A stretch of DNA of 64,000 nucleotides from NCBI GenBank assembly GCA_029953675.1, contig JAMWBK010000001.1, positions 1,364,001-1,428,000 on the forward strand, read 5' to 3'. A program made the position numbers and the translations under genes. The notes beneath the pieces are model-generated. The model was given only the letters and a program-made list of their open reading frames with translations, ran no database searches and had not been told where the DNA came from. Source of the DNA: Rhodosorus marinus CCMP1338. Lineage: Eukaryota; Plantae; Rhodophyta. Positions 1 through 64,000 of the stretch are shown here, in pieces (positions within the stretch are counted from its first letter, which is position 1; every line of letters starts with the position of its first letter).

Positions 1-183
1 GACCAGTAATCAATCGTTACAGTTGCAGCTATTCGCAACTTGATGCATGCAAATTTTAGAGGCTGGTTACAAATATTTTTCTGGAGGGGGTTATGTTTGG
101 TTAGTGGCTTGCCACGCCAGCTTACCGCGCTTTGCTCAGACTTTGCACCGCTTTCTGCTGCGGAGCAACCCCTTTTACTCCCC

Positions 184-480
184 GAAATACACCGGAGGCT
201 TTGTCTTCCACAGGCATTCGTGCTTCGGCTCTCGCTCATCGCCTGCTACCTCTGCTCATTGAGCGCTTTGGGCTTGTGGATTCCGTTGGTTTCTCGTTGG
301 CTTCGGGAAGTGTTCCGCAAACACCCTGACCGTCTGTCCTCGTTGTTAACCCGTTAAGTTTCTTGCTGTAGCCTATGAACGCTACTTTGATGTTGGAGGC
401 GCGTGATCTTCGCTGCGCTTCGTCCTTTTTTTCCTCTTCGTTTTTTTTTTTCAGCTCCCATTGAACCAATTCATTCATTC
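184..480 (+). mobile_element. Family B non-LTR retrotransposon, degenerate 3' fragment
   Basis: Matches the B C-terminus (GIRASALAHRL..LIE.FG..DSVGSRWLRE) and the T-rich tail ending in (CATT)n. Contains in-frame stops. Confidence 0.85.
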
Positions 481-489
481 GATGTCTGG

Positions 490-733
490 TACTACTACGC
501 CCTGCGTAGTGTTTAAGGCTACGTTAGTACACTACTACTTTGCTGAGCATCCTACTGAATATTTGGCGCTCTTGAGGCGTTTAAGTGTCTCCCTTTGGCG
601 ATATTCCAGCGACATGCTTTCCGAGGCGCGCCATCGGCGCCTGGGGTTGCATGCTTCCCTCCCTAGTTATTAGTTCATCTTCACGCCTTGCGTAGCGCTT
701 CAGGCTATGCTAGTAAAGTCCAGTACACTACTA
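490..733 (+). mobile_element. Family A 3' fragment (538-721) inserted into an older degenerate family A tail (490-525)
   Basis: Nearly identical to 61381-61561. 12-bp TSD AGTACACTACTA at 526-537 and 722-733. Confidence 0.85.
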
Positions 734-2464
734 ATACGTAGTGTTCTAAGTTCACAGGCAAACTCTGCCAAAGCTAACACGTGTCACATGCTAAATGAGC
801 TTGCGTGGTGACCTTCAGAGCAACTTTGGATAAGGCAGGCTCTTTCCGTTCCTGCGCACCAAAAAAAAGCGGACCACGTCTTGACCCCCCAAAATTACAT
901 CGGTATTAAGACTAGATGAAATTCGTTATTTCTGTCCACTTTCAAGAAATGGGCGGCGGCGAGTTGGACGTGGATTCCACTGCCAACTCCGAGGGGATAA
1001 AATAACTTTGATATAAGGTAATTAAACCAATTATATCTCTTTCGAGCTCGTTCTAACCTATTACCATCTGCTATGGCGCACCGAAGTATTAGATATCATT
1101 AAAGGGCATAAAATAAGTTTAATATAAACTTATTAGACCAAATATATTACTTATCTTTTATCTTCAACCAATTGAAATCTGTTACTCTTAAAATACTGGA
1201 CCGTTTAAAAAGCATTTTGATTGTTTTAAACAAGCTGTGGTTGAAATAATTTTAAGATCAGCTGAAGCTCTGTTACTCGGCTGCCCAGTTTCTGGTGAGG
1301 TGCTAGTGCAAACCCCGCCATCGTGCTAGGCTGGTCACGGAACTATCCTTGAAACTCTGACTCCGTACCAATGCTGCTCCGTTACTGTACCCCCCTTCAT
1401 CAGCATGGTCGTGTTTTTATGCTACTCAGAGCAGTTCGGCTGTGAATGATGAGGTCATAACACCGCCGTGGTACGTTTACACACGCGCGATCCAAATCAC
1501 CGCGTTAGCTCTTTAAATTCCGCTGTTGTGGGCCCTCTATTCGCTGAGGTTTTGCCGCTCTCATGCAGCCGTAGTTTTAAGAGGCCCGCTCTCTTGCATT
1601 TCGTCCTCTCACGCTATGTGGTAGCCATTCGGTGCTCAATTATTTCGCTAGTGCTCGATCGGGATATAAAGCGTCAGAAGCACACGATGGACCTGACAAA
1701 ACAACCAAAAATCCACTCCGCGTTGAAAAAAAACCAGAAATGAATGCGTTGCATCACGTTCGACCCGTCGCGACATTCGCAACAACGGCTGTCTCTCCTC
1801 CCCTCTCCCCCTTTTGCAAATTTGTGATTACTATGGTAAAACGTAACCATTTTACCAAAACGGAGAAGGCGGTAATCTTCGCAACTTTGGCCAACCTCCC
1901 TGGCTCAACCAGTACTACTCCCTGCTAACTTCCGAAATCTGGGACCCCCCAGGGAAGTTGTTTTGGTGGGCTTCACGACGGCCAAGGCTGGGATTTGTTT
2001 TTTTTCCTTTTTCCATGCCCACCATTTGAGTCTGGGACTCTACGAAATTCGTGATGGATTTTGTTTTGAGCGCCAGGGAGTGCTGTGGAAAAATCAAACA
2101 ATTTCGAAGGAGAGAGAAGTCAAACCACAACAAAAAAAAAAAAAAAAAACCTTCCGCGTTGTAAAGCCACGGTGTATTAAACTCCCAAACTACCCCACCT
2201 TTTCACCTCAACCCCACCCCACACCTACCTTTTCTAATAAATGAAGAAAAAGGTTTTCCTCAACCCTTAATTACGTATTGAAACACGAGCCGCCCTTGGG
2301 CTCACTGTAAAATATTCAAATTTGGTGCATTTTTTCTCTTGCTCATGGATGAATGCAGTTTTTGTAAAATAAAAACCAATAAATCCAAATCCCGCTGAAT
2401 TATTAGAGTAGTTTTAAATTTTGCAAATGTCCTTTGTCCGAAATATTTACCGTCATAGCGGGTT

Positions 2465-2680
2465 GTGTCTTATTACGACGTATGATCGTGGGAACATCGG
2501 CTATACAACACCCCGTTGGCCCAGTCAAGGTTGCTTCAAAACCTGGTTATGCCTTGTCTTGTAGTCGTTTTCTGTGTTTTCTACAACGACGGATGATCGC
2601 GGGAACATAGGCTATCCACCTTGCTGGCCCAGTCAAGATTGCTTAAAAAACCTGGTTGTTCATCATCAGTTTATCAGAGT
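2465..2680. repeat. Imperfect ~110-bp tandem duplication, each unit carrying a GGAACAT(C/A)GGC motif
   Basis: atgatcg.gggaacat.ggctat...tggcccagtcaag.ttgctt.aaaacctggtt occurs twice. Confidence 0.8.
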
Positions 2681-3597
2681 GTTTTATCTTCTTTTTTTCT
2701 TCACCCAAGCTAGCTTTTGCCGTTCCAAACACGTCTTTAATGGAGAACTTGTCTTTCAGACACTGGCCGTTCCAGGCCCAGTTCTTTCTTGACTTCAGAG
2801 GTCTCGGGTAGTAATTGACAACCCTGAGGAGGCGACGGACACCGGGAGACGATACGTACGGCGGTATTCTCGAGGGTGCTGGAATGAACATGTGTATTGT
2901 TTTATATTCCTTTTTTCTTCACCCAAACTAACTCTTGGAGAAGAAGAATTCCCGATTGGCCGAGGACACTAGACTGGCTACCAGCACGATTCACCGGGGA
3001 AGTGTCTTTTCTTTCTGGAGGTTGAGATCTGTCTGTCGAACGTCGTGATAGAAGACAGCCACCGCAAGAGATAAATTTTTATTTAATTCATTATAGACAC
3101 TCTCTAGTACAATCGCATAATTTTTAACCATTGTGGAACGAACAAAAAAGGTTGAAAATTTCGATTGGGACCATATGGGAACATTGGCCAATACGCTTGT
3201 CCCCGGCCAATGGTTGTGGATTTTCCCTGACCTAGTCATGGCCGTATCTTATATAAAGATTAGATTACCTGGATTCGGCAAGAAGACACGTCCTTGTTGG
3301 CTAAATGCTCCATATGGATGTCTTTCGCTTCGTCGCCTCGGCTAGTCCCTCTTCCTTTCTCTTTTTTTTGAACTCGGGTGCGCTGGTAAGATCGTCTTAA
3401 CCATTCGTTCGGTAAGATCGTCTTCGGCAATGAAAAAACTACAACAATAAACATTAATATATATTTGTTTTTCTACAAGACGGAATATTGGGGAAGAGGC
3501 CAGGGGGGGGAGGGGTTAAGGTGGCATCTTTGGAGGGGATAATTCACGAAGGGGGAGGCAGAATGTTTTTTGTGTTCAGAAAATTTTTGAATTTGCT

Positions 3598-3941
3598 CAT
3601 CAACAACGTTTGATAATGCATCAAAATGTTTTCGAGATATTTTTAATTTTCCGTGGGTTGCGTGTGTCTAGTTTTGTTGCAATTGGCTGATGCTGGGTGA
3701 AAGCCTCTACAGTTCCCTCTTTTTTCCTGGCCAGATGGTGGAATAGTAGTTATTTTTATACACAGAGACATCAACAACGTTTGATAATGCATCAAAATGT
3801 TTTCGAGATATTTTTAATTTTCCGTGGGTTGCGTGTGTCTAGTTTTGTTGCAATTGGCTGATGCTGGGTGAAAGCCTCTACAGTTCCCTCTTTTTTCCTG
3901 GCCAGATGGTGGAATAGTAGTTATTTTTATACACAGAGACA
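3598..3941. repeat. Near-perfect 171-bp tandem duplication
   Basis: catcaacaacgtttgataatg... starts at 3598 and again at 3769. Confidence 0.95.
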
Positions 3942-4129
3942 TAAAAAACCGGGGGTGGGTGGTAGAGGGGGTGCCGCTCCTCCTTCCATTATTTTCATCC
4001 ACTTTAATCTACTCTATTGCTGAGGACAAAAAACAACAACAAAAACACTTCAGTGTAAGTAACAAAATCTCACATTTCCACTGGCAATCTATGAGTAAAG
4101 ACGAGTAAACGTGAAAAGATACTCACCTT

Positions 4130-4199
4130 GGAACATCGGCCAACCTCTATGGCCCCGGCTCAGCCCCTTCCGGGGGCCGGGAAGGTTCGCCGATGTTCC
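4130..4199. promoter_or_regulatory. Inverted repeat/hairpin upstream of the first GSDH gene
   Basis: GGAACATCGGC (4130-4140) and GCCGATGTTCC (4189-4199), with inner arms aacct/aggtt and ggcccc/ggggcc. Function is inferred. Confidence 0.6.
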
Positions 4200-5037
4200 G
4201 ATCGCGGTGTTTGTTATTTTAAAAATGAATCGATCGGAGTGGGATTTTGAGCGATGCTAAAGAGCTCGTTTGCTGGTTTGGGTGACGCTAGTAATGTCGC
4301 TTTAGGCTATGCTAGTAAAGCCATGTTGACAAAGCAGGTGTTTAGTACCTATTTCTAATGTCTCTTGTTGCTTTATCAACAAGTAATACGCCAGAACTAT
4401 GGCAACTCTGCTTTGGGAGGGGGGAGGGACTCGTTTACCACCTTCGGTAACTGTCGATGGGTTAATTTCCAGGATGCACCGAGGATATTCGACGCCCCTC
4501 TTCAACAAAGTCGCAGGTAACATACTTCCCTATATGGGCAACCACAGAAGATGAGTGTGTGGTTTTTTAAATTTTTTTTTTTCGAGTTTCGGTCGAGTAC
4601 GTTTCTGTAGCACCTCGTCGAAGTGAAGAAGGGGAAAAAACCAACAAAGTCCGAGCATGTAAATGTCAGGTTTGCACTTACTCACAAGTTTAATGTTTGC
4701 AACCGGACTGTGCCGCCAATGGTAGACAAAACAAGTAGGAAAAAAAAAAAGTTAAGAACCTGACCTTAAATCGGTCGCGGAGGGGGCTGGGAAACCCATG
4801 TCACGAATGCACCGGCTTTAGAAGAATGAGAACGGATTTTGAAGAGCATTCTCAAGATGGCTTATAAAGAGTTGTATCTTTGATTTCTACGACGGTGAGG
4901 GAGGGAGGGAGGGAAGAATGGGATTGCCCTATCGGACGAGTGGATGTTTTGAGGATTTTAGGAGGAGTTTCCAAGAGGGCCGTGAGACCACGGTAGGATA
5001 GAACTATGAGGATTTGAGTGCCGGGAGTCCGGGAAAC

Positions 5038-8000
5038 ATGGGGTGTAGGGTGTTGGTTGTGCTGGTGGTCGCTGCGGTGGCGCTGCAATATGCGGCGGTT
5101 GGAGGAGCGCTGACGCAAGTCGATTTTGAGGATGTTCCTGTCGCAGAGGGTATTCCTGGTCTACCTACTGACTTTGCGTTCATGCCTCCAGGTCAGACGG
5201 AGCGGATTCTGGTCACCGACTTTAGAGGCATGGTCCAAGTTGTTGTGAAGGGAGCGGTCCAGGAGAAATTGTTTCTGGACGAGAGGGTGTCCCAGGAGGA
5301 GCGGGACAATTTCATAGGCTACGGGAATTTTGGGGATAGAGGCATCGCACCAGAGTATCGGGCTGTCGCGGTAGATGCTGACTTTGAAAATTTTCCATAC
5401 GTGTACTTTGCGTACATCTACTATCCCGCAACTGTGGAAGGACCAGTACAAATTCCCATGCAAGGGTTTGTGAAGCGATATAGGGTGAGCCCTGACCTCT
5501 CAGAGGTCGATCGCAGCACGGGGAAGATCATTTTTGGAAACTACGTTAACGGAAACTGTTTGGAGGTTGACGTGAAGGAGGACAACTACTGTGTAACTCG
5601 TCCGCCACATAACATGTCCGGGTTGCTGTCAGACCCGAACGGCAGGCTTTGGATAACCACAGGGGACTCTGCGTTTGTGTACGACTCTGAACGACCCTTG
5701 GCAATGAGGTCTCAGGATCTTGACTCGCTGTACGGAAAAGTGCTGAGGGTAAATCGAAATGGATTAGGTCTGAAATCTAACCCGTATTACAACGGCGACT
5801 ACCGGGCCAACCGATCAAAGGTGATGGCTTTGGGGCTGCGAAACCCATGGAATATTCACTGGGACGACGCGCTCGGAACCGCGTGGGTGTCTGATGTTGG
5901 GGAAGCATCGCTTGAGGAATTTAATCTGGTCCGGCCGCGGTCGAACTTTGAGTGGCCGTGCTTTGAGTCGGAGCTCGATCGCTTTCAGTTTGGCATCTTC
6001 CCCGAATGTGCGGACATGCTCAATGACGTGCCACCATCGTCCGGCGCCGTGTATACGGGGACGAGAGCCGGTCCGGCGTTCAGCTACTCGCACCGGGAGG
6101 GTAGTGCAAATACTGGTGTGGCTCCCGTGAACATTGAGGGATGGCCGGAAACTTTCAACCACGGCGTATATTTCTGCGATTACACTGGAAACTGGATACG
6201 GTACGTCAAAGTAGACGAACCTGGTGACGTGGTGTCGGAGGCTTTAGACTTTGCCACCGAGGTCCTCGGGCCTGTCAACATTAAAACAGGTAGCGACGGA
6301 TGTCTGTACTACCTGGCGCTAACTGCGAGCCAGTTAGGCAAGATCTGCTACAGGGAGGATAATTCACCGGCCGAGGTGGTTGGGATCGTACCCCCGAATG
6401 GGTTCGAGGGGGTGGCGCGGTCGGTCGTGGTTGAGGTGGCCGTAAGCAAGAAGGTGACGGCGGAGACGGCAGTAGCGGCTATAACTGTGGTGGAAACTGT
6501 ATCCGGGGAAGCTGTTGCCGGGTTTGTGGAGCACGATGGGACCAGGAACATTCTTACCTTCGTTCCAAACGACCTACTGAAGGAGGACACGATGTACACG
6601 GTGACGGTTTACGGGTTGATCGACCTGAAAGGTATCTTAATGAAGGGCGAGGAGACGAGTACATTCGTGACGGGTAGTGGTTTCGTGCAATATCTTTCCG
6701 ACCTTCCCCTGACCGTGGATCCAAAGCCGAGTCGAGTTGTGCGTGACATGGCGGAGGACGGCCGGACTCCCATCACAATCCGCGGGAAACGGTTCAGGAA
6801 AGGCTTGAGCTTCAGCCCTGTGGTACTGATAGATGTACAAGTCCCCGATGGATGTACGTCGATCGAAGGCTTCTACGGGATTGACGACATCTCTCGTAGG
6901 ATTGCGAGCGGTGCTGTTATATTTACGATTGCTGTCGACGGCACCTTTATCTACGACTCAACGGTGGATGGTCTCGGCATACCCAGTAGAAAGGTAGACC
7001 CCGAGTTTTACTTCAGGTTGCCGGTGGAGAGTGGAAGCACGGTGACTTTAAGAGGCGACTTTGGCGACCTCGATGACATAGAAGCGATTGAGAATCGTGG
7101 AGTGTGGGCTGATGCTGCCTTCCGCTGCGGGAACTTGGATTCCAGCGCCCCACAGGTCGAGTCGTTTGAGCCTGGTAACGGCGAAACCACATCGACCAAC
7201 CCCTTGATTCAGATCACATTCGACGAGGTCATGAACTATAACACGATCATTCAGGCGGTGAGCATCGAGTCGGTGGATGGGCGTCGTATCCCGTGGCTCC
7301 CGGTGGAGAGTACCAACCCCCAAGTTTTCCTGCTCGCCGTGGAGGACCTAGAGTTCGACGAGACGTACATAGTGAGTATATCCAATGAGGCCACAGACGT
7401 TTCTGGAAACCGATTGGAGGAAGACATGCAGTGGTCATTTACCACGGAGGCGCCGCCAGCAAGTGGAGAGAAGGTCCAACTCGTGGAAGATCTGATACCT
7501 AAGAGCTTAACGGGCGGTGTATCTTTCGATGGATTCCCGAGGAGTTTAATCCCAGGGGTGCAAGTGCACCAGAATGGCCTTGGCATGCAGGCAAACGCCA
7601 AGGTCAGCTACGACCTGAGTGGCCTCTCTTGTACACGGCTGAAGGGGCTCGCGGGTAAAGACGCAGCTGCAGGAGGGGATTCTGGTGCTTGCCGGCTGCG
7701 AATTTTCAGCGGGGTGAGTGAGGAAACATCCCAGAGGCGTTTGAATCGGTACCCCCGCGCAGCTCAGCCGTCCCGGGGGCTAAGTGTTGGTGTGGAGGGG
7801 GATAAATATCTCGAGATTAGACTTTCCGCCGGGGGGGATGGCGGCGTCGCTAGGGATTTTTGCGACATCGTCCGACCTAGAGTGGAATGTGATGGTGTTG
7901 ATATCTACCTGACGTCACTCACGCCGTTGTCTGAGCGAGGGGTAGTTGAAAGGAACAAGAGCGCGTTGGGCTTGCCGCTGCAAATGTTCAGATCCTCAAT

Positions 8001-8838
8001 GACCTTCGAAACTGGGGTTGTTATCCCAGCCGGGGCGGAAGCGACGTATGAAATACCTGGCCGGTGCTCGACCGTGAGCTTCACAGTGGGAGCGGGCAAC
8101 GGAGCGGACTTTGGAGACACCGAGCTGGTGACAACTGTAGACGGAGAGGCGGTTTGCACGGATCAGAACTTTTTCCATCGCGACGGGGCGAGGACGTTCT
8201 CGTGCAGCGTGGAGGGAGGGAAGGAGTTGAGACTTCAGGCCGTCCGAGGGTCCACATCGGGCGCGATCGTCGTGGGCGAGGCACAACTGGATTGTGCCGT
8301 TGGAAGTCGGAAACCTGTGTGCGAGATATCGTCGCTCCCTGTCAGCTTCCGGGTCGGAGACACGATCGAGTACACAGGGAAAGCCTACCGCTTCAACGGA
8401 GAGGAACTGCTTGCGAGCGCTATTAGCTGGGATATCACGCTTGTCCACTGTGAGCCGGAATGTCACGACCATCCAGATACCAGAGTGGAGGGCAGGGAGA
8501 GCGGGAGCTACGACGTTCCCGATCATGGCGACTACTTCTTTATCAAGATTGACTGCATAGTGACGGACATGGGTGAGGTCTCTAAGACGTCGACAAGTGT
8601 GCTTCCGGAGACAGTTTCGGTTACGGTGGAATCAATACCAACAGGGAAGGTCGCCACCGTCGATGGCACAAACGGCGAGACACCGCTCTCGAAAACACTG
8701 GTCGTGGGCTCAACGATCACCGTGGACGCCAGTCCCATCGCTTTCGGCATTTGGTCACACGATAACACCCTCGCCCCAACTTTTAACTACTTTCTTGAGG
8801 ACGACACACCCGCCGTCTTCACCGCCAACTACAACTGA
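5038..8838 (+). CDS. Secreted multidomain PQQ-type glucose/sorbosone dehydrogenase-like protein (GSDH propeller + Ig-like Big_5 + NPCBM-like + Big_5 + NPCBM-like + His/Cys C-terminal module), copy 1
   Basis: Open 3.8-kb ORF; first ATG at 5038 precedes a hydrophobic signal peptide. GSDH motifs HNMSGL..DPNGRLWITTGD, GKVLRV, NPY, GLRNPW, DVG..EEFN, NFEWP. NPCBM-like GKRFRKGLS...EGFYGIDD...VIFTIAVDG. Confidence 0.88.
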   Translation: MGCRVLVVLVVAAVALQYAAVGGALTQVDFEDVPVAEGIPGLPTDFAFMPPGQTERILVTDFRGMVQVVVKGAVQEKLFLDERVSQEERDNFIGYGNFGDRGIAPEYRAVAVDADFENFPYVYFAYIYYPATVEGPVQIPMQGFVKRYRVSPDLSEVDRSTGKIIFGNYVNGNCLEVDVKEDNYCVTRPPHNMSGLLSDPNGRLWITTGDSAFVYDSERPLAMRSQDLDSLYGKVLRVNRNGLGLKSNPYYNGDYRANRSKVMALGLRNPWNIHWDDALGTAWVSDVGEASLEEFNLVRPRSNFEWPCFESELDRFQFGIFPECADMLNDVPPSSGAVYTGTRAGPAFSYSHREGSANTGVAPVNIEGWPETFNHGVYFCDYTGNWIRYVKVDEPGDVVSEALDFATEVLGPVNIKTGSDGCLYYLALTASQLGKICYREDNSPAEVVGIVPPNGFEGVARSVVVEVAVSKKVTAETAVAAITVVETVSGEAVAGFVEHDGTRNILTFVPNDLLKEDTMYTVTVYGLIDLKGILMKGEETSTFVTGSGFVQYLSDLPLTVDPKPSRVVRDMAEDGRTPITIRGKRFRKGLSFSPVVLIDVQVPDGCTSIEGFYGIDDISRRIASGAVIFTIAVDGTFIYDSTVDGLGIPSRKVDPEFYFRLPVESGSTVTLRGDFGDLDDIEAIENRGVWADAAFRCGNLDSSAPQVESFEPGNGETTSTNPLIQITFDEVMNYNTIIQAVSIESVDGRRIPWLPVESTNPQVFLLAVEDLEFDETYIVSISNEATDVSGNRLEEDMQWSFTTEAPPASGEKVQLVEDLIPKSLTGGVSFDGFPRSLIPGVQVHQNGLGMQANAKVSYDLSGLSCTRLKGLAGKDAAAGGDSGACRLRIFSGVSEETSQRRLNRYPRAAQPSRGLSVGVEGDKYLEIRLSAGGDGGVARDFCDIVRPRVECDGVDIYLTSLTPLSERGVVERNKSALGLPLQMFRSSMTFETGVVIPAGAEATYEIPGRCSTVSFTVGAGNGADFGDTELVTTVDGEAVCTDQNFFHRDGARTFSCSVEGGKELRLQAVRGSTSGAIVVGEAQLDCAVGSRKPVCEISSLPVSFRVGDTIEYTGKAYRFNGEELLASAISWDITLVHCEPECHDHPDTRVEGRESGSYDVPDHGDYFFIKIDCIVTDMGEVSKTSTSVLPETVSVTVESIPTGKVATVDGTNGETPLSKTLVVGSTITVDASPIAFGIWSHDNTLAPTFNYFLEDDTPAVFTANYN

Positions 8839-9092
8839 GGGCGCGAGGTCCCAATTCATTCAAGAACTTAATTGGATGAATTGTTGCCATTAAGGCTTGT
8901 GGTTGGATCACTCTTTCGTATTTATATTGATTAATGTGCATAATTCCAATTTACTGGTAAACTATTTGTAGATAGTTGCCCTATGGATGATATGATTGGT
9001 TATCCAAACTGTATTTGGTTTTAGATTTTACAAACAATAAACAATTGACTGCGTGTGTTGGAATGAATGAATTTTTAGGGTTGTCTCTAAAA

Positions 9093-12000
9093 GATCAAAG
9101 GTGATGGCTTTAGGGTTGCGAAACCCATGGAATGTTCACTGGGGCGACGCGCTTGGAACAGCGTGGGTGTCCGATTTTGGGGAACTATCGCTTGAGGAAT
9201 TCAATCTGGTCCGGCCGCGGGCAAATTTTGAGTGGCCGTGCTTTGAGTCGGAGCTCGCTTTCAGTTTGGCATCTTCCCCGAATGTGCGGACATGCTCAGT
9301 GACGTCCCACCATCGTCCGGCGCCGTGTATCCGGGGACGAGAGCCGGTCCAGCGTTCAGCTACTCCCACCGGGAGGGTAGTGCAATTGCTGGTGTGGTTC
9401 CAGTGAACATTGAGGGATGGCCAGAAACTTTCAACCACGGCGTAGTTTTCTGCGACTACACTGGAAACTGGATACGGTACGTCAAAGTAGACAACCACGG
9501 CGTCTATGTCTGCGACTACATCGGAAATTGGATACGGTACGTCAAAGTAGACGAAATTGGTAACGTGGTGTCGGAGGCTCTCGATTTTGCTGCCGAGGGT
9601 CTCGGGCAGGTCAACACTAGAACGGGGGGTGACTAAAGTCTATATTACCCGGCATTCACTGCGAGCCGGCTAGGCATGATCTGTTATAGGGAGGATAAAT
9701 CACGGCCCGAGGTGGTTGGGATCGTACCGCCGAATGGGTCCGCGCTGTGGCGCGCTCTTCCGTGGTTGAGGTGGCGGTAAGCAAGAAGGTGACGGCGGAG
9801 TCGGCATTAGCGGCTACAACCGAAGTGGAGACTGTATCGGGGAAAGCTATTTCTGGGTTTGTGGAGCAGGACGAGACCAGGAACATTCTAACCTTCGTAC
9901 CTCGCGATCTACTGAAGGAGGGCACGATGTACACGGTGAAGGCTTCCGGGTTGATCGACCTGAGAGGTATCTCACTGGCTGGCGACGCTACGAGTATGTT
10001 CGTGACGGGCAGTGGCTTTGTGCGATGTATTTCCGACCTTCCCTTGACCGTGGATCCCACGCCGAGTCAGATTATGCTGAAAATGGCGGAGGATTCCGGG
10101 ACTCCCATCACGATCCGCGGGAAGCGGTTCAGGAAAGGTTTGAGCTTCGGCACTGTGGCGCTGATGGATGTACAAATCCTCAACGGACGTACATCAATTG
10201 AAGGTTAATACGGGATTGACGACATCTCCCGTAGGAGTAGCAACGGTTCTGTTATATTCACGATTGCTGTGGACGGGAGCTTTGTCTACGACCCAACGGT
10301 GGGTGGTCTCGGAATAACCAGCAGGAAGGTCAACCCCGAGTTTTACTTCAGGTTGGCTGTGGAACGTGGAAGTGCTGTCACTATGAGAGGGGACTTTGGA
10401 GACATTAGCCACAAGGAATCCATAGAAAATCGTGGAGTGTGGGCCGACGCTGCCTTCCGCCGTGGAACCTTGGATTCCAGCGCACCAAGGGTTGAATCGC
10501 TCGAGAGACGACAAAAAAACATCGATCGATCCTGTAATTTCATCAAGTTCGACGAGGTCATGAACTACAAAACGATCATTCAGGCGGTGAGCAACGAGTC
10601 CGAGGATGGTCGACGTTTCCCATTGCTTCCGGTGGAGAGTACCGACCCCCAAGCATTCCTGTTCGTTGTGGAGAACCTAGAGTTCGACGAGTCGTGCACT
10701 GTGAATATATCCACAGAGGCCACAGACGTCTCTGGAAACCGTTTGGATCAGGATTTCCAGTGGTCGTTGACGACAGAGTCACTACCAGCGAGCGGCGAGA
10801 TTCTCCAACTTCTGGTAGACCTGATACCCAGAGGTTCCAGTGGTGGTGCCTCGTTCAACGAATTTCCAAGGAAATTGTGGCCAGGAGTAAAAGTAGCAAA
10901 GAACGGTCTTGGAATGCGGGCAGATGCTATGGGCATCTACGAACTGAGTGGTCGAGACTATAGCCGCTTCAAGGGGCGCACGGGCATGGATGCGACGGCC
11001 GGGGGCGATTCCGGTAATTGTCGTCTCCAAATTTTCAGCGGTTCCAGTGCGGAAACGTCCACGAAGCACGTGGACAGGAAGTTTGGTGGAGCTAAGCGGT
11101 CCCAGGGGTTGCTATTTGGCATAGAAACGGGTGGGTATCTCGAAATACAGGTTTCTGGAAGTGGCGATGGCGGTAGGGAGCTCTTGGACATCGCTCAACC
11201 TAGGGTGGAGTGAAATGGTGTGGATGTATACTTGACAAATCTCACGCCGTTGGCTGAACAGGGACAGGTTGAGCGAAGTAGAAGTGCTGCGCAACTTCCA
11301 AAGCAGCTGATCTATACCTCAATGACCTTTGGAGGAGGGCATTCTGCTCCCCGCCGGATCGGAAATGACATACGAAATTCCTGGCAGGTGCTCGACGGTC
11401 AGCTTCACTGTAGGATCGGGCAACGGAACAGATTTTGGGGACACCCAGTTGCTGACACGGTGGACGGGGAGGCAGTTTGTACGGAGCAGAACTTTGTACA
11501 TCGCGACGGTGTGAGGTCTTTTTCGTGCAAAATCGAAGGAGGGGAGGAGCTCAAGCTGGAGGCTGTCAGAGGAGAGACTGGCGGTGCCATTGTCGTGTGG
11601 GCGGCGAACTGGAATGTGCAGTGGGAACTCGAAAACCGGTCTGTGAGATAATCTCGCTCCCCACCATCTTTCGAGTCGGCGACATGTCGAATACAGAGGA
11701 CAAGGCTACCGCTTCAACGGTGAATAGTTTCCTGCGAGTGCTCTTAGTTGGGAACTTACGCTTGTGCACTGTGAGCCGGATTGTCACAACAATCCGCAAG
11801 GCATTGTAGTTGGGAGGAAGAGAGGGACCTACGACGAGCCAAACCAGGGCGATTACTTTCCTTTCAAAATCGACTGCAAGTGAAAGATGGAAGTGAGGTT
11901 TCTAAGCATCGAATTGTGTGTATCCTGATACGGCATAGTGGAATCCATGTCGGTCACGGCATCGCCACCGTCAATGGCAAGAACGGCGAGACCCCGCTCT

Positions 12001-12315
12001 CGAAGACGGTAGTTGTGGGCGCCGTCTTCACCGCGGACCTCGATCCTGTAGCATTCGGAATCTGGTCACATGACAATACTCGCAAATCAACATTTGAGAA
12101 CGCTCTCGAGAATGAAACCCCCATCGTCTTCATCGCAAACTGTAGCTCCGGCAGGGAAGAGAAAGCGGGTTATACCTTCTATTCTTCGATTGGATGTAAT
12201 ATACGCCTATCTTGTAGCATTCGGGATCTGGTCACATGGTAATACTCTCAATTCAAACATTGAGTACTCTCTCGAGAATGAAACCCCCCAGGGTCTTCAT
12301 TTCAAACTATAACTG
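9093..12315 (+). pseudogene. 5'-truncated, frameshifted GSDH-array paralog
   Basis: Collinear with copies 1 and 2 from the RSKVMALGLRNPW motif to the C-terminus. Many frameshifts and stops, a 60-bp internal duplication (~9434-9553) and a duplicated 3' end. Confidence 0.92.
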
Positions 12316-12420
12316 AGGCGGCGAAGAGAAAGGGGGTCATACCTTCTATTTACTTCTACTCTGTGCTTGCGTGCTTGTAATATAGCCAAGTCAGTAGCTA
12401 AGAGTATTTATTAGTTGACT

Positions 12421-13533
12421 GGACTTTACTAGCATAGCCTGAAGCGCTACGCAAGGCGTGAAGATGAACTAATAACTAGGCAGGGAAGTATGCAACCCCA
12501 GGCGCCGATGGCGCGCCTCGGAAAGCATGTGGCTGGAATATCGCCAAAGGGAGACACTTAAACGCCTCAAGAGCGCCAAATATTCAGTAGGATGCTCAGC
12601 AAAACATTTCCGCAACCACTCTAAACCCGACTTATCAACGTGACCAAAGCTTTCCACAATGAATGGCTGGAACCGGTGAGAGCGACCCTCAGCGCAAGGC
12701 AGACTGGCCATGCTCTCAGCATACCGTCGTTCCTTAACTCTTCGAAGGGCTGAAGCCGCGGCCTCCCGGCGGCGGGCGGCTGCGGTGAGGTGGGCGCTGG
12801 CCACGGGGCAGGTAATCGCAAGGTCCACATATGTTGAGCGTCTGGCAGCAGCGTCGGAGACGAGGAGATCGGCTATACAACGGGGCGGTGCAGAGTCCGA
12901 GATTGATCTGGGCAGTTCCGACTCAACCTCAACCGTATGCCCTATCCGAGTCAAAAATTCGCTGAGGATGTACTTGAGGCGAGTGTGACGCCTCGTACGG
13001 AGACCTCGCAACAGTCCGCAGGAACCCAGGAAGTGGTAGCCACAAGCGTCAACCCGGCTCTCACATCCCTGACAGAAAGACGGCCGATTAGAGTGCCACG
13101 GAGCCTGTGGCAAACCGAGATAGATCCGTGCGGCAGAACGGAACTGGAAAGCATCGAGACGATGACTCAATGACGACGGTAGAGTGGTTAACCACAAGTG
13201 CGAGAGGTGGCCTCCCATGCCGCGGAGACGAGCGGCAGTGGTAGGCGGCGTGAGAGGAGAATTGAGCATGACTGTGTGAGCGGCACTGTGTTGGCCCCAG
13301 GTGAGGCTATGTTGAATCACATCAGTGCGGGAGCTCCACAATCGGCTCAAACCCGGGTAGTCTGCAACAGGTGACCCGGGGCTAGCCTCTCCGTCATCGG
13401 CAAGAACTCGGTCGAGGGGACAATCCTCAATCGCTTCAGCTCGTCCCCATAACAGCTCCCTCCAGGAACGAAAACGGGACCGATTTGCGTCCGGCACGGC
13501 GTTGCACCTCCTGAACGCGTGTTGAAGACCATC
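12421..13533 (-). mobile_element. Family A non-LTR retrotransposon, 5'-truncated (~1.1 kb, RLE domain only)
   Basis: ORF 12469-13497 with CCHC knuckle (CQGC..D..GYHFLGSC), RH, AD..VD..K.RRY. 11-bp TSD ATTAGTTGACT at 12410-12420 and 13534-13544. Confidence 0.93.
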
Positions 13534-13680
13534 ATTAGTTGACTAGATCAAAGCGGTGCTGAATACCCTCTACTAGTATCGTCCTTGGCGCCCTTCCTAA
13601 TCTTTAGCCCTAGTATTTTGTCCATTGACTGCTTGGGCTTGCGAAGAAACGAAATCGATGGTAACAACACGAAGCTTCTC

Positions 13681-14533
13681 ATGAGCCCTCCAAAGCTCAG
13701 CAACAAGGATGACTATGTTGAGTGGAAGGAGCAAGTAGATTACGGTTGAGGTGGAATCGGAACTACCCAGATCGATCTCGGATAGGGCACCGCCCCGCTG
13801 TATCGCAGATCTCCTCGTCTCCGATGCTGCCGCCAGACGCTCAGCATATGTTGACCTCGCGATTACATGCTCTGTGGCAAGCGCCCATCTCACGGCTGCC
13901 GCCCGCCGCCGGGGAGCAGCTGCTTCGGCCCTTCGCCGCGTGAAGGAACGACGGTATGCTGAGAGTATGGCCAGCCTGCATCGCGCTGAGGGTCGCTCCC
14001 ACAGGTCCCAGCCTTTCATTGTGGAAGCTTTGGTCACGTGGAGAAGTCGGGTTTGGAGTGGTTGCGGAACCCAATGTTTCACTGGGCATCCTGTTCAATA
14101 CTTGGAACTTTTGCGGCGCTTAAGTGTCTCTGTGTGGCGATATTCGAGCAGCATGCTTGCCGAGGCACGCCATCGGCGCCTGGGTTTGCACGCTTCCCTG
14201 CCTACTTCTTAGTTCCTTTTCACGGTTTGCGTAGCGCTTTAGGCTATGCTAAGAAAGCCAGTAGATTACAGTCCGTCCCAACTAGCACATAAGGTGGTTT
14301 TCCCAGACGAAAAACACGAGTCACGGAGGCACAGGGTTATCGAACAAAACTCGTGTACCTGCCTGGCAGAGAGAGCCCTAGAGGCCGAGCCCGATCAAGT
14401 ATACAAAGAGGCCTGCGACGGCTCGCTCGGCGATCCAATGCTATGCGTAAAAAACAAACACAAAGATAGCTTTTCGACAGACTGTTTCTATGAAAAATCT
14501 TGTCTCGATCGTGAAGTCGTTTCCCAAAAGTAA
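13681..14533 (+). mobile_element. Possible LTR-retrotransposon gag-like ORF interrupted by a family A insertion
   Basis: Removing 13744-14269 restores an open frame MSPPKLSNKDDYVEWKEQVDYSPSQ..., reminiscent of Copia gag N-termini. Confidence 0.35.
13744..14259 (+). mobile_element. Family A (subfamily A2) 3' fragment
   Basis: RLE C-terminus and tail. 10-bp TSD AGTAGATTAC at 13734-13743 and 14260-14269. Confidence 0.92.
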
Positions 14534-15944
14534 ATCAAACCGAGGGCGTGTAACAATAGCTGTTTGCAAACTCCCATATTTGGCCAATGCGACAACACTA
14601 AAATAAACCACTTGCAACATCCCCCAAATTTTTTTTCTGTAAAAATAACGCTGTCGAGAGTTTTTTTTTCTTTTTTTCCGGCAATACTGCTGCGTCCACC
14701 CGTCATTTTATTTTCTTTAAAAACAATTACTTTTCCTGCATTCCTGGGACAAATTTTTATTGCTAACGTAGTTCTTTTTGTCGGGCCAAGCTTAGCAAAC
14801 AATGTTCCAAGTTATATCTTTTGAGAAACAACTAATTCCTGAGAGTTTCTTTTTTTAAGATATGCGGACTAGTTTTGTCTTTGTAAACCTTTTAAATTCG
14901 CGTCCAAGATCATAGTTGTCTAAATAATTCTAAAGATTTGGAATATGTTCCGAACACTAATCCACCTGCGTGCTTATTCAGAAATTTTGTACAGGGTCTC
15001 CTTGTTAATGTGAAATTAGACCTACCTCCCAGGCCAGGTTACCATTGTTTTTTTTTGTTTAAATGGGTAAGACGCTGGTTATCATCATGTTGCTAATGCG
15101 GGTCACCTATAGGGTATCCTTGAGCTAGCCTGAGGAGACCCTAATCTTGCGTATCCCCGTTGATGATGTATCCCTAGCGCTACACTCGGTAGGTAAACTA
15201 GAGGACCACCGCTACTTCAATCTCGAACGGGTATGGTAAGCGTATGCAACACGTACCTGACTGCCGAGGGTTGATCAGCGGAGAATCCCCTGTACAGGGA
15301 GACCTGCAAGATTCTCACCTGATCGTTGCTCCCGATCCCTTACGCAGGAAGGGTCTGTGAATTTCGTAGGTTACATATCCCTAACGCTACACTCATTGAC
15401 GGAAACTATTTACTACCCGTTCCCCGCATCGGAACTTCACGTTTTTCTGCAGTCCCGTGCTTGTCAGGCAGTAAATCGAGACATCCCTCGTCCGTCACTC
15501 CACGCCCTGGTAGCTTCGATTCTGATCCTTTTATTCAGAGCCTACCCTGAGAAGCGAGAAACTTCGATTAGTGAGTGTTTTGGTTTGGTTGATCGGAAAG
15601 CCCCCAACTCCAGTGACGTATTCCCTCGAGTGCCACCATCGACTCTCCTCTCGAGGTGTATGACCTGAGTTTTCTTGTTATGTGCATGAACATCTCCCTG
15701 GATCCTGCAGCGCGCTTGGTCTATGCCTTCCACAGTATTCTCCGCTGTCCCAACAGTCTGCTAGTGAACATCAAGTCCAGACACCTCTCTGTTCCTTTTC
15801 AGTATCCTCGATACTCCCGGTCCAATAGACGCGTAACATCAGCCAAGAACAAAACCGATTCACTGATAATTTTTTTCTGGGCAGACGCAACAGAACCCAG
15901 TTCGCGACATGGATGAGCAAGGTCATTTTTAATACGAATATCCT

Positions 15945-16052
15945 GGCCAGGAGGTTCACGGGTCAATGTTCCGTAGGAATATTGGCAATGTGGAACAGGT
16001 CGTCATTTTCAGTTCGAACGCCGTGGCCAAGAAGTTCAGAACATCGGCCTCC
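15945..16052 (+). promoter_or_regulatory. Cluster of GGAACATYGGC-like motifs upstream of GSDH copy 2
   Basis: tggccaggaggttc...GTCAATGTTCC-gta-GGAATATTGGC...AGAACATCGGCC. Homologous to 22783-22831. Confidence 0.55.
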
Positions 16053-16277
16053 ACAAATGATCGCTGGAGACAATATCAATCGTGCTCGATATGCATTTAG
16101 ACAGCGTTTGAGAGTGTAGGGGATAGGGCTGGGAGGTGAAGGAGGAGGAGGGCCTTAATTTATTGGTTATCGGCAGTGTTAAGGGAGAGCTTTGCGTTCC
16201 CAAGAAGGTAGAAACTATGTCCACTTGAGTGTTCAAGGCATGAAGTGGGTCGACGAACGAAGCATCGAACGCGCAAG

Positions 16278-19200
16278 ATGGGACGGGAGGTGCTTGTGCT
16301 TTTCATAGTCGCCGTGGTGGCGATGCAGTATAGGGGGGTTGGAGGAGCGCTGACGCAGGTTGATTTTGAGGATGTTTCTGTCGCGGAGGATATTCCCGGT
16401 CTTCCTACGGACTTTGCGTTCATGCCTCCCGGTCAGACGGACCGGATTTTGGTCACCGATTTTAGAGGCATGGTTCAAGTTGTTGTGAAGGGGGCAGTTC
16501 AGAAGAAACTGTTTCTGGATGAGAGGGTGTCCCAGGAGGAGCGGGATAATTTCATAGGCTACGGGAATTTTGGGGATAGAGGTATTGCACCAGAGTATCG
16601 GGCTGTCGCGGTAGATTCTGACTTTGAAAATTTTCCGTTCGTGTACTTTGCGTACATCTACTATCCCGCAACTGTGGAAGGACCAGTACAAATTCCCATG
16701 CAAGGGTTTGTGAAGCGATATAGAGTGAGCCCTGACCTCTCAGAGGTCGATCGCAGCACGGGGAAAATCATTTTTGGAAACTACGTTAACGGAAACTGTT
16801 TGGAGGTTGACGTGAAGGAGGACAACTACTGCGTAACTCGTCCGCCACATAACATGTCCGGGTTGCTGTCAGACCCGAACGGCAGACTTTGGATAACCAC
16901 AGGGGACTCTGCGTTTGTGTACGACTCTGAACGACCCTTGGCAATGAGGTCTCAGGACCTTGACTCGCTATACGGAAAAGTGCTGCGGGTGAGTCGAAAT
17001 GGGTTAGGTCTGAGCTCTAACCCGTACTACAACGGGGACCGGCGGGCAAACCGTTCAAAGGTGATGGCTTTGGGGTTGCGAAACCCATGGAATATTCACT
17101 GGGACGACGCGCTTGGAACAGCGTGGGTGTCTGATGTTGGGGAAGCATCGCTCGAGGAATTCAATCTGGTCCGGCCGCGGGCGAACTTTGAGTGGCCGTG
17201 CTTTGAGTCGGAGCTCGATCGCTTTCAGTTTGGCATCTTCCCCGAATGTGCGGACATGCTCAATGACGTGCCACCATCGTCCGGCGCCGTGTATACAGGG
17301 ACGAGAGCCGGCCCGGCGTTCAGCTACTCGCACCGAGAGGGTACTGCGAATACTGGTGTGGCTCCAGTGAACATTGAGGGATGGCCAGAAACTTTCGACC
17401 ACGGCGTGTATTTTTGTGATTATAGCGGAAATTGGATACGGTACGTCAAAGTAGACGAAGCTGGTAACGTGGTGTCGGAGGCTCTCGATTTTGCCACCGA
17501 GGTTCTCGGGCCGGTCAACATTAGAACGGGAAGTGACGGATGTCTATATTACCTGGCACTCACTGCCAGCCAGCTAGGCAAGATCTGTTACAGGGAGGAC
17601 AATTCACGGCCCGAGGTGGTTGGGATCGTACCGCCGAATGGGTTCGTGGGGGTGGCGCGGTCTGCCGTGGTTGAGGTGGCGGTAAGCAAGAAGGTGACAG
17701 CGGAGACGTCATTAGCGGCTATAACTGTGGTGGAGAGTGTATCGGGGGAAACTGTTGCCGGGTTTGTGGAGCAGGATGAGACCAGGAACATTCTAACCTT
17801 CGTACCGAGCGATCTACTGAAGGGGGACACGATGTACACGGTGACGGTTTCCGGGTTGATCGACCAGAAAGGTATTTCAATGAAGGGTGAGGAGATAGGT
17901 ACGTTTGTGACGGGCAGTGGTTTTTTACGATATCTTTCCGATCTTCCCCTGACCGTGGATCCAAGGCCGAGGCGGGTTGTGCGTGACATGGCGGAGGATG
18001 GCTTGACTCGCATCACAATCCGCGGGAAAAGGTTCAGGAAAGGTTTGAGCTTTAGCCCTGTGGTGCTGATAGATGTACAAGTCCCCAATGGATGTACGTC
18101 GATCGAAGGTTACTACGGGATTGACGACATCTCCCGCAGGATCGCGAGCGGTGCTGTTATATTTACGATTGCTGTGGACGGCACCTTTGTCTACGATTCG
18201 ACGGTGGATGGTCTCGGAATACCTAGTAGAAAGATCGACCCCGAGTTTTACTTCAGGTTGGCGGTGGAGAGTGGCAGCACCGTGACTTTGAGGGGCGACT
18301 TTGGTGACCTCGATGACATAGAAGCGATCGAGAATCGTGGAGTGTGGGCTGACGTTGCCTTCCGCTGCGGGAACTTGGATTCCAGCGCCCCAAAGGTCCA
18401 GTCGTTCGATCCCGGCAACGGCGAAACCACATCGACCAATCCTGTGATTCGTATCAGGTTCGACGAAGTCATGAACTATAACACGATCATTCAGGCGGTG
18501 AGCATCGAGTCAGTGGATGGGCGTCGTATCCCGTGGCTTCCGGTGGAGAATACCAACCCCCAAGTTTTCCTCCTCGCCGTGGAGGACCTAGAGTTCGACG
18601 AGACGTACATCGTGAGTATATCCAAGGAGGCCGCGGACGTTTCTGGGAACAGAATGGAACAAGCCGTGCAGTGGTCGTTTACGACGGAGTCACCACCGGC
18701 GAGTGGCGAGAGGCTCCAACTCGTTGGAGATCTGATACCCACGCGCTTAAACGGCGGTGTCTCCTTCGACGGATTTCCTAGGGAATTGTCACCAGGCGTG
18801 GAAGTATACAAGAATGGACTTGGCATGCAGGCAAATGCCATGGTCAGCTACGACCTGAGTGGTCTAGGGTGCCGTCGCTTAAGAGGGCGGACGGGTAAAG
18901 ACGCGACTGCGGGGGGCGATTCTGGTGCTTGTCGGCTTCAGATTTTCAGCGGTGCGAGTGAGCGTACGTCCAGAATGCGTTTGGATCGGTACCCTCGCGC
19001 TGGCAAACCATCCCGGGGGTTAAATATTGGCGTGGAAGGGGATAGGTATCTGAAGATTAAGGTCTCCGCGGGAGGAGACGATGGACGTGCTAACGACCTT
19101 TGCGATATCGGACGAGCAAGAATGGAGTGCGATGGTGATGATATTTACCTGACACGTCTCACTCCGTTGTCTAAGCGCGGAGTGGTTGAACGGAACAGGA

Positions 19201-20078
19201 GCGCGGTCCGGCTACCATTGCAGCTGCTCAGCTCTTCAATGACCTTCGATGCTGGAGTCGTGATCCCTGCCGGGGCGGAAGTTGCATATGAAATTCCTGG
19301 TCGGTGCTCGACTGTAAGCTTCACTGTAGGAGCGGGTAACGGAGCAGTTTCTGGAGATACCAAGTTGGTGACAACGGTGGACGGGCAGACTGTTTGTACC
19401 GAGCAGAACTTTGTACACCGCGACGGAGCGAGGACGTTTTCGTGCAACGTTGAAGGAGGGGAGGAGCTCAAACTGGAGGCCATCAGAGGAGAGACTGGCG
19501 GCGCCATTGTCGTGGGGGAGGCCGAGCTGGACTGTGCAGTGGGAACTCGAAAACCGGTCTGTGAGATAATCTCGCTCCCCACCAGCTTTCGAGTCGGCGA
19601 CAAGGTCGAATATAGAGGACAAGGCTACCGCTTCAACGGTGAAGAGTTACCTGCGAGTGCTCTCAGCTGGGAACTAACGCTTGTGCACTGTGAGCCGGAG
19701 TGTCATGATCATCCGCAAGACATTGTAGAAGGCAGGAAGAGGGGAAGCTACCACGTCCCTGACCACGGGGACTACTTCTTCGTCAAGATCGACTGCATAG
19801 TGAATGATGGAGGTGAGGTTTCGAGGATGTCGAGGAGCGTTCTTCCAGATACGGCATTGATAACGGTGGAATCCAGGCCTATCGGAAAGCTCGCCACAGT
19901 CGATGGCACAAACGGCGAGACGCCGCTCTCAAAGACAGTGGTTGTGGGCGCGACATTCACCGTGGACGCCGACCCCGTAGCATTCAGAAGCTGGTCACAT
20001 GACAAAACTCTCGGAGCAACCTTTGAATACACTCTTGAAGACCAAAACCCCGTCGTATTTGACGCCAGGTACAACTGA
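16278..20078 (+). CDS. Secreted multidomain GSDH/NPCBM/Ig-like protein, copy 2
   Basis: Intact ORF, ATG at 16278 followed by a signal peptide. Same motifs as copy 1. Confidence 0.88.
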   Translation: MGREVLVLFIVAVVAMQYRGVGGALTQVDFEDVSVAEDIPGLPTDFAFMPPGQTDRILVTDFRGMVQVVVKGAVQKKLFLDERVSQEERDNFIGYGNFGDRGIAPEYRAVAVDSDFENFPFVYFAYIYYPATVEGPVQIPMQGFVKRYRVSPDLSEVDRSTGKIIFGNYVNGNCLEVDVKEDNYCVTRPPHNMSGLLSDPNGRLWITTGDSAFVYDSERPLAMRSQDLDSLYGKVLRVSRNGLGLSSNPYYNGDRRANRSKVMALGLRNPWNIHWDDALGTAWVSDVGEASLEEFNLVRPRANFEWPCFESELDRFQFGIFPECADMLNDVPPSSGAVYTGTRAGPAFSYSHREGTANTGVAPVNIEGWPETFDHGVYFCDYSGNWIRYVKVDEAGNVVSEALDFATEVLGPVNIRTGSDGCLYYLALTASQLGKICYREDNSRPEVVGIVPPNGFVGVARSAVVEVAVSKKVTAETSLAAITVVESVSGETVAGFVEQDETRNILTFVPSDLLKGDTMYTVTVSGLIDQKGISMKGEEIGTFVTGSGFLRYLSDLPLTVDPRPRRVVRDMAEDGLTRITIRGKRFRKGLSFSPVVLIDVQVPNGCTSIEGYYGIDDISRRIASGAVIFTIAVDGTFVYDSTVDGLGIPSRKIDPEFYFRLAVESGSTVTLRGDFGDLDDIEAIENRGVWADVAFRCGNLDSSAPKVQSFDPGNGETTSTNPVIRIRFDEVMNYNTIIQAVSIESVDGRRIPWLPVENTNPQVFLLAVEDLEFDETYIVSISKEAADVSGNRMEQAVQWSFTTESPPASGERLQLVGDLIPTRLNGGVSFDGFPRELSPGVEVYKNGLGMQANAMVSYDLSGLGCRRLRGRTGKDATAGGDSGACRLQIFSGASERTSRMRLDRYPRAGKPSRGLNIGVEGDRYLKIKVSAGGDDGRANDLCDIGRARMECDGDDIYLTRLTPLSKRGVVERNRSAVRLPLQLLSSSMTFDAGVVIPAGAEVAYEIPGRCSTVSFTVGAGNGAVSGDTKLVTTVDGQTVCTEQNFVHRDGARTFSCNVEGGEELKLEAIRGETGGAIVVGEAELDCAVGTRKPVCEIISLPTSFRVGDKVEYRGQGYRFNGEELPASALSWELTLVHCEPECHDHPQDIVEGRKRGSYHVPDHGDYFFVKIDCIVNDGGEVSRMSRSVLPDTALITVESRPIGKLATVDGTNGETPLSKTVVVGATFTVDADPVAFRSWSHDKTLGATFEYTLEDQNPVVFDARYN

Positions 20079-20469
20079 GGGAGAGCATGGAACCGGTGTC
20101 TCCCAACATTATTCTTCTGCTGCTTGATTGGTCGTAATAAAATTAAATCAGTATGTAAGCTTTATAATTGGATATAATAGACCTATATCATGATGTAAGC
20201 TTTTTATTGGCTAATTCGAATACGGCGCTGGATATCGCAAAATGCATACAGCGACTGTGAAACGGAATCAAGGGTACACAAGCCGCGCAAGAAATGTTGT
20301 TTTGCTGCAACGAGACAGGTTCTCATTTTCCTTGATGAATCCCTAAGAATTCCGCGTTGCTGGGGTTGCTTTTGTTGGAACTGGAAGTTCTTTCATATTT
20401 GTTAAGGTGTCTTGGATTCCAAGCGCCTTCTCCCGAGGCCTTTTCCGGCTGCCTCGCCTTGGCCTTGCG

Positions 20470-20640
20470 CTCAAGATTCCTTCAGGCAATTGGATTGTGT
20501 AAGGCCAGTCCTCCACAGCTACTCCAGACTGATAAAGCATCATACTCATTAACTGTAAAATTAATGAGTTGGCTCTCTCAGCAATCCCATTTCTCTCTGG
20601 CGAGCAAAGTGCTCATGATCCCATTCTATTCCATAAGATT
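20470..20640 (-). mobile_element. Ty1/Copia integrase relic
   Basis: Minus strand reads SPERNGIAERANSLILQLMSMMLYQSGVAVEDWPY, matching the rve core P.QNG.AER.N....RSML..SG...W. Confidence 0.7.
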
Positions 20641-21704
20641 TGCTCTTAGATCTCAGACTTCATGTATTTCATGAAGTTTTCCTCTCTGCTCAAGTTTCCG
20701 GAATTCCGACTAGGACTTGTGCCTTTTTCTTCCGCGCTCACCCTTTCTCTTCCGTCCCTTTAGCCAGACCAGCTCATCACTTCGGATGGCACACTTTCAA
20801 CAAACATTCACATGTTCAGGACTCTACAAGTCCGTATCAGGCACTTGCTCTTCCGGTCATATCGGACCTCTGCCATGGCTTGGGGTTTTCGAATTCGGGG
20901 TTTCGCGCAGGACTTTTCCGACTCGTAGCAAACAATCCGGCTGCACGAGCCCTTGCAGAACTTCCATTGTGCAAGTGTCGCCATTGGAACGGTAACAAAA
21001 CTCTCACATTCTTGTCCAAGTACTTCGTCTTTGGTTCATGTTCTCTGCCTAGCACAGTCTTTGTCTTCTTCCTCCATGCGCCATTGCAGTCTTGCTTCGC
21101 CTGAGTTCGTAAGCTCTCTGCGCCCGGTTAGCTGTCATTATCATGCTCAATTGCTCTCCACGAAACCTCCACATCCCGTTCTTCGCTTCGGTACAAGGAG
21201 CTGGACGAGGTCCTCCTTTGCAACGGACTTCCCCAAACCATTAACCTTCTCTATAATCCAGTTCATCCTCATCTTCTTACTTCACGCGGCTCCCGGACGG
21301 TGAGCTGGGCTCATAACCTGTTGGGACTGGAAGTTCTTACAAAGCTATAGAGACCCATGGAGGCGAATCATAACCTTTGAGCAAGTTTGAGCCAGACCGT
21401 CTATATCCTTTTATCTCACTTACTTCACTCCTAGCTTCCCATCCTAATCGTGGGGAATCCACAACTTGTATAGGTATTAGCTCATTAGCGAACTCAAGGA
21501 AGGAAGATGTCAAAGCTTGGCTTCGCATTCAAGAAAACTTGTTTCTACAATCCCAATACATGCAATTCTCATTCTCGCACTGTCTGAGCTACACACAAAA
21601 TGTTAGCCATGACCCCAACTACAATACACAATCCCCCTGGTCCCAGGGGGGGAGGGTGGGGGAAGACTCGAAATCTTTCAGAATTTTAACGATTGGTGAT
21701 GGGC

Positions 21705-21880
21705 TTAGTCGGAGGCTGCAAAAACACCCCGAGGAGAAAGAAAAAGGCTACTGCAGGCGAAGATCACGCGCCTCCAACATCGAAGCAGCATTCATACGCT
21801 CCAACGGGAAACTCAAACGGGTTTACAACGAGTTAGTCCGCGGGAACTAACGGAATCCATAATCTCAAAACACTCAATTA
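21705..21880 (-). mobile_element. Family B degenerate 3' fragment
   Basis: Reverse complement of the B tail (tttgatgttggaggcgcg...cagcctccga). Confidence 0.75.
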
Positions 21881-22782
21881 CAAAAGATACCAGACGATGC
21901 CCTAAATTGGAAGTGGCGGTGAGAAAATTCAGTCAGTATTCAGTGATTGACTTAGGATCAATCAATCAATGTTCCTTTTTCATCGAATTGATCCGCATTT
22001 TTGTCCGCCATTTTTGTTTTTCTTAATAGGATTGGAAGAATGACCACTTCCCACGGTGGAGGGCAAAACCAAAAATAAAGAAAATGCAGTTCTGTTTTAA
22101 GGTATATAGGCTAGTTTTGTCCTGGAAAATCCCTTCAGTTCGATCCTAAGGGACGATTTCTACAATGATTGGGCCCAAATGTAGGTCCTAAGTTTAGACT
22201 GGCTGTCGGATTTTTCTCAACCAGTTTTTGGAAAATTTTCCTCTGGTCAAGGCTCATGTTTGTTTTTTGTTTTCTGGTTCCGATGTAACTAAATGTTTAC
22301 TTGTTCGGAGACTTCCCAACAAACGGTATTTCAATCCGAAACGGCATGCGGTGCATGGCGCCTCCGACGCGTCTCTCTCTTGAGGAGTTTGATCAGCTTG
22401 CGGAAACCCTACACAGGATCTACAGTGTGTGCGCGAAGGAGACTCTATTCCCCTACCCGGAAAAATGCTTGGGAAGGTCCGCCCTCCTTCCGGTTCCTAT
22501 TATGCCGCATCCAGGCAGCTCCACGAAACGCAAAAGCAAACAAAAAAAAGAAGAATTTGGTACGTCTGATTCTCTACGCCAACTGGACGACGACATTTGC
22601 TAACTGCTGCGATGCAAAATCAACTTTTCCAAACATCGCCGAATCAGAAAATTCAAAAGAAACGTGCTTGCCAAAGAACATGTCGAGACATTCCAATGTT
22701 ACTTCAGATATACCCACCCTGAGGTCTGGCCCGGGTTTTTAGGTGCGGGGCAGGAGAAGGGACGTTTTTTGGTCTGATTAAA

Positions 22783-22831
22783 CTGGCCAAGGAGGTTCTT
22801 CAGCCAATGTTCTCAACGGAACATCGGCCTC
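22783..22831 (+). promoter_or_regulatory. Inverted GGAACATYGGC pair upstream of GSDH copy 3
   Basis: tggccaaggaggttc..GCCAATGTTCT-caac-GGAACATCGGCC. Confidence 0.55.
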
Positions 22832-23350
22832 AAGATGTGAGCTTTGGAGAAACTCCACGGGTTTTTGTGTTTTTCTGAAGTAAAACTCTGGCCAAACTGT
22901 CACCCAATGTCCCCTTCCCCTAATGTCATTCATACTCCCGATGAGTATCTCCACGCGAGAAAAGATTTTCATCATGAAAACACCATTTATGACTTTTTTT
23001 CCCGGGCCAAAACCCTAGCCACTGTCAATGGCGTTAAATGGAAACGTCGTTTTTCGGAAGGAAATTCTGGTCAGGAGGACCAGGAATCCCAACTGGATTT
23101 CAAAGAGTATAATCACGGAGTTCAGAGTGTTTCTAAGGAATATTTGAGAGGAAAGAAGGAAGGAGACTGGTTGCGGGTGGGAAGGGAGGGCGAGGGGGAG
23201 GGGAGAGAGGGGAAGGATGTGATCAGGATCCAATTCCTCTGATTTGAGGAGGATTCAATGGTTTTGGGAGTTTTTAAGCGCTTGGCGATATAATGTTTGG
23301 GAGTGGTGAGAGCTGTGAGAGTTTGTGGTTGCGGATTTTGTGAACTGAAT

Positions 23351-26300
23351 ATGGGGAGTGGAGTGTTGCTCTTATTGGTTGTGGCTTCGCTGGCTTGCAA
23401 GCAGGCAGTAGTCGGAGCAGCGCTGACGAGGGTAGATTTTAGGGATCTTCCTGTCGCGGAGGATATTCCTGGACTTCCGACCGACTTTGACTTTTTGCCT
23501 CATGGTCAGACGGACCGGATTTTGGTGTCGGGGTACAGAGGCCTGGTGCAGGTTGTCTTGAAGGGGGTGGTCCAGAAAAAGCTGTTTCTGGACAATACAG
23601 TTCCCCAGGAGGTTCGGGACAAATTCACTGGGCACTCCAAGCTCCTCGATAGAGGCCTTGCACACGAGTATCGAGCAGTCGCGATAGATGCGGACTTTGA
23701 TCATAATCCGTACGTGTACTTTTCGTACGTACTCTACCCGGAAAGGGTAGAAGGAATTGCTCCCCAGGGATTTGTCAGTCGATATCGCGTGAGCGATGAC
23801 CTCACAGAGGCCGTCATCAGCTCAGAGACTGTCATTCTGGGAAGCTACGTGAATGGAGATTGCAGAAACGTAACCTCGAGTGAGGACAATATTTGCATAA
23901 CGCGTGGGGCACATACCATGGGCGGGTTATTCACAGATCCCGAGGGCAACGTGTGGATATCAATAGGAGACTCTGCTTTTGCCGCCGATTATGACCGACC
24001 GAACGCGATGAGATGCCAGGACATTGACTCCCTGTACGGGAAAGTCTTGAGGGTAGACCGGAACGGGAAGGGTCTGCCAGGCAACCCATATTACAACGGC
24101 GATCGGGAGGCGAACCGGTCAAAAGTGATTTCTTCGGGTCTACGCAACCCATGGAACATTCACTGGGACGCCGAGCTCAGCACCGCCTGGCTGGCTGATA
24201 CTGGCGAGTCAACGCTTGAGGAGTTCAACCTGGTTGAATTTGGGGGGAATTACGAGTGGCCTTGCAAGGAGTCCTATCTCGATCGCTTTCAGTTTGGCGT
24301 CTTCCCTGAATGTGCGGACATCCTCGGTGCCGTTCCACCATCGTCCAGACCCGCATATACAGGTAGAAGAGTCAGCGCAGCATTCAGCTACCACCACACG
24401 GAGGGTACTGCTGTGACGGCAGCCCTGAAGGTGAACATCGCGGACTGGCCAGAAGAATTCCAGAACGGTGTGTACTTCAGCGACTATACTGGAAACTGGA
24501 TAAAGTACGTTAAGATAGATCGCACAGGCAAGGTAGTCTCCGAGGCTTTCGACTTTGCCTCCGAGGTACCGGGCCCGGTCAATATCAGAATCGGTAGCAA
24601 TGCGTGTTTGTACTACTTGGCGCTTACTGCGAGTCAGCTGGGTCGGATCTGTTACCACGAGAATAATTCACCTCCGGTCGTCACTGGTCTAGTCCCTCCG
24701 AACGGCTTCAAGGATGCGGCTCGGTCGACCTTGATCGAGGTCGCGGTAAGCAAGAAGGTCACACCTGTATCCGCATGGGTGGCCATTACCGTGGAAGAGA
24801 CGGTATCGGGCAATGTCGTCGCCGGATCTGTGGAGCAGGATGATTTGAGGAATGTGCTTACTTTCGTACCGAACGCGATGCTGAAGGGGGCCACGAGGTA
24901 TACCGTGACCGTTTCTGGGCTTGTGGATTTCAAAGGAAAGCGCATGGTGGGGTCGGAGAGAAGCATATTCAAGACGGGCGAAGGTTTCCTCCAATACGTC
25001 TCCGACCTTCCGTTGGATGTAGAGCCACGTTTGGAAAGGGTTGCCCTGGACACAGCGTATGATCTAGTGACGCCCATCAAGATACGCGGGCGGCGTTTCA
25101 GGAAGGGCCTGAGCTTCACCCCATCGGTTCTGATAGATGTCAAAGTTCCCGAGGGATGTACGTCGGTGGATGGTTACTATGGGATGGAGGATCTTGCCTT
25201 TAGGATTACACGCGGCGCTATTATCTTTACGATCTTTGCGGACGGTACCCTTGTCTACGATTCAACCGTGGATGGTCTCAGAATTCCAAGTAGAAAGATC
25301 GACCCCGAGTACTTCTTTCGGTTGGACGTCAAGAGTGGAAGTACACTGACGTTTAGAGGCGACAAAGGAGACCCGGAAGGACCACTTAACAAGGATAATC
25401 GTGCGGTGTGGGCCGACCTTAGGTTCCGCTGCGGTGATTTAGATGCGACGTCTCCGAGGGTAGAGTCGTTTGAGCCGCACGAGGGCGAGATTACATCGAT
25501 CGACACCATGATTCGCATCACGTTCGACGAGGTCATGAACTTCAACACAATCATTCAGGCTGTAAGCATCAAATCAGCTGCTGGTCGTCGCATCCCCTGG
25601 CTTGCGATTGAACAGAGCAACCCTCAGCTATTCGTGCTCGCGGTAGAGGACCTGGAGTTCGACACAAGGTACGTGGTGAGCATATCTAAAGTAGCTACGG
25701 ACGTTTCCAGGAACCCGTTGGAAGCGGAAGTGGTGTGGTCATTTACGACGGAGTCACCGGCAGCCAGTGGCGAGATTCTCCGATTCGTGCGAGATTTGAT
25801 ACCCCACCGCTCAACAGGTGGCGTATCCTCCGACGGATTTCCGAGAAGTTTCAGTCCTGGAGTTCAAGTATACGACAAAGGTCTTGGTATGCGCGCAAAC
25901 TCCATGGTAAGCTACGACCTGAGCGGTCTAGGTTGTACTCGCTTCAGGGGGCGCACGGGTAGAGACGCGGCCGCGGGAGGCGATGCCGGTAGCTGCCGGC
26001 TTCAAATTTTCAGTGGTCCGAGCGCAAAAACGTCCACAAGGCGTGTGGACAGGTACCACCGAGCAGCTGAGCCTTCCGTTGCACTGGATTTTGACTTGCA
26101 AGGGGATAAGTACCTCGCGTTTAAGGTTTCTGCAGGTGGGGATGGCGGCAGAGCCAGAGACTTTTGTGACATCGCTGGAACGAGGTTGAAATGTGACAAG
26201 GGCAACATTAGAGTTGCAGATCTACCCGCGTTGGCTAGACAGGGAGTTATTGAGCGGAACAGAAGTGCTGCACGACTACCACTTCAGCTGTTTCGCTATT

Positions 26301-27142
26301 CGATGGCGTTTGACTCTGGTATCTCGATCCCCGCCGGTGCAGAGGTGACGTACAAGATTCCGGGAAGATGTTCGAGAGTCAGTTTCAGAGTGGGAGCAGG
26401 GGGTGGAGCGACCTTTGGAGACACTAAACTGGTGACCTTGGTCGATGGAGAGCCAGCTTGTACGGAGCAGAATTTTATCCACCGCGATGGAGCGAAAGTA
26501 TTCTCGTGCAGCGTGAATGGGGGGAAGGAACTAAAACTGTTGTCCGTCAAGGGAGCTACAAAGGGTGCGATCATAGTGGGAGAGGGAGAGTTGGACTGTG
26601 CAATTGGAACTCGGAAACCTGTTTGTGATATATCGACGCTCCCCAGCAGCTTTCGGGTCGGACACATCATTGACTTTGCGGGACAGGGCTATCGCTTCAA
26701 CGGAGAGAAACTACCTGCGAGCGCTGTCAACTGGGATGTCACTCTTGTTCACTGTCAGCCGGAGTGTCACGATCATCCAGAAGCCAGATTTGAGGGCAGG
26801 AAGAACGGGAGTTACAGGGTGCCAGACCACGGTGACTACTTCTTTATCAAGATCGACTGCACGGTGCAGGACAGGGGGGAAATATCCAAAACGTCAGCAA
26901 ATGTTCTCCCAGAAACCGCTGTGATAACGGTGGAATCTGTGCCAACCGGGAAGATAGCTGCCATCGGCGACACCCCGGGGCGGACGCCACTTTCCAAGAC
27001 GGTGGTCGTGGGCTCGAGGACCACCGTAGACATCGACCCCGTCGCATTCGGATTATGGGATCATGACAATAGCCTGGTTCCGACGTTTAATCATAAGCTC
27101 GAGGACGGACGTCCAGTCTTCTTTGTCGCCAGGTTCGATTGA
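23351..27142 (+). CDS. Secreted multidomain GSDH/NPCBM/Ig-like protein, copy 3
   Basis: Intact ORF, ATG at 23351 followed by a signal peptide. Motifs GAHTMGGL..DPEG..WISIGD, GLRNPW, NYEWP, HCQPECHDHP..PDHGD. Confidence 0.88.
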   Translation: MGSGVLLLLVVASLACKQAVVGAALTRVDFRDLPVAEDIPGLPTDFDFLPHGQTDRILVSGYRGLVQVVLKGVVQKKLFLDNTVPQEVRDKFTGHSKLLDRGLAHEYRAVAIDADFDHNPYVYFSYVLYPERVEGIAPQGFVSRYRVSDDLTEAVISSETVILGSYVNGDCRNVTSSEDNICITRGAHTMGGLFTDPEGNVWISIGDSAFAADYDRPNAMRCQDIDSLYGKVLRVDRNGKGLPGNPYYNGDREANRSKVISSGLRNPWNIHWDAELSTAWLADTGESTLEEFNLVEFGGNYEWPCKESYLDRFQFGVFPECADILGAVPPSSRPAYTGRRVSAAFSYHHTEGTAVTAALKVNIADWPEEFQNGVYFSDYTGNWIKYVKIDRTGKVVSEAFDFASEVPGPVNIRIGSNACLYYLALTASQLGRICYHENNSPPVVTGLVPPNGFKDAARSTLIEVAVSKKVTPVSAWVAITVEETVSGNVVAGSVEQDDLRNVLTFVPNAMLKGATRYTVTVSGLVDFKGKRMVGSERSIFKTGEGFLQYVSDLPLDVEPRLERVALDTAYDLVTPIKIRGRRFRKGLSFTPSVLIDVKVPEGCTSVDGYYGMEDLAFRITRGAIIFTIFADGTLVYDSTVDGLRIPSRKIDPEYFFRLDVKSGSTLTFRGDKGDPEGPLNKDNRAVWADLRFRCGDLDATSPRVESFEPHEGEITSIDTMIRITFDEVMNFNTIIQAVSIKSAAGRRIPWLAIEQSNPQLFVLAVEDLEFDTRYVVSISKVATDVSRNPLEAEVVWSFTTESPAASGEILRFVRDLIPHRSTGGVSSDGFPRSFSPGVQVYDKGLGMRANSMVSYDLSGLGCTRFRGRTGRDAAAGGDAGSCRLQIFSGPSAKTSTRRVDRYHRAAEPSVALDFDLQGDKYLAFKVSAGGDGGRARDFCDIAGTRLKCDKGNIRVADLPALARQGVIERNRSAARLPLQLFRYSMAFDSGISIPAGAEVTYKIPGRCSRVSFRVGAGGGATFGDTKLVTLVDGEPACTEQNFIHRDGAKVFSCSVNGGKELKLLSVKGATKGAIIVGEGELDCAIGTRKPVCDISTLPSSFRVGHIIDFAGQGYRFNGEKLPASAVNWDVTLVHCQPECHDHPEARFEGRKNGSYRVPDHGDYFFIKIDCTVQDRGEISKTSANVLPETAVITVESVPTGKIAAIGDTPGRTPLSKTVVVGSRTTVDIDPVAFGLWDHDNSLVPTFNHKLEDGRPVFFVARFD

Positions 27143-27508
27143 AATGCAGAGTAGGCTGGGAACTCATAAGCTATAGAACAATTGATTTCTTATTTAAAAA
27201 CCGAATTCATGTTTAGGATAGATGATTGAATATCTACTAGTGTAAGCAATACAGAGTTTAAACTTCATAGAGATTTATTGGATAATAAAATGAAATTGAT
27301 TAGATTGTGACAACTAAAGCCTATAATAAGTGTTTGGATTGGATAAACGAATCGGATAACAAGGATTTGGATTGGATAAAAGCTGCTTAAGTATTCAATA
27401 ATGCACAAATAAATAAGACGAATTTGAATTGATTGGATTATGTGGAAAATCACTGCCCTTCTGACATCGGTACGTGGTTGGTAGTTGCCATTTATTACCG
27501 CTATTACT

Positions 27509-27989
27509 GAAACCTTTACCCGTCGCGGACTTTCAAAATGATGAACGCCGTGTAGCCGACCTGGTGATCACCTGTGACGACAGCCGCCGTACCACATACG
27601 TTGATCTTGCTGTTCCTAACCCTCAAGCTAGTCGTTATCTCCCGGCTGCGGGGGAGCGCCGTGGCTCTGCCGCCGCCAGCATGAGACGCCGCAAAGAGAT
27701 CAAATACGCAGGGGCTTTGTCTTCCCCTGGTGTTCGTGCTTCGGCACTAGCACATCGCTTGGTACCCCTGATCATTGAGTGCTTTGGGTTCATGGACTCT
27801 GTTGGTTCTCGCTGGCTTCGGGAGTTGTTCCGCGAACGCCCTGACCGTCTTCAATCGTTGTTTACCCGCTTAAGTTTCCTGCTGTGGCGCATGAACGCCG
27901 CTTTGATGTTGGAGGCGCGAGTACTTCGCCGCGCTTAGTCTTTTTTTCCCCTCGGGGTTTTTTTTTTCAGCCTCCGATTAAACCATTCG
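27509..27989 (+). mobile_element. Family B 3' fragment (young)
   Basis: Almost identical to 52790-53270. RLE motifs ADLVI..YVDLAV..K..KY..PLIIECFG. Confidence 0.93.
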
Positions 27990-28049
27990 CTCGTATTATT
28001 GGTAAATGCCAAAACAAGTTCGCATTTACCAAACCGCATTTCGACGGTT

Positions 28050-28520
28050 TTTGCGCTAACTTCTCTGAGCCAAGATACCGCGGATTTCGGGGCCCACGTG
28101 CTCGCCAACTGCCCCGCTGTGAAAGGTGTCCGAACCCTACGACATACGCGGATCTTGAACCTGTTGTACCGCTGAGGAGCACCTGCCGTCGCAGCCTACC
28201 AAATGATGAACGCGGCATGGCTGCTCACCTCGTGGTCACCTGTGACGATAGCCGCCGTACGACGTGCGTTGATCTTGCTACTAATCCTCGGGCTAGTTGT
28301 TATGTGCCGGCTGCGGGAGAGAGCCGTGGAATTGCCGCTGCTCTGAGACGTCGCAAGGAGTTGAAATATGCGGGGGCTTTGTCTTCCCCAGGCATTGGTG
28401 CTTCGGCTCTAGCTCATCGCCTGGTACATCTGGTCATTGAGTGCTTTGGGTTTATGGGATCCGTTGGTTCTCGTTGGCTTCGGGAATTCTTCCGCGAACG
28501 CCCTGACCATCTCTCGTCGT
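28050..28520 (+). mobile_element. Family B degenerate 3' fragment
   Basis: gattt..cccac.tgctcgcca..tgccc.gctgtgaaa through ccctgacc, homologous to 52630-53130. Confidence 0.8.
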
Positions 28521-28529
28521 TGTTTTTTT

Positions 28530-29665
28530 TTGTACCCGTTCAAGTTTCTTGGCTGTGGCGCGAGGGGGAAAAATACCACTCGCGGCGAAGATCGCGCGGC
28601 TCCAACATCAGAGCAGGCGTTCACACACCACAGCACGAAACTGGCTTTATTAGCACGAGACTTAAGACCCGTAAACGACGAGGGGAGACGGTCAGGGCGT
28701 TCGCGGAACAACTCACAAAGCCAACGGGAACCAGCGGAATCCATAAAGCAAAAAAAAATCTCAATGACCAGAAGTAGCAGGCGATGAGCTAAAGCCGAAG
28801 CGCGAATGCCTGGGGAATATGAAGCCCCGCATGTTCTATTTTACTTCTTCGGCGGGGGCACGCCGTGGTCCCAAGCGGTGGTCCCAAGGGGGGCCCGTCT
28901 TGGCCTGGAGCTGTCGCCCACCTGAGGGCTGCCCCAGGACGGAAAGGTCCGCTCCCGCTGAGGGAACATTCGAAGGATTAGGCAGCTCTGTACCCCTCTC
29001 CGAAGAGGCCCCAGCCGCGGAACCGCCTTTGTCACCTCCAGATCCCGGAGCTGCCCTCGCCTGTACCGGGACAGGTTGTTGATTGACCTGGGGAAGTTGA
29101 CTGTCTTCCGCCAACTTGGCCACCCGGCTGGAATTTAAATTCTGACCCGAATTTGAATTTTCCTTCGCCAGGAGACCCGATTCCAGCCCCCTTAGCTTCT
29201 GGGTGAGCTGAGGCTATGACACCTCGATCGCCCGCGGCCGTAATCAGGCTTGTTACAGCAGAGAGCAGGACACGCACTTGCGTACCAGAGGCGCCCTGTA
29301 ACTCCACCTGCGTGGAGAAAGGGCCCGCACGAAGAGACACTCTGTGTCCACCTTCAGTAGACACCTCCGCCGGCGGGGTCTCCGGACCCTCAGGAGTGGA
29401 GCGCGGAGGGACCCCGGCCATCACGGAAGAGCGTGTTGAAGAGGAGTTTCACGAAGGAACTCGACCAAAAAAACCCGCACAACCAGCACCTCAGACAGAA
29501 AGCTCCGGATCGAACACACTCAAAGGGGGAGAATCCCCGAGAACCAACCACGAAACCCGAAAAAGCAGCGAGAGGATGCGCCTGCAACGATGAACACTCT
29601 CGGACCCGAACACGACTCCAATCGCAACCGAAGACCAACTCAAACCCCCCCCCTACTACTAGCCG
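28530..29665 (-). mobile_element. Internally deleted or chimeric element: 5'UTR and ORF1 N-terminus joined to a family B 3' end
   Basis: LQGASGTQVRVLLSAVTSLITAAGDRGV matches family A ORF1 LEGASGTQARALISAVTSLITAASDRGV. Joins at ~28845 to the B sequence gcggggc..ttccccaggcatt. Confidence 0.8.
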
Positions 29666-29699
29666 TACAATAGGTCAAAGTTAGGCGATATTATAGAAG

Positions 29700-29800
29700 C
29701 ACGCTGGCCGAGGTGCGCCACGGCCGCCTGAGCTTGCACACTTTTCTCCCTAATTCCTAGTTCGCCTAGTTCCCTTTTACACCCTGTGTAGTGCCTCAGC
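29700..29800 (+). mobile_element. Degenerate family A 3' end
   Basis: cacgctggccgaggtgcgccacggccgcctgagcttgcacac...cctagttc resembles atgcttgccgaggcgcgccatcggcgcctgggtttgcacac. Confidence 0.6.
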
Positions 29801-30699
29801 TTTTTTTTTATTAGGTAGCCCGCACCACCAGACTTGCTGACTTCTAGGATTACTTCTTAGACACTTCCAGTCTCTGAGATTTTGGAATTGGGGAATTCGT
29901 TCATGCAGAAGACGCAGGGTTGCAAAAACCTTAGTCCTACCCGAACTTGGTCCTGATTACTGTACTAGCCGAAGAAGTATGAATCACTGGCATCGCTTAC
30001 AACGGCTGTTTTTGTCCTAGTAGCGAAGTACGTCAGCAATAAAACCACCTCATGACCTGGCAACCTGTCATTCCTCCTTCATAGGTTGTATTACGTCCTG
30101 CGTAGCGTCCAGCCTGGAGCCTGGGCAGGAGGTTTGGGTATTGTCTGAGCGTGTCAATAGTGTTAGTGGTGTGTGTTTAGTAGCTGCAAAATAAAGGCTA
30201 CAGCGAGCAGGCGGGGGATGGGGGATGGGGGGTTAACTATCGCTGGAGGCAGTGGCGGGGAAACTTTTCACGACAAAAACCCCGAAAAAGACAGCACACT
30301 CCCTAACAACAACATCAAAAAACTCCCATTAATAACCCCAGTATAAAGAATCAAAGCCGGAGAGCAAGCAACACCTGGGGCTTACATGCCCTTCTCCCTA
30401 GTCCCCATAGTTTCCTTTTACGTTTTGCGTAGCGCTCAGGCTATGTTGGCAAAACCACCACAGGTGGCTAACCGGGAAAACGGGGGAAAAGGCAACTAAA
30501 GTAGAGCTTCCAATCGAGAAACACAACGGCGGCCCAAAAACAACCCGAATCCAAAGACACGTAACAGCCGAGATCACGGCCAACAAACATTCGGGCTTGC
30601 CGCGTTCATAATCATACTTTGTTCAGAGACAACAACCCACAAGGTAAGAAGCCTACGGGAAACCAAGAGAACGGAACAACATCTGACCGAAGAGTAGCG

Positions 30700-30880
30700 G
30701 AAGCGGCAATGTTTTTTAGAATGTCGCGCACATCAAATTCACCAAAAGGATCATCCGCACGCTCGGCCCGGTAGATTCGGTTCCGTAATCCATCCGGTCT
30801 ACGGGGGTTTTGCGTCGTCGTCTCCTTTTCAGAAGTAGATTCTTTCCTCTTCAGGTCCCATTTTTTAAATTCATCTGCAG
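30700..30880 (-). pseudogene. Decayed duplicate of the C-terminus of the adjacent RTX-like gene
   Basis: MGPEEERIYF*KGDDD../DGLRNRIYRAE..FGEFDVRDILKNIA versus MGPEEEKIYFGKGDDF..DGLQDRIYGGE..GTFDIDDILKNMA. Confidence 0.8.
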
Positions 30881-30944
30881 GAGACAGCCAAGAGAATGGC
30901 CTCCATCTAACGAATGAATCTATAGTCCGTAAAGACTGTGTTTT

Positions 30945-31931
30945 TTATTGTCCAAGGGCCATGTTTTTCAGAATGTCGTCTATATCAAAAGTACCTTTAG
31001 CCTGATTCACGCCCTCGCCCCCGTAGATTCGGTCTTGAAGTCCATCGGCAATGGATTCTGCGAAGTCGTCTCCTTTTCCGAAGTAGATTTTTTCCTCCTC
31101 AGGTCCCATTTGAACTTCGTCATTTCCTCCCTTCAGGAATAAAGTACTACCATCCCCCCCATAATACTCATTGTTAATTATTTCTGTGCCCTCGGACCCG
31201 ATCACGACGTCATAGCCTTTGAAAAGACCAAGGTAGGCGTCATTAACTTCATCTTCAGAAACGATAAACAAGTCGTTGCTATTCGTTCCATTCCAAATGT
31301 CCAATGCGCAGCCAGGAACACAGTCCTTATTTGCTTCATTGATCAGATTCGGACAGCCAATAGAGTACGGACATCCCTCATCAGAGCTACATGCGTCGTC
31401 CTTAATTGTAACTTTCGTATCAACGCCCGCAACCTCGACGATCGCCTCAAACACTAGACACTGCTCCGTCTCACAGCACGTTGATGCTGCTGGAATTTCG
31501 TCAAAGCAGATTCTAATCGCCCCCATTTTCTTCCCAGGGGTCAGCTTGGTGGCGTTCCTCCTCCTCTGAAATTTATCCTTGACTTCTGTTGGGATGCTGC
31601 TGCAATCCGGATGGATACCTACCCTCAGTTCCTTGATCATTGCTGGGTCAACGTGCCTTAACGATAATCTCAAGCAACCCGTCGGAGCCTTGTCTTTGGG
31701 GTTCTCATTTCGTACGCACAGCTTGGGAGTTTTCCCGTTCAGCTGGTCAAGTGTCAGCTCCTTGCAGTAGGATTCACCCCAGAGAACTCTCCTTTCAATC
31801 TCGATAATACGTCCCTCTCCGTCAACTACCTCTGGGTCAGGGAGATCAAAACTTGCACACGTATTACCCAACGCATCTCCCCACACGAGACACAAAGTGC
31901 CTGCTAAAGCCACCACCAACGCCAACTTCAT
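30945..31931 (-). CDS. Secreted protein with Cys-rich N-terminal domain and degenerate RTX/haemolysin-type Ca-binding repeats
   Basis: ATG at 31931 followed by signal peptide MKLALVVALAGTLCLVWG. Repeats NGTNSNDLF, FKGYDVVIG, YGGDGS, KGGNDEV, FGKGDDFA, YGGEGVN. Confidence 0.75.
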   Translation of the reverse strand: MKLALVVALAGTLCLVWGDALGNTCASFDLPDPEVVDGEGRIIEIERRVLWGESYCKELTLDQLNGKTPKLCVRNENPKDKAPTGCLRLSLRHVDPAMIKELRVGIHPDCSSIPTEVKDKFQRRRNATKLTPGKKMGAIRICFDEIPAASTCCETEQCLVFEAIVEVAGVDTKVTIKDDACSSDEGCPYSIGCPNLINEANKDCVPGCALDIWNGTNSNDLFIVSEDEVNDAYLGLFKGYDVVIGSEGTEIINNEYYGGDGSTLFLKGGNDEVQMGPEEEKIYFGKGDDFAESIADGLQDRIYGGEGVNQAKGTFDIDDILKNMALGQ

Positions 31932-32229
31932 CGCTTCCAATCTAGCCAGCCATCTACACACTCCCATACCCCACCAATACAATGTCTCACCTTCTGAACA
32001 GCGGATGCGTCGACAACGATGGTGCTACATATATTATGATGTTGGCTAACTGGATTTCGTTGACCTCGGCTTTGATATTTCGGCACGAGGTCCTCGCCTT
32101 GAGTAGTCGATGGGGAGAAGAGCATAAAATTGGGTTTTGATGTTGGAGGCGCAGGATCTTCTTCGCCTTACACTAGCCAATTTCCCGTTGTGCTAAGACA
32201 ATCTGGGGGGCCTACACTTACCGTAGTCG

Positions 32230-33280
32230 GTTTTTGTTTGTTTTCTGAGATTTTGATAGATCGATCCCCTTCCCTCTCGACTGGCTCTACTAGCAGCCCA
32301 TTACTAAAGCTTTCACGGCAAAGTATCTTGCTCAAACCATTTTCCAATAGACCGTAACTTGAGAAGAAACTTCGATGGAGGAAAAAGCAAGTCACCGACA
32401 TGTTTATTGGACGTAGACAGGTTGGGAAAGCGGTGGGGAGCTGTTGGGAAACAAAAACAAAAAGCCGTTGGGAGGAACGGACAGTACTAGTATGGCAGTA
32501 CTAGTAGGGTTCTGCTGGAAAACGTATTGTCCACCCCGGGTTTACGTTAGTAATGTTTCGCATTTGCCCACCCTCGGTAGGATATAATTGAATGTATGTG
32601 TTGGAACGGTCACGCGGTCAGCGGTGAATATACGCTCTCAGCATGTAGAAGGATGATTCGCACATCGTCATACATACGGTGAGACCGATGTGCAAACGGT
32701 ATACGGTAGTAAAACCTCATAGAGGTTCAAACGTTTGAAATAGTTTGAACGGTACAAGGCATCGACTATCACCACAGTATAGTAGGTCACTTAAGTGCGA
32801 GACATCGCGACCCCAATGGTCGAACGAACGAATGGTCAGGGAAACAATAAAGAAACTATCGAAGTTTGGCTGACGGGACTTTGGTCAAGGTTGGGAAACC
32901 CCTAAAAACACAACAGTTTTTGTTTGTTTTCTGAGATTTTGATAGATCGATCCCCTTCCCTCTCGACTGGCTCTACTAGCAGCCCATTTCTAAAGCTTTC
33001 ACGGCTACGTATCTTGCTCTAACCATTTTCCAATAGACCGTAACCTCAGAAGAAACTTCGATGGAGGAAAAAGCAAGTCACCGACATGTTTATTGGACGT
33101 AGACAGGTTGGGAAAGCGGTGGGGAGCTGTTGGGAAACAAAAACAAAAAGCCGTTGGGAGGAACGGACAGTACTAGTATGGCAGTACTAGTAGGCTTCTG
33201 CTGTAAAACGTATTGTCCACCCTGGGTTTACGTTAGTAATGTTTCGCATTTGCCCACCCTCGGCAGGATATAATTGAATG
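32230..33280. repeat. Two 365-bp direct repeats (32230-32594, 32916-33280) flanking a 321-bp spacer
   Basis: Near-identical units of the same length; no TG...CA ends. Confidence 0.92.
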
Positions 33281-33309
33281 AATTTATTTAATCGGGGTTT
33301 TCGAGTGCC

Positions 33310-33950
33310 GTCCGCAAACGTTTCTATCGGACGCCACCAATAATTTGTTGAAGTGGATAAACTACATGTAAAACAATATAAAACAAAGGGGTGTCCGATT
33401 CTAATTCTACGCAAAAAACAGGTTCTGATGATTGCCCGTGCGATAAACATGTGCGATAAATCGTCCGATATTCAATCAACGTTAGTCTAATAATCAATCA
33501 TCTCCCGCCGAGGTATTGAATCATGATTACTTCTTGTTATGACAAGCTCTCACTGGCATATCATGAATCATGATACTTCTCGAGGTGAAATGCTGCCGGT
33601 ATCATGCAATGAATCATGATCACTTCTGAAACCGACAGGCTGTCATAGCATTGGTTGAGACAGAAAAAACCAGCTTTCGGATCCAACCGAAAAAGGTAAT
33701 CATAACCTCGCATGTAGATGGGAATCAAACCGAATTCGAGTTTGTAGACGACCATGCTGTGAAAAAGATGAAAACGATCATTGAAAAATATCGGACCGAA
33801 TCGGTCGTTATCGGACCACTTATGCGGACGAAGCCAGTTTTTATTGTATATTCAGGTCTGATAAACTCATATCGGACGGAGAGATGGCCGAACCCCAACA
33901 TCTCCTCGGCCTTTTGGCTAACATCAATTTGTTAAACAAAACTAGGTCTA
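33310..33950. repeat. Region with repeated GTCCGATA/TATCGGAC and TGAATCATGAT motifs, related to 63855-64000 (possible DNA transposon end)
   Basis: gattgcccgtgcgataaaca (~33430) versus gattgcccgtccgataaaca (~63971). tgaatcatgat occurs three times at ~46-bp spacing. Confidence 0.45.
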
Positions 33951-34241
33951 TGAGTGTTAAGTCCTCCGTTTTACCCCACCTTTACTCCGAACCAACCATA
34001 CTTGATGGTTTCTAGGAGTTTTCTTCTTTCAGCCCCGGATTGGACAAATTCATTCAATATGCGATTGATTACCTTTTTCGGTGGGTTCACGAAGGTGGTT
34101 TTTGCTCGCTCAACCATGCCATGACAGCCTGTCGATTTCAACAGTAATCATGAGCCATTGTTGAGAACTGGAAAGCTTCTTCCGAAATATGAAGACGTCG
34201 CTGAACTCTTTATTTCATATACCCGTCCTAGAAGAGCATCT

Positions 34242-36248
34242 CCAGTTCCGCTCCGCCGCAATTATCTACTTAGGTTTGCCGCAAGCCGAGTGGGGTCGTC
34301 TTTCTGTCAGGGATGTGAGAGCCGGATTGACGCTTGTGGCTACCACTTCTTGGGTTCATGCGGACTGTTGCAAGGTCTCCGCACTAGGCGCCACACTCGT
34401 CTCAAGTACATCCTAAGCGAATGTTTAACTCGGGTTGGGCATACGGTTGTGGTGGAATCGGAACTACCCACATCGGTCTCGGACACGGCGCCGCCCCGCT
34501 ATATCGAAGATCTTCTTGTATCAGACCCTGCCGCCCGACGCTCAGCATATGTTGACCTCGCGATTACATGCCCTATGGCGAGCGCCCATCTCACGGCTGC
34601 CGCCCGCCGCCGAGGGGCAGCCGCTTCGGCTATTCGACGAGTGAAGGAACGACGGTGTACTGAGAGCATGGCCAGTCTGCCCTACGCCGAGGGTTGCTCC
34701 CACCGGTTCCAGCCTTTCATTGTGGAAAGCTTTGGTCATGTGAATAAGTCGGGTTTAGAGTGGTTGCGGAAATGTTTCGCTGAGCACACTACTGAGTACT
34801 TAGTGCTTTTACGGCGTTTGAGTGCCGCCCTGTGGCGATATTCTAGCAGCATGCTTGCCGAGGCGCGCCATCGGCGCCTGGGTTTGCACACTTCCCTCCC
34901 TAGTTCTTAGTTCCTTTGCACGCCTTGCGTAGCGCTCGCTGAGCATCCTACTGAGTACTTGGTGCTTTTACGGTGTTTGAGTGCCGCCCTGTGGCGATAT
35001 TCTAGCAGCATTCTTGCCGAGGCGCGCCATCGGCGCCTGGGTTTGCACGATTCCCTCCCTAGTTGTTAGTTCCTTTTCACACCTTGCGTAGCGCTTCAGG
35101 CTATGCTAGTAAAGCCCGAATTTATGATGGTCTTCAACACGCGTTCAGGAGGTGCAACGCCGTGCCGGACGCAAAGAGGTCCCGCTTTCGTTCCTGGAGG
35201 GAGCTGTTATGGGGACGAGCTGAAGCGATTGAGAATTCTCCCCTCGACCGAGTTCTTGCCGATGACGGAGAGGCTAGCCCCGGGTCACCTGTTGCAGACT
35301 ACCCGGGTTTGAGCCGATTGTGGAGCTCCCGCACTGATGTGATTCAACATAGCCTCACCTGGGGCCAACACAGTGCCGCTCACACAGTCATGCTCAATTC
35401 TCCTCTCACGCCGCCTACCACTGCCGCTCGTCTCCGCGGCATGGGAGGCCACCTCTCGCACTTGTGGTTAACCATTCTACCGTCGTCATTGAGTCATCGT
35501 CTCGATGCTTTCCAGTTCCGTTCTGCCGCACGGATCTATCTCGGTTTGCCACAGGCTCCGTGGCACTCTAATCGGCCGTCTTTCTGTCAGGGATGTGAGA
35601 GCCGGATTGACGCTTGTGGCTACCACTTCCTGGGTTCCTACGGACTGTTGAGAGGTCTCCGTACGAGGCGTCACACTCGCCTCAAGTACATCCTCAGCGA
35701 ATTTTTGACTCGGATAGGGCATACGGTTCAGGTTGAGTCGGAACTGCGCAGATCAATCTCGGACTCTGCACCGCCCCGTTGTATGGCCGATCTCCTCGTG
35801 CTGCCAGACGCTCAACATATGTGGACCTTGCGATTACCTGCCCCGTGGCCAGCGCCCACCTCACCGCAGCCGCCCGCCGCCGGGGCGCCGCGGCTTCAGC
35901 CCTTCGAAGAGTTAAGGAACGACGGTATGCTGAGAGCATGGCCAGTCTGCCTTGCGCTGAGGGTCGCTCTCACCGGTTGCAGCCATTCATAGTGGAAAGC
36001 TTTGGTCACATGGATAAGTCGGGTTTAGAGTGGTTGCGGAAATGTTTTGCTGAGCATCCTACTGAATATTTGGCGCTCTTGAGGCGTTTAAGTGTCTCCC
36101 TTTGGCGATATTCCAGCCACATGCTTTCCGAGGCGCGCCATCGGCGCCTGGGGTTGCATGCTTCCCTCCCTAGTTATCAGTTCATCTTCACGCCTTGCGT
36201 AGCGCTTCAGGCTATGCTAGTAAAGTCCAGTAAAGCCCAGTAAAGCCA
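34242..36248 (+). mobile_element. Nested family A cluster: A2 fragment, duplicated A2 tail, and an A1 1.1-kb copy (35119-36228) inserted in that tail
   Basis: Outer TSD AGAAGAGCATCT (34230-34241, 36249-36260). Inner TSD AGTAAAGCCC (35108-35117, 36229-36238). Confidence 0.88.
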
Positions 36249-36329
36249 AGAAGAGCATCTGAAGCTTGTGCAACTTCAAACAAAAAAACTGTAGGGGTTA
36301 CAAACACACCTGCCTGCTACACTTTTTCC

Positions 36330-36560
36330 ACTTTTCACCGTTTATACAATTTATACAATTTATACAATCTATACAATCTATACAATCTGTGTACAATTCG
36401 TACAATTGTATAATTTGTATAATTTGTACAATTTTCAAGATTTTCAAGATGTTCAAGATTTCACGTTTTATTGTACAATTTGTACACTTTTCAGAAGTTT
36501 CACAACTTTCACAACTTCACAATTTCTACAATGTTTACAATGCTTAGATCGTTTACACTT
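36330..36560. repeat. Degenerate ~9-nt low-complexity repeat (TATACAATT-like)
   Basis: tttatacaatttatacaatttatacaatctatacaatc... Confidence 0.85.
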
Positions 36561-36699
36561 TATGTGCTAGACTCGGTTTTTTATGCGTTACCTCCGCAAG
36601 TGGGAGTGCGGCACCGTAACCATTCATTCAGTAAAAAAGAAAGTTAGTCTAGAATGTGAGAAACTTGTTCAAAACATGGTGGCGATGTGGTTAATGGAC

Positions 36700-37430
36700 C
36701 GAAGTCCGTTGGGAGCGGCTAGACGGAATCGATTACTTATCTAAGGATCGGCGATCGATTACGTAGCATTGAACGCGATTTCGAGTGTGTTATGGAGCGG
36801 CACCGGCCGATGTGGACACACCAATCGTGCGTGAGTCGATTTCTGGCTCGACATCTGAAGCACGCCGCATCGCCTCTATATTGTTTGGACCGTTCAAGAC
36901 GTTATCCGTTTTCCAACGTTGTTCAAGAGTAACCAAATTCGGTCATTCAAAGTTCGAGTTGGAACACTTCGGTCCACTAGCAGTTGGGAGCGGCTAGGTG
37001 GAAGGGGTTACTTAACATTGAACGTGATTTCCAGTGTGCTAAGGATCGGCGATCGATTAAGTAGCAAAGAGCGCGATTTCGAGTGTGTTCAGGGGCGGCA
37101 CCGGCCGAAGTGGACACACCAATCGTGCGTTAGTCGATTTCTGGCTCGACATCGAAGCACGCCACATCGTCTCTATTTTATTTCGACCGTTCAAGAGGTT
37201 ATCAATTTTCCAGCATTGTTCAAGAGGAACCAAATTCGTTCATTCAAAGTTCGAGCTAGAAATCCCCTGCACAACAATCGGCCTGTAGATGGTAAAAAAT
37301 AGGCGGAACGCATTCGATTACGTACCATTGAGCACGATTTCCAGCGTGCTAAGGAGCGGCACCGGCCGATGTGGACACACAAATCGTGCGTGAGTCGATT
37401 TCTGGCTCAACATCGAAGCACGCTTGGTCA
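36700..37430. repeat. Imperfect ~300-bp tandem repeat (about 2.5 units)
   Basis: aaggatcggcgatcgatta at 36743 and 37041. gcggcaccggccga.gtggacacac at ~36797, ~37095 and ~37356. Confidence 0.85.
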
Positions 37431-37725
37431 ATATTGTTTTTTTTGGTTGGGGGGACGAGACCGGAGAAAACATTCTAAAACCCACGGTTCCACAGTGCCT
37501 AACTCTGACCCACCGATCCAAACTGTTTCACTCTGTGTAAATCTTGAGCACGGTATGTAGTAACCGTTCTAGTTCTGTAGCTGGAGAGTACAAGTGTCAA
37601 GAGATGGCGAGCATAAGTGCGAGGGATTGGGGGATTGGAGAAAGCCCAGCTTCATTCTTGGATCTTGCAAAGTTGGGAGGCTTGGAGCACGGAGTTGTGG
37701 TACTGAAATTCGGACACTGGGCAGC

Positions 37726-38382
37726 ATGAAATGCGTTTATTCTCTTGTTGTGGTTCTGGTTAGCTTGAGCTGTACTGTGGATGTGGTTCATTCAATTCCG
37801 ACGCCTGATGAGGTGCCCTGTGACCCAGGGTTTTGCTTGGAGATGGCGCCTGATGGTTTGCCTGAGATTCCCACCGTAGGCGGTGGCGGTGGTTCTCTGG
37901 TGGTCCTTAACGATCCACACACCGGAGATGATGAACATCAAGATGAACAAGAGTGGAACTGTATTCCACTTAGTGAGGTCTCTTGCCACCGGAGCCAGGC
38001 CGCGACTAATTCTCGTGGAGAATGCGCTTGCGTTCCTATTCCTACTCCTACCCCCAAACCTAGGAGTAGTCCCAAACCTACCCCGGTGCCCTGCCGCATT
38101 GTTGAAGTAGATTGCATGAAGACAGTCACGTCGGCGGAGCTGTGTGATACCAAACTAGTTGCCTGCGGAATGCAGACCGTAACAAACGCTGCTCAGTGCG
38201 GGTTCAAGACGAGTTGCAATACGGTTAGAATTTTGTGCGGTTTCAGAGGATTTAGGCCGACGTTCTGCAACCATAACTACAATTGCCGAGCGGTTGCGAG
38301 AACTTGTACCGTGCCTAAGACATGTGTGGTCCCCAAGACGTGCGACGTACTAGCAAAATGCGAGGAGGAACAATGCCCGTAG
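37726..38382 (+). CDS. Secreted Cys-rich protein with PT-rich linker
   Basis: ATG at 37726 followed by signal peptide MKCVYSLVVVLVSLSC. PTPTPKP linker; C-terminal repeats TVTSAELC/TVTNAAQC and (V/T)PKTC. Confidence 0.75.
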   Translation: MKCVYSLVVVLVSLSCTVDVVHSIPTPDEVPCDPGFCLEMAPDGLPEIPTVGGGGGSLVVLNDPHTGDDEHQDEQEWNCIPLSEVSCHRSQAATNSRGECACVPIPTPTPKPRSSPKPTPVPCRIVEVDCMKTVTSAELCDTKLVACGMQTVTNAAQCGFKTSCNTVRILCGFRGFRPTFCNHNYNCRAVARTCTVPKTCVVPKTCDVLAKCEEEQCP

Positions 38383-39664
38383 ATCGCTTGAGTTGGGCCA
38401 AACTGTAAGCCTCTAATAACGTAAACCAAGGTTCAATACAATCTATCCCCTCTTTGAAAACGAAAAGCTTGGTGTTAAAGCTGATGATGTTTGGCCCCTA
38501 TTAGCATAGTCGTAACCGACCGATAAAAGTTCTCTATTGGAGAATAATAAGACTCAATAAAATGTTGAAACCCAGGGTGTGCCAGATTGAAAAAGTTTTA
38601 GACAATATGTCTCACTGAGGGTCCGATAATCGGTCCGCTGGTCCGATGAATGATCCGACTCGCGGATCTACAGTGGCCTTTACTGATTGTGAAATTTTCC
38701 CCCTGAGTTTGTAGATCTCTCCGTGAGGATGCCTCTGAGGGCCACCGCTCGCCATCCTCGGCTTCAGGTAGTCCACCCGATGGGTGCTCAGTAAGGATTG
38801 GGATCTCCTCTCCCAAAATGTCCACAACTGCCTCCTCAGAGTGGTCACCGTGATCACCGCCAGTCTCCGAGGGCTGAGGCTCAGCGAGAGCCCGGGGGCC
38901 ACTAGGAACTCGCACGCTGTCCGGCGAAACCATCTCTTAGCTGCACAGACCGAGGGGTTATCGAAACATATTATGATGACATGAGATTTTGCTGGAAGCT
39001 ACGTAAGAAGAAGCGTCGTACGGTGCTGATGTCATTGTTGGTCTTACGCGTGAAGCCGGAGTACGGTGATGCTTACCGATACATCCGTAGCGGATGCGCC
39101 GTCTGAACCGAAGTTCATTTTGGAAACGGCGGAGGGCATTGGGCTAGTTGATGTTGAGAAAATGATTTGCTAGCATGTCAGGGGAGGAGGGGTGCCAACT
39201 CTGTGGAACAGGAGGGCGTTGAAGAAGACCAAGAAGAACGTACTAAGAAGTAACCCCAGGCAAGACAGAGGTCAAATATGACCGGAAGAGCAAGTGCCCA
39301 ATATAGACTCGTAGATTCATAAACGTAGGAAGGGTTGTCGAAAATTTGCCATCCGAAGTGATGAGCTGGTCTGGCGAAAGGGCCAAAAGGATCGGGTATC
39401 GCATTGTTGATGAGGTCGTGGGCGGTAAATGAGTAATTCCACCAGCTGGTTCCCTCGGAAAGTTGTAATAGTCTCCGAGACTGGCGGTGATCACGGGGTT
39501 ACCACCCATATTCCCCACCTCGGGATGGCCGATTCATTTCCTGCTCACACCCGAGAAATGCCATCCGGGGGAGGGGGGGAGGGGAGGACGGGGTTGTGGA
39601 AAGTTTCATATTCCCAGCGAGCATTGAAAAAATGAGAAACATTGCCCATTCCTATTGCCCGGCC

Positions 39665-40540
39665 TTGCACCGTGCTGCCTACGGCCGACCTCTCGCGCAG
39701 ATGGTCTCATCTTCCCGAGATCGCGGCCGCCTGCGTAAACTTGGAGGGTGTATCAGCTCACAGTGGCCCATGAGCATCTCCTGTATTCCGCCATTCACAC
39801 TGAAACTTTTCGAAGTGCGCACTTCTCTACGTTTATACCTCGGTTTGCTTCAGCCGCCCTGGCCTTCCGAGATGGGTTCGCCGTGCCCTCTATGCTCTCA
39901 GAACGAAGGTAGCGCGGATTTTGGCGCCCACCTGCTCGCCAGCTGCTCCGCTGTGAAAGGCGCCCGAACTCGACGGTAGACGTGGATCTTGAACCTGTTA
40001 TACCGCGAACTTCGACCTATAGTACAGCAAGCCGGTCTTGAAATTGACCATGAGAAGCCCCTGCCTGTCGCAGACTACCAAAATGATGAACGCCGCGTCA
40101 CTGAGCTCGTGGTCACATGTAGCGATAGCCGTCGTACGACGTACGTTGATCTTGCCGTTCCCAATCCTCATGCTGGTCGCTATTTGCCGTCTTCGGGAGA
40201 GCGCCGTGGGTTTTCGCTGACAATATGAGACGTCGCAAGACGATGAAATATACTCGGGGGCCTTGTCTTCCCCAGGCATTGGTGCTTCGGCTCTAGCTCA
40301 TCGCCTGGTACTTCTGGTCATTGGTTGCTTTGGTTTTATTGATTCCGTTGGTTCTCGTTGGCTTCGGGCATTGTTCCGCGAACGTCCTGACCGTCTATCC
40401 TCGTTGCTTACCCGCTTAAGTTTCTTGGTGTGGCATACGAACGCTGCTTTGATGTTGGGGGCGCGCGATCTTCGCCACGCTTAGTCTTTTTTTCCCCTCG
40501 GGGGTTTTTTCTTTCAGCCTCTGATTAAACCAATTCGTTC
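39665..40540 (+). mobile_element. Family B degenerate 3' fragment
   Basis: LHRAAYGR..AQMVSSSR..CPLCSQ..DFGAHLLASC..ARTRR. 11-bp TSD ATTGCCCGGCC at 39654-39664 and 40541-40551. Confidence 0.9.
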
Positions 40541-40779
40541 ATTGCCCGGCCGGCCTGGGGGTGGCCAGTTCATTCGCCGAACAACTAACTCGACAAAGAC
40601 TGAACGAAAATTTTAATCGGAAACAAACCTATGTATATTGATTGATGGTAGACGATTGCCGAGATATTGACTGTTTTGATACATACCCCATACACCTTGA
40701 AGATTTGTCAGATTTTAACTTTAACTACCATTTATTACCTGTCCAAACTCGGTCAGATTCGCTTTGCAAGAATGAACGG

Positions 40780-41225
40780 AGGCCGAAAGAAAAAACTCCG
40801 AGGGAAAAACAGACTAAGCGCGGCGAAGATCGCGCGCCTCCGACATCAAAGCAGCGTACATACGCCACAGCAAGAGGCTTAAACGGGTAAACAACGAGGA
40901 TAGACGGTCAGGACGTTCGCGGAACAATTCCCGAAGCCAACGAAAACCAACGGAATCCATAAACCCAAAGCACTCAATGACCAGAGGTACCAGGCGATGA
41001 GCTAGAGCCGAAGCACCAATGCCTGGGGAAGACAAGGCCCCCGTATATTTCAACTCTTTGCGACTTCTCATATTGTCAGCGGAAAATCCACGGCGCTCTC
41101 CCGCAGACGGCATATAGCGACCAGCCTGAGGAGTAGGAACAGAAAAGATCAACGTACGTCGTACGGCGGCTATCGTCACATGTGACCACGAGGTCAGTGA
41201 CGCGGCGTTCATCATTCTGGTAGTC
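40780..41225 (-). mobile_element. Family B 3' fragment
   Basis: ORF 40814-41245 ends RKELKYTGALSSPGIGASALAHRL...EARDLRRA. Confidence 0.88.
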
Positions 41226-41939
41226 ACACACAGGGTTGGCTCCAAGACCCAACCACGGCCGCTGGTTGGGTAACAGCTTGGCTACAGATGCCTAGGCCGC
41301 CTAGACGTAGGGGTAGGACCACTTGGGCGCGAACGATATCACCTGTGGGGCGTGGAAAATGACCGAACTCATCATCTAAGAAACACCCCAGCTCACCAAA
41401 GCTCTCGTCGTCGGCACGGGTTGCCAGCCACCGGACCCAGTGAGTCGGGAGCGAGCGGAACCCATAGGTGAGCCGCTCACTGTAACAATATCGATAAAGC
41501 TGGCTTTATCGATATCGATAAAGCAACAACGAGCATTGCAAGAAGCCGCGGGGCAGCCGATGGAGCTGCGAGACCAGCTGCTGGTGCTTACTCGGAATCT
41601 GCTACAACTCACCCTCCACGGACGACGCGGACCCATGGGGATGCCCAGGTTGGCAAAACCTGCCCGACGACAAATATCCTAGAAACGTGCAGGGACCTGC
41701 TGCTCTTGAATATCCGCTCCTCCCCAGTAGAGAACGACTTCGCATGATTGACTTCGAGATCTACGAGGGATGCCAGTGTGCGGAGACGATCTTACGCCGC
41801 CACGAGGGTATCTGGAGGCCCAATGAGGCAGACATCATTGTGGTAACCCACTGCGCGGACCTCCGGTAACTCTGAACGTATTTAAGCAAAAACATTTGCA
41901 AGTAGTACAGAATTTTAACTACTATTTATTATCTGTATC

Positions 41940-42392
41940 GAACGAATGGTTTAATCGGAGGCTGAAAAAAAAAACCCCGAGGGGAAAAAAAGACTAAGCG
42001 CGGCGAAGTACTCGCGCCTCCAACATCAAAGCGGCATTCATGCGCCACAGCAGGAAACTTAAGCGGGTAAACAACGATTGAAGACGGTCAGGGCGTTCGC
42101 GGAACAACTCCCGAAGCCAGCGAGAACCAACAGAGTCCATGAACCCAAAGCACTCAATGATCAGGGGTACCAAGCGATGTGCTAGTGCCGAAGCACGAAC
42201 ACCAGGGGAAGACAAAGCCCCCGCGTATGTGATCTCTTTGCGGCGTCTCATGCTGGCGGCGGCAGATCCACGGCGCTCCCCCGCAGCCGGGAGATAACGA
42301 CTAGCTTGAGGGTTAGGAACAGCAAGATCAACGTATGTGGTACGGCGGCTGTCGTCACAGGTGATCACCAGGTCGGCTACACGGCGTTCATC
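41940..42392 (-). mobile_element. Family B 3' fragment (young)
   Basis: Near identical to 27509-27989. 9-bp TSD ATCTGTATC at 41931-41939 and 42393-42401. Confidence 0.93.
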
Positions 42393-44151
42393 ATCTGTAT
42401 CAACGCCGTTTTTGATATAAAATAATCATTGTTTTCTGTATCGGTGCTTAAATTCGCTACCTCGATTCCAGCCTCAGATGCTGGGTGTTTTGTTTTCCAA
42501 CTAATTACTTAGCAATTGGTGATTTGCGGTGTTCGCTGGTAATTTCATATCTCTCTGTGCGGCAAGCTCGCAAATACGCATCTGTTCAGGGTTGTGTCTT
42601 GCACCAAGAAATATACGTTTATTTCTATATTTTAGATCTGTCGCCAGAGTGTTATCCAATATTCATTGGCTCTGCAATCCTCATTGGCTCAATGTACAGG
42701 GTGGAACGTGAGTGCCTAGTTCAAGTGTAGTGCTTGAGGCATTGTTTTGTAAACCCAGGAATGAATGCGCATTACTTACTCGCAGTGTAAAGCAAACTAG
42801 AGACAAACCTTTCTTGACCAATTCTCTACACGCTGCAGGGAATTGTAAGTATATGTCTCGAAACCCGAGTCAAACAATGTGTGAGTAACAAGCACAAACA
42901 GCTGGTAGCGCAGCCAGATCGTTGGTATAGCATTGAGAAATCTGTGCCGGTTGAGAAATCTGTTCCGGTCCCAACAAGGACATGCAAGACATGCAAATTA
43001 AACTTTGCAAAAGAGACCGCGTATTTGTTTACTGGGATGGTACCACCCTCGCGGTGGGTGTCCTACGAAAGGGAAGGGAGTCGCAAGTGTGTGACATAAT
43101 AGGGTACACTAATCCGGTTAGGTGTTTTGGGCGCTACGTATATTGAGAGATCTTTTCGTTCCATAATCACATGGAAAGGAGAGCAGTCGACGCGGTGATA
43201 TCCATTCTCCAAAGTAAAATTGTAGGTGTATGTCTCGGAAATGGACGGAGTTTTTCAAAATTCTGGCATCGTCATATCCAGCTCAAAACTCGGGTCATAC
43301 AATTGACTGAATGAATTTGAGCACACGCAAAACTATAATAGCATTAGTAAAATCACCAAAATAATAGGCTAAGGAGACCGCATATTTGCTTACCCGAAAA
43401 CTAACAACCCGCGGGGGTGTCGTGTCCTGCGGGAGGGAAAGGAGTCACAAGTGTGTGACACATACCCCAATACCGAAAAAAAGCATTTTGTGTGTCGGGT
43501 GCTAAGCATATTGAGAACTCTGTTTTGGCTCGAGCAAGGATACGCAGAAAAACCAAGCTAAGCATATCGCCTATTGGGTGCATCCTGAACCCATTAGGGA
43601 ATTCTTAACGCATAGATAGACTCTTTGTTGCCAAACCCAGTTGGGCTAAGGAGGTATCCGGTCTCCCCGTGAGAGATTCTCATCGAATGTCCGGGGTTTC
43701 CTCTACTGTGTCCATAGCTCGGGGTGCTGAAATTTCAAAGCGAGGTGTTTTGAACTTTTCTTCTTTTTTTTTTTCGTGACCTCATGGATGTGAAGGGTGA
43801 AGTAGTTGGTCGATACACTGGTATTGGTTCATTCTCTAAATGGTTTCCAAGCGTTCGCCTGTTCCGCTCCGCATACTTTGTTTCCAAAGAGGTCAAGAGC
43901 ATGCACAGAATTTCGCTAGAGGAGTGTTGGTCTGGAATTGGAAAACCACCGCCACCAGTGTTGTATCAGTCAGACTGGATGACTACTTGATAGATTGGCC
44001 AGGTGAGTACTTAAGACCACCACTTGGGCACGCGATGACTGCGAAAACGTTTCTGAGGGATTGGGTGAGTGGGTTTGAGTCTCGTAATCGAAGATCTGAA
44101 ACAGGACGTTCTCCATGCTTGATCAGCCGCGTAGAGGGAGGACAAGGAGGG

Positions 44152-47100
44152 ATGGGGAAGATTGTCCGGTTTTGGGCTGCCTTGGCCATTCTGGCTGGAC
44201 TCACTCGCGGTTTAGTTTTTGATGCTGAGGACTTGGTTTCTACGGTTGCGGTGGAAGGAGATTTCCAGTCTATCCTGGACTTGGACTGGATACCCGGGGA
44301 TGTGTCGCGGCTCGTATTGTGCGAGAAGCGTGGATTGGTGTGGTTGGTCATCGACGGGGCGCTTCAATCCAAGCCGCTCCTAGATATCTCAGATGAAATC
44401 GTAAACTTTGGGGCGAGGGGTTTAACGGCGTGCATGGTGGACGTCGACTTTGAAAACCACCCATACTTTTACGTGTCCTACGTCGACAACAGGCTAGCAA
44501 AGACAGATTTTCGCACCGGAACTAAAGGCGCCATTATAGCCAAGTACGAGGTGAATAGTGACTTGTCTGAGGCAGTCAACCCGGTTATTCTTATGGGCTC
44601 ACAAGCTCCTCCAGCGTCTGGCTGCAGTGATCCACATATTGCCAAGCGGGACAATATCTGCCTGGAAGATAGGAGCCACAACATGGGGGGTCTTGTGATG
44701 AGCCCCGACGGCAGGATTTTTGTTGGAATTGGTGATGCAGCCAGCGTCTCACAGTTTACAGAACTGCAGATCCGAGCTCAGAACCTAGATTATAAGACTG
44801 GTAAGGTCCACTGCATCACCAGAACGGGCGTGGCGTGTGCGGACAATCCCTTCATTAGGAACGGTAACCGGACTACGAACAGAGCCACTGTGTGGAATTT
44901 CGGAGTTCGCAACCCTTTCAGAATGGGTTGGGACCCAGTGCTCCAAATACCACTAATCGCGAATGTGGGCATGGCAGCCTGGGAGAGCATCTGGCCGGGT
45001 TATCCGGGTTTCAATTATGCATGGCCCTGTAGAGAAGCTCAGCGCACCAATCTAAAAGCAACTTCGTACGAGATTTGCGAGCAGATGAAGCGGGGCGATA
45101 TTGAAGTAGATTCAGATCGCAGCCTCTGGGACTACAGTCACGAATTGGGAGCGGCGGCTACTGGTGTGGTTCGCTTACACTCAGATAAATGGCCCGCCCA
45201 GCTGAGGAACAAGATTGCAGTAGCTGACTATACAAACAGTTGGGTCAAATTAATCGAGGTCGATAAGAATGGCCTCATCGGATCCCACGTAGACTTTATA
45301 TCCGAGGCTGGTGGCCCTGTTCAGCTGAAAGAGGGCCCAGACGGTTGGCTTTACATGGTATCAATCCTTACGCAACAGGTGATCCGGATAGAGTATAGGG
45401 TGAATACAAGCAGACCAGAGGTTGTAAGGGTAGATCCACCCCCGAGTTTTAGGAAGTCAGAGCTCACGTCGGAGATTTCGGTGAAATTTTCGAAGAATAT
45501 TGACTTCTCCACCGTAAGAAAAGAGTCAATGAGGATAGTCAAGACTTCGACGTTGACGAGGGTCCCTGTGGAATATTCTTGGAGACGCGCTACAAACACG
45601 GTGACTGCACGTCCCCTGGAAATTCTAGAGAGTAATATGCGGTACAAGCTTACTGTGACAACGGAGATCACCGACACTGCTGGTCGAAAGCTGCAGAGCG
45701 ATTTTACATCCTTTTTCCGAACTGGCACTGGCTTTGCCCTGCAAGTTTCAGGACTAGAATGGATATCGTCTACCAATGGAAACTCCGAGTATAGAGTTTT
45801 CAGAGACAAACAATTCCCTACTTTTGCTATTGATGTGCCACCGCTTAGGATTCGAGGTACAATATTCGAAGACGGAATTGCCATGATCGCATCCGGCAGC
45901 GTAGAGGTTGAGGTACCGAGGGGTTGCACTAGACTGCAAACATATGCTGGCGTCGACGATGTTGTTCAGCTGTTCGACTCCCCAGGTATCTTCTTCTTCG
46001 TTAGGAAGAGAACCAGCAACGGTGTCAGGACTCTGCACCGAAATGACCTTCCGGTGCTTAGGACGGATCGACCACTCTTCATTGATGTGGATGTCACCGG
46101 TGCTAATAGCGTGATTCTGGAGACGGTAAAGCCCAACGCCACTACCAGAAACAACGCGATTGCGACCTGGGGCTCACCAAAGTTCCGATGCGGAGGATAC
46201 GACGACGACAAAGCTAGCGTAGCGAGCATAATGCCAACCGGCGTCATCGGAATACGCGCTTCAGTCACCGTCAACTTTTCAGAGTCCATGGACATAGCGT
46301 CGACCACCGCTGCGACCCAGATGCTTCTCCCTATCGCTTTGGGAGGCTATATCATTGGCTTCAAAACGGAATTCAGTCGAGATCAGAAAACGATGATTCT
46401 GACTCCAAACCAGCCACTAGATTATGATACTGAGTATACGCTAACGGTCAAGGAGACGGCAATGGACCTCGCGGGCAACGGCCTAAAAAATACGGTCGTG
46501 CGAACTTTTAAGACCGAGGCTGTTGATCTCTCTGGTGACGTGTTTCAGCTTGTGGATGTGAAGACGCAAGCCATCAGAAATCCTCAGAACGTGGTGATCT
46601 GGCGGGAAGGTCATGAAATGAGGATAGAAGCTGGCACCGATGTTGACTACCTAGTCCCTGGAAAGTGTGGATTGTTGAACCTCTCTGTGACGTCCAAGTG
46701 GGGCCCTGTCTGGGTTTCCGTTCGAGATTCAGCTGGAGATCGTATTTGTGGAACCGGTCGCATCCCTGAGAACAAGAGCGTGGACCTCTCTTGCGATATC
46801 TCAGCGCAGGCTTGGATAAGGCTCGTGATTCGGGGGTCTGGTAGAGCGCACATCTACAGATCCACCATCGACTGCAGGTCGGGCTCGCTGAACCCGCGAT
46901 GTGAGTTTGGAGACGAAATTCCGAATGAGTTCAGGATCGGGGATGTCGTGAGATTCAGCGCCAAATGCTACGACTACAAGGGTGCTTTGATCAATAGGCG
47001 TGCGCTCTTTTGGATTGTTTCCCTTATTCACTGTCAGACTATATGCCACAGGCATGAGGAATTGACTGAAGAGGGAGTTTCTGGGGGGATTTATGAGGTG

Positions 47101-47439
47101 CCAGACCATGGAGACTTCTTCTTTCTGGAGATTCAGGTATTTGCGGAGAGTGATGGGAAGCGTGGCGCCTCCACTGTTCAAATACGCCCGTCTACTGCTT
47201 CAGTGACTGTCACCACGATGCCGCCTGGTTTAACAGTATCTTCCGATTCATTATCTGGACCATCTCCACTCCGTTCTATCACTGTGGTGGGCTCTAATTT
47301 CACAATCAACGCTGTGGAAAGAGGTCGCGGTAAACGATTCGCTTTTTGGGATGATGACAAGAAGCTCGGACCCGCTCGCTCCTTGCTCTTCAACACGAAA
47401 GGAAGTCGTACCTACAACGCAGTCTACCATGATGGGTGA
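44152..47439 (+). CDS. Divergent secreted GSDH/Big_5/NPCBM/Big_5 protein, copy 4
   Basis: ATG at 44152 followed by signal peptide MGKIVRFWAALAILAGLTRG. Motifs SHNMGGLVMSPDGRIFVGIGD, GVRNPFR, NYAWP, DLAGNGL, HCQTICHRH..PDHGD. Confidence 0.87.
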   Translation: MGKIVRFWAALAILAGLTRGLVFDAEDLVSTVAVEGDFQSILDLDWIPGDVSRLVLCEKRGLVWLVIDGALQSKPLLDISDEIVNFGARGLTACMVDVDFENHPYFYVSYVDNRLAKTDFRTGTKGAIIAKYEVNSDLSEAVNPVILMGSQAPPASGCSDPHIAKRDNICLEDRSHNMGGLVMSPDGRIFVGIGDAASVSQFTELQIRAQNLDYKTGKVHCITRTGVACADNPFIRNGNRTTNRATVWNFGVRNPFRMGWDPVLQIPLIANVGMAAWESIWPGYPGFNYAWPCREAQRTNLKATSYEICEQMKRGDIEVDSDRSLWDYSHELGAAATGVVRLHSDKWPAQLRNKIAVADYTNSWVKLIEVDKNGLIGSHVDFISEAGGPVQLKEGPDGWLYMVSILTQQVIRIEYRVNTSRPEVVRVDPPPSFRKSELTSEISVKFSKNIDFSTVRKESMRIVKTSTLTRVPVEYSWRRATNTVTARPLEILESNMRYKLTVTTEITDTAGRKLQSDFTSFFRTGTGFALQVSGLEWISSTNGNSEYRVFRDKQFPTFAIDVPPLRIRGTIFEDGIAMIASGSVEVEVPRGCTRLQTYAGVDDVVQLFDSPGIFFFVRKRTSNGVRTLHRNDLPVLRTDRPLFIDVDVTGANSVILETVKPNATTRNNAIATWGSPKFRCGGYDDDKASVASIMPTGVIGIRASVTVNFSESMDIASTTAATQMLLPIALGGYIIGFKTEFSRDQKTMILTPNQPLDYDTEYTLTVKETAMDLAGNGLKNTVVRTFKTEAVDLSGDVFQLVDVKTQAIRNPQNVVIWREGHEMRIEAGTDVDYLVPGKCGLLNLSVTSKWGPVWVSVRDSAGDRICGTGRIPENKSVDLSCDISAQAWIRLVIRGSGRAHIYRSTIDCRSGSLNPRCEFGDEIPNEFRIGDVVRFSAKCYDYKGALINRRALFWIVSLIHCQTICHRHEELTEEGVSGGIYEVPDHGDFFFLEIQVFAESDGKRGASTVQIRPSTASVTVTTMPPGLTVSSDSLSGPSPLRSITVVGSNFTINAVERGRGKRFAFWDDDKKLGPARSLLFNTKGSRTYNAVYHDG

Positions 47440-47739
47440 GGTTATTATTTCTCGGGTGACCTTGCGAGACCATGACTCGGACCATCGACATGCTTGATTT
47501 GAGAGACTGACTACAGCTCGGCAGACATCTTTGACATACCGCGGAGCGACGGAGCAGAGTAGTTGATCGCAGCAGATAGGGTTCTTCAGAAAGTGTTATA
47601 CGCTTCTTTGCGTGAAGCGCTCTAATTGAAGAACTTCAAGGTCGTGCGGAGCGATGCAATGAAAAACGGCACCGTAGAAGGAAATTCTGTCAGGATTTAG
47701 CTTCATCCCAAAATAGTCGTTTGGTGGTTTGGTTTAGCT

Positions 47740-47950
47740 GGTGGTTGCGAGCCTTGGCTAGCATGCTCTAATAAGATTGCTATAAAGCGACACTGATCTG
47801 GCGTAGGAGCACTAGATATTGGCAGGATGGTCCCACATGTCCTAGAAGTCCCGTCCCAGGTTGACGGACCAAAGTACTTTGGCCTTTTCTCTCGAGCGCA
47901 GCGAGAGGTTAAGAGAGCGTTTTCAGTTGTTTTGAGTCCCATGTATGTTT
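47740..47950 (-). mobile_element. Possible Ty3/Gypsy integrase C-terminal relic
   Basis: KRPKYFGP.....T.LP.SS resembles the KL.PKY.GPF...Y.L.LP motif. Highly degenerate. Confidence 0.3.
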
Positions 47951-48223
47951 CGAGGTGTGGCAGTCACACGTTTTTGTGCCCGCTTTCCGTGTTCTCTCCC
48001 CTATTTGGGGCTGGTGCGACAGGGAGACGGTGCTCCCCGGAATATTCTAGAGCTCCGCTTCTTTTCAAATCCTTTCGGGTCTGATGAGTTCCCTCCTCTG
48101 TTGTGATGCAACTGACTGAGCCCCTCGATAGTGGACTGTGCAGACTCACAGGAATTGGGTGGCCCATCAAATAGTAAACACGACTAACAAAGGTCGTGTT
48201 ACTAAGGCCCAGTAAAACCACGC

Positions 48224-51200
48224 AGATCTCCTCGTATCCGATGCAGCCGCCACACGCTCAGCATACGTTGATCTCGCGATTATATGCCCTGTGGCAAGCG
48301 CCCATCTCACGGCTGCCGCCCGCCGCCAGGGAGCAGCTGCTTCGGCCCTTCGCCGCGTGAAGGCACGACGGTATGCTGAGAGTATGGCCAGTCTGCCTCG
48401 CGCTGAGGGTCGCTCCCACCGGTTCCAGCCTTTCATTGTGGAAAGCTTTGGTCACGTGGAGAAAGCGGGTTTGGAGTGGTTGCGGAAATGTTTCACTGAG
48501 CAACCTGTTGAATACTTGGAACTTTTGCGGCGTTTAAGTGTCTCTCTGTGGCGATATTCGAGCAGCATGCTTGCCGAGGCGCGCCATCGGCGCCCGGGTT
48601 TGCACGCTTCCCTACCTAGTTCAAATTCGGACGAGAATTTGAATTGCACCAGAGTGGCAGCGTTGGCTGAAGGCAGTCAACATCAGGTCAATCAACATGA
48701 ACCTGTCCCGGGACAGGCGAGGGCGGTTGCTTCTGCGCGGGACAGTACGACGTCGGGGAGCGGCAGGCCGGGCCAAAACGCGCCTCAGCGCTCGGGGACT
48801 CGAGGCAATGGTGGTGGTGACTGTGCGGCAACCGGTGTGGAGGAGACTGCAGCTGTGGACTTCCCTCTCTTGGACCAGCCCTCAGGTGGTCACCAGCCCC
48901 CGGCTACTTCGGGGGCACGTGGTGGCCGCAAGGGGGGTGCTTCGTACGCATCAGTCTTGCGGAAGGGCACCACTGCCACACGTACGGCGGCTATGCTCCG
49001 TTTCATACCATCTCGCGAGCCTCAGGATGGACCTGTGGAGACCACTCTCCAATTTCTGTGGGTGCGAAATGTCCGGCCCCAGACTACACGAGGACAGGTT
49101 CCGTCTATGCGAGACTTCCGGGACACTTTTGCGGAATCGTTAGGGTGCAGCCGGGGTGATTTCTTCTTCGCAAACTATGAGGGCCGCGATGTGCTGTTTT
49201 TGGTCTCCGCAACCGCCGCCAAGTACCTGGAGGCCTTGCTGGCGAAGCCTACCGAGCAGTGGCCTGAGACCGCCCGGTGGCTGCGCTGCAACCCGCAGGT
49301 GGTTTTGCACTTCGATTTTGACCGTTTCTCGGGCAATTTCCTGTCTCCGGGAGAAACGGCAGGGCTCTCTGAGCATGAGAGCAGCGTGAAGGCGGCAGCG
49401 ATCCATTGGCTACGGATTCAGCGCCTTGAGAGGATCTTGTTGGAGCGGTTCCGGTCGGGCCCTCGTCACCTGCGCATGGCGGTGTCCAGCTTCTTCGATC
49501 TGGAGAGGCGACTTGTGCTATCTTCGCGCTACAAGACAGAGCTGCAGCGGTTGAGGATTTTGGAGGGCTCTGCTTCCAGCACCACTTCCAGCGAGAGTGG
49601 TGAGGCAGGGGAGCAGACTGAGGGCATGGCGGTGGAGGACGCCCAGGTTACTTTGCTGAAGCCCGCGGGATCCGTTCCGCGAGCCTCGCGGAGTGGGCGG
49701 CTCACGACTTTGGTGCGGATAGGAGGTAAGAGCCCGAGGACCGACTCCCCCGGGTCTAAGGGGGAGAAGCACGATTAGCGCTCCAGGCACGGCTGCGAGG
49801 TCGCAGCCTATGGATCTACAGTCTTATGTCCTGAAGGAGGGTGGAGACTGGGGCATTTGGCGTACGCGCTTTCGGAGTTGGCCCCGGCGGTGGATTTCTT
49901 TGGAAGGAGGCTCGCTTCCCCTCCGTGTGGGCATTCCCCCTGTCGTCCTTCGTCGTGGAGACCTTCTAGTAGCTGGAACCATTCTCGATTTCATCTTCAC
50001 GAGCCTGGCTCGTAACATTCGGGACACAGTCATTTGGGTTTTTCTGGGGGTCATGCCGCGCCTGATTCTGGCCCCCATTCACACATCGGAGCGCAGATGG
50101 CGAGTACGAGACCGATTGGCCCTGTTCTTGAAGGGAGACCTCGAAGTACTACAGCGCAGCTATTTGGCGTCGTCAGCACCATCCGCCCGTCGGACTCGGC
50201 ATGGCACAGTGTCGCCCGTGCCGGCTCGAGTACAGAAATTGGTAGCAGTGGGCGATTTAAGTCGAGCGGCGCGGGTTTTGGAGGGCCAGGCGCCTGTCCT
50301 CCCCTACGATGATAGTCTCGCCCAGACGGTGTGGTCTTTGTTCCCTGAGTCCGACGTGGACTTGTCCCCTGAATTCCGAGGTATTCTTGGACCGTCCGGA
50401 GTTGGCCAGGTTTTGCATCGGTCTGACGCTCAGTGTGTCTGACCTGGAGGATTTGCTTCGTACCTCGCGTCGGGGACGCTGTCCCGGACCCTCTGGACTA
50501 AGAACAGAGCTATTGCAGGCCCTGAGCCAGCCTGGCCAGAGCGCGCTTTGTCAGGGATGTGAGAGCCGGATTGACGCTTGTGGCTACCACTTCCTGGGTT
50601 CCTGCGGACTTTTGAGAGGTCTCCGTACGAGGCGTCACACTCGCCTCAAGTACATCCTCAGCGAATTTTTGACTCGGATAGGGCATACGGTTGAGGTTGA
50701 GTCGGAACTGCGCCGATCAATCTCGGACTCTGCACCGCCCCGTTGTATAGCCGATCTCCTCGTCTCCGACGCTGCTGCCAGACGCTCAACATATGTGGAC
50801 CTTGCGATTACCTGCCCCGTGGCCAGCGCCCACCTCACCGCAGCCGCCCGCCGCCGGGGGGCCGCGGCTTCAGCCCTTCGAAGAGTTAAGGAACGACGGT
50901 ATGCTGAGAGCATGGCCAGTCTGCCTTGCGCTGAGGGTCGCTCTCACCGGTTCCAGCCATTCATTGTGGAAAGCTTTGGTCACGTGGATAAGTCGGGTTT
51001 AGAGTGGTTGCGGAAATGTTTTGCTGAGCATCCTACTGAATATTTGGCGCTCTTGAGGCGTTTAAGTGTCTCCCTTTGGCGATATTCCAGCGACATGCTT
51101 TCCGAGGCGCGCCATCGGCGCCTGGGGTTGCATGCTTCCCTCCCTAGTTATTAGTTCATCTTCACGCCTTGCGTAGCGCTTCAGGCTATGCTAGTAAAGT

Positions 51201-51250
51201 TCCTTTTAACGGTTTGCGTGGCGCTGTAGGCTATGCTAATAAAGCCAAGC
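48224..51250 (+). mobile_element. Family A2 3' fragment interrupted at its stop codon by an RT-less family A1 derivative (48623-51197)
   Basis: The A2 tail resumes at 51203 (ttcctttt.acggtttgcg). AGTTC occurs at 48618-48622 and 51198-51202. The insert has ORF1, the ORF2 N-terminus and the RLE domain, with ~1.7 kb including RT deleted at ~50547. Confidence 0.85.
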
Positions 51251-51289
51251 CATTGAAGAAGACGAAAGCTGTTTAATCGGACTTATTCG

Positions 51290-51540
51290 TGCTTCCGCTC
51301 TAGCTCATCGCCTGGTACCTCTGGTCATTGAGTGCTTTGGGTTTATGGATTCCGTTAGTTCTCACTGGCTTCGGGAAGTGTTCCGCGAACGCCCTGATCG
51401 TCTATCCTCGTTGTTTACCAGTCTAAGTTTCTCGCTGTGGCGTCTGAACGCTGCTTTGATGTTGGAGGGGCGCGATCTTCGCCGCAGCTTATGTTGTTGT
51501 TTTTTTTCCCTCGGGTTTCATTCAGTCTCCTATTAAACAA
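51290..51540 (+). mobile_element. Family B degenerate 3' fragment
   Basis: gtgcttccgctctagctcatcgcc...tttgatgttggag...tattaaac. Confidence 0.8.
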
Positions 51541-51939
51541 ATTCAGTAATTCCTCGGCCACCCACATAAACTTCCCCGTTTTCGCGGGTTTACTCACTTC
51601 TGGGTCGTCAACCGCAAAAAACCCCGGCCCACTTGGCACAACCTACAGTTGGCCGGGGTCACGACCGGTTGTAGCTCGAGTGAGAACTAGGGGGTGTGGA
51701 CATCTACCTCATCTTCGTGGGGCCATCTTGTACTTCGTAGACGATCTGTCCCAGCAAGGTTGCAGTCGCTTGGCGCTCTTCCGCGGAGGCGGAGGGGTGT
51801 TGAGAGTTAGAATGGGATGCACTGCCACAGGCGGGAAACCGAGCATGGATCAGTTCCTGTTGTAATCGGTGCGGGGATGGCAGATCTGAGGAGGCAGGTG
51901 GAATCACTCGCGGTAGCTTGAGGAGTGAGACCCATCTTT

Positions 51940-53284
51940 TGGCCTCCCATTGCGATTGGGGGGACTGGGCCTCTGCAATCGTGTTGTGGTCCAACCTGCA
52001 GCCGCAGTAGGGGCCTGGGGAACCGCACTTCCCACTTTGAGCAGCTTGGGTATCTCGAAGTTCCGCAATTTGATGGCGAGCCTCTCGCGGGGTGTCTTGC
52101 TTCCCAGCGTACCGGAAAGCGCCCAAGACTTGTTTCTGGAGCTCCAAACCGCCCTGAATTCCTGTACTAGTCTCCCCGAAACCGTTCAACCCCGTCTTCC
52201 TGACTGGCGAGCTGTATTTGACCGCTGTCGAGGCTCCGCCCCGGGGATTCGTCCTGCGCCTGAACCTGTTCTAGGGGAGATTGACCCAGTGGTTGCCGCA
52301 GAAGAAGAAGTTCCAGTTGATCCTCCTGATGATTCCCAGCGCGCTGGGAGCCGAGCTCAAGCACGCACGGATGCGCTGCAAAATATCCTTTCTTGGGACT
52401 TGCACCGTGCTGCATATGGCCGACTCCTCGCGCAGATGGTCTCATCTTCTCGCGCTCGCGCCCGCCTACGTAGTCTTGGAGGGGTTATTAGCTCTCAGTG
52501 GCTCATGACCGTACCAGCCTTTCCGCCACTCACACTGTCGGATTTCGAAGTGCGTACTTCACTGCGCTTATACCTCGGCTTACATCAGCCCCCTTGGCCG
52601 TACGAGATGGGTTCGTCGTGCCCTCTCTGCTCTCAGACTGAAGACAACGCAGATTTTGGCGCCCACCTGCTCGCTAGTTGCCCGGCGGTGAAATGTGCTC
52701 GAACCCGCCGCCACACACGGATCTTGAACCTGTTATACCGGGAACTTCGGCCTATAGTCCGGCAAGCCGGTCTGGAAATCGAACGTGAGAAACCTTTACC
52801 CGTCGCGGACTTTCAAAATGATGAACGCCGTGTAGCCGACCTGGTGATCACCTGTGACGACAGCCGCCGTACCACATACGTTGATCTTGCTGTTCCTAAC
52901 CCTCAAGCTAGTCGTTATCTCCCGGCTGCGGGGGAGCGCCGTGGATCTGCCGCCGCCAGCATGAGACGCCGCAAAGAGATCAAATACGCGGGGGCTTTGT
53001 CTTCCCCTGGTGTTCGTGCTTCGGCACTAGCACATCGCTTTGTACCCCTGATCATTGAGTGCTTTGGGTTCATGGACTCTGTTGGTTCTCGCTGGCTTCG
53101 GGAGTTGTTCCGCGAACGCCCTGACCGTCTTCAATCGTTGTTTACCCGCTTAAGTTTCCTGCTGTGGCGCATGAATGCCGCTTTGATGTTGGAGGCGCGA
53201 GTACTTCGCCGCGCTTAGTCTTTTTTTCCCCTCGGGGTTTTATTTTTCAGCCTCCGATTAAACCATTCGTTCGTTCGTTCGTTC
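51940..53284 (+). mobile_element. Family B non-LTR retrotransposon, longest fragment (post-RT region and RLE), tail (TTCG)n
   Basis: LPLRLGGLGL...AAVGAW, CPLCSQ...DFGAHLLASC, RRH, ADL, YVDL, K..KY, LIIECFG. 3'UTR tttttcccctcggggtttt..ccgattaaaccattcgttcgttcgttc. Confidence 0.93.
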
Positions 53285-54515
53285 GATAACCGCCGCTTGC
53301 TGACCGCAAGTGTATGGCTCGTCACATTTCTTCGCACCTGACGCTGTTGGTGGTTGTCCGTCTGGCAAGGCCCCTTCTTTGAAAACGCCGAGTGCTGATT
53401 CTGAGAAACGTATGCCATGAGCGCGTCAGGTGGCGACTCGCAGAGTATCCACACGGCGAAGCCTTTACGAACGACATGGATTGGATTAGTTTGGACTTGT
53501 TGTTGTAAATTGGCGTGCGCAAGCCACTAGCAACACATAAGCCCCTTCAAAAAAGAAGAATAAACAGCAGAGTCTCGCGGCTGGTTTTGAAATTCAAAAG
53601 AGACCGCGGCTGAGAAATGACCCTGGCCAATGGAAAACCCGTTTGAAGTCACATGTGCAGCCCTTTGGTGTGGTTCTACACGAACCATTCTGGCGTTAGG
53701 AGTTTGGCCTGTGTCATGATTCATCTAGGATTGCCAGTGTTTGATGATCGTGCACACGAAACTTCTTGAAAAAAACAACGAGACGAGCCCTCATCAAACG
53801 GCATCAACTCTCTTTCCATCAAGGTATTGCAAAATGCAAAGATCGGCTGATGTTGTCGAACCCTCCCCCGGGCAACGGCAGCGAAGCACATTCGACGATA
53901 AAATTCGATGCTCGTGGTTGAGGGCGGTTCTTGCCTTTTCATCTACCGTAGTCGTAGAATCGCCAGCAACAATCTTGTTGATCCCCGAGCAGATGGCTAG
54001 AACTGATGAATGCTGAAGTTGGGTTTTGGGTGGCTCTCTTTCCACCTGACGAAAACAAGGACCGTAGCGATTGTATCCCTCAGCCATTTCAACCAGCGCG
54101 TTTGCGTGTTCTGTTTTTTCGTTCGCACCATCTGCTTTCGGTGGTTTGACGAGCGCAACTATGAGCAAATCTCTTACATTCTTGTTTCCCAAGAGAAACG
54201 GCCACCTGCCTTCTGGTAAGATGTGGAGCTAGAACATAGTTGTTGATGAAGTTGACATCGAGGGTAGCCAACTTGACTCTGGTTGATTGGTGGAGTTAGC
54301 TGTTGGCGGTAGTAGTTTTACTAGTTCGCCCTCGTCGTGGCTACCGTCGTTCTCGTTCCATCCCTCATGCTTTCGAAGCAGTTGAGCAAAGCGATAAAAG
54401 GAGTCAAGTGGGAGTTTACGATATCTTCAACCGTGCGAATGATCGGCAATGTGAAAAGGAGGTGTAGGAAAATATACATGGTCCAGACGGAAGCTGACGA
54501 GGAAATTGAGAGGCA

Positions 54516-55029
54516 ATGAAGGTGCTTGCGAGGGTGTTGTTTGTTTTGCTGTCACTGGCGGCGTACTCACTCGCTTCGCCTGTGATGAAATCGCACTTTG
54601 AAGCTGTTGAGGTCGCTGAGGTCGCTCGGCCGGTTGTTCTGGGGCTAGACTGTCTTGAGAGCTGTATTGACAACTGCGACTATATGTACACAAAATACAG
54701 TTCGTCGTGGTTCGTTTGTAAGAGAACCTGTAAGAACCTGTGTGGATCGTTTACCACCAAGCCGGATCCCACTCACGGTACCGACGACGATGGCGATGAT
54801 GATTCCGAGAACTTTCTCGAGCTCGCCTAATGATAAAGTCGAGTTAGGCACTTCCGGGTATGATTGTCTGGGGAGATGCGTCAAGGGCTGCGACGAAGAA
54901 TATGCCAAATATAGTTCATCATGGTTCGTATGTAAAAAGTCATGCAAGAACGTGTGCGGGTCGCTCAGGACGCCTCCGGATCCGACGCATGGCGATGATG
55001 GGGATGGCGAAACATTGTGGTCTGGTTAG
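54516..55029 (+). CDS. Secreted precursor with two CxxxCxxxC-x13-CxxxCxxxC modules; the second module (54826-55029) is in the +1 frame
   Basis: Signal peptide MKVLARVLFVLLSLAAYSLA. Module 1 CLESCIDNC..YSSSWFVCKRTCKNLC..PDPTHG; module 2 CLGRCVKGC..YSSSWFVCKKSCKNVC..PDPTHG. First frame stops at 54830. Confidence 0.78.
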
Positions 55030-55499
55030 CAGTAGTTTTGGTATGGCTTTCTAGAGCTCAGTTTATCGGGGAATGGTCAAGTTGTGGGGCTCTTCGCTCT
55101 CTGAGTAAGCTCATTGTGTCTAGATAAATCGATCCATGGCCAACGTCAAACCCGGTCTTTGCAAAATGAGCAAGCAACCGTGGTCATCCGACCACCAATG
55201 CGCCGAGGGCATCACCATATTTGGCTCGTTTCCCCGCTTCAGCATTGGCAGCGATATAGCCAGTTTGACAGACGGGGAGAGCGATCAGATGGGCGCGTAT
55301 ATGGGGACTCCCGCTTAACAAATTCATTCAACATCAAGAACACTCTGCATCCGGTACGATGATGACGAGCAACAATGTCTCGTCGGATACGGTTACCCGT
55401 AAAAAAGCTGGCTCAACCGAACCTCATGAATGAAACCACCATGAATGAGCCACCGCCATAAGTGATGCGCCAGGTCATCACAAATGAGACTATGACTCA

Positions 55500-56735
55500 A
55501 AGTCTAACTCCCGGCCGAAGTTGGGCGTTGGAATAAGCGTTGAATCCCATGTGGAAAGCCACCAATATTTGAGCTATCGGGAGGGGATGCCATCGGGAAT
55601 CGCAGTTGAGTTCCAATTCGAGGCTGCACGGTGTTCTGAGAAGCGGGAACAAGACGCTAATGACGCTACAACAAAAAGTAGCATTGGAACGCCAGAGTCT
55701 AAAGGACTACTCCGTGAGGGGGTTAGTCGTGTTGTGCCTGGTGTTCACAATCTCGCCCTATGGCAATACATTATGTTTCCGCAGTTGGTTCGGACAACTC
55801 CTCTGCCCTCCAGCTTCCTGCAAGAGAGATTCAATGTACGATGCTTAAATTCCGAACAATCAGCAGGAGCGATGAGTACATCCTACGAAGAAGACTGGAG
55901 GAGAGCCGTGGCGGAGGAGCTTAGCTCGTTAAGATCAAACAATACGAGGAGCTCATCAACAGTTGTTTGACTCGGGTAGGGCATACGGTTGAGGTGGAAT
56001 CGGAACTACCCTGATCGTTCTCGGATAGGGCACCGCCGCGCTGTATCGCAGATCTCCTTGTCTCCGATGCTGCCGCCAGACGCTCAGTTTATGTTGACCT
56101 CGCGATTACATGCCCTATGGCAAGCGCCCATCTCACGGCCGCCGTTCGCCGCCGGGGAGCAGCTGCTTCGGCCCTTCGCCGAGTGAAAGAACGACGGTAT
56201 GCTGAGAGTATGGCCAGTCTGCCTCGCGCTGAGGGTCGCTCCCGCCGGTTCCAGCCTTTCATTGTGGAAAGCTTTGGTCACGTGGAGAAGTCGGGTTTAG
56301 AGTGGTTGCGGAAATGTTTCACTGAGCATCCTGTTGAAATACTTGGAACTTTTGCGGCGTTTAAGTGTCTCTCTGTGGCGATATTCGAGCAGCATGCTTG
56401 CCGAGGCGCGCCATCGGCGCCTGGTTTTGCACGCTTCCCTACCTAGTTCTTAGTTCCTTTTCACGGTTTGCGTAGCGTTTCAGGCTATGTAGTAAAGCCC
56501 ATCAACAGTTCAGAAGTATCGATTGGGAAGAAAATTTTGCAGTCAAGCACCGTGCTGCAAGGGAAGCGAGCTCTAGACGGCTTTTTTCAACGCTTCAAAG
56601 TGAGAATAGTTGCGAAGGGTTTCACGCAACGAGGAGGTATCGATTACGAGGAACTTTCTCCCCATGGTCGATTCCTGTGGCTGCTGCATGTATAGCTCCT
56701 TTTTCAGAACTCCATTTAGACAAGCAATCTTAACA
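55500..56735 (+). mobile_element. Ty1/Copia pol relic (post-integrase and RT), interrupted and partly inverted
   Basis: WRRAVAEELSSLRSNNT, then KVRIVAKGFTQRGGIDYEELSP on the plus strand. VKIACLNGVLKKELYMQQP is on the minus strand at 56670-56735 and continues NIEQANVK at 61562-61590. Confidence 0.8.
55965..56499 (+). mobile_element. Family A2 3' fragment inserted in Copia RT
   Basis: 11-bp TSD CATCAACAGTT at 55954-55964 and 56500-56510. Confidence 0.92.
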
Positions 56736-57002
56736 CGGGAGGCTATGCTAGTAAGGAGTTGTTGTCGAGGATTGGGGTTTTGTTTCTTTTTCGGTCGCGA
56801 GCGTGTTCGTTTACGGGAAGCGCTTCCTCTGGTACGCCTTCCCCTCGATTTTCCGCGGGGCGTCGTTTGCATTTGCAACCACTTCTGTCTTCCGGGTGGG
56901 TGTGTTGCGGGGCCTTTCCTATTTGGGTTGGGTTTGGTCGATTATTCTCTCGGTGCGGTTTCATATTGGTGGTGCAACGTTTCCTTTGCGGATTCCCTCA
57001 GG

Positions 57003-58412
57003 ATGGTAGGGATATCTCGGCGCTCGACGGAGCCTCCTCCCAAGGAGGCACTGCCAGGTGGGGGACTCCGTGTTCGCCTCAGCTGCGGCACGTTTTCTTC
57101 CGAGGCTGACTTGGAAGGCGCTTCTGGCACCCAGGCGCGTGCACTTATCTCCGCTGTCACCAGCCTGATCACGGCTGCGAGTGATCGTGGAGTGCTCCCT
57201 CAGCTCACCAAGAAGCTAGGTGGGCTGGAATCGGGATTGCTGGCCAGGTCAAATTCAAATTCGGACGAGAATTTGAATTGCCCCAGAGTGGCAGGATTGG
57301 CTGAAGGCAGTCAACATCAGGTCAATCAACATGAACCTGTCCCGGGACAGGCGAGGGCTGTTGCTTCTGCGCGGGACAGTACGACGTTGGGGAGCGGCAG
57401 GCCGGGCCAAAACGCGCTTCAGCGCTCGGGGACTCGAGGCAATGGTGGTGGTGACTGTGCGGCAACCGGTGTGGAGGAGACTGCAGCTGTGGACTTCCCT
57501 CTCTTGGACCAGCCCTCAGGTGGTCACCAGCTCCCGGCTACTTCGGGGGCACGTGGTGGCCGCAAGGGGGGTGCTTCGTACGCATCAGTCTTGCGGAAGG
57601 GCACCACTGCCACACGTACGGCGGCTATGCTCCGTTTCATACCATCTCGCGAGCCTCAGGATGGACCTGTGGAGACCACTCTCCAATTTCTGTGGGTGCG
57701 AAATGTCCGGCCCCAGACTACACGAGGACAGGTTCCGTCTATGCGAGACTTCCGGGACACTTTTGCGGAATCGTTAGGGTGCAGCCGGGGTGATTTCTTC
57801 TTCGCAAACTATGAGGGCCGCGATGTGCTGTTTTTGGTCTCCGCAACCGCCGCCAAGTACCTGGAGGCCTTGCTGGCGAAGCCTACCGAGCAGTGGCCTG
57901 AGACCGCCCGGTGGCTGCGCTGCAACCCGCAGGTGGTTTTGCACTTCGATTTTGACCGTTTCTCGGGCAATTTCCTGTCTCCGGGAGAAACGGCAGGGCT
58001 CTCTGAGCATGAGAGCAGCGTGAAGGCGGCAGCGATCCATTGGCTACGGATTCAGCGCCTTGAGAGGATCTTGTTGGAGCGGTTCCGGTCGGGCCCTCGT
58101 CACCTGCGCATGGCGGTTTCCAGTTTCTTCGATCTGGAGAGGCGACTTGTGCTGACTTCGCGCTACAAGACAGAGCTGCAGCGGGTGGGTATTTTGGAGG
58201 GCTCTGCTTCCAGCACTACTTCCAGCGAGAGTGGTGAGGAAGGGGAGCAGACTGAGGGCATGGCGGTGGAGGACGCCCAGGTTACTTTGCTGAAGCCCGC
58301 GGGATCCGTTCCGCGAGCCTCGCGGAGTGGGCGGCTCACGACTTTGGTGCGGATAGGAGGTAAGAGAGCGAGGACCGACTCCCCCGGGTCTAAGGAGGAG
58401 AAGCACGATTAG
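57003..58412 (+). CDS. Retrotransposon ORF1 (putative RNA-binding, RRM-like)
   Basis: Open frame from ATG 57003. SYASVL motif, FLWVRNV..helix..FFFA..VLFLV..helix pattern, basic C-terminal KRAR. Conserved in the copy at 48623-49778. Confidence 0.75.
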   Translation: MVGISRRSTEPPPKEALPGGGLRVRLSCGTFSSEADLEGASGTQARALISAVTSLITAASDRGVLPQLTKKLGGLESGLLARSNSNSDENLNCPRVAGLAEGSQHQVNQHEPVPGQARAVASARDSTTLGSGRPGQNALQRSGTRGNGGGDCAATGVEETAAVDFPLLDQPSGGHQLPATSGARGGRKGGASYASVLRKGTTATRTAAMLRFIPSREPQDGPVETTLQFLWVRNVRPQTTRGQVPSMRDFRDTFAESLGCSRGDFFFANYEGRDVLFLVSATAAKYLEALLAKPTEQWPETARWLRCNPQVVLHFDFDRFSGNFLSPGETAGLSEHESSVKAAAIHWLRIQRLERILLERFRSGPRHLRMAVSSFFDLERRLVLTSRYKTELQRVGILEGSASSTTSSESGEEGEQTEGMAVEDAQVTLLKPAGSVPRASRSGRLTTLVRIGGKRARTDSPGSKEEKHD

Positions 58413-58443
58413 CGCTCCAGGCACGGCTGCGAGGTCGCAGCCT

Positions 58444-61400
58444 ATGGATCTACAGTCTTATGTCCTGAAGGAGGGCGGAGACTGGGGCATTTGGCGTACG
58501 CGTTTTCGGAGTTGGCTCCGGCGGTGGATTTCTTTGGAAGGAGGCTCGCTTCCCCTCCGTGGGGGCATTCCCCCTGTCGTCCTTCCTCGTGGAGACCTTC
58601 TAGTAGCTGGAACCATTCTCGATTTCATCTTCACGAGCCTGGCTCGCAACATTCGGGACACAGTCATTTGGGTTTTTCTGGGGGTCATGCCGCGCCTGAT
58701 TCTGGCCCCCATTCACACATCGGAGCGCAGATGGCGAGTACGAGACCGACTGGCCCTGTTCTTGAAGGGAGACCTCGAAGTACTACAGCGCAGCTATTTG
58801 GCGTCGTCAGCACCATCCGCCCGTCGGACTCGGCATGGCACAGTGTCGCCCGTGCCGGTTCGAGTACAGAAATTGGTAGCAGTGGGCGATTTAAGTCGAG
58901 CGGCGCGGGTTTTGGAGGGCCAGGCGCCTGTCCTCCCCTACGATGATAGTCTCGCCCAGACGGTGTGGTCTTTGTTCCCTGAGTCCGACGTGGACTTGTC
59001 CCCTGAATTCGAGGTGTTCTTGGACCGTCCGGAGTTGGCCAGGTTTCGCATCGATCTGACGCTCAGTGAGTCTGACCTGGAGGATTTGCTTCGTACCTCG
59101 CGTCGGGGACGCTGTCCCGGACCCTCCGGACTAAGAACAGAGCTATTCCAGGCCCTGAGCCAGCCTGGCAAGAGCGCGCTTCTGAGGATCCTTAACAAGT
59201 TGTTCCAGGGCGTATCGGGTGCGTCTGCGCCATGGGAACATCTCCGGCAGGCACAGCTTTGCTTGCTCACGAAACCTGACCACCAGCCGGCCCACCCGCG
59301 TCTCCGGCCGATCGGGATGGTGGAGAGCCTACGGAAGTTAGCCGGGAGGTGGCTATGCCAGCGCCTTCGTCAGCGCGTCACAACTTTTATGGCGCCTTTG
59401 CAAGTAGGGGTGGGATTCTCTGGGGGTTGTGAACTGATCACCCATGGGATCGAGCTAGAACGCGCCAGTAGGCCGGAGTGGGGAGTCTTGGTGGTTGATT
59501 TCCGGAACGCATTCAACAGCGTGTCGCGGACGCATGCGCTAGAGGTGCTCCGACGGGTGTTTCCGGAGGCGTGGCCGTTTCTATCGGGTATTTACGGAGG
59601 GGAGAGCCTCCCCTACTTGACACCGGAGGGCACTATTTTTCAAGCACATACTGGCGTCCAACAAGGCAACCCTTGCGGACCTCTTCTTCATGCCTGTGCC
59701 CTACAGCTCGTACTTTTACGTCTTTCGACTGAGGTCTCGGATCTTCGAATCTGCGCGTACCACGATGACGTAACATTGCTGGGCACCCTTGACACCCTGG
59801 CTAGGGGACTGACCGCGATCGAAGCGATTGCACGTCGCGTCGGTTTGACTGTGGAAACAGAAAAATGTCGCTTTCTCCCCCCGAGGGACGTGTCGCTGAA
59901 CTCTCTGCCACCCACTCTGCGACTAATCAGCGAACGTGAAGGGTTCGAACACCACGGCGTCGGATTGGGGACTGACAACTTTGTCCAAGCATCCTGCGAG
60001 CGAGTTTTGGCACGGCACAAGCAACTCACCGACGCCATTGAGCACCTACCCGACAGCATGCTGCAATCGGCCTGCTTGCTTTCCCGCTTTTGTGCCGGTC
60101 CCAGACTCAACTACTGGTTGCGCAGCCTGCCTCCAGCTTGGGGCTCGTGGATCGCGGCTAAAGCCGACGAAATGACCCTGCAACACTGGGGAACGCTCTT
60201 GGATGAGCCCATCGATCTTGAAGCTGCTCCCGACAGGGACTTTATCCGTGCACAGATCGCTCTACCGTTGCGATTAGGGATTCGGCGTCGCAGACCGTGG
60301 GCTGGTATGCTCGCCAGCGGCGGTTGCCTCCTGGGCTACCGCGCTGCGAACGTTGGTGACCTTCCAGATGCGAAGTGCCTGCCTCTTGGCTCGAGCTTTG
60401 ACCAACGAGGATCCAGTGACCCTGCCGCCCCCGCTTTTGACAATTTATGATGGTCTTCAACACGCGTTCAGGAGGTGCAACGCCGTGCCGGACGCAAATC
60501 GGTCCCGCTTTCGTTCCTGGAGGGAGCTGTTATGGGGACGAGCTGAAGCGATTGAGGATTGTCCCCTCGACCGAGTTCTTGCCGATGACGGAGAGGCTAG
60601 CCCCGGGTCCCCTGTTGCAGACTACCCGGGTTTGAGCCGATTGTGGAGCTCCCGCACTGATGTGATTCAACATAGCCTCACCTGGGGCCAACACAGTGCC
60701 GCTCACACAGTCATGCTCAATTCTCCTCTCACGCCGCCTACCACTGCCGCTCGTCTCCGCGGCATGGGAGGCCACCTCTCGCACTTGTGGTTAACCATTC
60801 TACCGTCGTCATTGAGTCATCGTCTCGATGCTTTCCAGTTCCGTTCTGCCGCACGGATCTATCTCGGTTTGCCACAGGCTCCGTGGCACTCTAATCGGCC
60901 GTCTTTCTCTCAGGGATGTGAGAGCCGGATTGACGCTTGTGGCTACCACTTCCTGGGTTCCTGCGGACTGTTGCGAGGTCTCCGTACGAGGCGTCACACT
61001 CGCCTCAAGTACATCCTCAGCGAACTTTTGACTCGGATAGGGCATACGGTTGAGGTTGAGTCGGAACTGCCCAGATCAATCTCGGACTCTGCACCGCCCC
61101 GTTGTATAGCCGATCTCCTCGTCTCTGACGCTGCTGCCAGACGCTCAACATATGTGGACCTTGCGATTACCTGCCCCGTGGCCAGCGCCCACCTCACCGC
61201 AGCCGCCCGCCGCCGGGGGGCCGCGGCTTCAGCCATTCGAAGAGTTAAGGAACGACGGTATGCTGAGAGCATGGCCAGTCTGCCTTGCGCTGAGGGTCGC
61301 TCTCACCGGTTCCAGCCATTCATTGTGGAAAGCTTTGGTCACGTGGATAAGTCGGGTTTAGAGTGGTTGCGGAAATGTTTTGCTGAGCATCCTACTGAAT

Positions 61401-61513
61401 ATTTGGCGCTCTTGAGGCGTTTAAGTGTCTCCCTTTGGCGATATTCCAGCGACATGCTTTCCGAGGCGCGCCATCGGCGCCTGGGGTTGCATACTTCCCT
61501 CCCTAGTTATTAG
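58444..61513 (+). CDS. Retrotransposon ORF2: reverse transcriptase, CCHC knuckle and restriction-like endonuclease (one frameshift at ~60277)
   Basis: LRPIG, QVGVG, VDFRNAFNSVSR, GVQQGNPCGPLL, YHDD, LPLRLG/GFGV, CQGC..GYHFLGSC, RRH, AD/VD/K motifs. Frameshift lies in a G-run. Confidence 0.92.
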
Positions 61514-61588
61514 TTCATCTTCACGCCTTGCGTAGCGCTTCAGGCTATGCTAGTAAAGTCCATCTTAACATTAGCCTGCTCGATATTT

Positions 61589-61656
61589 CCGGATCATCCT
61601 GAGGGCTAACGTTGTAAAAGGGCCATAGGGGCACGTTAGCCCTAGGGATGATCCGG
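61589..61656. repeat. 24-bp inverted repeat with 20-nt loop
   Basis: ccggatcatcctgagggctaacgt ... acgttagccctagggatgatccgg (2 mismatches). Confidence 0.85.
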
Positions 61657-61758
61657 CAAGTCCTATGTAGGTTTCGATGAATGGTTTCGATAGGGAGGGC
61701 GATAATAAAAATCATTCGAGGGGTAAAAAAATTCATTCCAGGGGTACCCTCGATGCTG

Positions 61759-62070
61759 TGCATGAATGCCGCTTTGACGTTGGAGGCGCGAGTTCTTCGC
61801 CGCACTTAGTCTTTTTTTCCCCTCGGGGGTGTTTCTTTCAGCCTCGGATTAAACCATTCGTTCGATGCTGAAGCATTTCGACAGGGGCCATAGGGCGAAG
61901 TTTAGTGGTTTTTAATTGCCCTATGCAGTAGATTTATTAATTCATGCCTATGGATCCGTAGCGTACGAACGCTGCTTTGATGTTGTGGAGGCGCGCGATC
62001 TTCGCGGCGCATAGTCTTTTTTTTCCCTCGGGGTTTTTTCTTTAGTCTCCGATTAAACAAATTCAGTCAT
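61759..62070 (+). mobile_element. Two very short family B 3' tails (61759-61863, ~61960-62070)
   Basis: B 3'UTR. The first has TSD GATGCTG at 61752-61758 and 61864-61870. Confidence 0.8.
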
Positions 62071-62250
62071 GGTAGTGCAACTAGACCAGGTCGGATCCCA
62101 GACCCAACAAAAAAAGCCCTGTGGCTCCACAGATATCTCCGTGAACAACCAGAGGTATATTGTAGCTGGCGCAAGGCAGGCTGCTGAGTACGCGGGTCCA
62201 CTTGTCCGCTAAAAACATAGTATGCTGTATCGGAGCTGAGGTAAAAGCTT

Positions 62251-63252
62251 TTAGTACAAAATCCCGCCGAGCATACCCTGGTAGACACCAGAAGCTGTTC
62301 GTATTATCAGAGGGCATCCTCCGGGGGTGTTGATACTGTACTGGGTGACTCCTTCCCCGCTAGAGAATAGGCGATTGTTGAAGAGAATAAGCCCAACCGT
62401 TCCTCCCACGTCCGATTCGCACTTCACCTCCAACTGCGCGTCAGCGATGTCGTAGGCAGTTACGCTGTCGCATCCAACATATAAAATCTTTAGATCTTCG
62501 GAAAGCACTAAACTTTCCACACAGGGAGATTTGACCTCGGCAACCACCTCAAGCGTATCCGGGTTCCACCGTCGTATGGTCTTAGTCAAGAGGCTTGGGA
62601 GGAACGGGTTAACTGCGTAGAGATCGGATTGTCCCCTGATCTCAAAATGAGCAATGTAGATCGTTCTGACTTCGTTCACCTTCGTGTAGTTCTGGGAAAC
62701 GTCGTACTGCATGACAATTCCTTCGCTCTTGAGCTCAGGAATATTGTACCCCACGTATAAATACTTGGCCGTGAGCGCAGCATCCACGGGCTCTAGTTGG
62801 AAGTTTCCGTACATCTCAGGTTTGATCTCAACCTCGGTCTGGAGGGTTATTGGCTCCATGATCTTGACGGATTTGCCCACTGGAGAGATCAAAAGCATTT
62901 TCTCTATGAGATCATCGCTCGAACCTCGGATGAAGATCGGTCCTTGTGACGTGAGGAGATTATCTCTCGTCTCAAGTAATTTCCCGTCCTCATCGATATG
63001 CCATCGACGAACGAAGCCGGCATCATCTGTTTTCTCCCACGTATACATGTATGAGCGGTACCGCATTACGGTCTTGTATCCTTCGCCACCTTCTTGAGGT
63101 TTAAGCATCTGCATCGCCCTGCTACCATTTCTGAGGCTGTGTGCAGCGTACAGCTCAATATTTCCCAGCTCATCAACAACCGCGACGTTGGTCTTACAAT
63201 GAGCCAGTGATCCTATCAAGCTGATGAGCACGAAAGCAAACACTACTTTCAT
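62251..63252 (-). CDS. Secreted hypothetical protein, probable beta-propeller fold
   Basis: 333-aa ORF with signal peptide MKVVFAFVLISLIGSLAHC. Repeated beta-strand patterns (YLYVGY, LYAV, IRRWNPDTLEVV, LYVGCD.VTAYD). Confidence 0.72.
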   Translation of the reverse strand: MKVVFAFVLISLIGSLAHCKTNVAVVDELGNIELYAAHSLRNGSRAMQMLKPQEGGEGYKTVMRYRSYMYTWEKTDDAGFVRRWHIDEDGKLLETRDNLLTSQGPIFIRGSSDDLIEKMLLISPVGKSVKIMEPITLQTEVEIKPEMYGNFQLEPVDAALTAKYLYVGYNIPELKSEGIVMQYDVSQNYTKVNEVRTIYIAHFEIRGQSDLYAVNPFLPSLLTKTIRRWNPDTLEVVAEVKSPCVESLVLSEDLKILYVGCDSVTAYDIADAQLEVKCESDVGGTVGLILFNNRLFSSGEGVTQYSINTPGGCPLIIRTASGVYQGMLGGILY

Positions 63253-63854
63253 CTTCCAGCGCGCTTTTCTGTCTTCTCAGAAAGAGGTGTAAAAACCAAC
63301 CACGTCTGTTTTCGATCGGCGAAACCTAACTGAAATTTCAGCAGCAGACTACTACGAACGAATAGACTACTAGGAGCAATGCTAGGAATAGCTTGTTATC
63401 AGCTTCACACAGAAGAAACAGCGTGAACTTTCTTTTAAGCGTCTGCTTGGTTTGGCAGCCTCTCCAACAGATTCCTCTTATTCCCTCAACAAGTCGTTGC
63501 ACTAATTCTGTTCCAGTTGTTCCAGTTGCACCTTCCCCCTCTCGTGCCAAATGATGTTTCACAATCCCCACACTAAATTTATATACACTCTAGCAGTACC
63601 CCAGGTCCAAGCTCGCAAACGTCGACGTGGAGGTCTTTACCACTTTAGTTGGTTTTGTCTCTTTACGGCGTCTAGCCAAATCTCCAGATGGTTGGAACCA
63701 ATCAAAAGAGCTTTTTGGCGCATGCTAAAATTAGAACTTGACTTTAGATTTCGAACGGAAAGAGAATCTTCGCATATGATCGCCCAGTCTAGTTGTGTAC
63801 ATCTGAGGGGTCCAAAATTTTCTCCTCGCTGGGTAGAATATAATGGTGTTGTCA

Positions 63855-64000
63855 TGTACCGTCCGATAAGGTTTATCGGACAGTACGGATATTTTTTGAA
63901 GTGGAAAGACTATTGAAACACAGCATAAGACGAATGGGTGTCCAAATAAAATTATTCGAAAACTAGGTCCGATTGCCCGTCCGATAAACAGGACCGATAA
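63855..64000. repeat. GTCCGATAA inverted and direct repeats, possible DNA transposon terminus
   Basis: gtac-c-GTCCGATAA-ggt-TTATCGGAC-a-gtac hairpin (63856-63886); further copies at 63980-64000. Confidence 0.45.

Follow-up and report, generated by a model that had tools for sequence, protein, structure and literature searches.

Long, multi-domain genes encoding proteins built around a GSDH-type propeller are arrayed in the nuclear DNA of Rhodosorus marinus CCMP1338, a red alga. The window analysed here is a repeat-rich stretch of 64,000 nucleotides from contig JAMWBK010000001.1 of assembly GCA_029953675.1, and its features are collected in Table 1. A preliminary description of this DNA had reported four intact intronless genes and one pseudogene, and the open reading frames and the damaged copy were found where it had placed them. 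Neighbouring genes are separated by 3-17 kb. The reading frame of g4 is open from 43840 to 47439, and alignment with its paralogues sets the start at the ATG given in the table. In pairwise comparisons of amino acid sequence, g2 is 85.5% identical to g1, g3 is 65% identical and g4 is 29% identical, identifying the last as a deep paralogue. The pseudogene starts 250 bp past the g1 stop at codon ~257, with codons 1-256 missing, and its DNA is nearest to g1 and g2 (75-92% identical). Two or more frameshifts and six or more in-frame stops interrupt it, 20 amino acids are duplicated internally, and its His motif is destroyed. The features of the array are not a chance pattern. The exact 1095-aa product of g4 is present in the GenBank annotation of the assembly, and the public annotation of R. 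marinus has no products for g1 and g3; it may omit or mis-model g1-g3.

Table 1. Features of the window and members of the gene family (nucleotide positions are counted from the first letter of the window; aa positions refer to the g1 product).
Feature	Position	Strand	Description
g1	5038..8838	+	Intact intronless gene, 1266 aa; open reading frame from first ATG
g1, propeller part	aa ~21-452; aa ~441-545		Signal-peptide-like N-terminus, then GSDH propeller; Big_5
g1, middle	aa ~566-695; aa ~705-803; aa ~842-949; aa ~955-1072		NPCBM; Big_5; NPCBM; NPCBM
g1, C-terminal part	motif aa 1131-1163 (nt 8428-8526)		His-cluster Ig domain, then B-repeat/PEGA-like beta-sandwich
Pseudogene copy	9086..12288	+	5'-truncated, frameshifted
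g2	16278..20078	+	Intact intronless gene, 1266 aa
g3	23351..27142	+	Intact intronless gene, 1263 aa
g4	44152..47439	+	Intact intronless gene, 1095 aa; deep paralogue
Retroelement, partial copies	12408-13541; ~34241-36232; ~48220-51200		First of these inverted, directly after the pseudogene
SRP RNA gene	51648..51941	+	Eukaryotic (plant-type); 4 kb downstream of g4
Retroelement, most complete copy	56610..61562	+	RVT_1 open reading frame 58444-60450
Further R. marinus paralogues			NDN08_005580/005582 (tandem pair, same contig); 006430; 002108/002109/002138; 007704; 004412; 007382 (partial)

The domains listed in the preliminary description are borne out by Pfam matches above their thresholds. The GSDH domain (PF07995) scores 66-90 bits in g1-g4 against a cut-off of 25, two copies of Big_5 (PF13205) exceed the gathering score, and NPCBM (PF08305) is found in three copies in g1-g3 (124-131 bits) and in one copy in g4 (54 bits), which is without the middle NPCBM. 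The NPCBM modules are assigned by family to the CBM51-type, galactose-binding class. The C-terminal part consists of a pair of Ig-like domains. The first carries the motif W..L.HC-x3-CH-x-H...PDH (aa 954-986 in g4), so the C-terminal module described earlier is present, with its cysteines separated by three residues and not by two. The invariant W/H/H/H/D/H cluster of this domain looks like a metal site. Separately, we note that this conserved four-His/Asp Ig domain is without a solved structural relative. In the Pfam scan of g1-g4, no cytochrome or other recognized electron-acceptor domain was detected.

Each of the four proteins is probably secreted. The signal peptides proposed earlier correspond to a strongly hydrophobic N-terminal stretch of 12 residues in every intact gene (Kyte-Doolittle 2.1-3.5), hydrophobicity being the sole basis on which they were judged. 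A hydrophobicity scan found no further membrane-span-like segment or C-terminal anchor in g1-g4.

Genes of bacterial domain architecture that lack introns, with a G + C content (51-55%) somewhat higher than that of some flanks, could be taken to reflect bacterial contamination or a chimeric assembly at this locus. The surroundings of the genes argue strongly against this. The contig is a 3.8-Mb pseudo-chromosome assembled from long reads, and over 42 kb the genes are interleaved with eukaryotic retroelements and repeats, copies of which match those on a second R. marinus contig at 97-99% identity. Just past g4 lies an SRP RNA gene of eukaryotic type, paralogues occur on four other megabase contigs, and bacterial-type promoter-like and terminator-like sites appear at chance frequency only. 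Gene spacing is wide, and GC3 in g1-g4 (0.55-0.63) fits the neighbouring host genes (0.48-0.68) and not a bacterial relative (0.87). Unless the public assembly is grossly in error, contamination or chimerism is thus refuted, and we give it next to no credence. The window is nuclear DNA of R. marinus CCMP1338. The exact match of g4 to the R. marinus assembly, the SRP RNA gene, the reverse-transcriptase reading frame and the shared repeats all uphold the eukaryotic host that had been proposed from the DNA itself.

The family extends well beyond the window. There are at least ~12 paralogues in R. marinus, spread over five contigs, in agreement with the amplification claimed earlier. Relatives outside Rhodosorus were found in Bangiopsis and in one further sequencing sample, and eukaryotic members only in the Stylonematophyceae. 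Strains of R. marinus, and also Bangiopsis sp. CCMP1999, have MMETSP transcripts that encode homologues. None of the transcripts seen among these MMETSP homologues came from g1-g3 themselves, the nearest transcript-encoded homologue of g1 and g3 being P0001, which is just 71% identical to g1. Comparisons with g1 gave Ka/Ks values of 0.17 for g2 and 0.21 for g3, and ratios of about 0.2 indicate that the family is under purifying selection.

The origin of these genes was addressed by neighbour-joining (distance-based) trees of the propeller domain, into which HHIP, HIPL and AA12 sequences were not included. In a tree of 64 sequences, the algal proteins formed one clade nested among bacterial sequences (bootstrap 99/100), and the same clade lay within bacteria in a tree of 111 sequences selected from the results of an exhaustive HMMER search (bootstrap 70/70). 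That search covered 1.84 billion representatives and, after the algal proteins, the relatives that were checked or named were all bacterial. The commonest sister sequence of the algal clade is located on a densely packed bacterial contig; the best sister has 50-58% support, and no donor lineage is placed by these trees.

The bacterial relatives are multi-domain proteins named ‘PQQ-dependent sugar dehydrogenase’ from Chloroflexota, Acidobacteriota (Bryobacterales), Myxococcota, Actinomycetota (Nocardioides), and CPR bacteria. They combine GSDH with PKD, Big, PA14, NPCBM, and the His-cluster Ig domain. This last module was found in 16 bacterial GSDH proteins, with the Cys-pair variant in P0002, P0003, P0005, and P0096. 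They share with the algal proteins a propeller subfamily (~30-35% identity) with the motifs WPC-x-E and Y-x-H and with G-P-V in place of an arginine pair, as well as the C-terminal His-cluster Ig domain and B-repeat. Amino acids 978-1246 of g1 are collinear with 479-754 of P0005 through NPCBM, His-Ig and B-repeat, and the P0005 gene likewise sits in a tandem pair. All modules of the algal proteins occur in bacterial relatives, as expected from the bacterial architecture ascribed to them earlier. Unlike the bacterial proteins, the algal ones form a clade of their own, have eukaryotic-style signal peptides, and are encoded by nuclear genes scattered among retroelements. Their middle region is fixed as Big_5-NPCBM-Big_5-NPCBM(-NPCBM), and SLH, PKD, PA14 and nuclease domains are absent.

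The nesting of the algal clade within bacteria, the collinearity with P0005 and a Ka/Ks of about 0.2 together argue that the family was acquired horizontally from bacteria and then amplified under purifying selection, a reading that we regard as well supported; the monophyly of the algal clade also supports a single acquisition. Horizontal acquisition had been put forward before, and the phylogeny bears it out. The competing view is that the genes were inherited vertically from an ancient gene of the GSDH, HHIP or HIPL type in eukaryotes and that their likeness to bacterial genes is superficial. It draws on the existence of GSDH-fold proteins in animals (HHIP), plants, fungi (AA12), and brown algae, and on trees without HHIP and HIPL sequences. 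It has to contend with the bacterial identity of all checked or named relatives beyond the algal proteins in the HMMER search, with NPCBM, Big_5 and His-Ig modules whose presence and arrangement are held in common with bacterial proteins, and with the restriction of the family, among eukaryotes, to Stylonematophyceae. EGF and Frizzled domains and an anchor are absent, and the profile E-value is weaker for HHIP than for Asd by 19 orders of magnitude. In this respect, it is also significant that the genes are intronless, with reading frames unbroken over 3.3-3.8 kb, in a genome that its authors describe as intron-rich (24,821 introns in 8,392 genes; PMC10250338). Vertical descent was already disfavoured and appears very improbable.

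The structure predicted for the propeller places it close to known enzymes. An AlphaFold model of the g4 propeller (pLDDT 90.2, pTM 0.89) was compared with the PDB using Foldseek, and the top 19 matches were all sGDH, Asd, 3A9G, 7CDY, 3DAS or 2ISM, with E-values of about 1e-21 to 1e-18. HHIP and AA12 ranked below the bacterial enzymes, AA12 appearing 36th and lower (E 7e-11). A PDB profile search with the family returned Asd (2G8S) at E 6e-36, sGDH at 1e-30 and HHIP at 2e-17; AA12 structures were absent from its matches at E <= 0.01. Both searches sustain the earlier distinction from HHIP, the propeller being nearer to bacterial Asd and sGDH than to HHIP or AA12. Like sGDH of A. calcoaceticus (1C9U) and Asd/YliI of E. 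coli (2G8S), it is six-bladed (target TM-score up to 0.86) and has the NYGWP and PDG...LY blade motifs. Identity to these enzymes is only 16-19%, and they are periplasmic, single-domain proteins, unlike the algal ones with their ~650-850 extra residues of accessory domains.

The two active-site motifs named in the preliminary description were found in g1-g4. The equivalent of the catalytic sGDH His144 (H-N/T-M-x-G) is at aa 191, 191, 188, and 176 in g1-g4, respectively, and the G-L/V-R-N-P motif has its arginine at aa 268, 268, 265, and 253; its Arg-Asn pair is equivalent to Arg228/Asn229 in sGDH, which face the quinone oxygens of PQQ. Catalytic roles for this histidine and the Arg-Asn pair have been described in sGDH and AA12 (PMC6881789, PMC6881810). 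Among the algal copies, only P0067 departs from the His and Arg-Asn residues, which nearly all bacterial relatives retain as well, at ~30% overall identity. No member of the clade, whether from bacteria or algae, has the last-blade arginine pair that contacts the PQQ carboxylates (sGDH Arg406/Arg408; R-I-R in Asd), and G-P-V-(N/Q/D) stands in its place in all algal copies and the bacterial clade relatives. A conserved Y-x-H specific to the clade is found in the pocket-forming region. The NCBIfam model TIGR03606 (glucose/sorbosone family PQQ-dependent dehydrogenase), which is specific for the sGDH subfamily and has a cut-off of 434.55 bits, gave scores of only 31 and 19, and the propeller shows weak similarity to Vgb lyase and DUF7133 propellers.

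PQQ-dependent sugar oxidation by these proteins, as proposed earlier, is not established. The same bacterial transfer and expansion could have given rise to proteins that are not PQQ quinoproteins. The propeller might then be a matrix-binding or structural module, as in HHIP, or carry out some other polysaccharide reaction that is cofactor-independent or metal-dependent, and the main function might come from the carbohydrate-binding modules and the His-cluster domain. HHIP retains the propeller and the His with no reported use of PQQ (PMC4133262), and the fold and this residue are therefore no proof of catalysis. The missing carboxylate arginines, the very low score on the equivalog-type sGDH model and the faint likeness to Vgb lyase and DUF7133 propellers point the same way, as does the literature searched, where no characterized member of the clade and no paper on the family was found. 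Against this, the His and Arg-Asn residues persist, P0067 excepted among algal copies, in proteins that have otherwise diverged to ~30% identity. The clade has its own Y-x-H in the pocket region, and all of the closest solved structures belong to PQQ enzymes. AA12 enzymes hold PQQ with other carboxylate ligands, histidines included, so loss of the arginine pair is not decisive. On balance, we consider a function without PQQ unlikely, though with an appreciable chance of being correct.

Eukaryotic proteins of the same fold offer further comparisons. The fungal AA12 enzymes (CcPDH, 6JWF; TrAA12, 6H7T) are likewise secreted, are often fused to a carbohydrate-binding module, and keep the His and Arg-Asx pair with a non-canonical set of carboxylate ligands for PQQ. 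They are far more distant from the algal propeller than the bacterial enzymes are (Foldseek E about 1e-10 vs 1e-21) and form a separate lineage. Their partners are an AA8 cytochrome and CBM1, neither of which was found by Pfam in g1-g4, where NPCBM, Big_5 and His-Ig occur instead. HHIP, together with HHIPL and plant HIPL, is also an extracellular eukaryotic GSDH-fold propeller with the His. It is a ligand-binding protein and no enzyme, and its alignment is limited to the first ~230 profile positions. GSDH-type transfers into eukaryotes already have precedents, and ‘GDH’ genes in centipedes are reported as such. A gene for a PQQ-dependent sugar dehydrogenase is reported in brown algae, with PQQ use unproven in both groups. 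The earlier statement that eukaryotic PQQ-type enzymes are confined to AA12 was thus too narrow. The descriptions of the centipede and brown-algal genes available to us set them apart from those of R. marinus, mentioning no NPCBM, Big_5, His-Ig or comparable expansion in copy number.

The best explanation of these observations, and one that we consider probable, is a single bacterial acquisition followed by expansion, secretion and a proposed PQQ-type oxidation of sugars. Its evolutionary and architectural parts are shown by the comparisons presented here. A complete multi-domain gene passed once from a bacterium to an ancestor among the stylonematophycean red algae, and the family then grew by tandem and dispersed duplication in the nuclear genome of R. 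marinus, being kept by purifying selection and, judging by homologue transcripts, transcribed. The resulting proteins join an sGDH/Asd-fold propeller to Big_5 spacers, one to three NPCBM modules and a C-terminal Ig-like pair. Secretion, substrate and cofactor, like any role for the His cluster, are matters on which we can only infer. In the likeliest mechanism, the NPCBM modules may anchor a secreted enzyme on galactan-rich extracellular polysaccharide, where the propeller would act on sugars, free or at a reducing end, and oxidize them at the anomeric carbon to give the lactone. The conserved His would act as general base, and the Arg-Asn pair would polarize a quinone cofactor, PQQ with a metal ion. 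The alga would have to obtain PQQ from associated bacteria. PQQ enzymes are found in organisms that do not make PQQ, such as E. coli and CPR bacteria, and dependence on bacterial PQQ is a reasonable, if purely inferential, analogy. A more ambitious picture would have a large secreted quinoprotein family in a photosynthetic eukaryote running on a cofactor that the alga cannot make, with PQQ as a vitamin-like currency exchanged with its bacteria. Galactan-type extracellular polysaccharide or released sugars would be oxidized, and the His/Asp Ig domain would serve as a novel module for metal binding or electron transfer in place of the cytochrome partner that other PQQ dehydrogenases have. We view that picture as rather doubtful.

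Even without PQQ, the array provides a clear example of an entire multi-domain gene passing from bacteria into the nucleus of a red alga and reaching a dozen or more copies. It also draws attention to a widespread, uncharacterized subfamily in bacteria whose members routinely receive the name ‘PQQ-dependent sugar dehydrogenase’. They bear the conserved His-cluster Ig domain but not the canonical arginines for the PQQ carboxylates. Should the algal proteins prove to be active quinoproteins, algae would gain their first PQQ-type sugar oxidoreductases, and eukaryotes only their second lineage with experimental support, fungal AA12 being the other. The proteins would also tie the extracellular carbohydrate chemistry of an alga to a cofactor supplied by bacteria.

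Four intact, intronless genes (g1 to g4) and a dead fifth copy lie on the plus strand of the window. The open reading frames, the domains, the sequence motifs, which are present at their expected places in all four genes, and the damaged copy were all found, thereby confirming the observation made in the preliminary description; the finding is real, was correctly described and is no artefact. In g1, g2 and g3, the Pfam domains above the curated thresholds are GSDH (PF07995), Big_5 twice and NPCBM three times; in g4 NPCBM passes its threshold once. A piecewise scan of g1 gave the order GSDH, Big_5, NPCBM, Big_5, NPCBM, NPCBM and a C-terminal module, in which an Ig domain with a histidine cluster precedes a B-repeat/PEGA-like sandwich. 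The N-termini of g1 to g4 are strongly hydrophobic, and hydrophobicity revealed no membrane span or anchor elsewhere in them. The GenBank annotation carries exactly the 1095-aa product of g4. In an exact product look-up of the public gene collection, g1 (in two start variants) and g3 were not on record; g4, from the same contig, is. In GCA_029953675.1 the first two may lack annotation or have faulty gene models.

The dead copy begins at about codon 257, 250 bp past the stop of g1, and has acquired at least two frame changes and at least six stop codons; its His motif is destroyed. It also contains a 20-aa tandem duplication (HGVVFCDYTGNWIRYVKVDN / HGVYVCDYIGNWIRYVKVDE; window 9460-9580) that is absent from the intact copies, and a retroelement fragment abuts its 3' end. 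Among the other open reading frames of at least 250 aa in the window, none matched Pfam except a reverse transcriptase (RVT_1) and pieces of the pseudogene, and no tRNA genes were found.

Repeats, and genes and homologues of the GSDH-type propeller family (window coordinates unless a contig is named)
Feature	Position	Strand	Remarks
g1	5038-8838	+	ORF from first ATG, 1266 aa
g2	16278-20078	+	ORF from first ATG, 1266 aa
g3	23351-27142	+	ORF from first ATG, 1263 aa
g4	ORF 43840-47439, true start ATG 44152	+	1095 aa; start set by paralogue alignment
Pseudogene	9086-12288	+	tblastn of g1 against the window
Eukaryotic SRP RNA gene	51648-51941	+	full-length; Rfam Plant_SRP, 115.7 bits
Retroelement copy	56610-61562		RVT_1 ORF and two flanking ORFs
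Retroelement, partial copies	~48220-51200, ~34241-36232, 12408-13541 (inverted)
Retroelement family outside the window	R. marinus contig 8 (L004), 16000-22750
Short repeat family	184-480, 27509-27994, 28186-28561, 39995-40543, 40777-41225, 41936-42394, 51285-51552, 52730-53274	both	~300-480 bp
Short repeat family outside the window	R. marinus contig 8 (L004), ~8000-8340 and 22746-23288
NDN08_005580, NDN08_005582	same contig, 1 Mb from window genes		tandem pair, same architecture
NDN08_006430	another contig		paralogue, 82% identical to g4
NDN08_002108, NDN08_002109, NDN08_002138	R. marinus		same architecture
NDN08_007704, NDN08_004412	R. marinus		same architecture
NDN08_007382	R. marinus		partial copy, 351 aa
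Intronless homologue	Logan SRR22824290 contig of 7.2 kb (L007), 324-4100		1258 aa, algal architecture

Genes of bacterial appearance in a eukaryotic assembly could reflect contamination or a chimeric contig, and the surrounding DNA bears directly on this possibility. The long-read nuclear assembly of CCMP1338 (Stylonematophyceae, Rhodophyta) comprises 31.2 Mb and 8,392 genes, in which 24,821 introns are recorded; the authors of the assembly term the nuclear genes of R. marinus intron-rich (PMC10250338). The g4 product is exactly encoded on JAMWBK010000001.1, a 3.8-Mb contig of this assembly. The window contains a eukaryotic SRP RNA gene, and interspersed repeats, with several copies inside the window, form a mosaic between the genes; copies of the retroelement and of the short repeat family are 97-99% identical to others beside a paralogue on JAMWBK010000008.1. 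GC3 of the genes is 0.55-0.63, like that of neighbouring host genes, compared with 0.87 in a bacterial relative. The SRP RNA, the shared repeats, the megabase contig and the host-like GC3 all point to R. marinus, and for practical purposes contamination and chimerism are excluded. A scan around g1 for bacterial promoters and terminators found sites no more common than expected by chance.

Within the window, and against another contig of R. marinus, copies of the retroelement are 97-99% identical, suggesting that this family was active recently; the two frames flanking its reverse transcriptase have no Pfam match. The short repeat family, some copies of which are 99% identical, looks SINE- or MITE-like, and copies of it lie on either side of the SRP RNA gene (51285-51552 and 52730-53274).

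Relatives were sought by word-indexed searches and by scanning 1.84 billion representatives exhaustively with HMMER, with g4 alone as the query. Beyond these algae, all relatives with an organism name or a checked genomic context are bacterial. They are ∼30-35% identical over the propeller, and those with names belong to Chloroflexota, Bryobacterales, Hyalangium, Nocardioides, Planctomycetes and CPR bacteria. The propeller domain was placed in neighbour-joining trees with E. coli YliI as the root and without HHIP, HIPL or AA12 sequences. There all algal proteins fall together in a single clade within the bacterial sequences, in 99/100 bootstraps with 64 sequences and in 70/70 for a set of 111 taken from the exhaustive search; the distance method and this sampling are the chief technical limitation. 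No donor lineage emerged from these trees, in which sister groups of the algal clade reach 50-58% bootstrap at best; the commonest sister sequence sits on a densely packed bacterial contig.

The domain architecture shared with bacteria provides evidence for a bacterial origin that is independent of the trees. The C-terminal W..H[H/C]..H.H...DH module is present in 16 bacterial GSDH proteins, and the Cys-pair variant of its motif found in the alga also occurs in four bacterial multi-domain relatives (P0002, P0003, P0005 and P0096). Residues 978-1246 of g1 are collinear with residues 479-754 of P0005 over a stretch that takes in NPCBM, His-Ig and B-repeat domains. Furthermore, the algal genes run for 3.3-3.8 kb without a break in the reading frame, in a genome rich in introns. 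Together, the nested trees, bacterial architecture and intron-free frames support a single ancient transfer, in which a whole multi-domain bacterial gene would have entered the stylonematophycean lineage and then duplicated. The gene for P0005 is one of a pair of tandem GSDH, NPCBM and SLH genes on a metagenome contig (L002, Ga0272426_1003091, 1703-9193), and beside them are an ArsR-type regulator and an ABC exporter; genes of this type are therefore duplicated in tandem in bacteria too.

In R. marinus the family spans five contigs, with at least ∼12 full-length genes and additional fragments. Orthology of g4 and NDN08_006430, which are 82% identical, was rejected when the exact look-up placed g4 in the same assembly, and the two are thus paralogues. 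Ka/Ks among paralogues is 0.17-0.21, and the copies are therefore maintained by selection. Homologues derived from MMETSP transcripts are found in R. marinus strains, where one form of 445 aa consists of the propeller only, and in Bangiopsis sp. CCMP1999, another stylonematophycean. The homologue on the SRR22824290 contig, with the C-terminal motif HHC-x4-CH-x-H, clusters with Bangiopsis within the algal clade, and its source is probably another stylonematophycean. In databases the algal proteins are named hypothetical or ‘GH98 carbohydrate-binding module domain-containing’.

The C-terminal module is modelled with confidence (pLDDT 85.5) as two tandem Ig-like sandwiches, and its invariant W, H, H, H, D and H cluster round one hairpin, for which a putative metal site is the obvious guess. 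It has no match among PDB sequences, only weak hints in Pfam (Big_7, Flg_new_2, PEGA) and, with Foldseek, only generic tandem Ig matches (pilins and macroglobulins, TM 0.3-0.4), and so no function can be assigned to it. A search with a profile of the module yielded short gene fragments for the most part, along with a few bacterial proteins of ∼200 aa in which the module stands alone, and no new informative partner domains. Four stand-alone proteins of ∼200-260 aa combining the His-cluster Ig and B-repeat (P0157, P0165, P0168 and P0172) are encoded on bacterial contigs of 44-250 kb, and this combination is probably an independent functional unit.

AlphaFold modelled the g4 propeller with confidence (pLDDT 90.2), and the best PDB matches of the model are PQQ enzymes (A. 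calcoaceticus sGDH, E. coli Asd, 3A9G, 7CDY, 3DAS and 2ISM), followed by HHIP, with fungal AA12 well behind. A profile of the algal proteins and their bacterial relatives likewise matched Asd (E 6e-36) and sGDH (1e-30) ahead of HHIP (2e-17). Residues in contact with PQQ were taken from published comparisons of AA12 with sGDH (PMC6881789, PMC6881810), in which, of the catalytic elements of the fold, the His and the Arg-Asn pair are the best conserved. His144 and Arg228/Asn229 of sGDH align to conserved residues in all four genes. Where sGDH has Arg406/Arg408 and Asd has R-I-R, the last-blade arginines that bind the PQQ carboxylates, every member of the clade, algal or bacterial, has G-P-V. The clade has its own conserved motifs, Y-x-H and WPC-x-E; the sGDH-specific NCBIfam model scores far under its threshold. 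AA12 enzymes hold PQQ by a different set of ligands that includes histidines (PMC6881789, PMC6881810), and HHIP keeps the fold and the His yet is not reported to use PQQ (PMC4133262). For these reasons PQQ dependence of the clade is plausible rather than settled, and we consider the chances roughly evenly balanced.

Within the GSDH superfamily of Pfam, the algal proteins fall in an uncharacterised bacterial subfamily; they are not members of AA12, nor are they HHIP-like. Earlier reports of GSDH-type genes in eukaryotes concern brown algae and centipedes, in the latter as horizontal transfers; no paper was found on the present genes in Rhodosorus or any other red alga. PQQ enzymes that rely on external PQQ are known in E. 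coli and CPR bacteria. The enzymology and PQQ cross-feeding are hypotheses in R. marinus, with one specific reason for doubt at the sequence level. The proposal that the alga acquired these genes horizontally and amplified them is well supported by the nested trees, the bacterial architecture and the size of the family.
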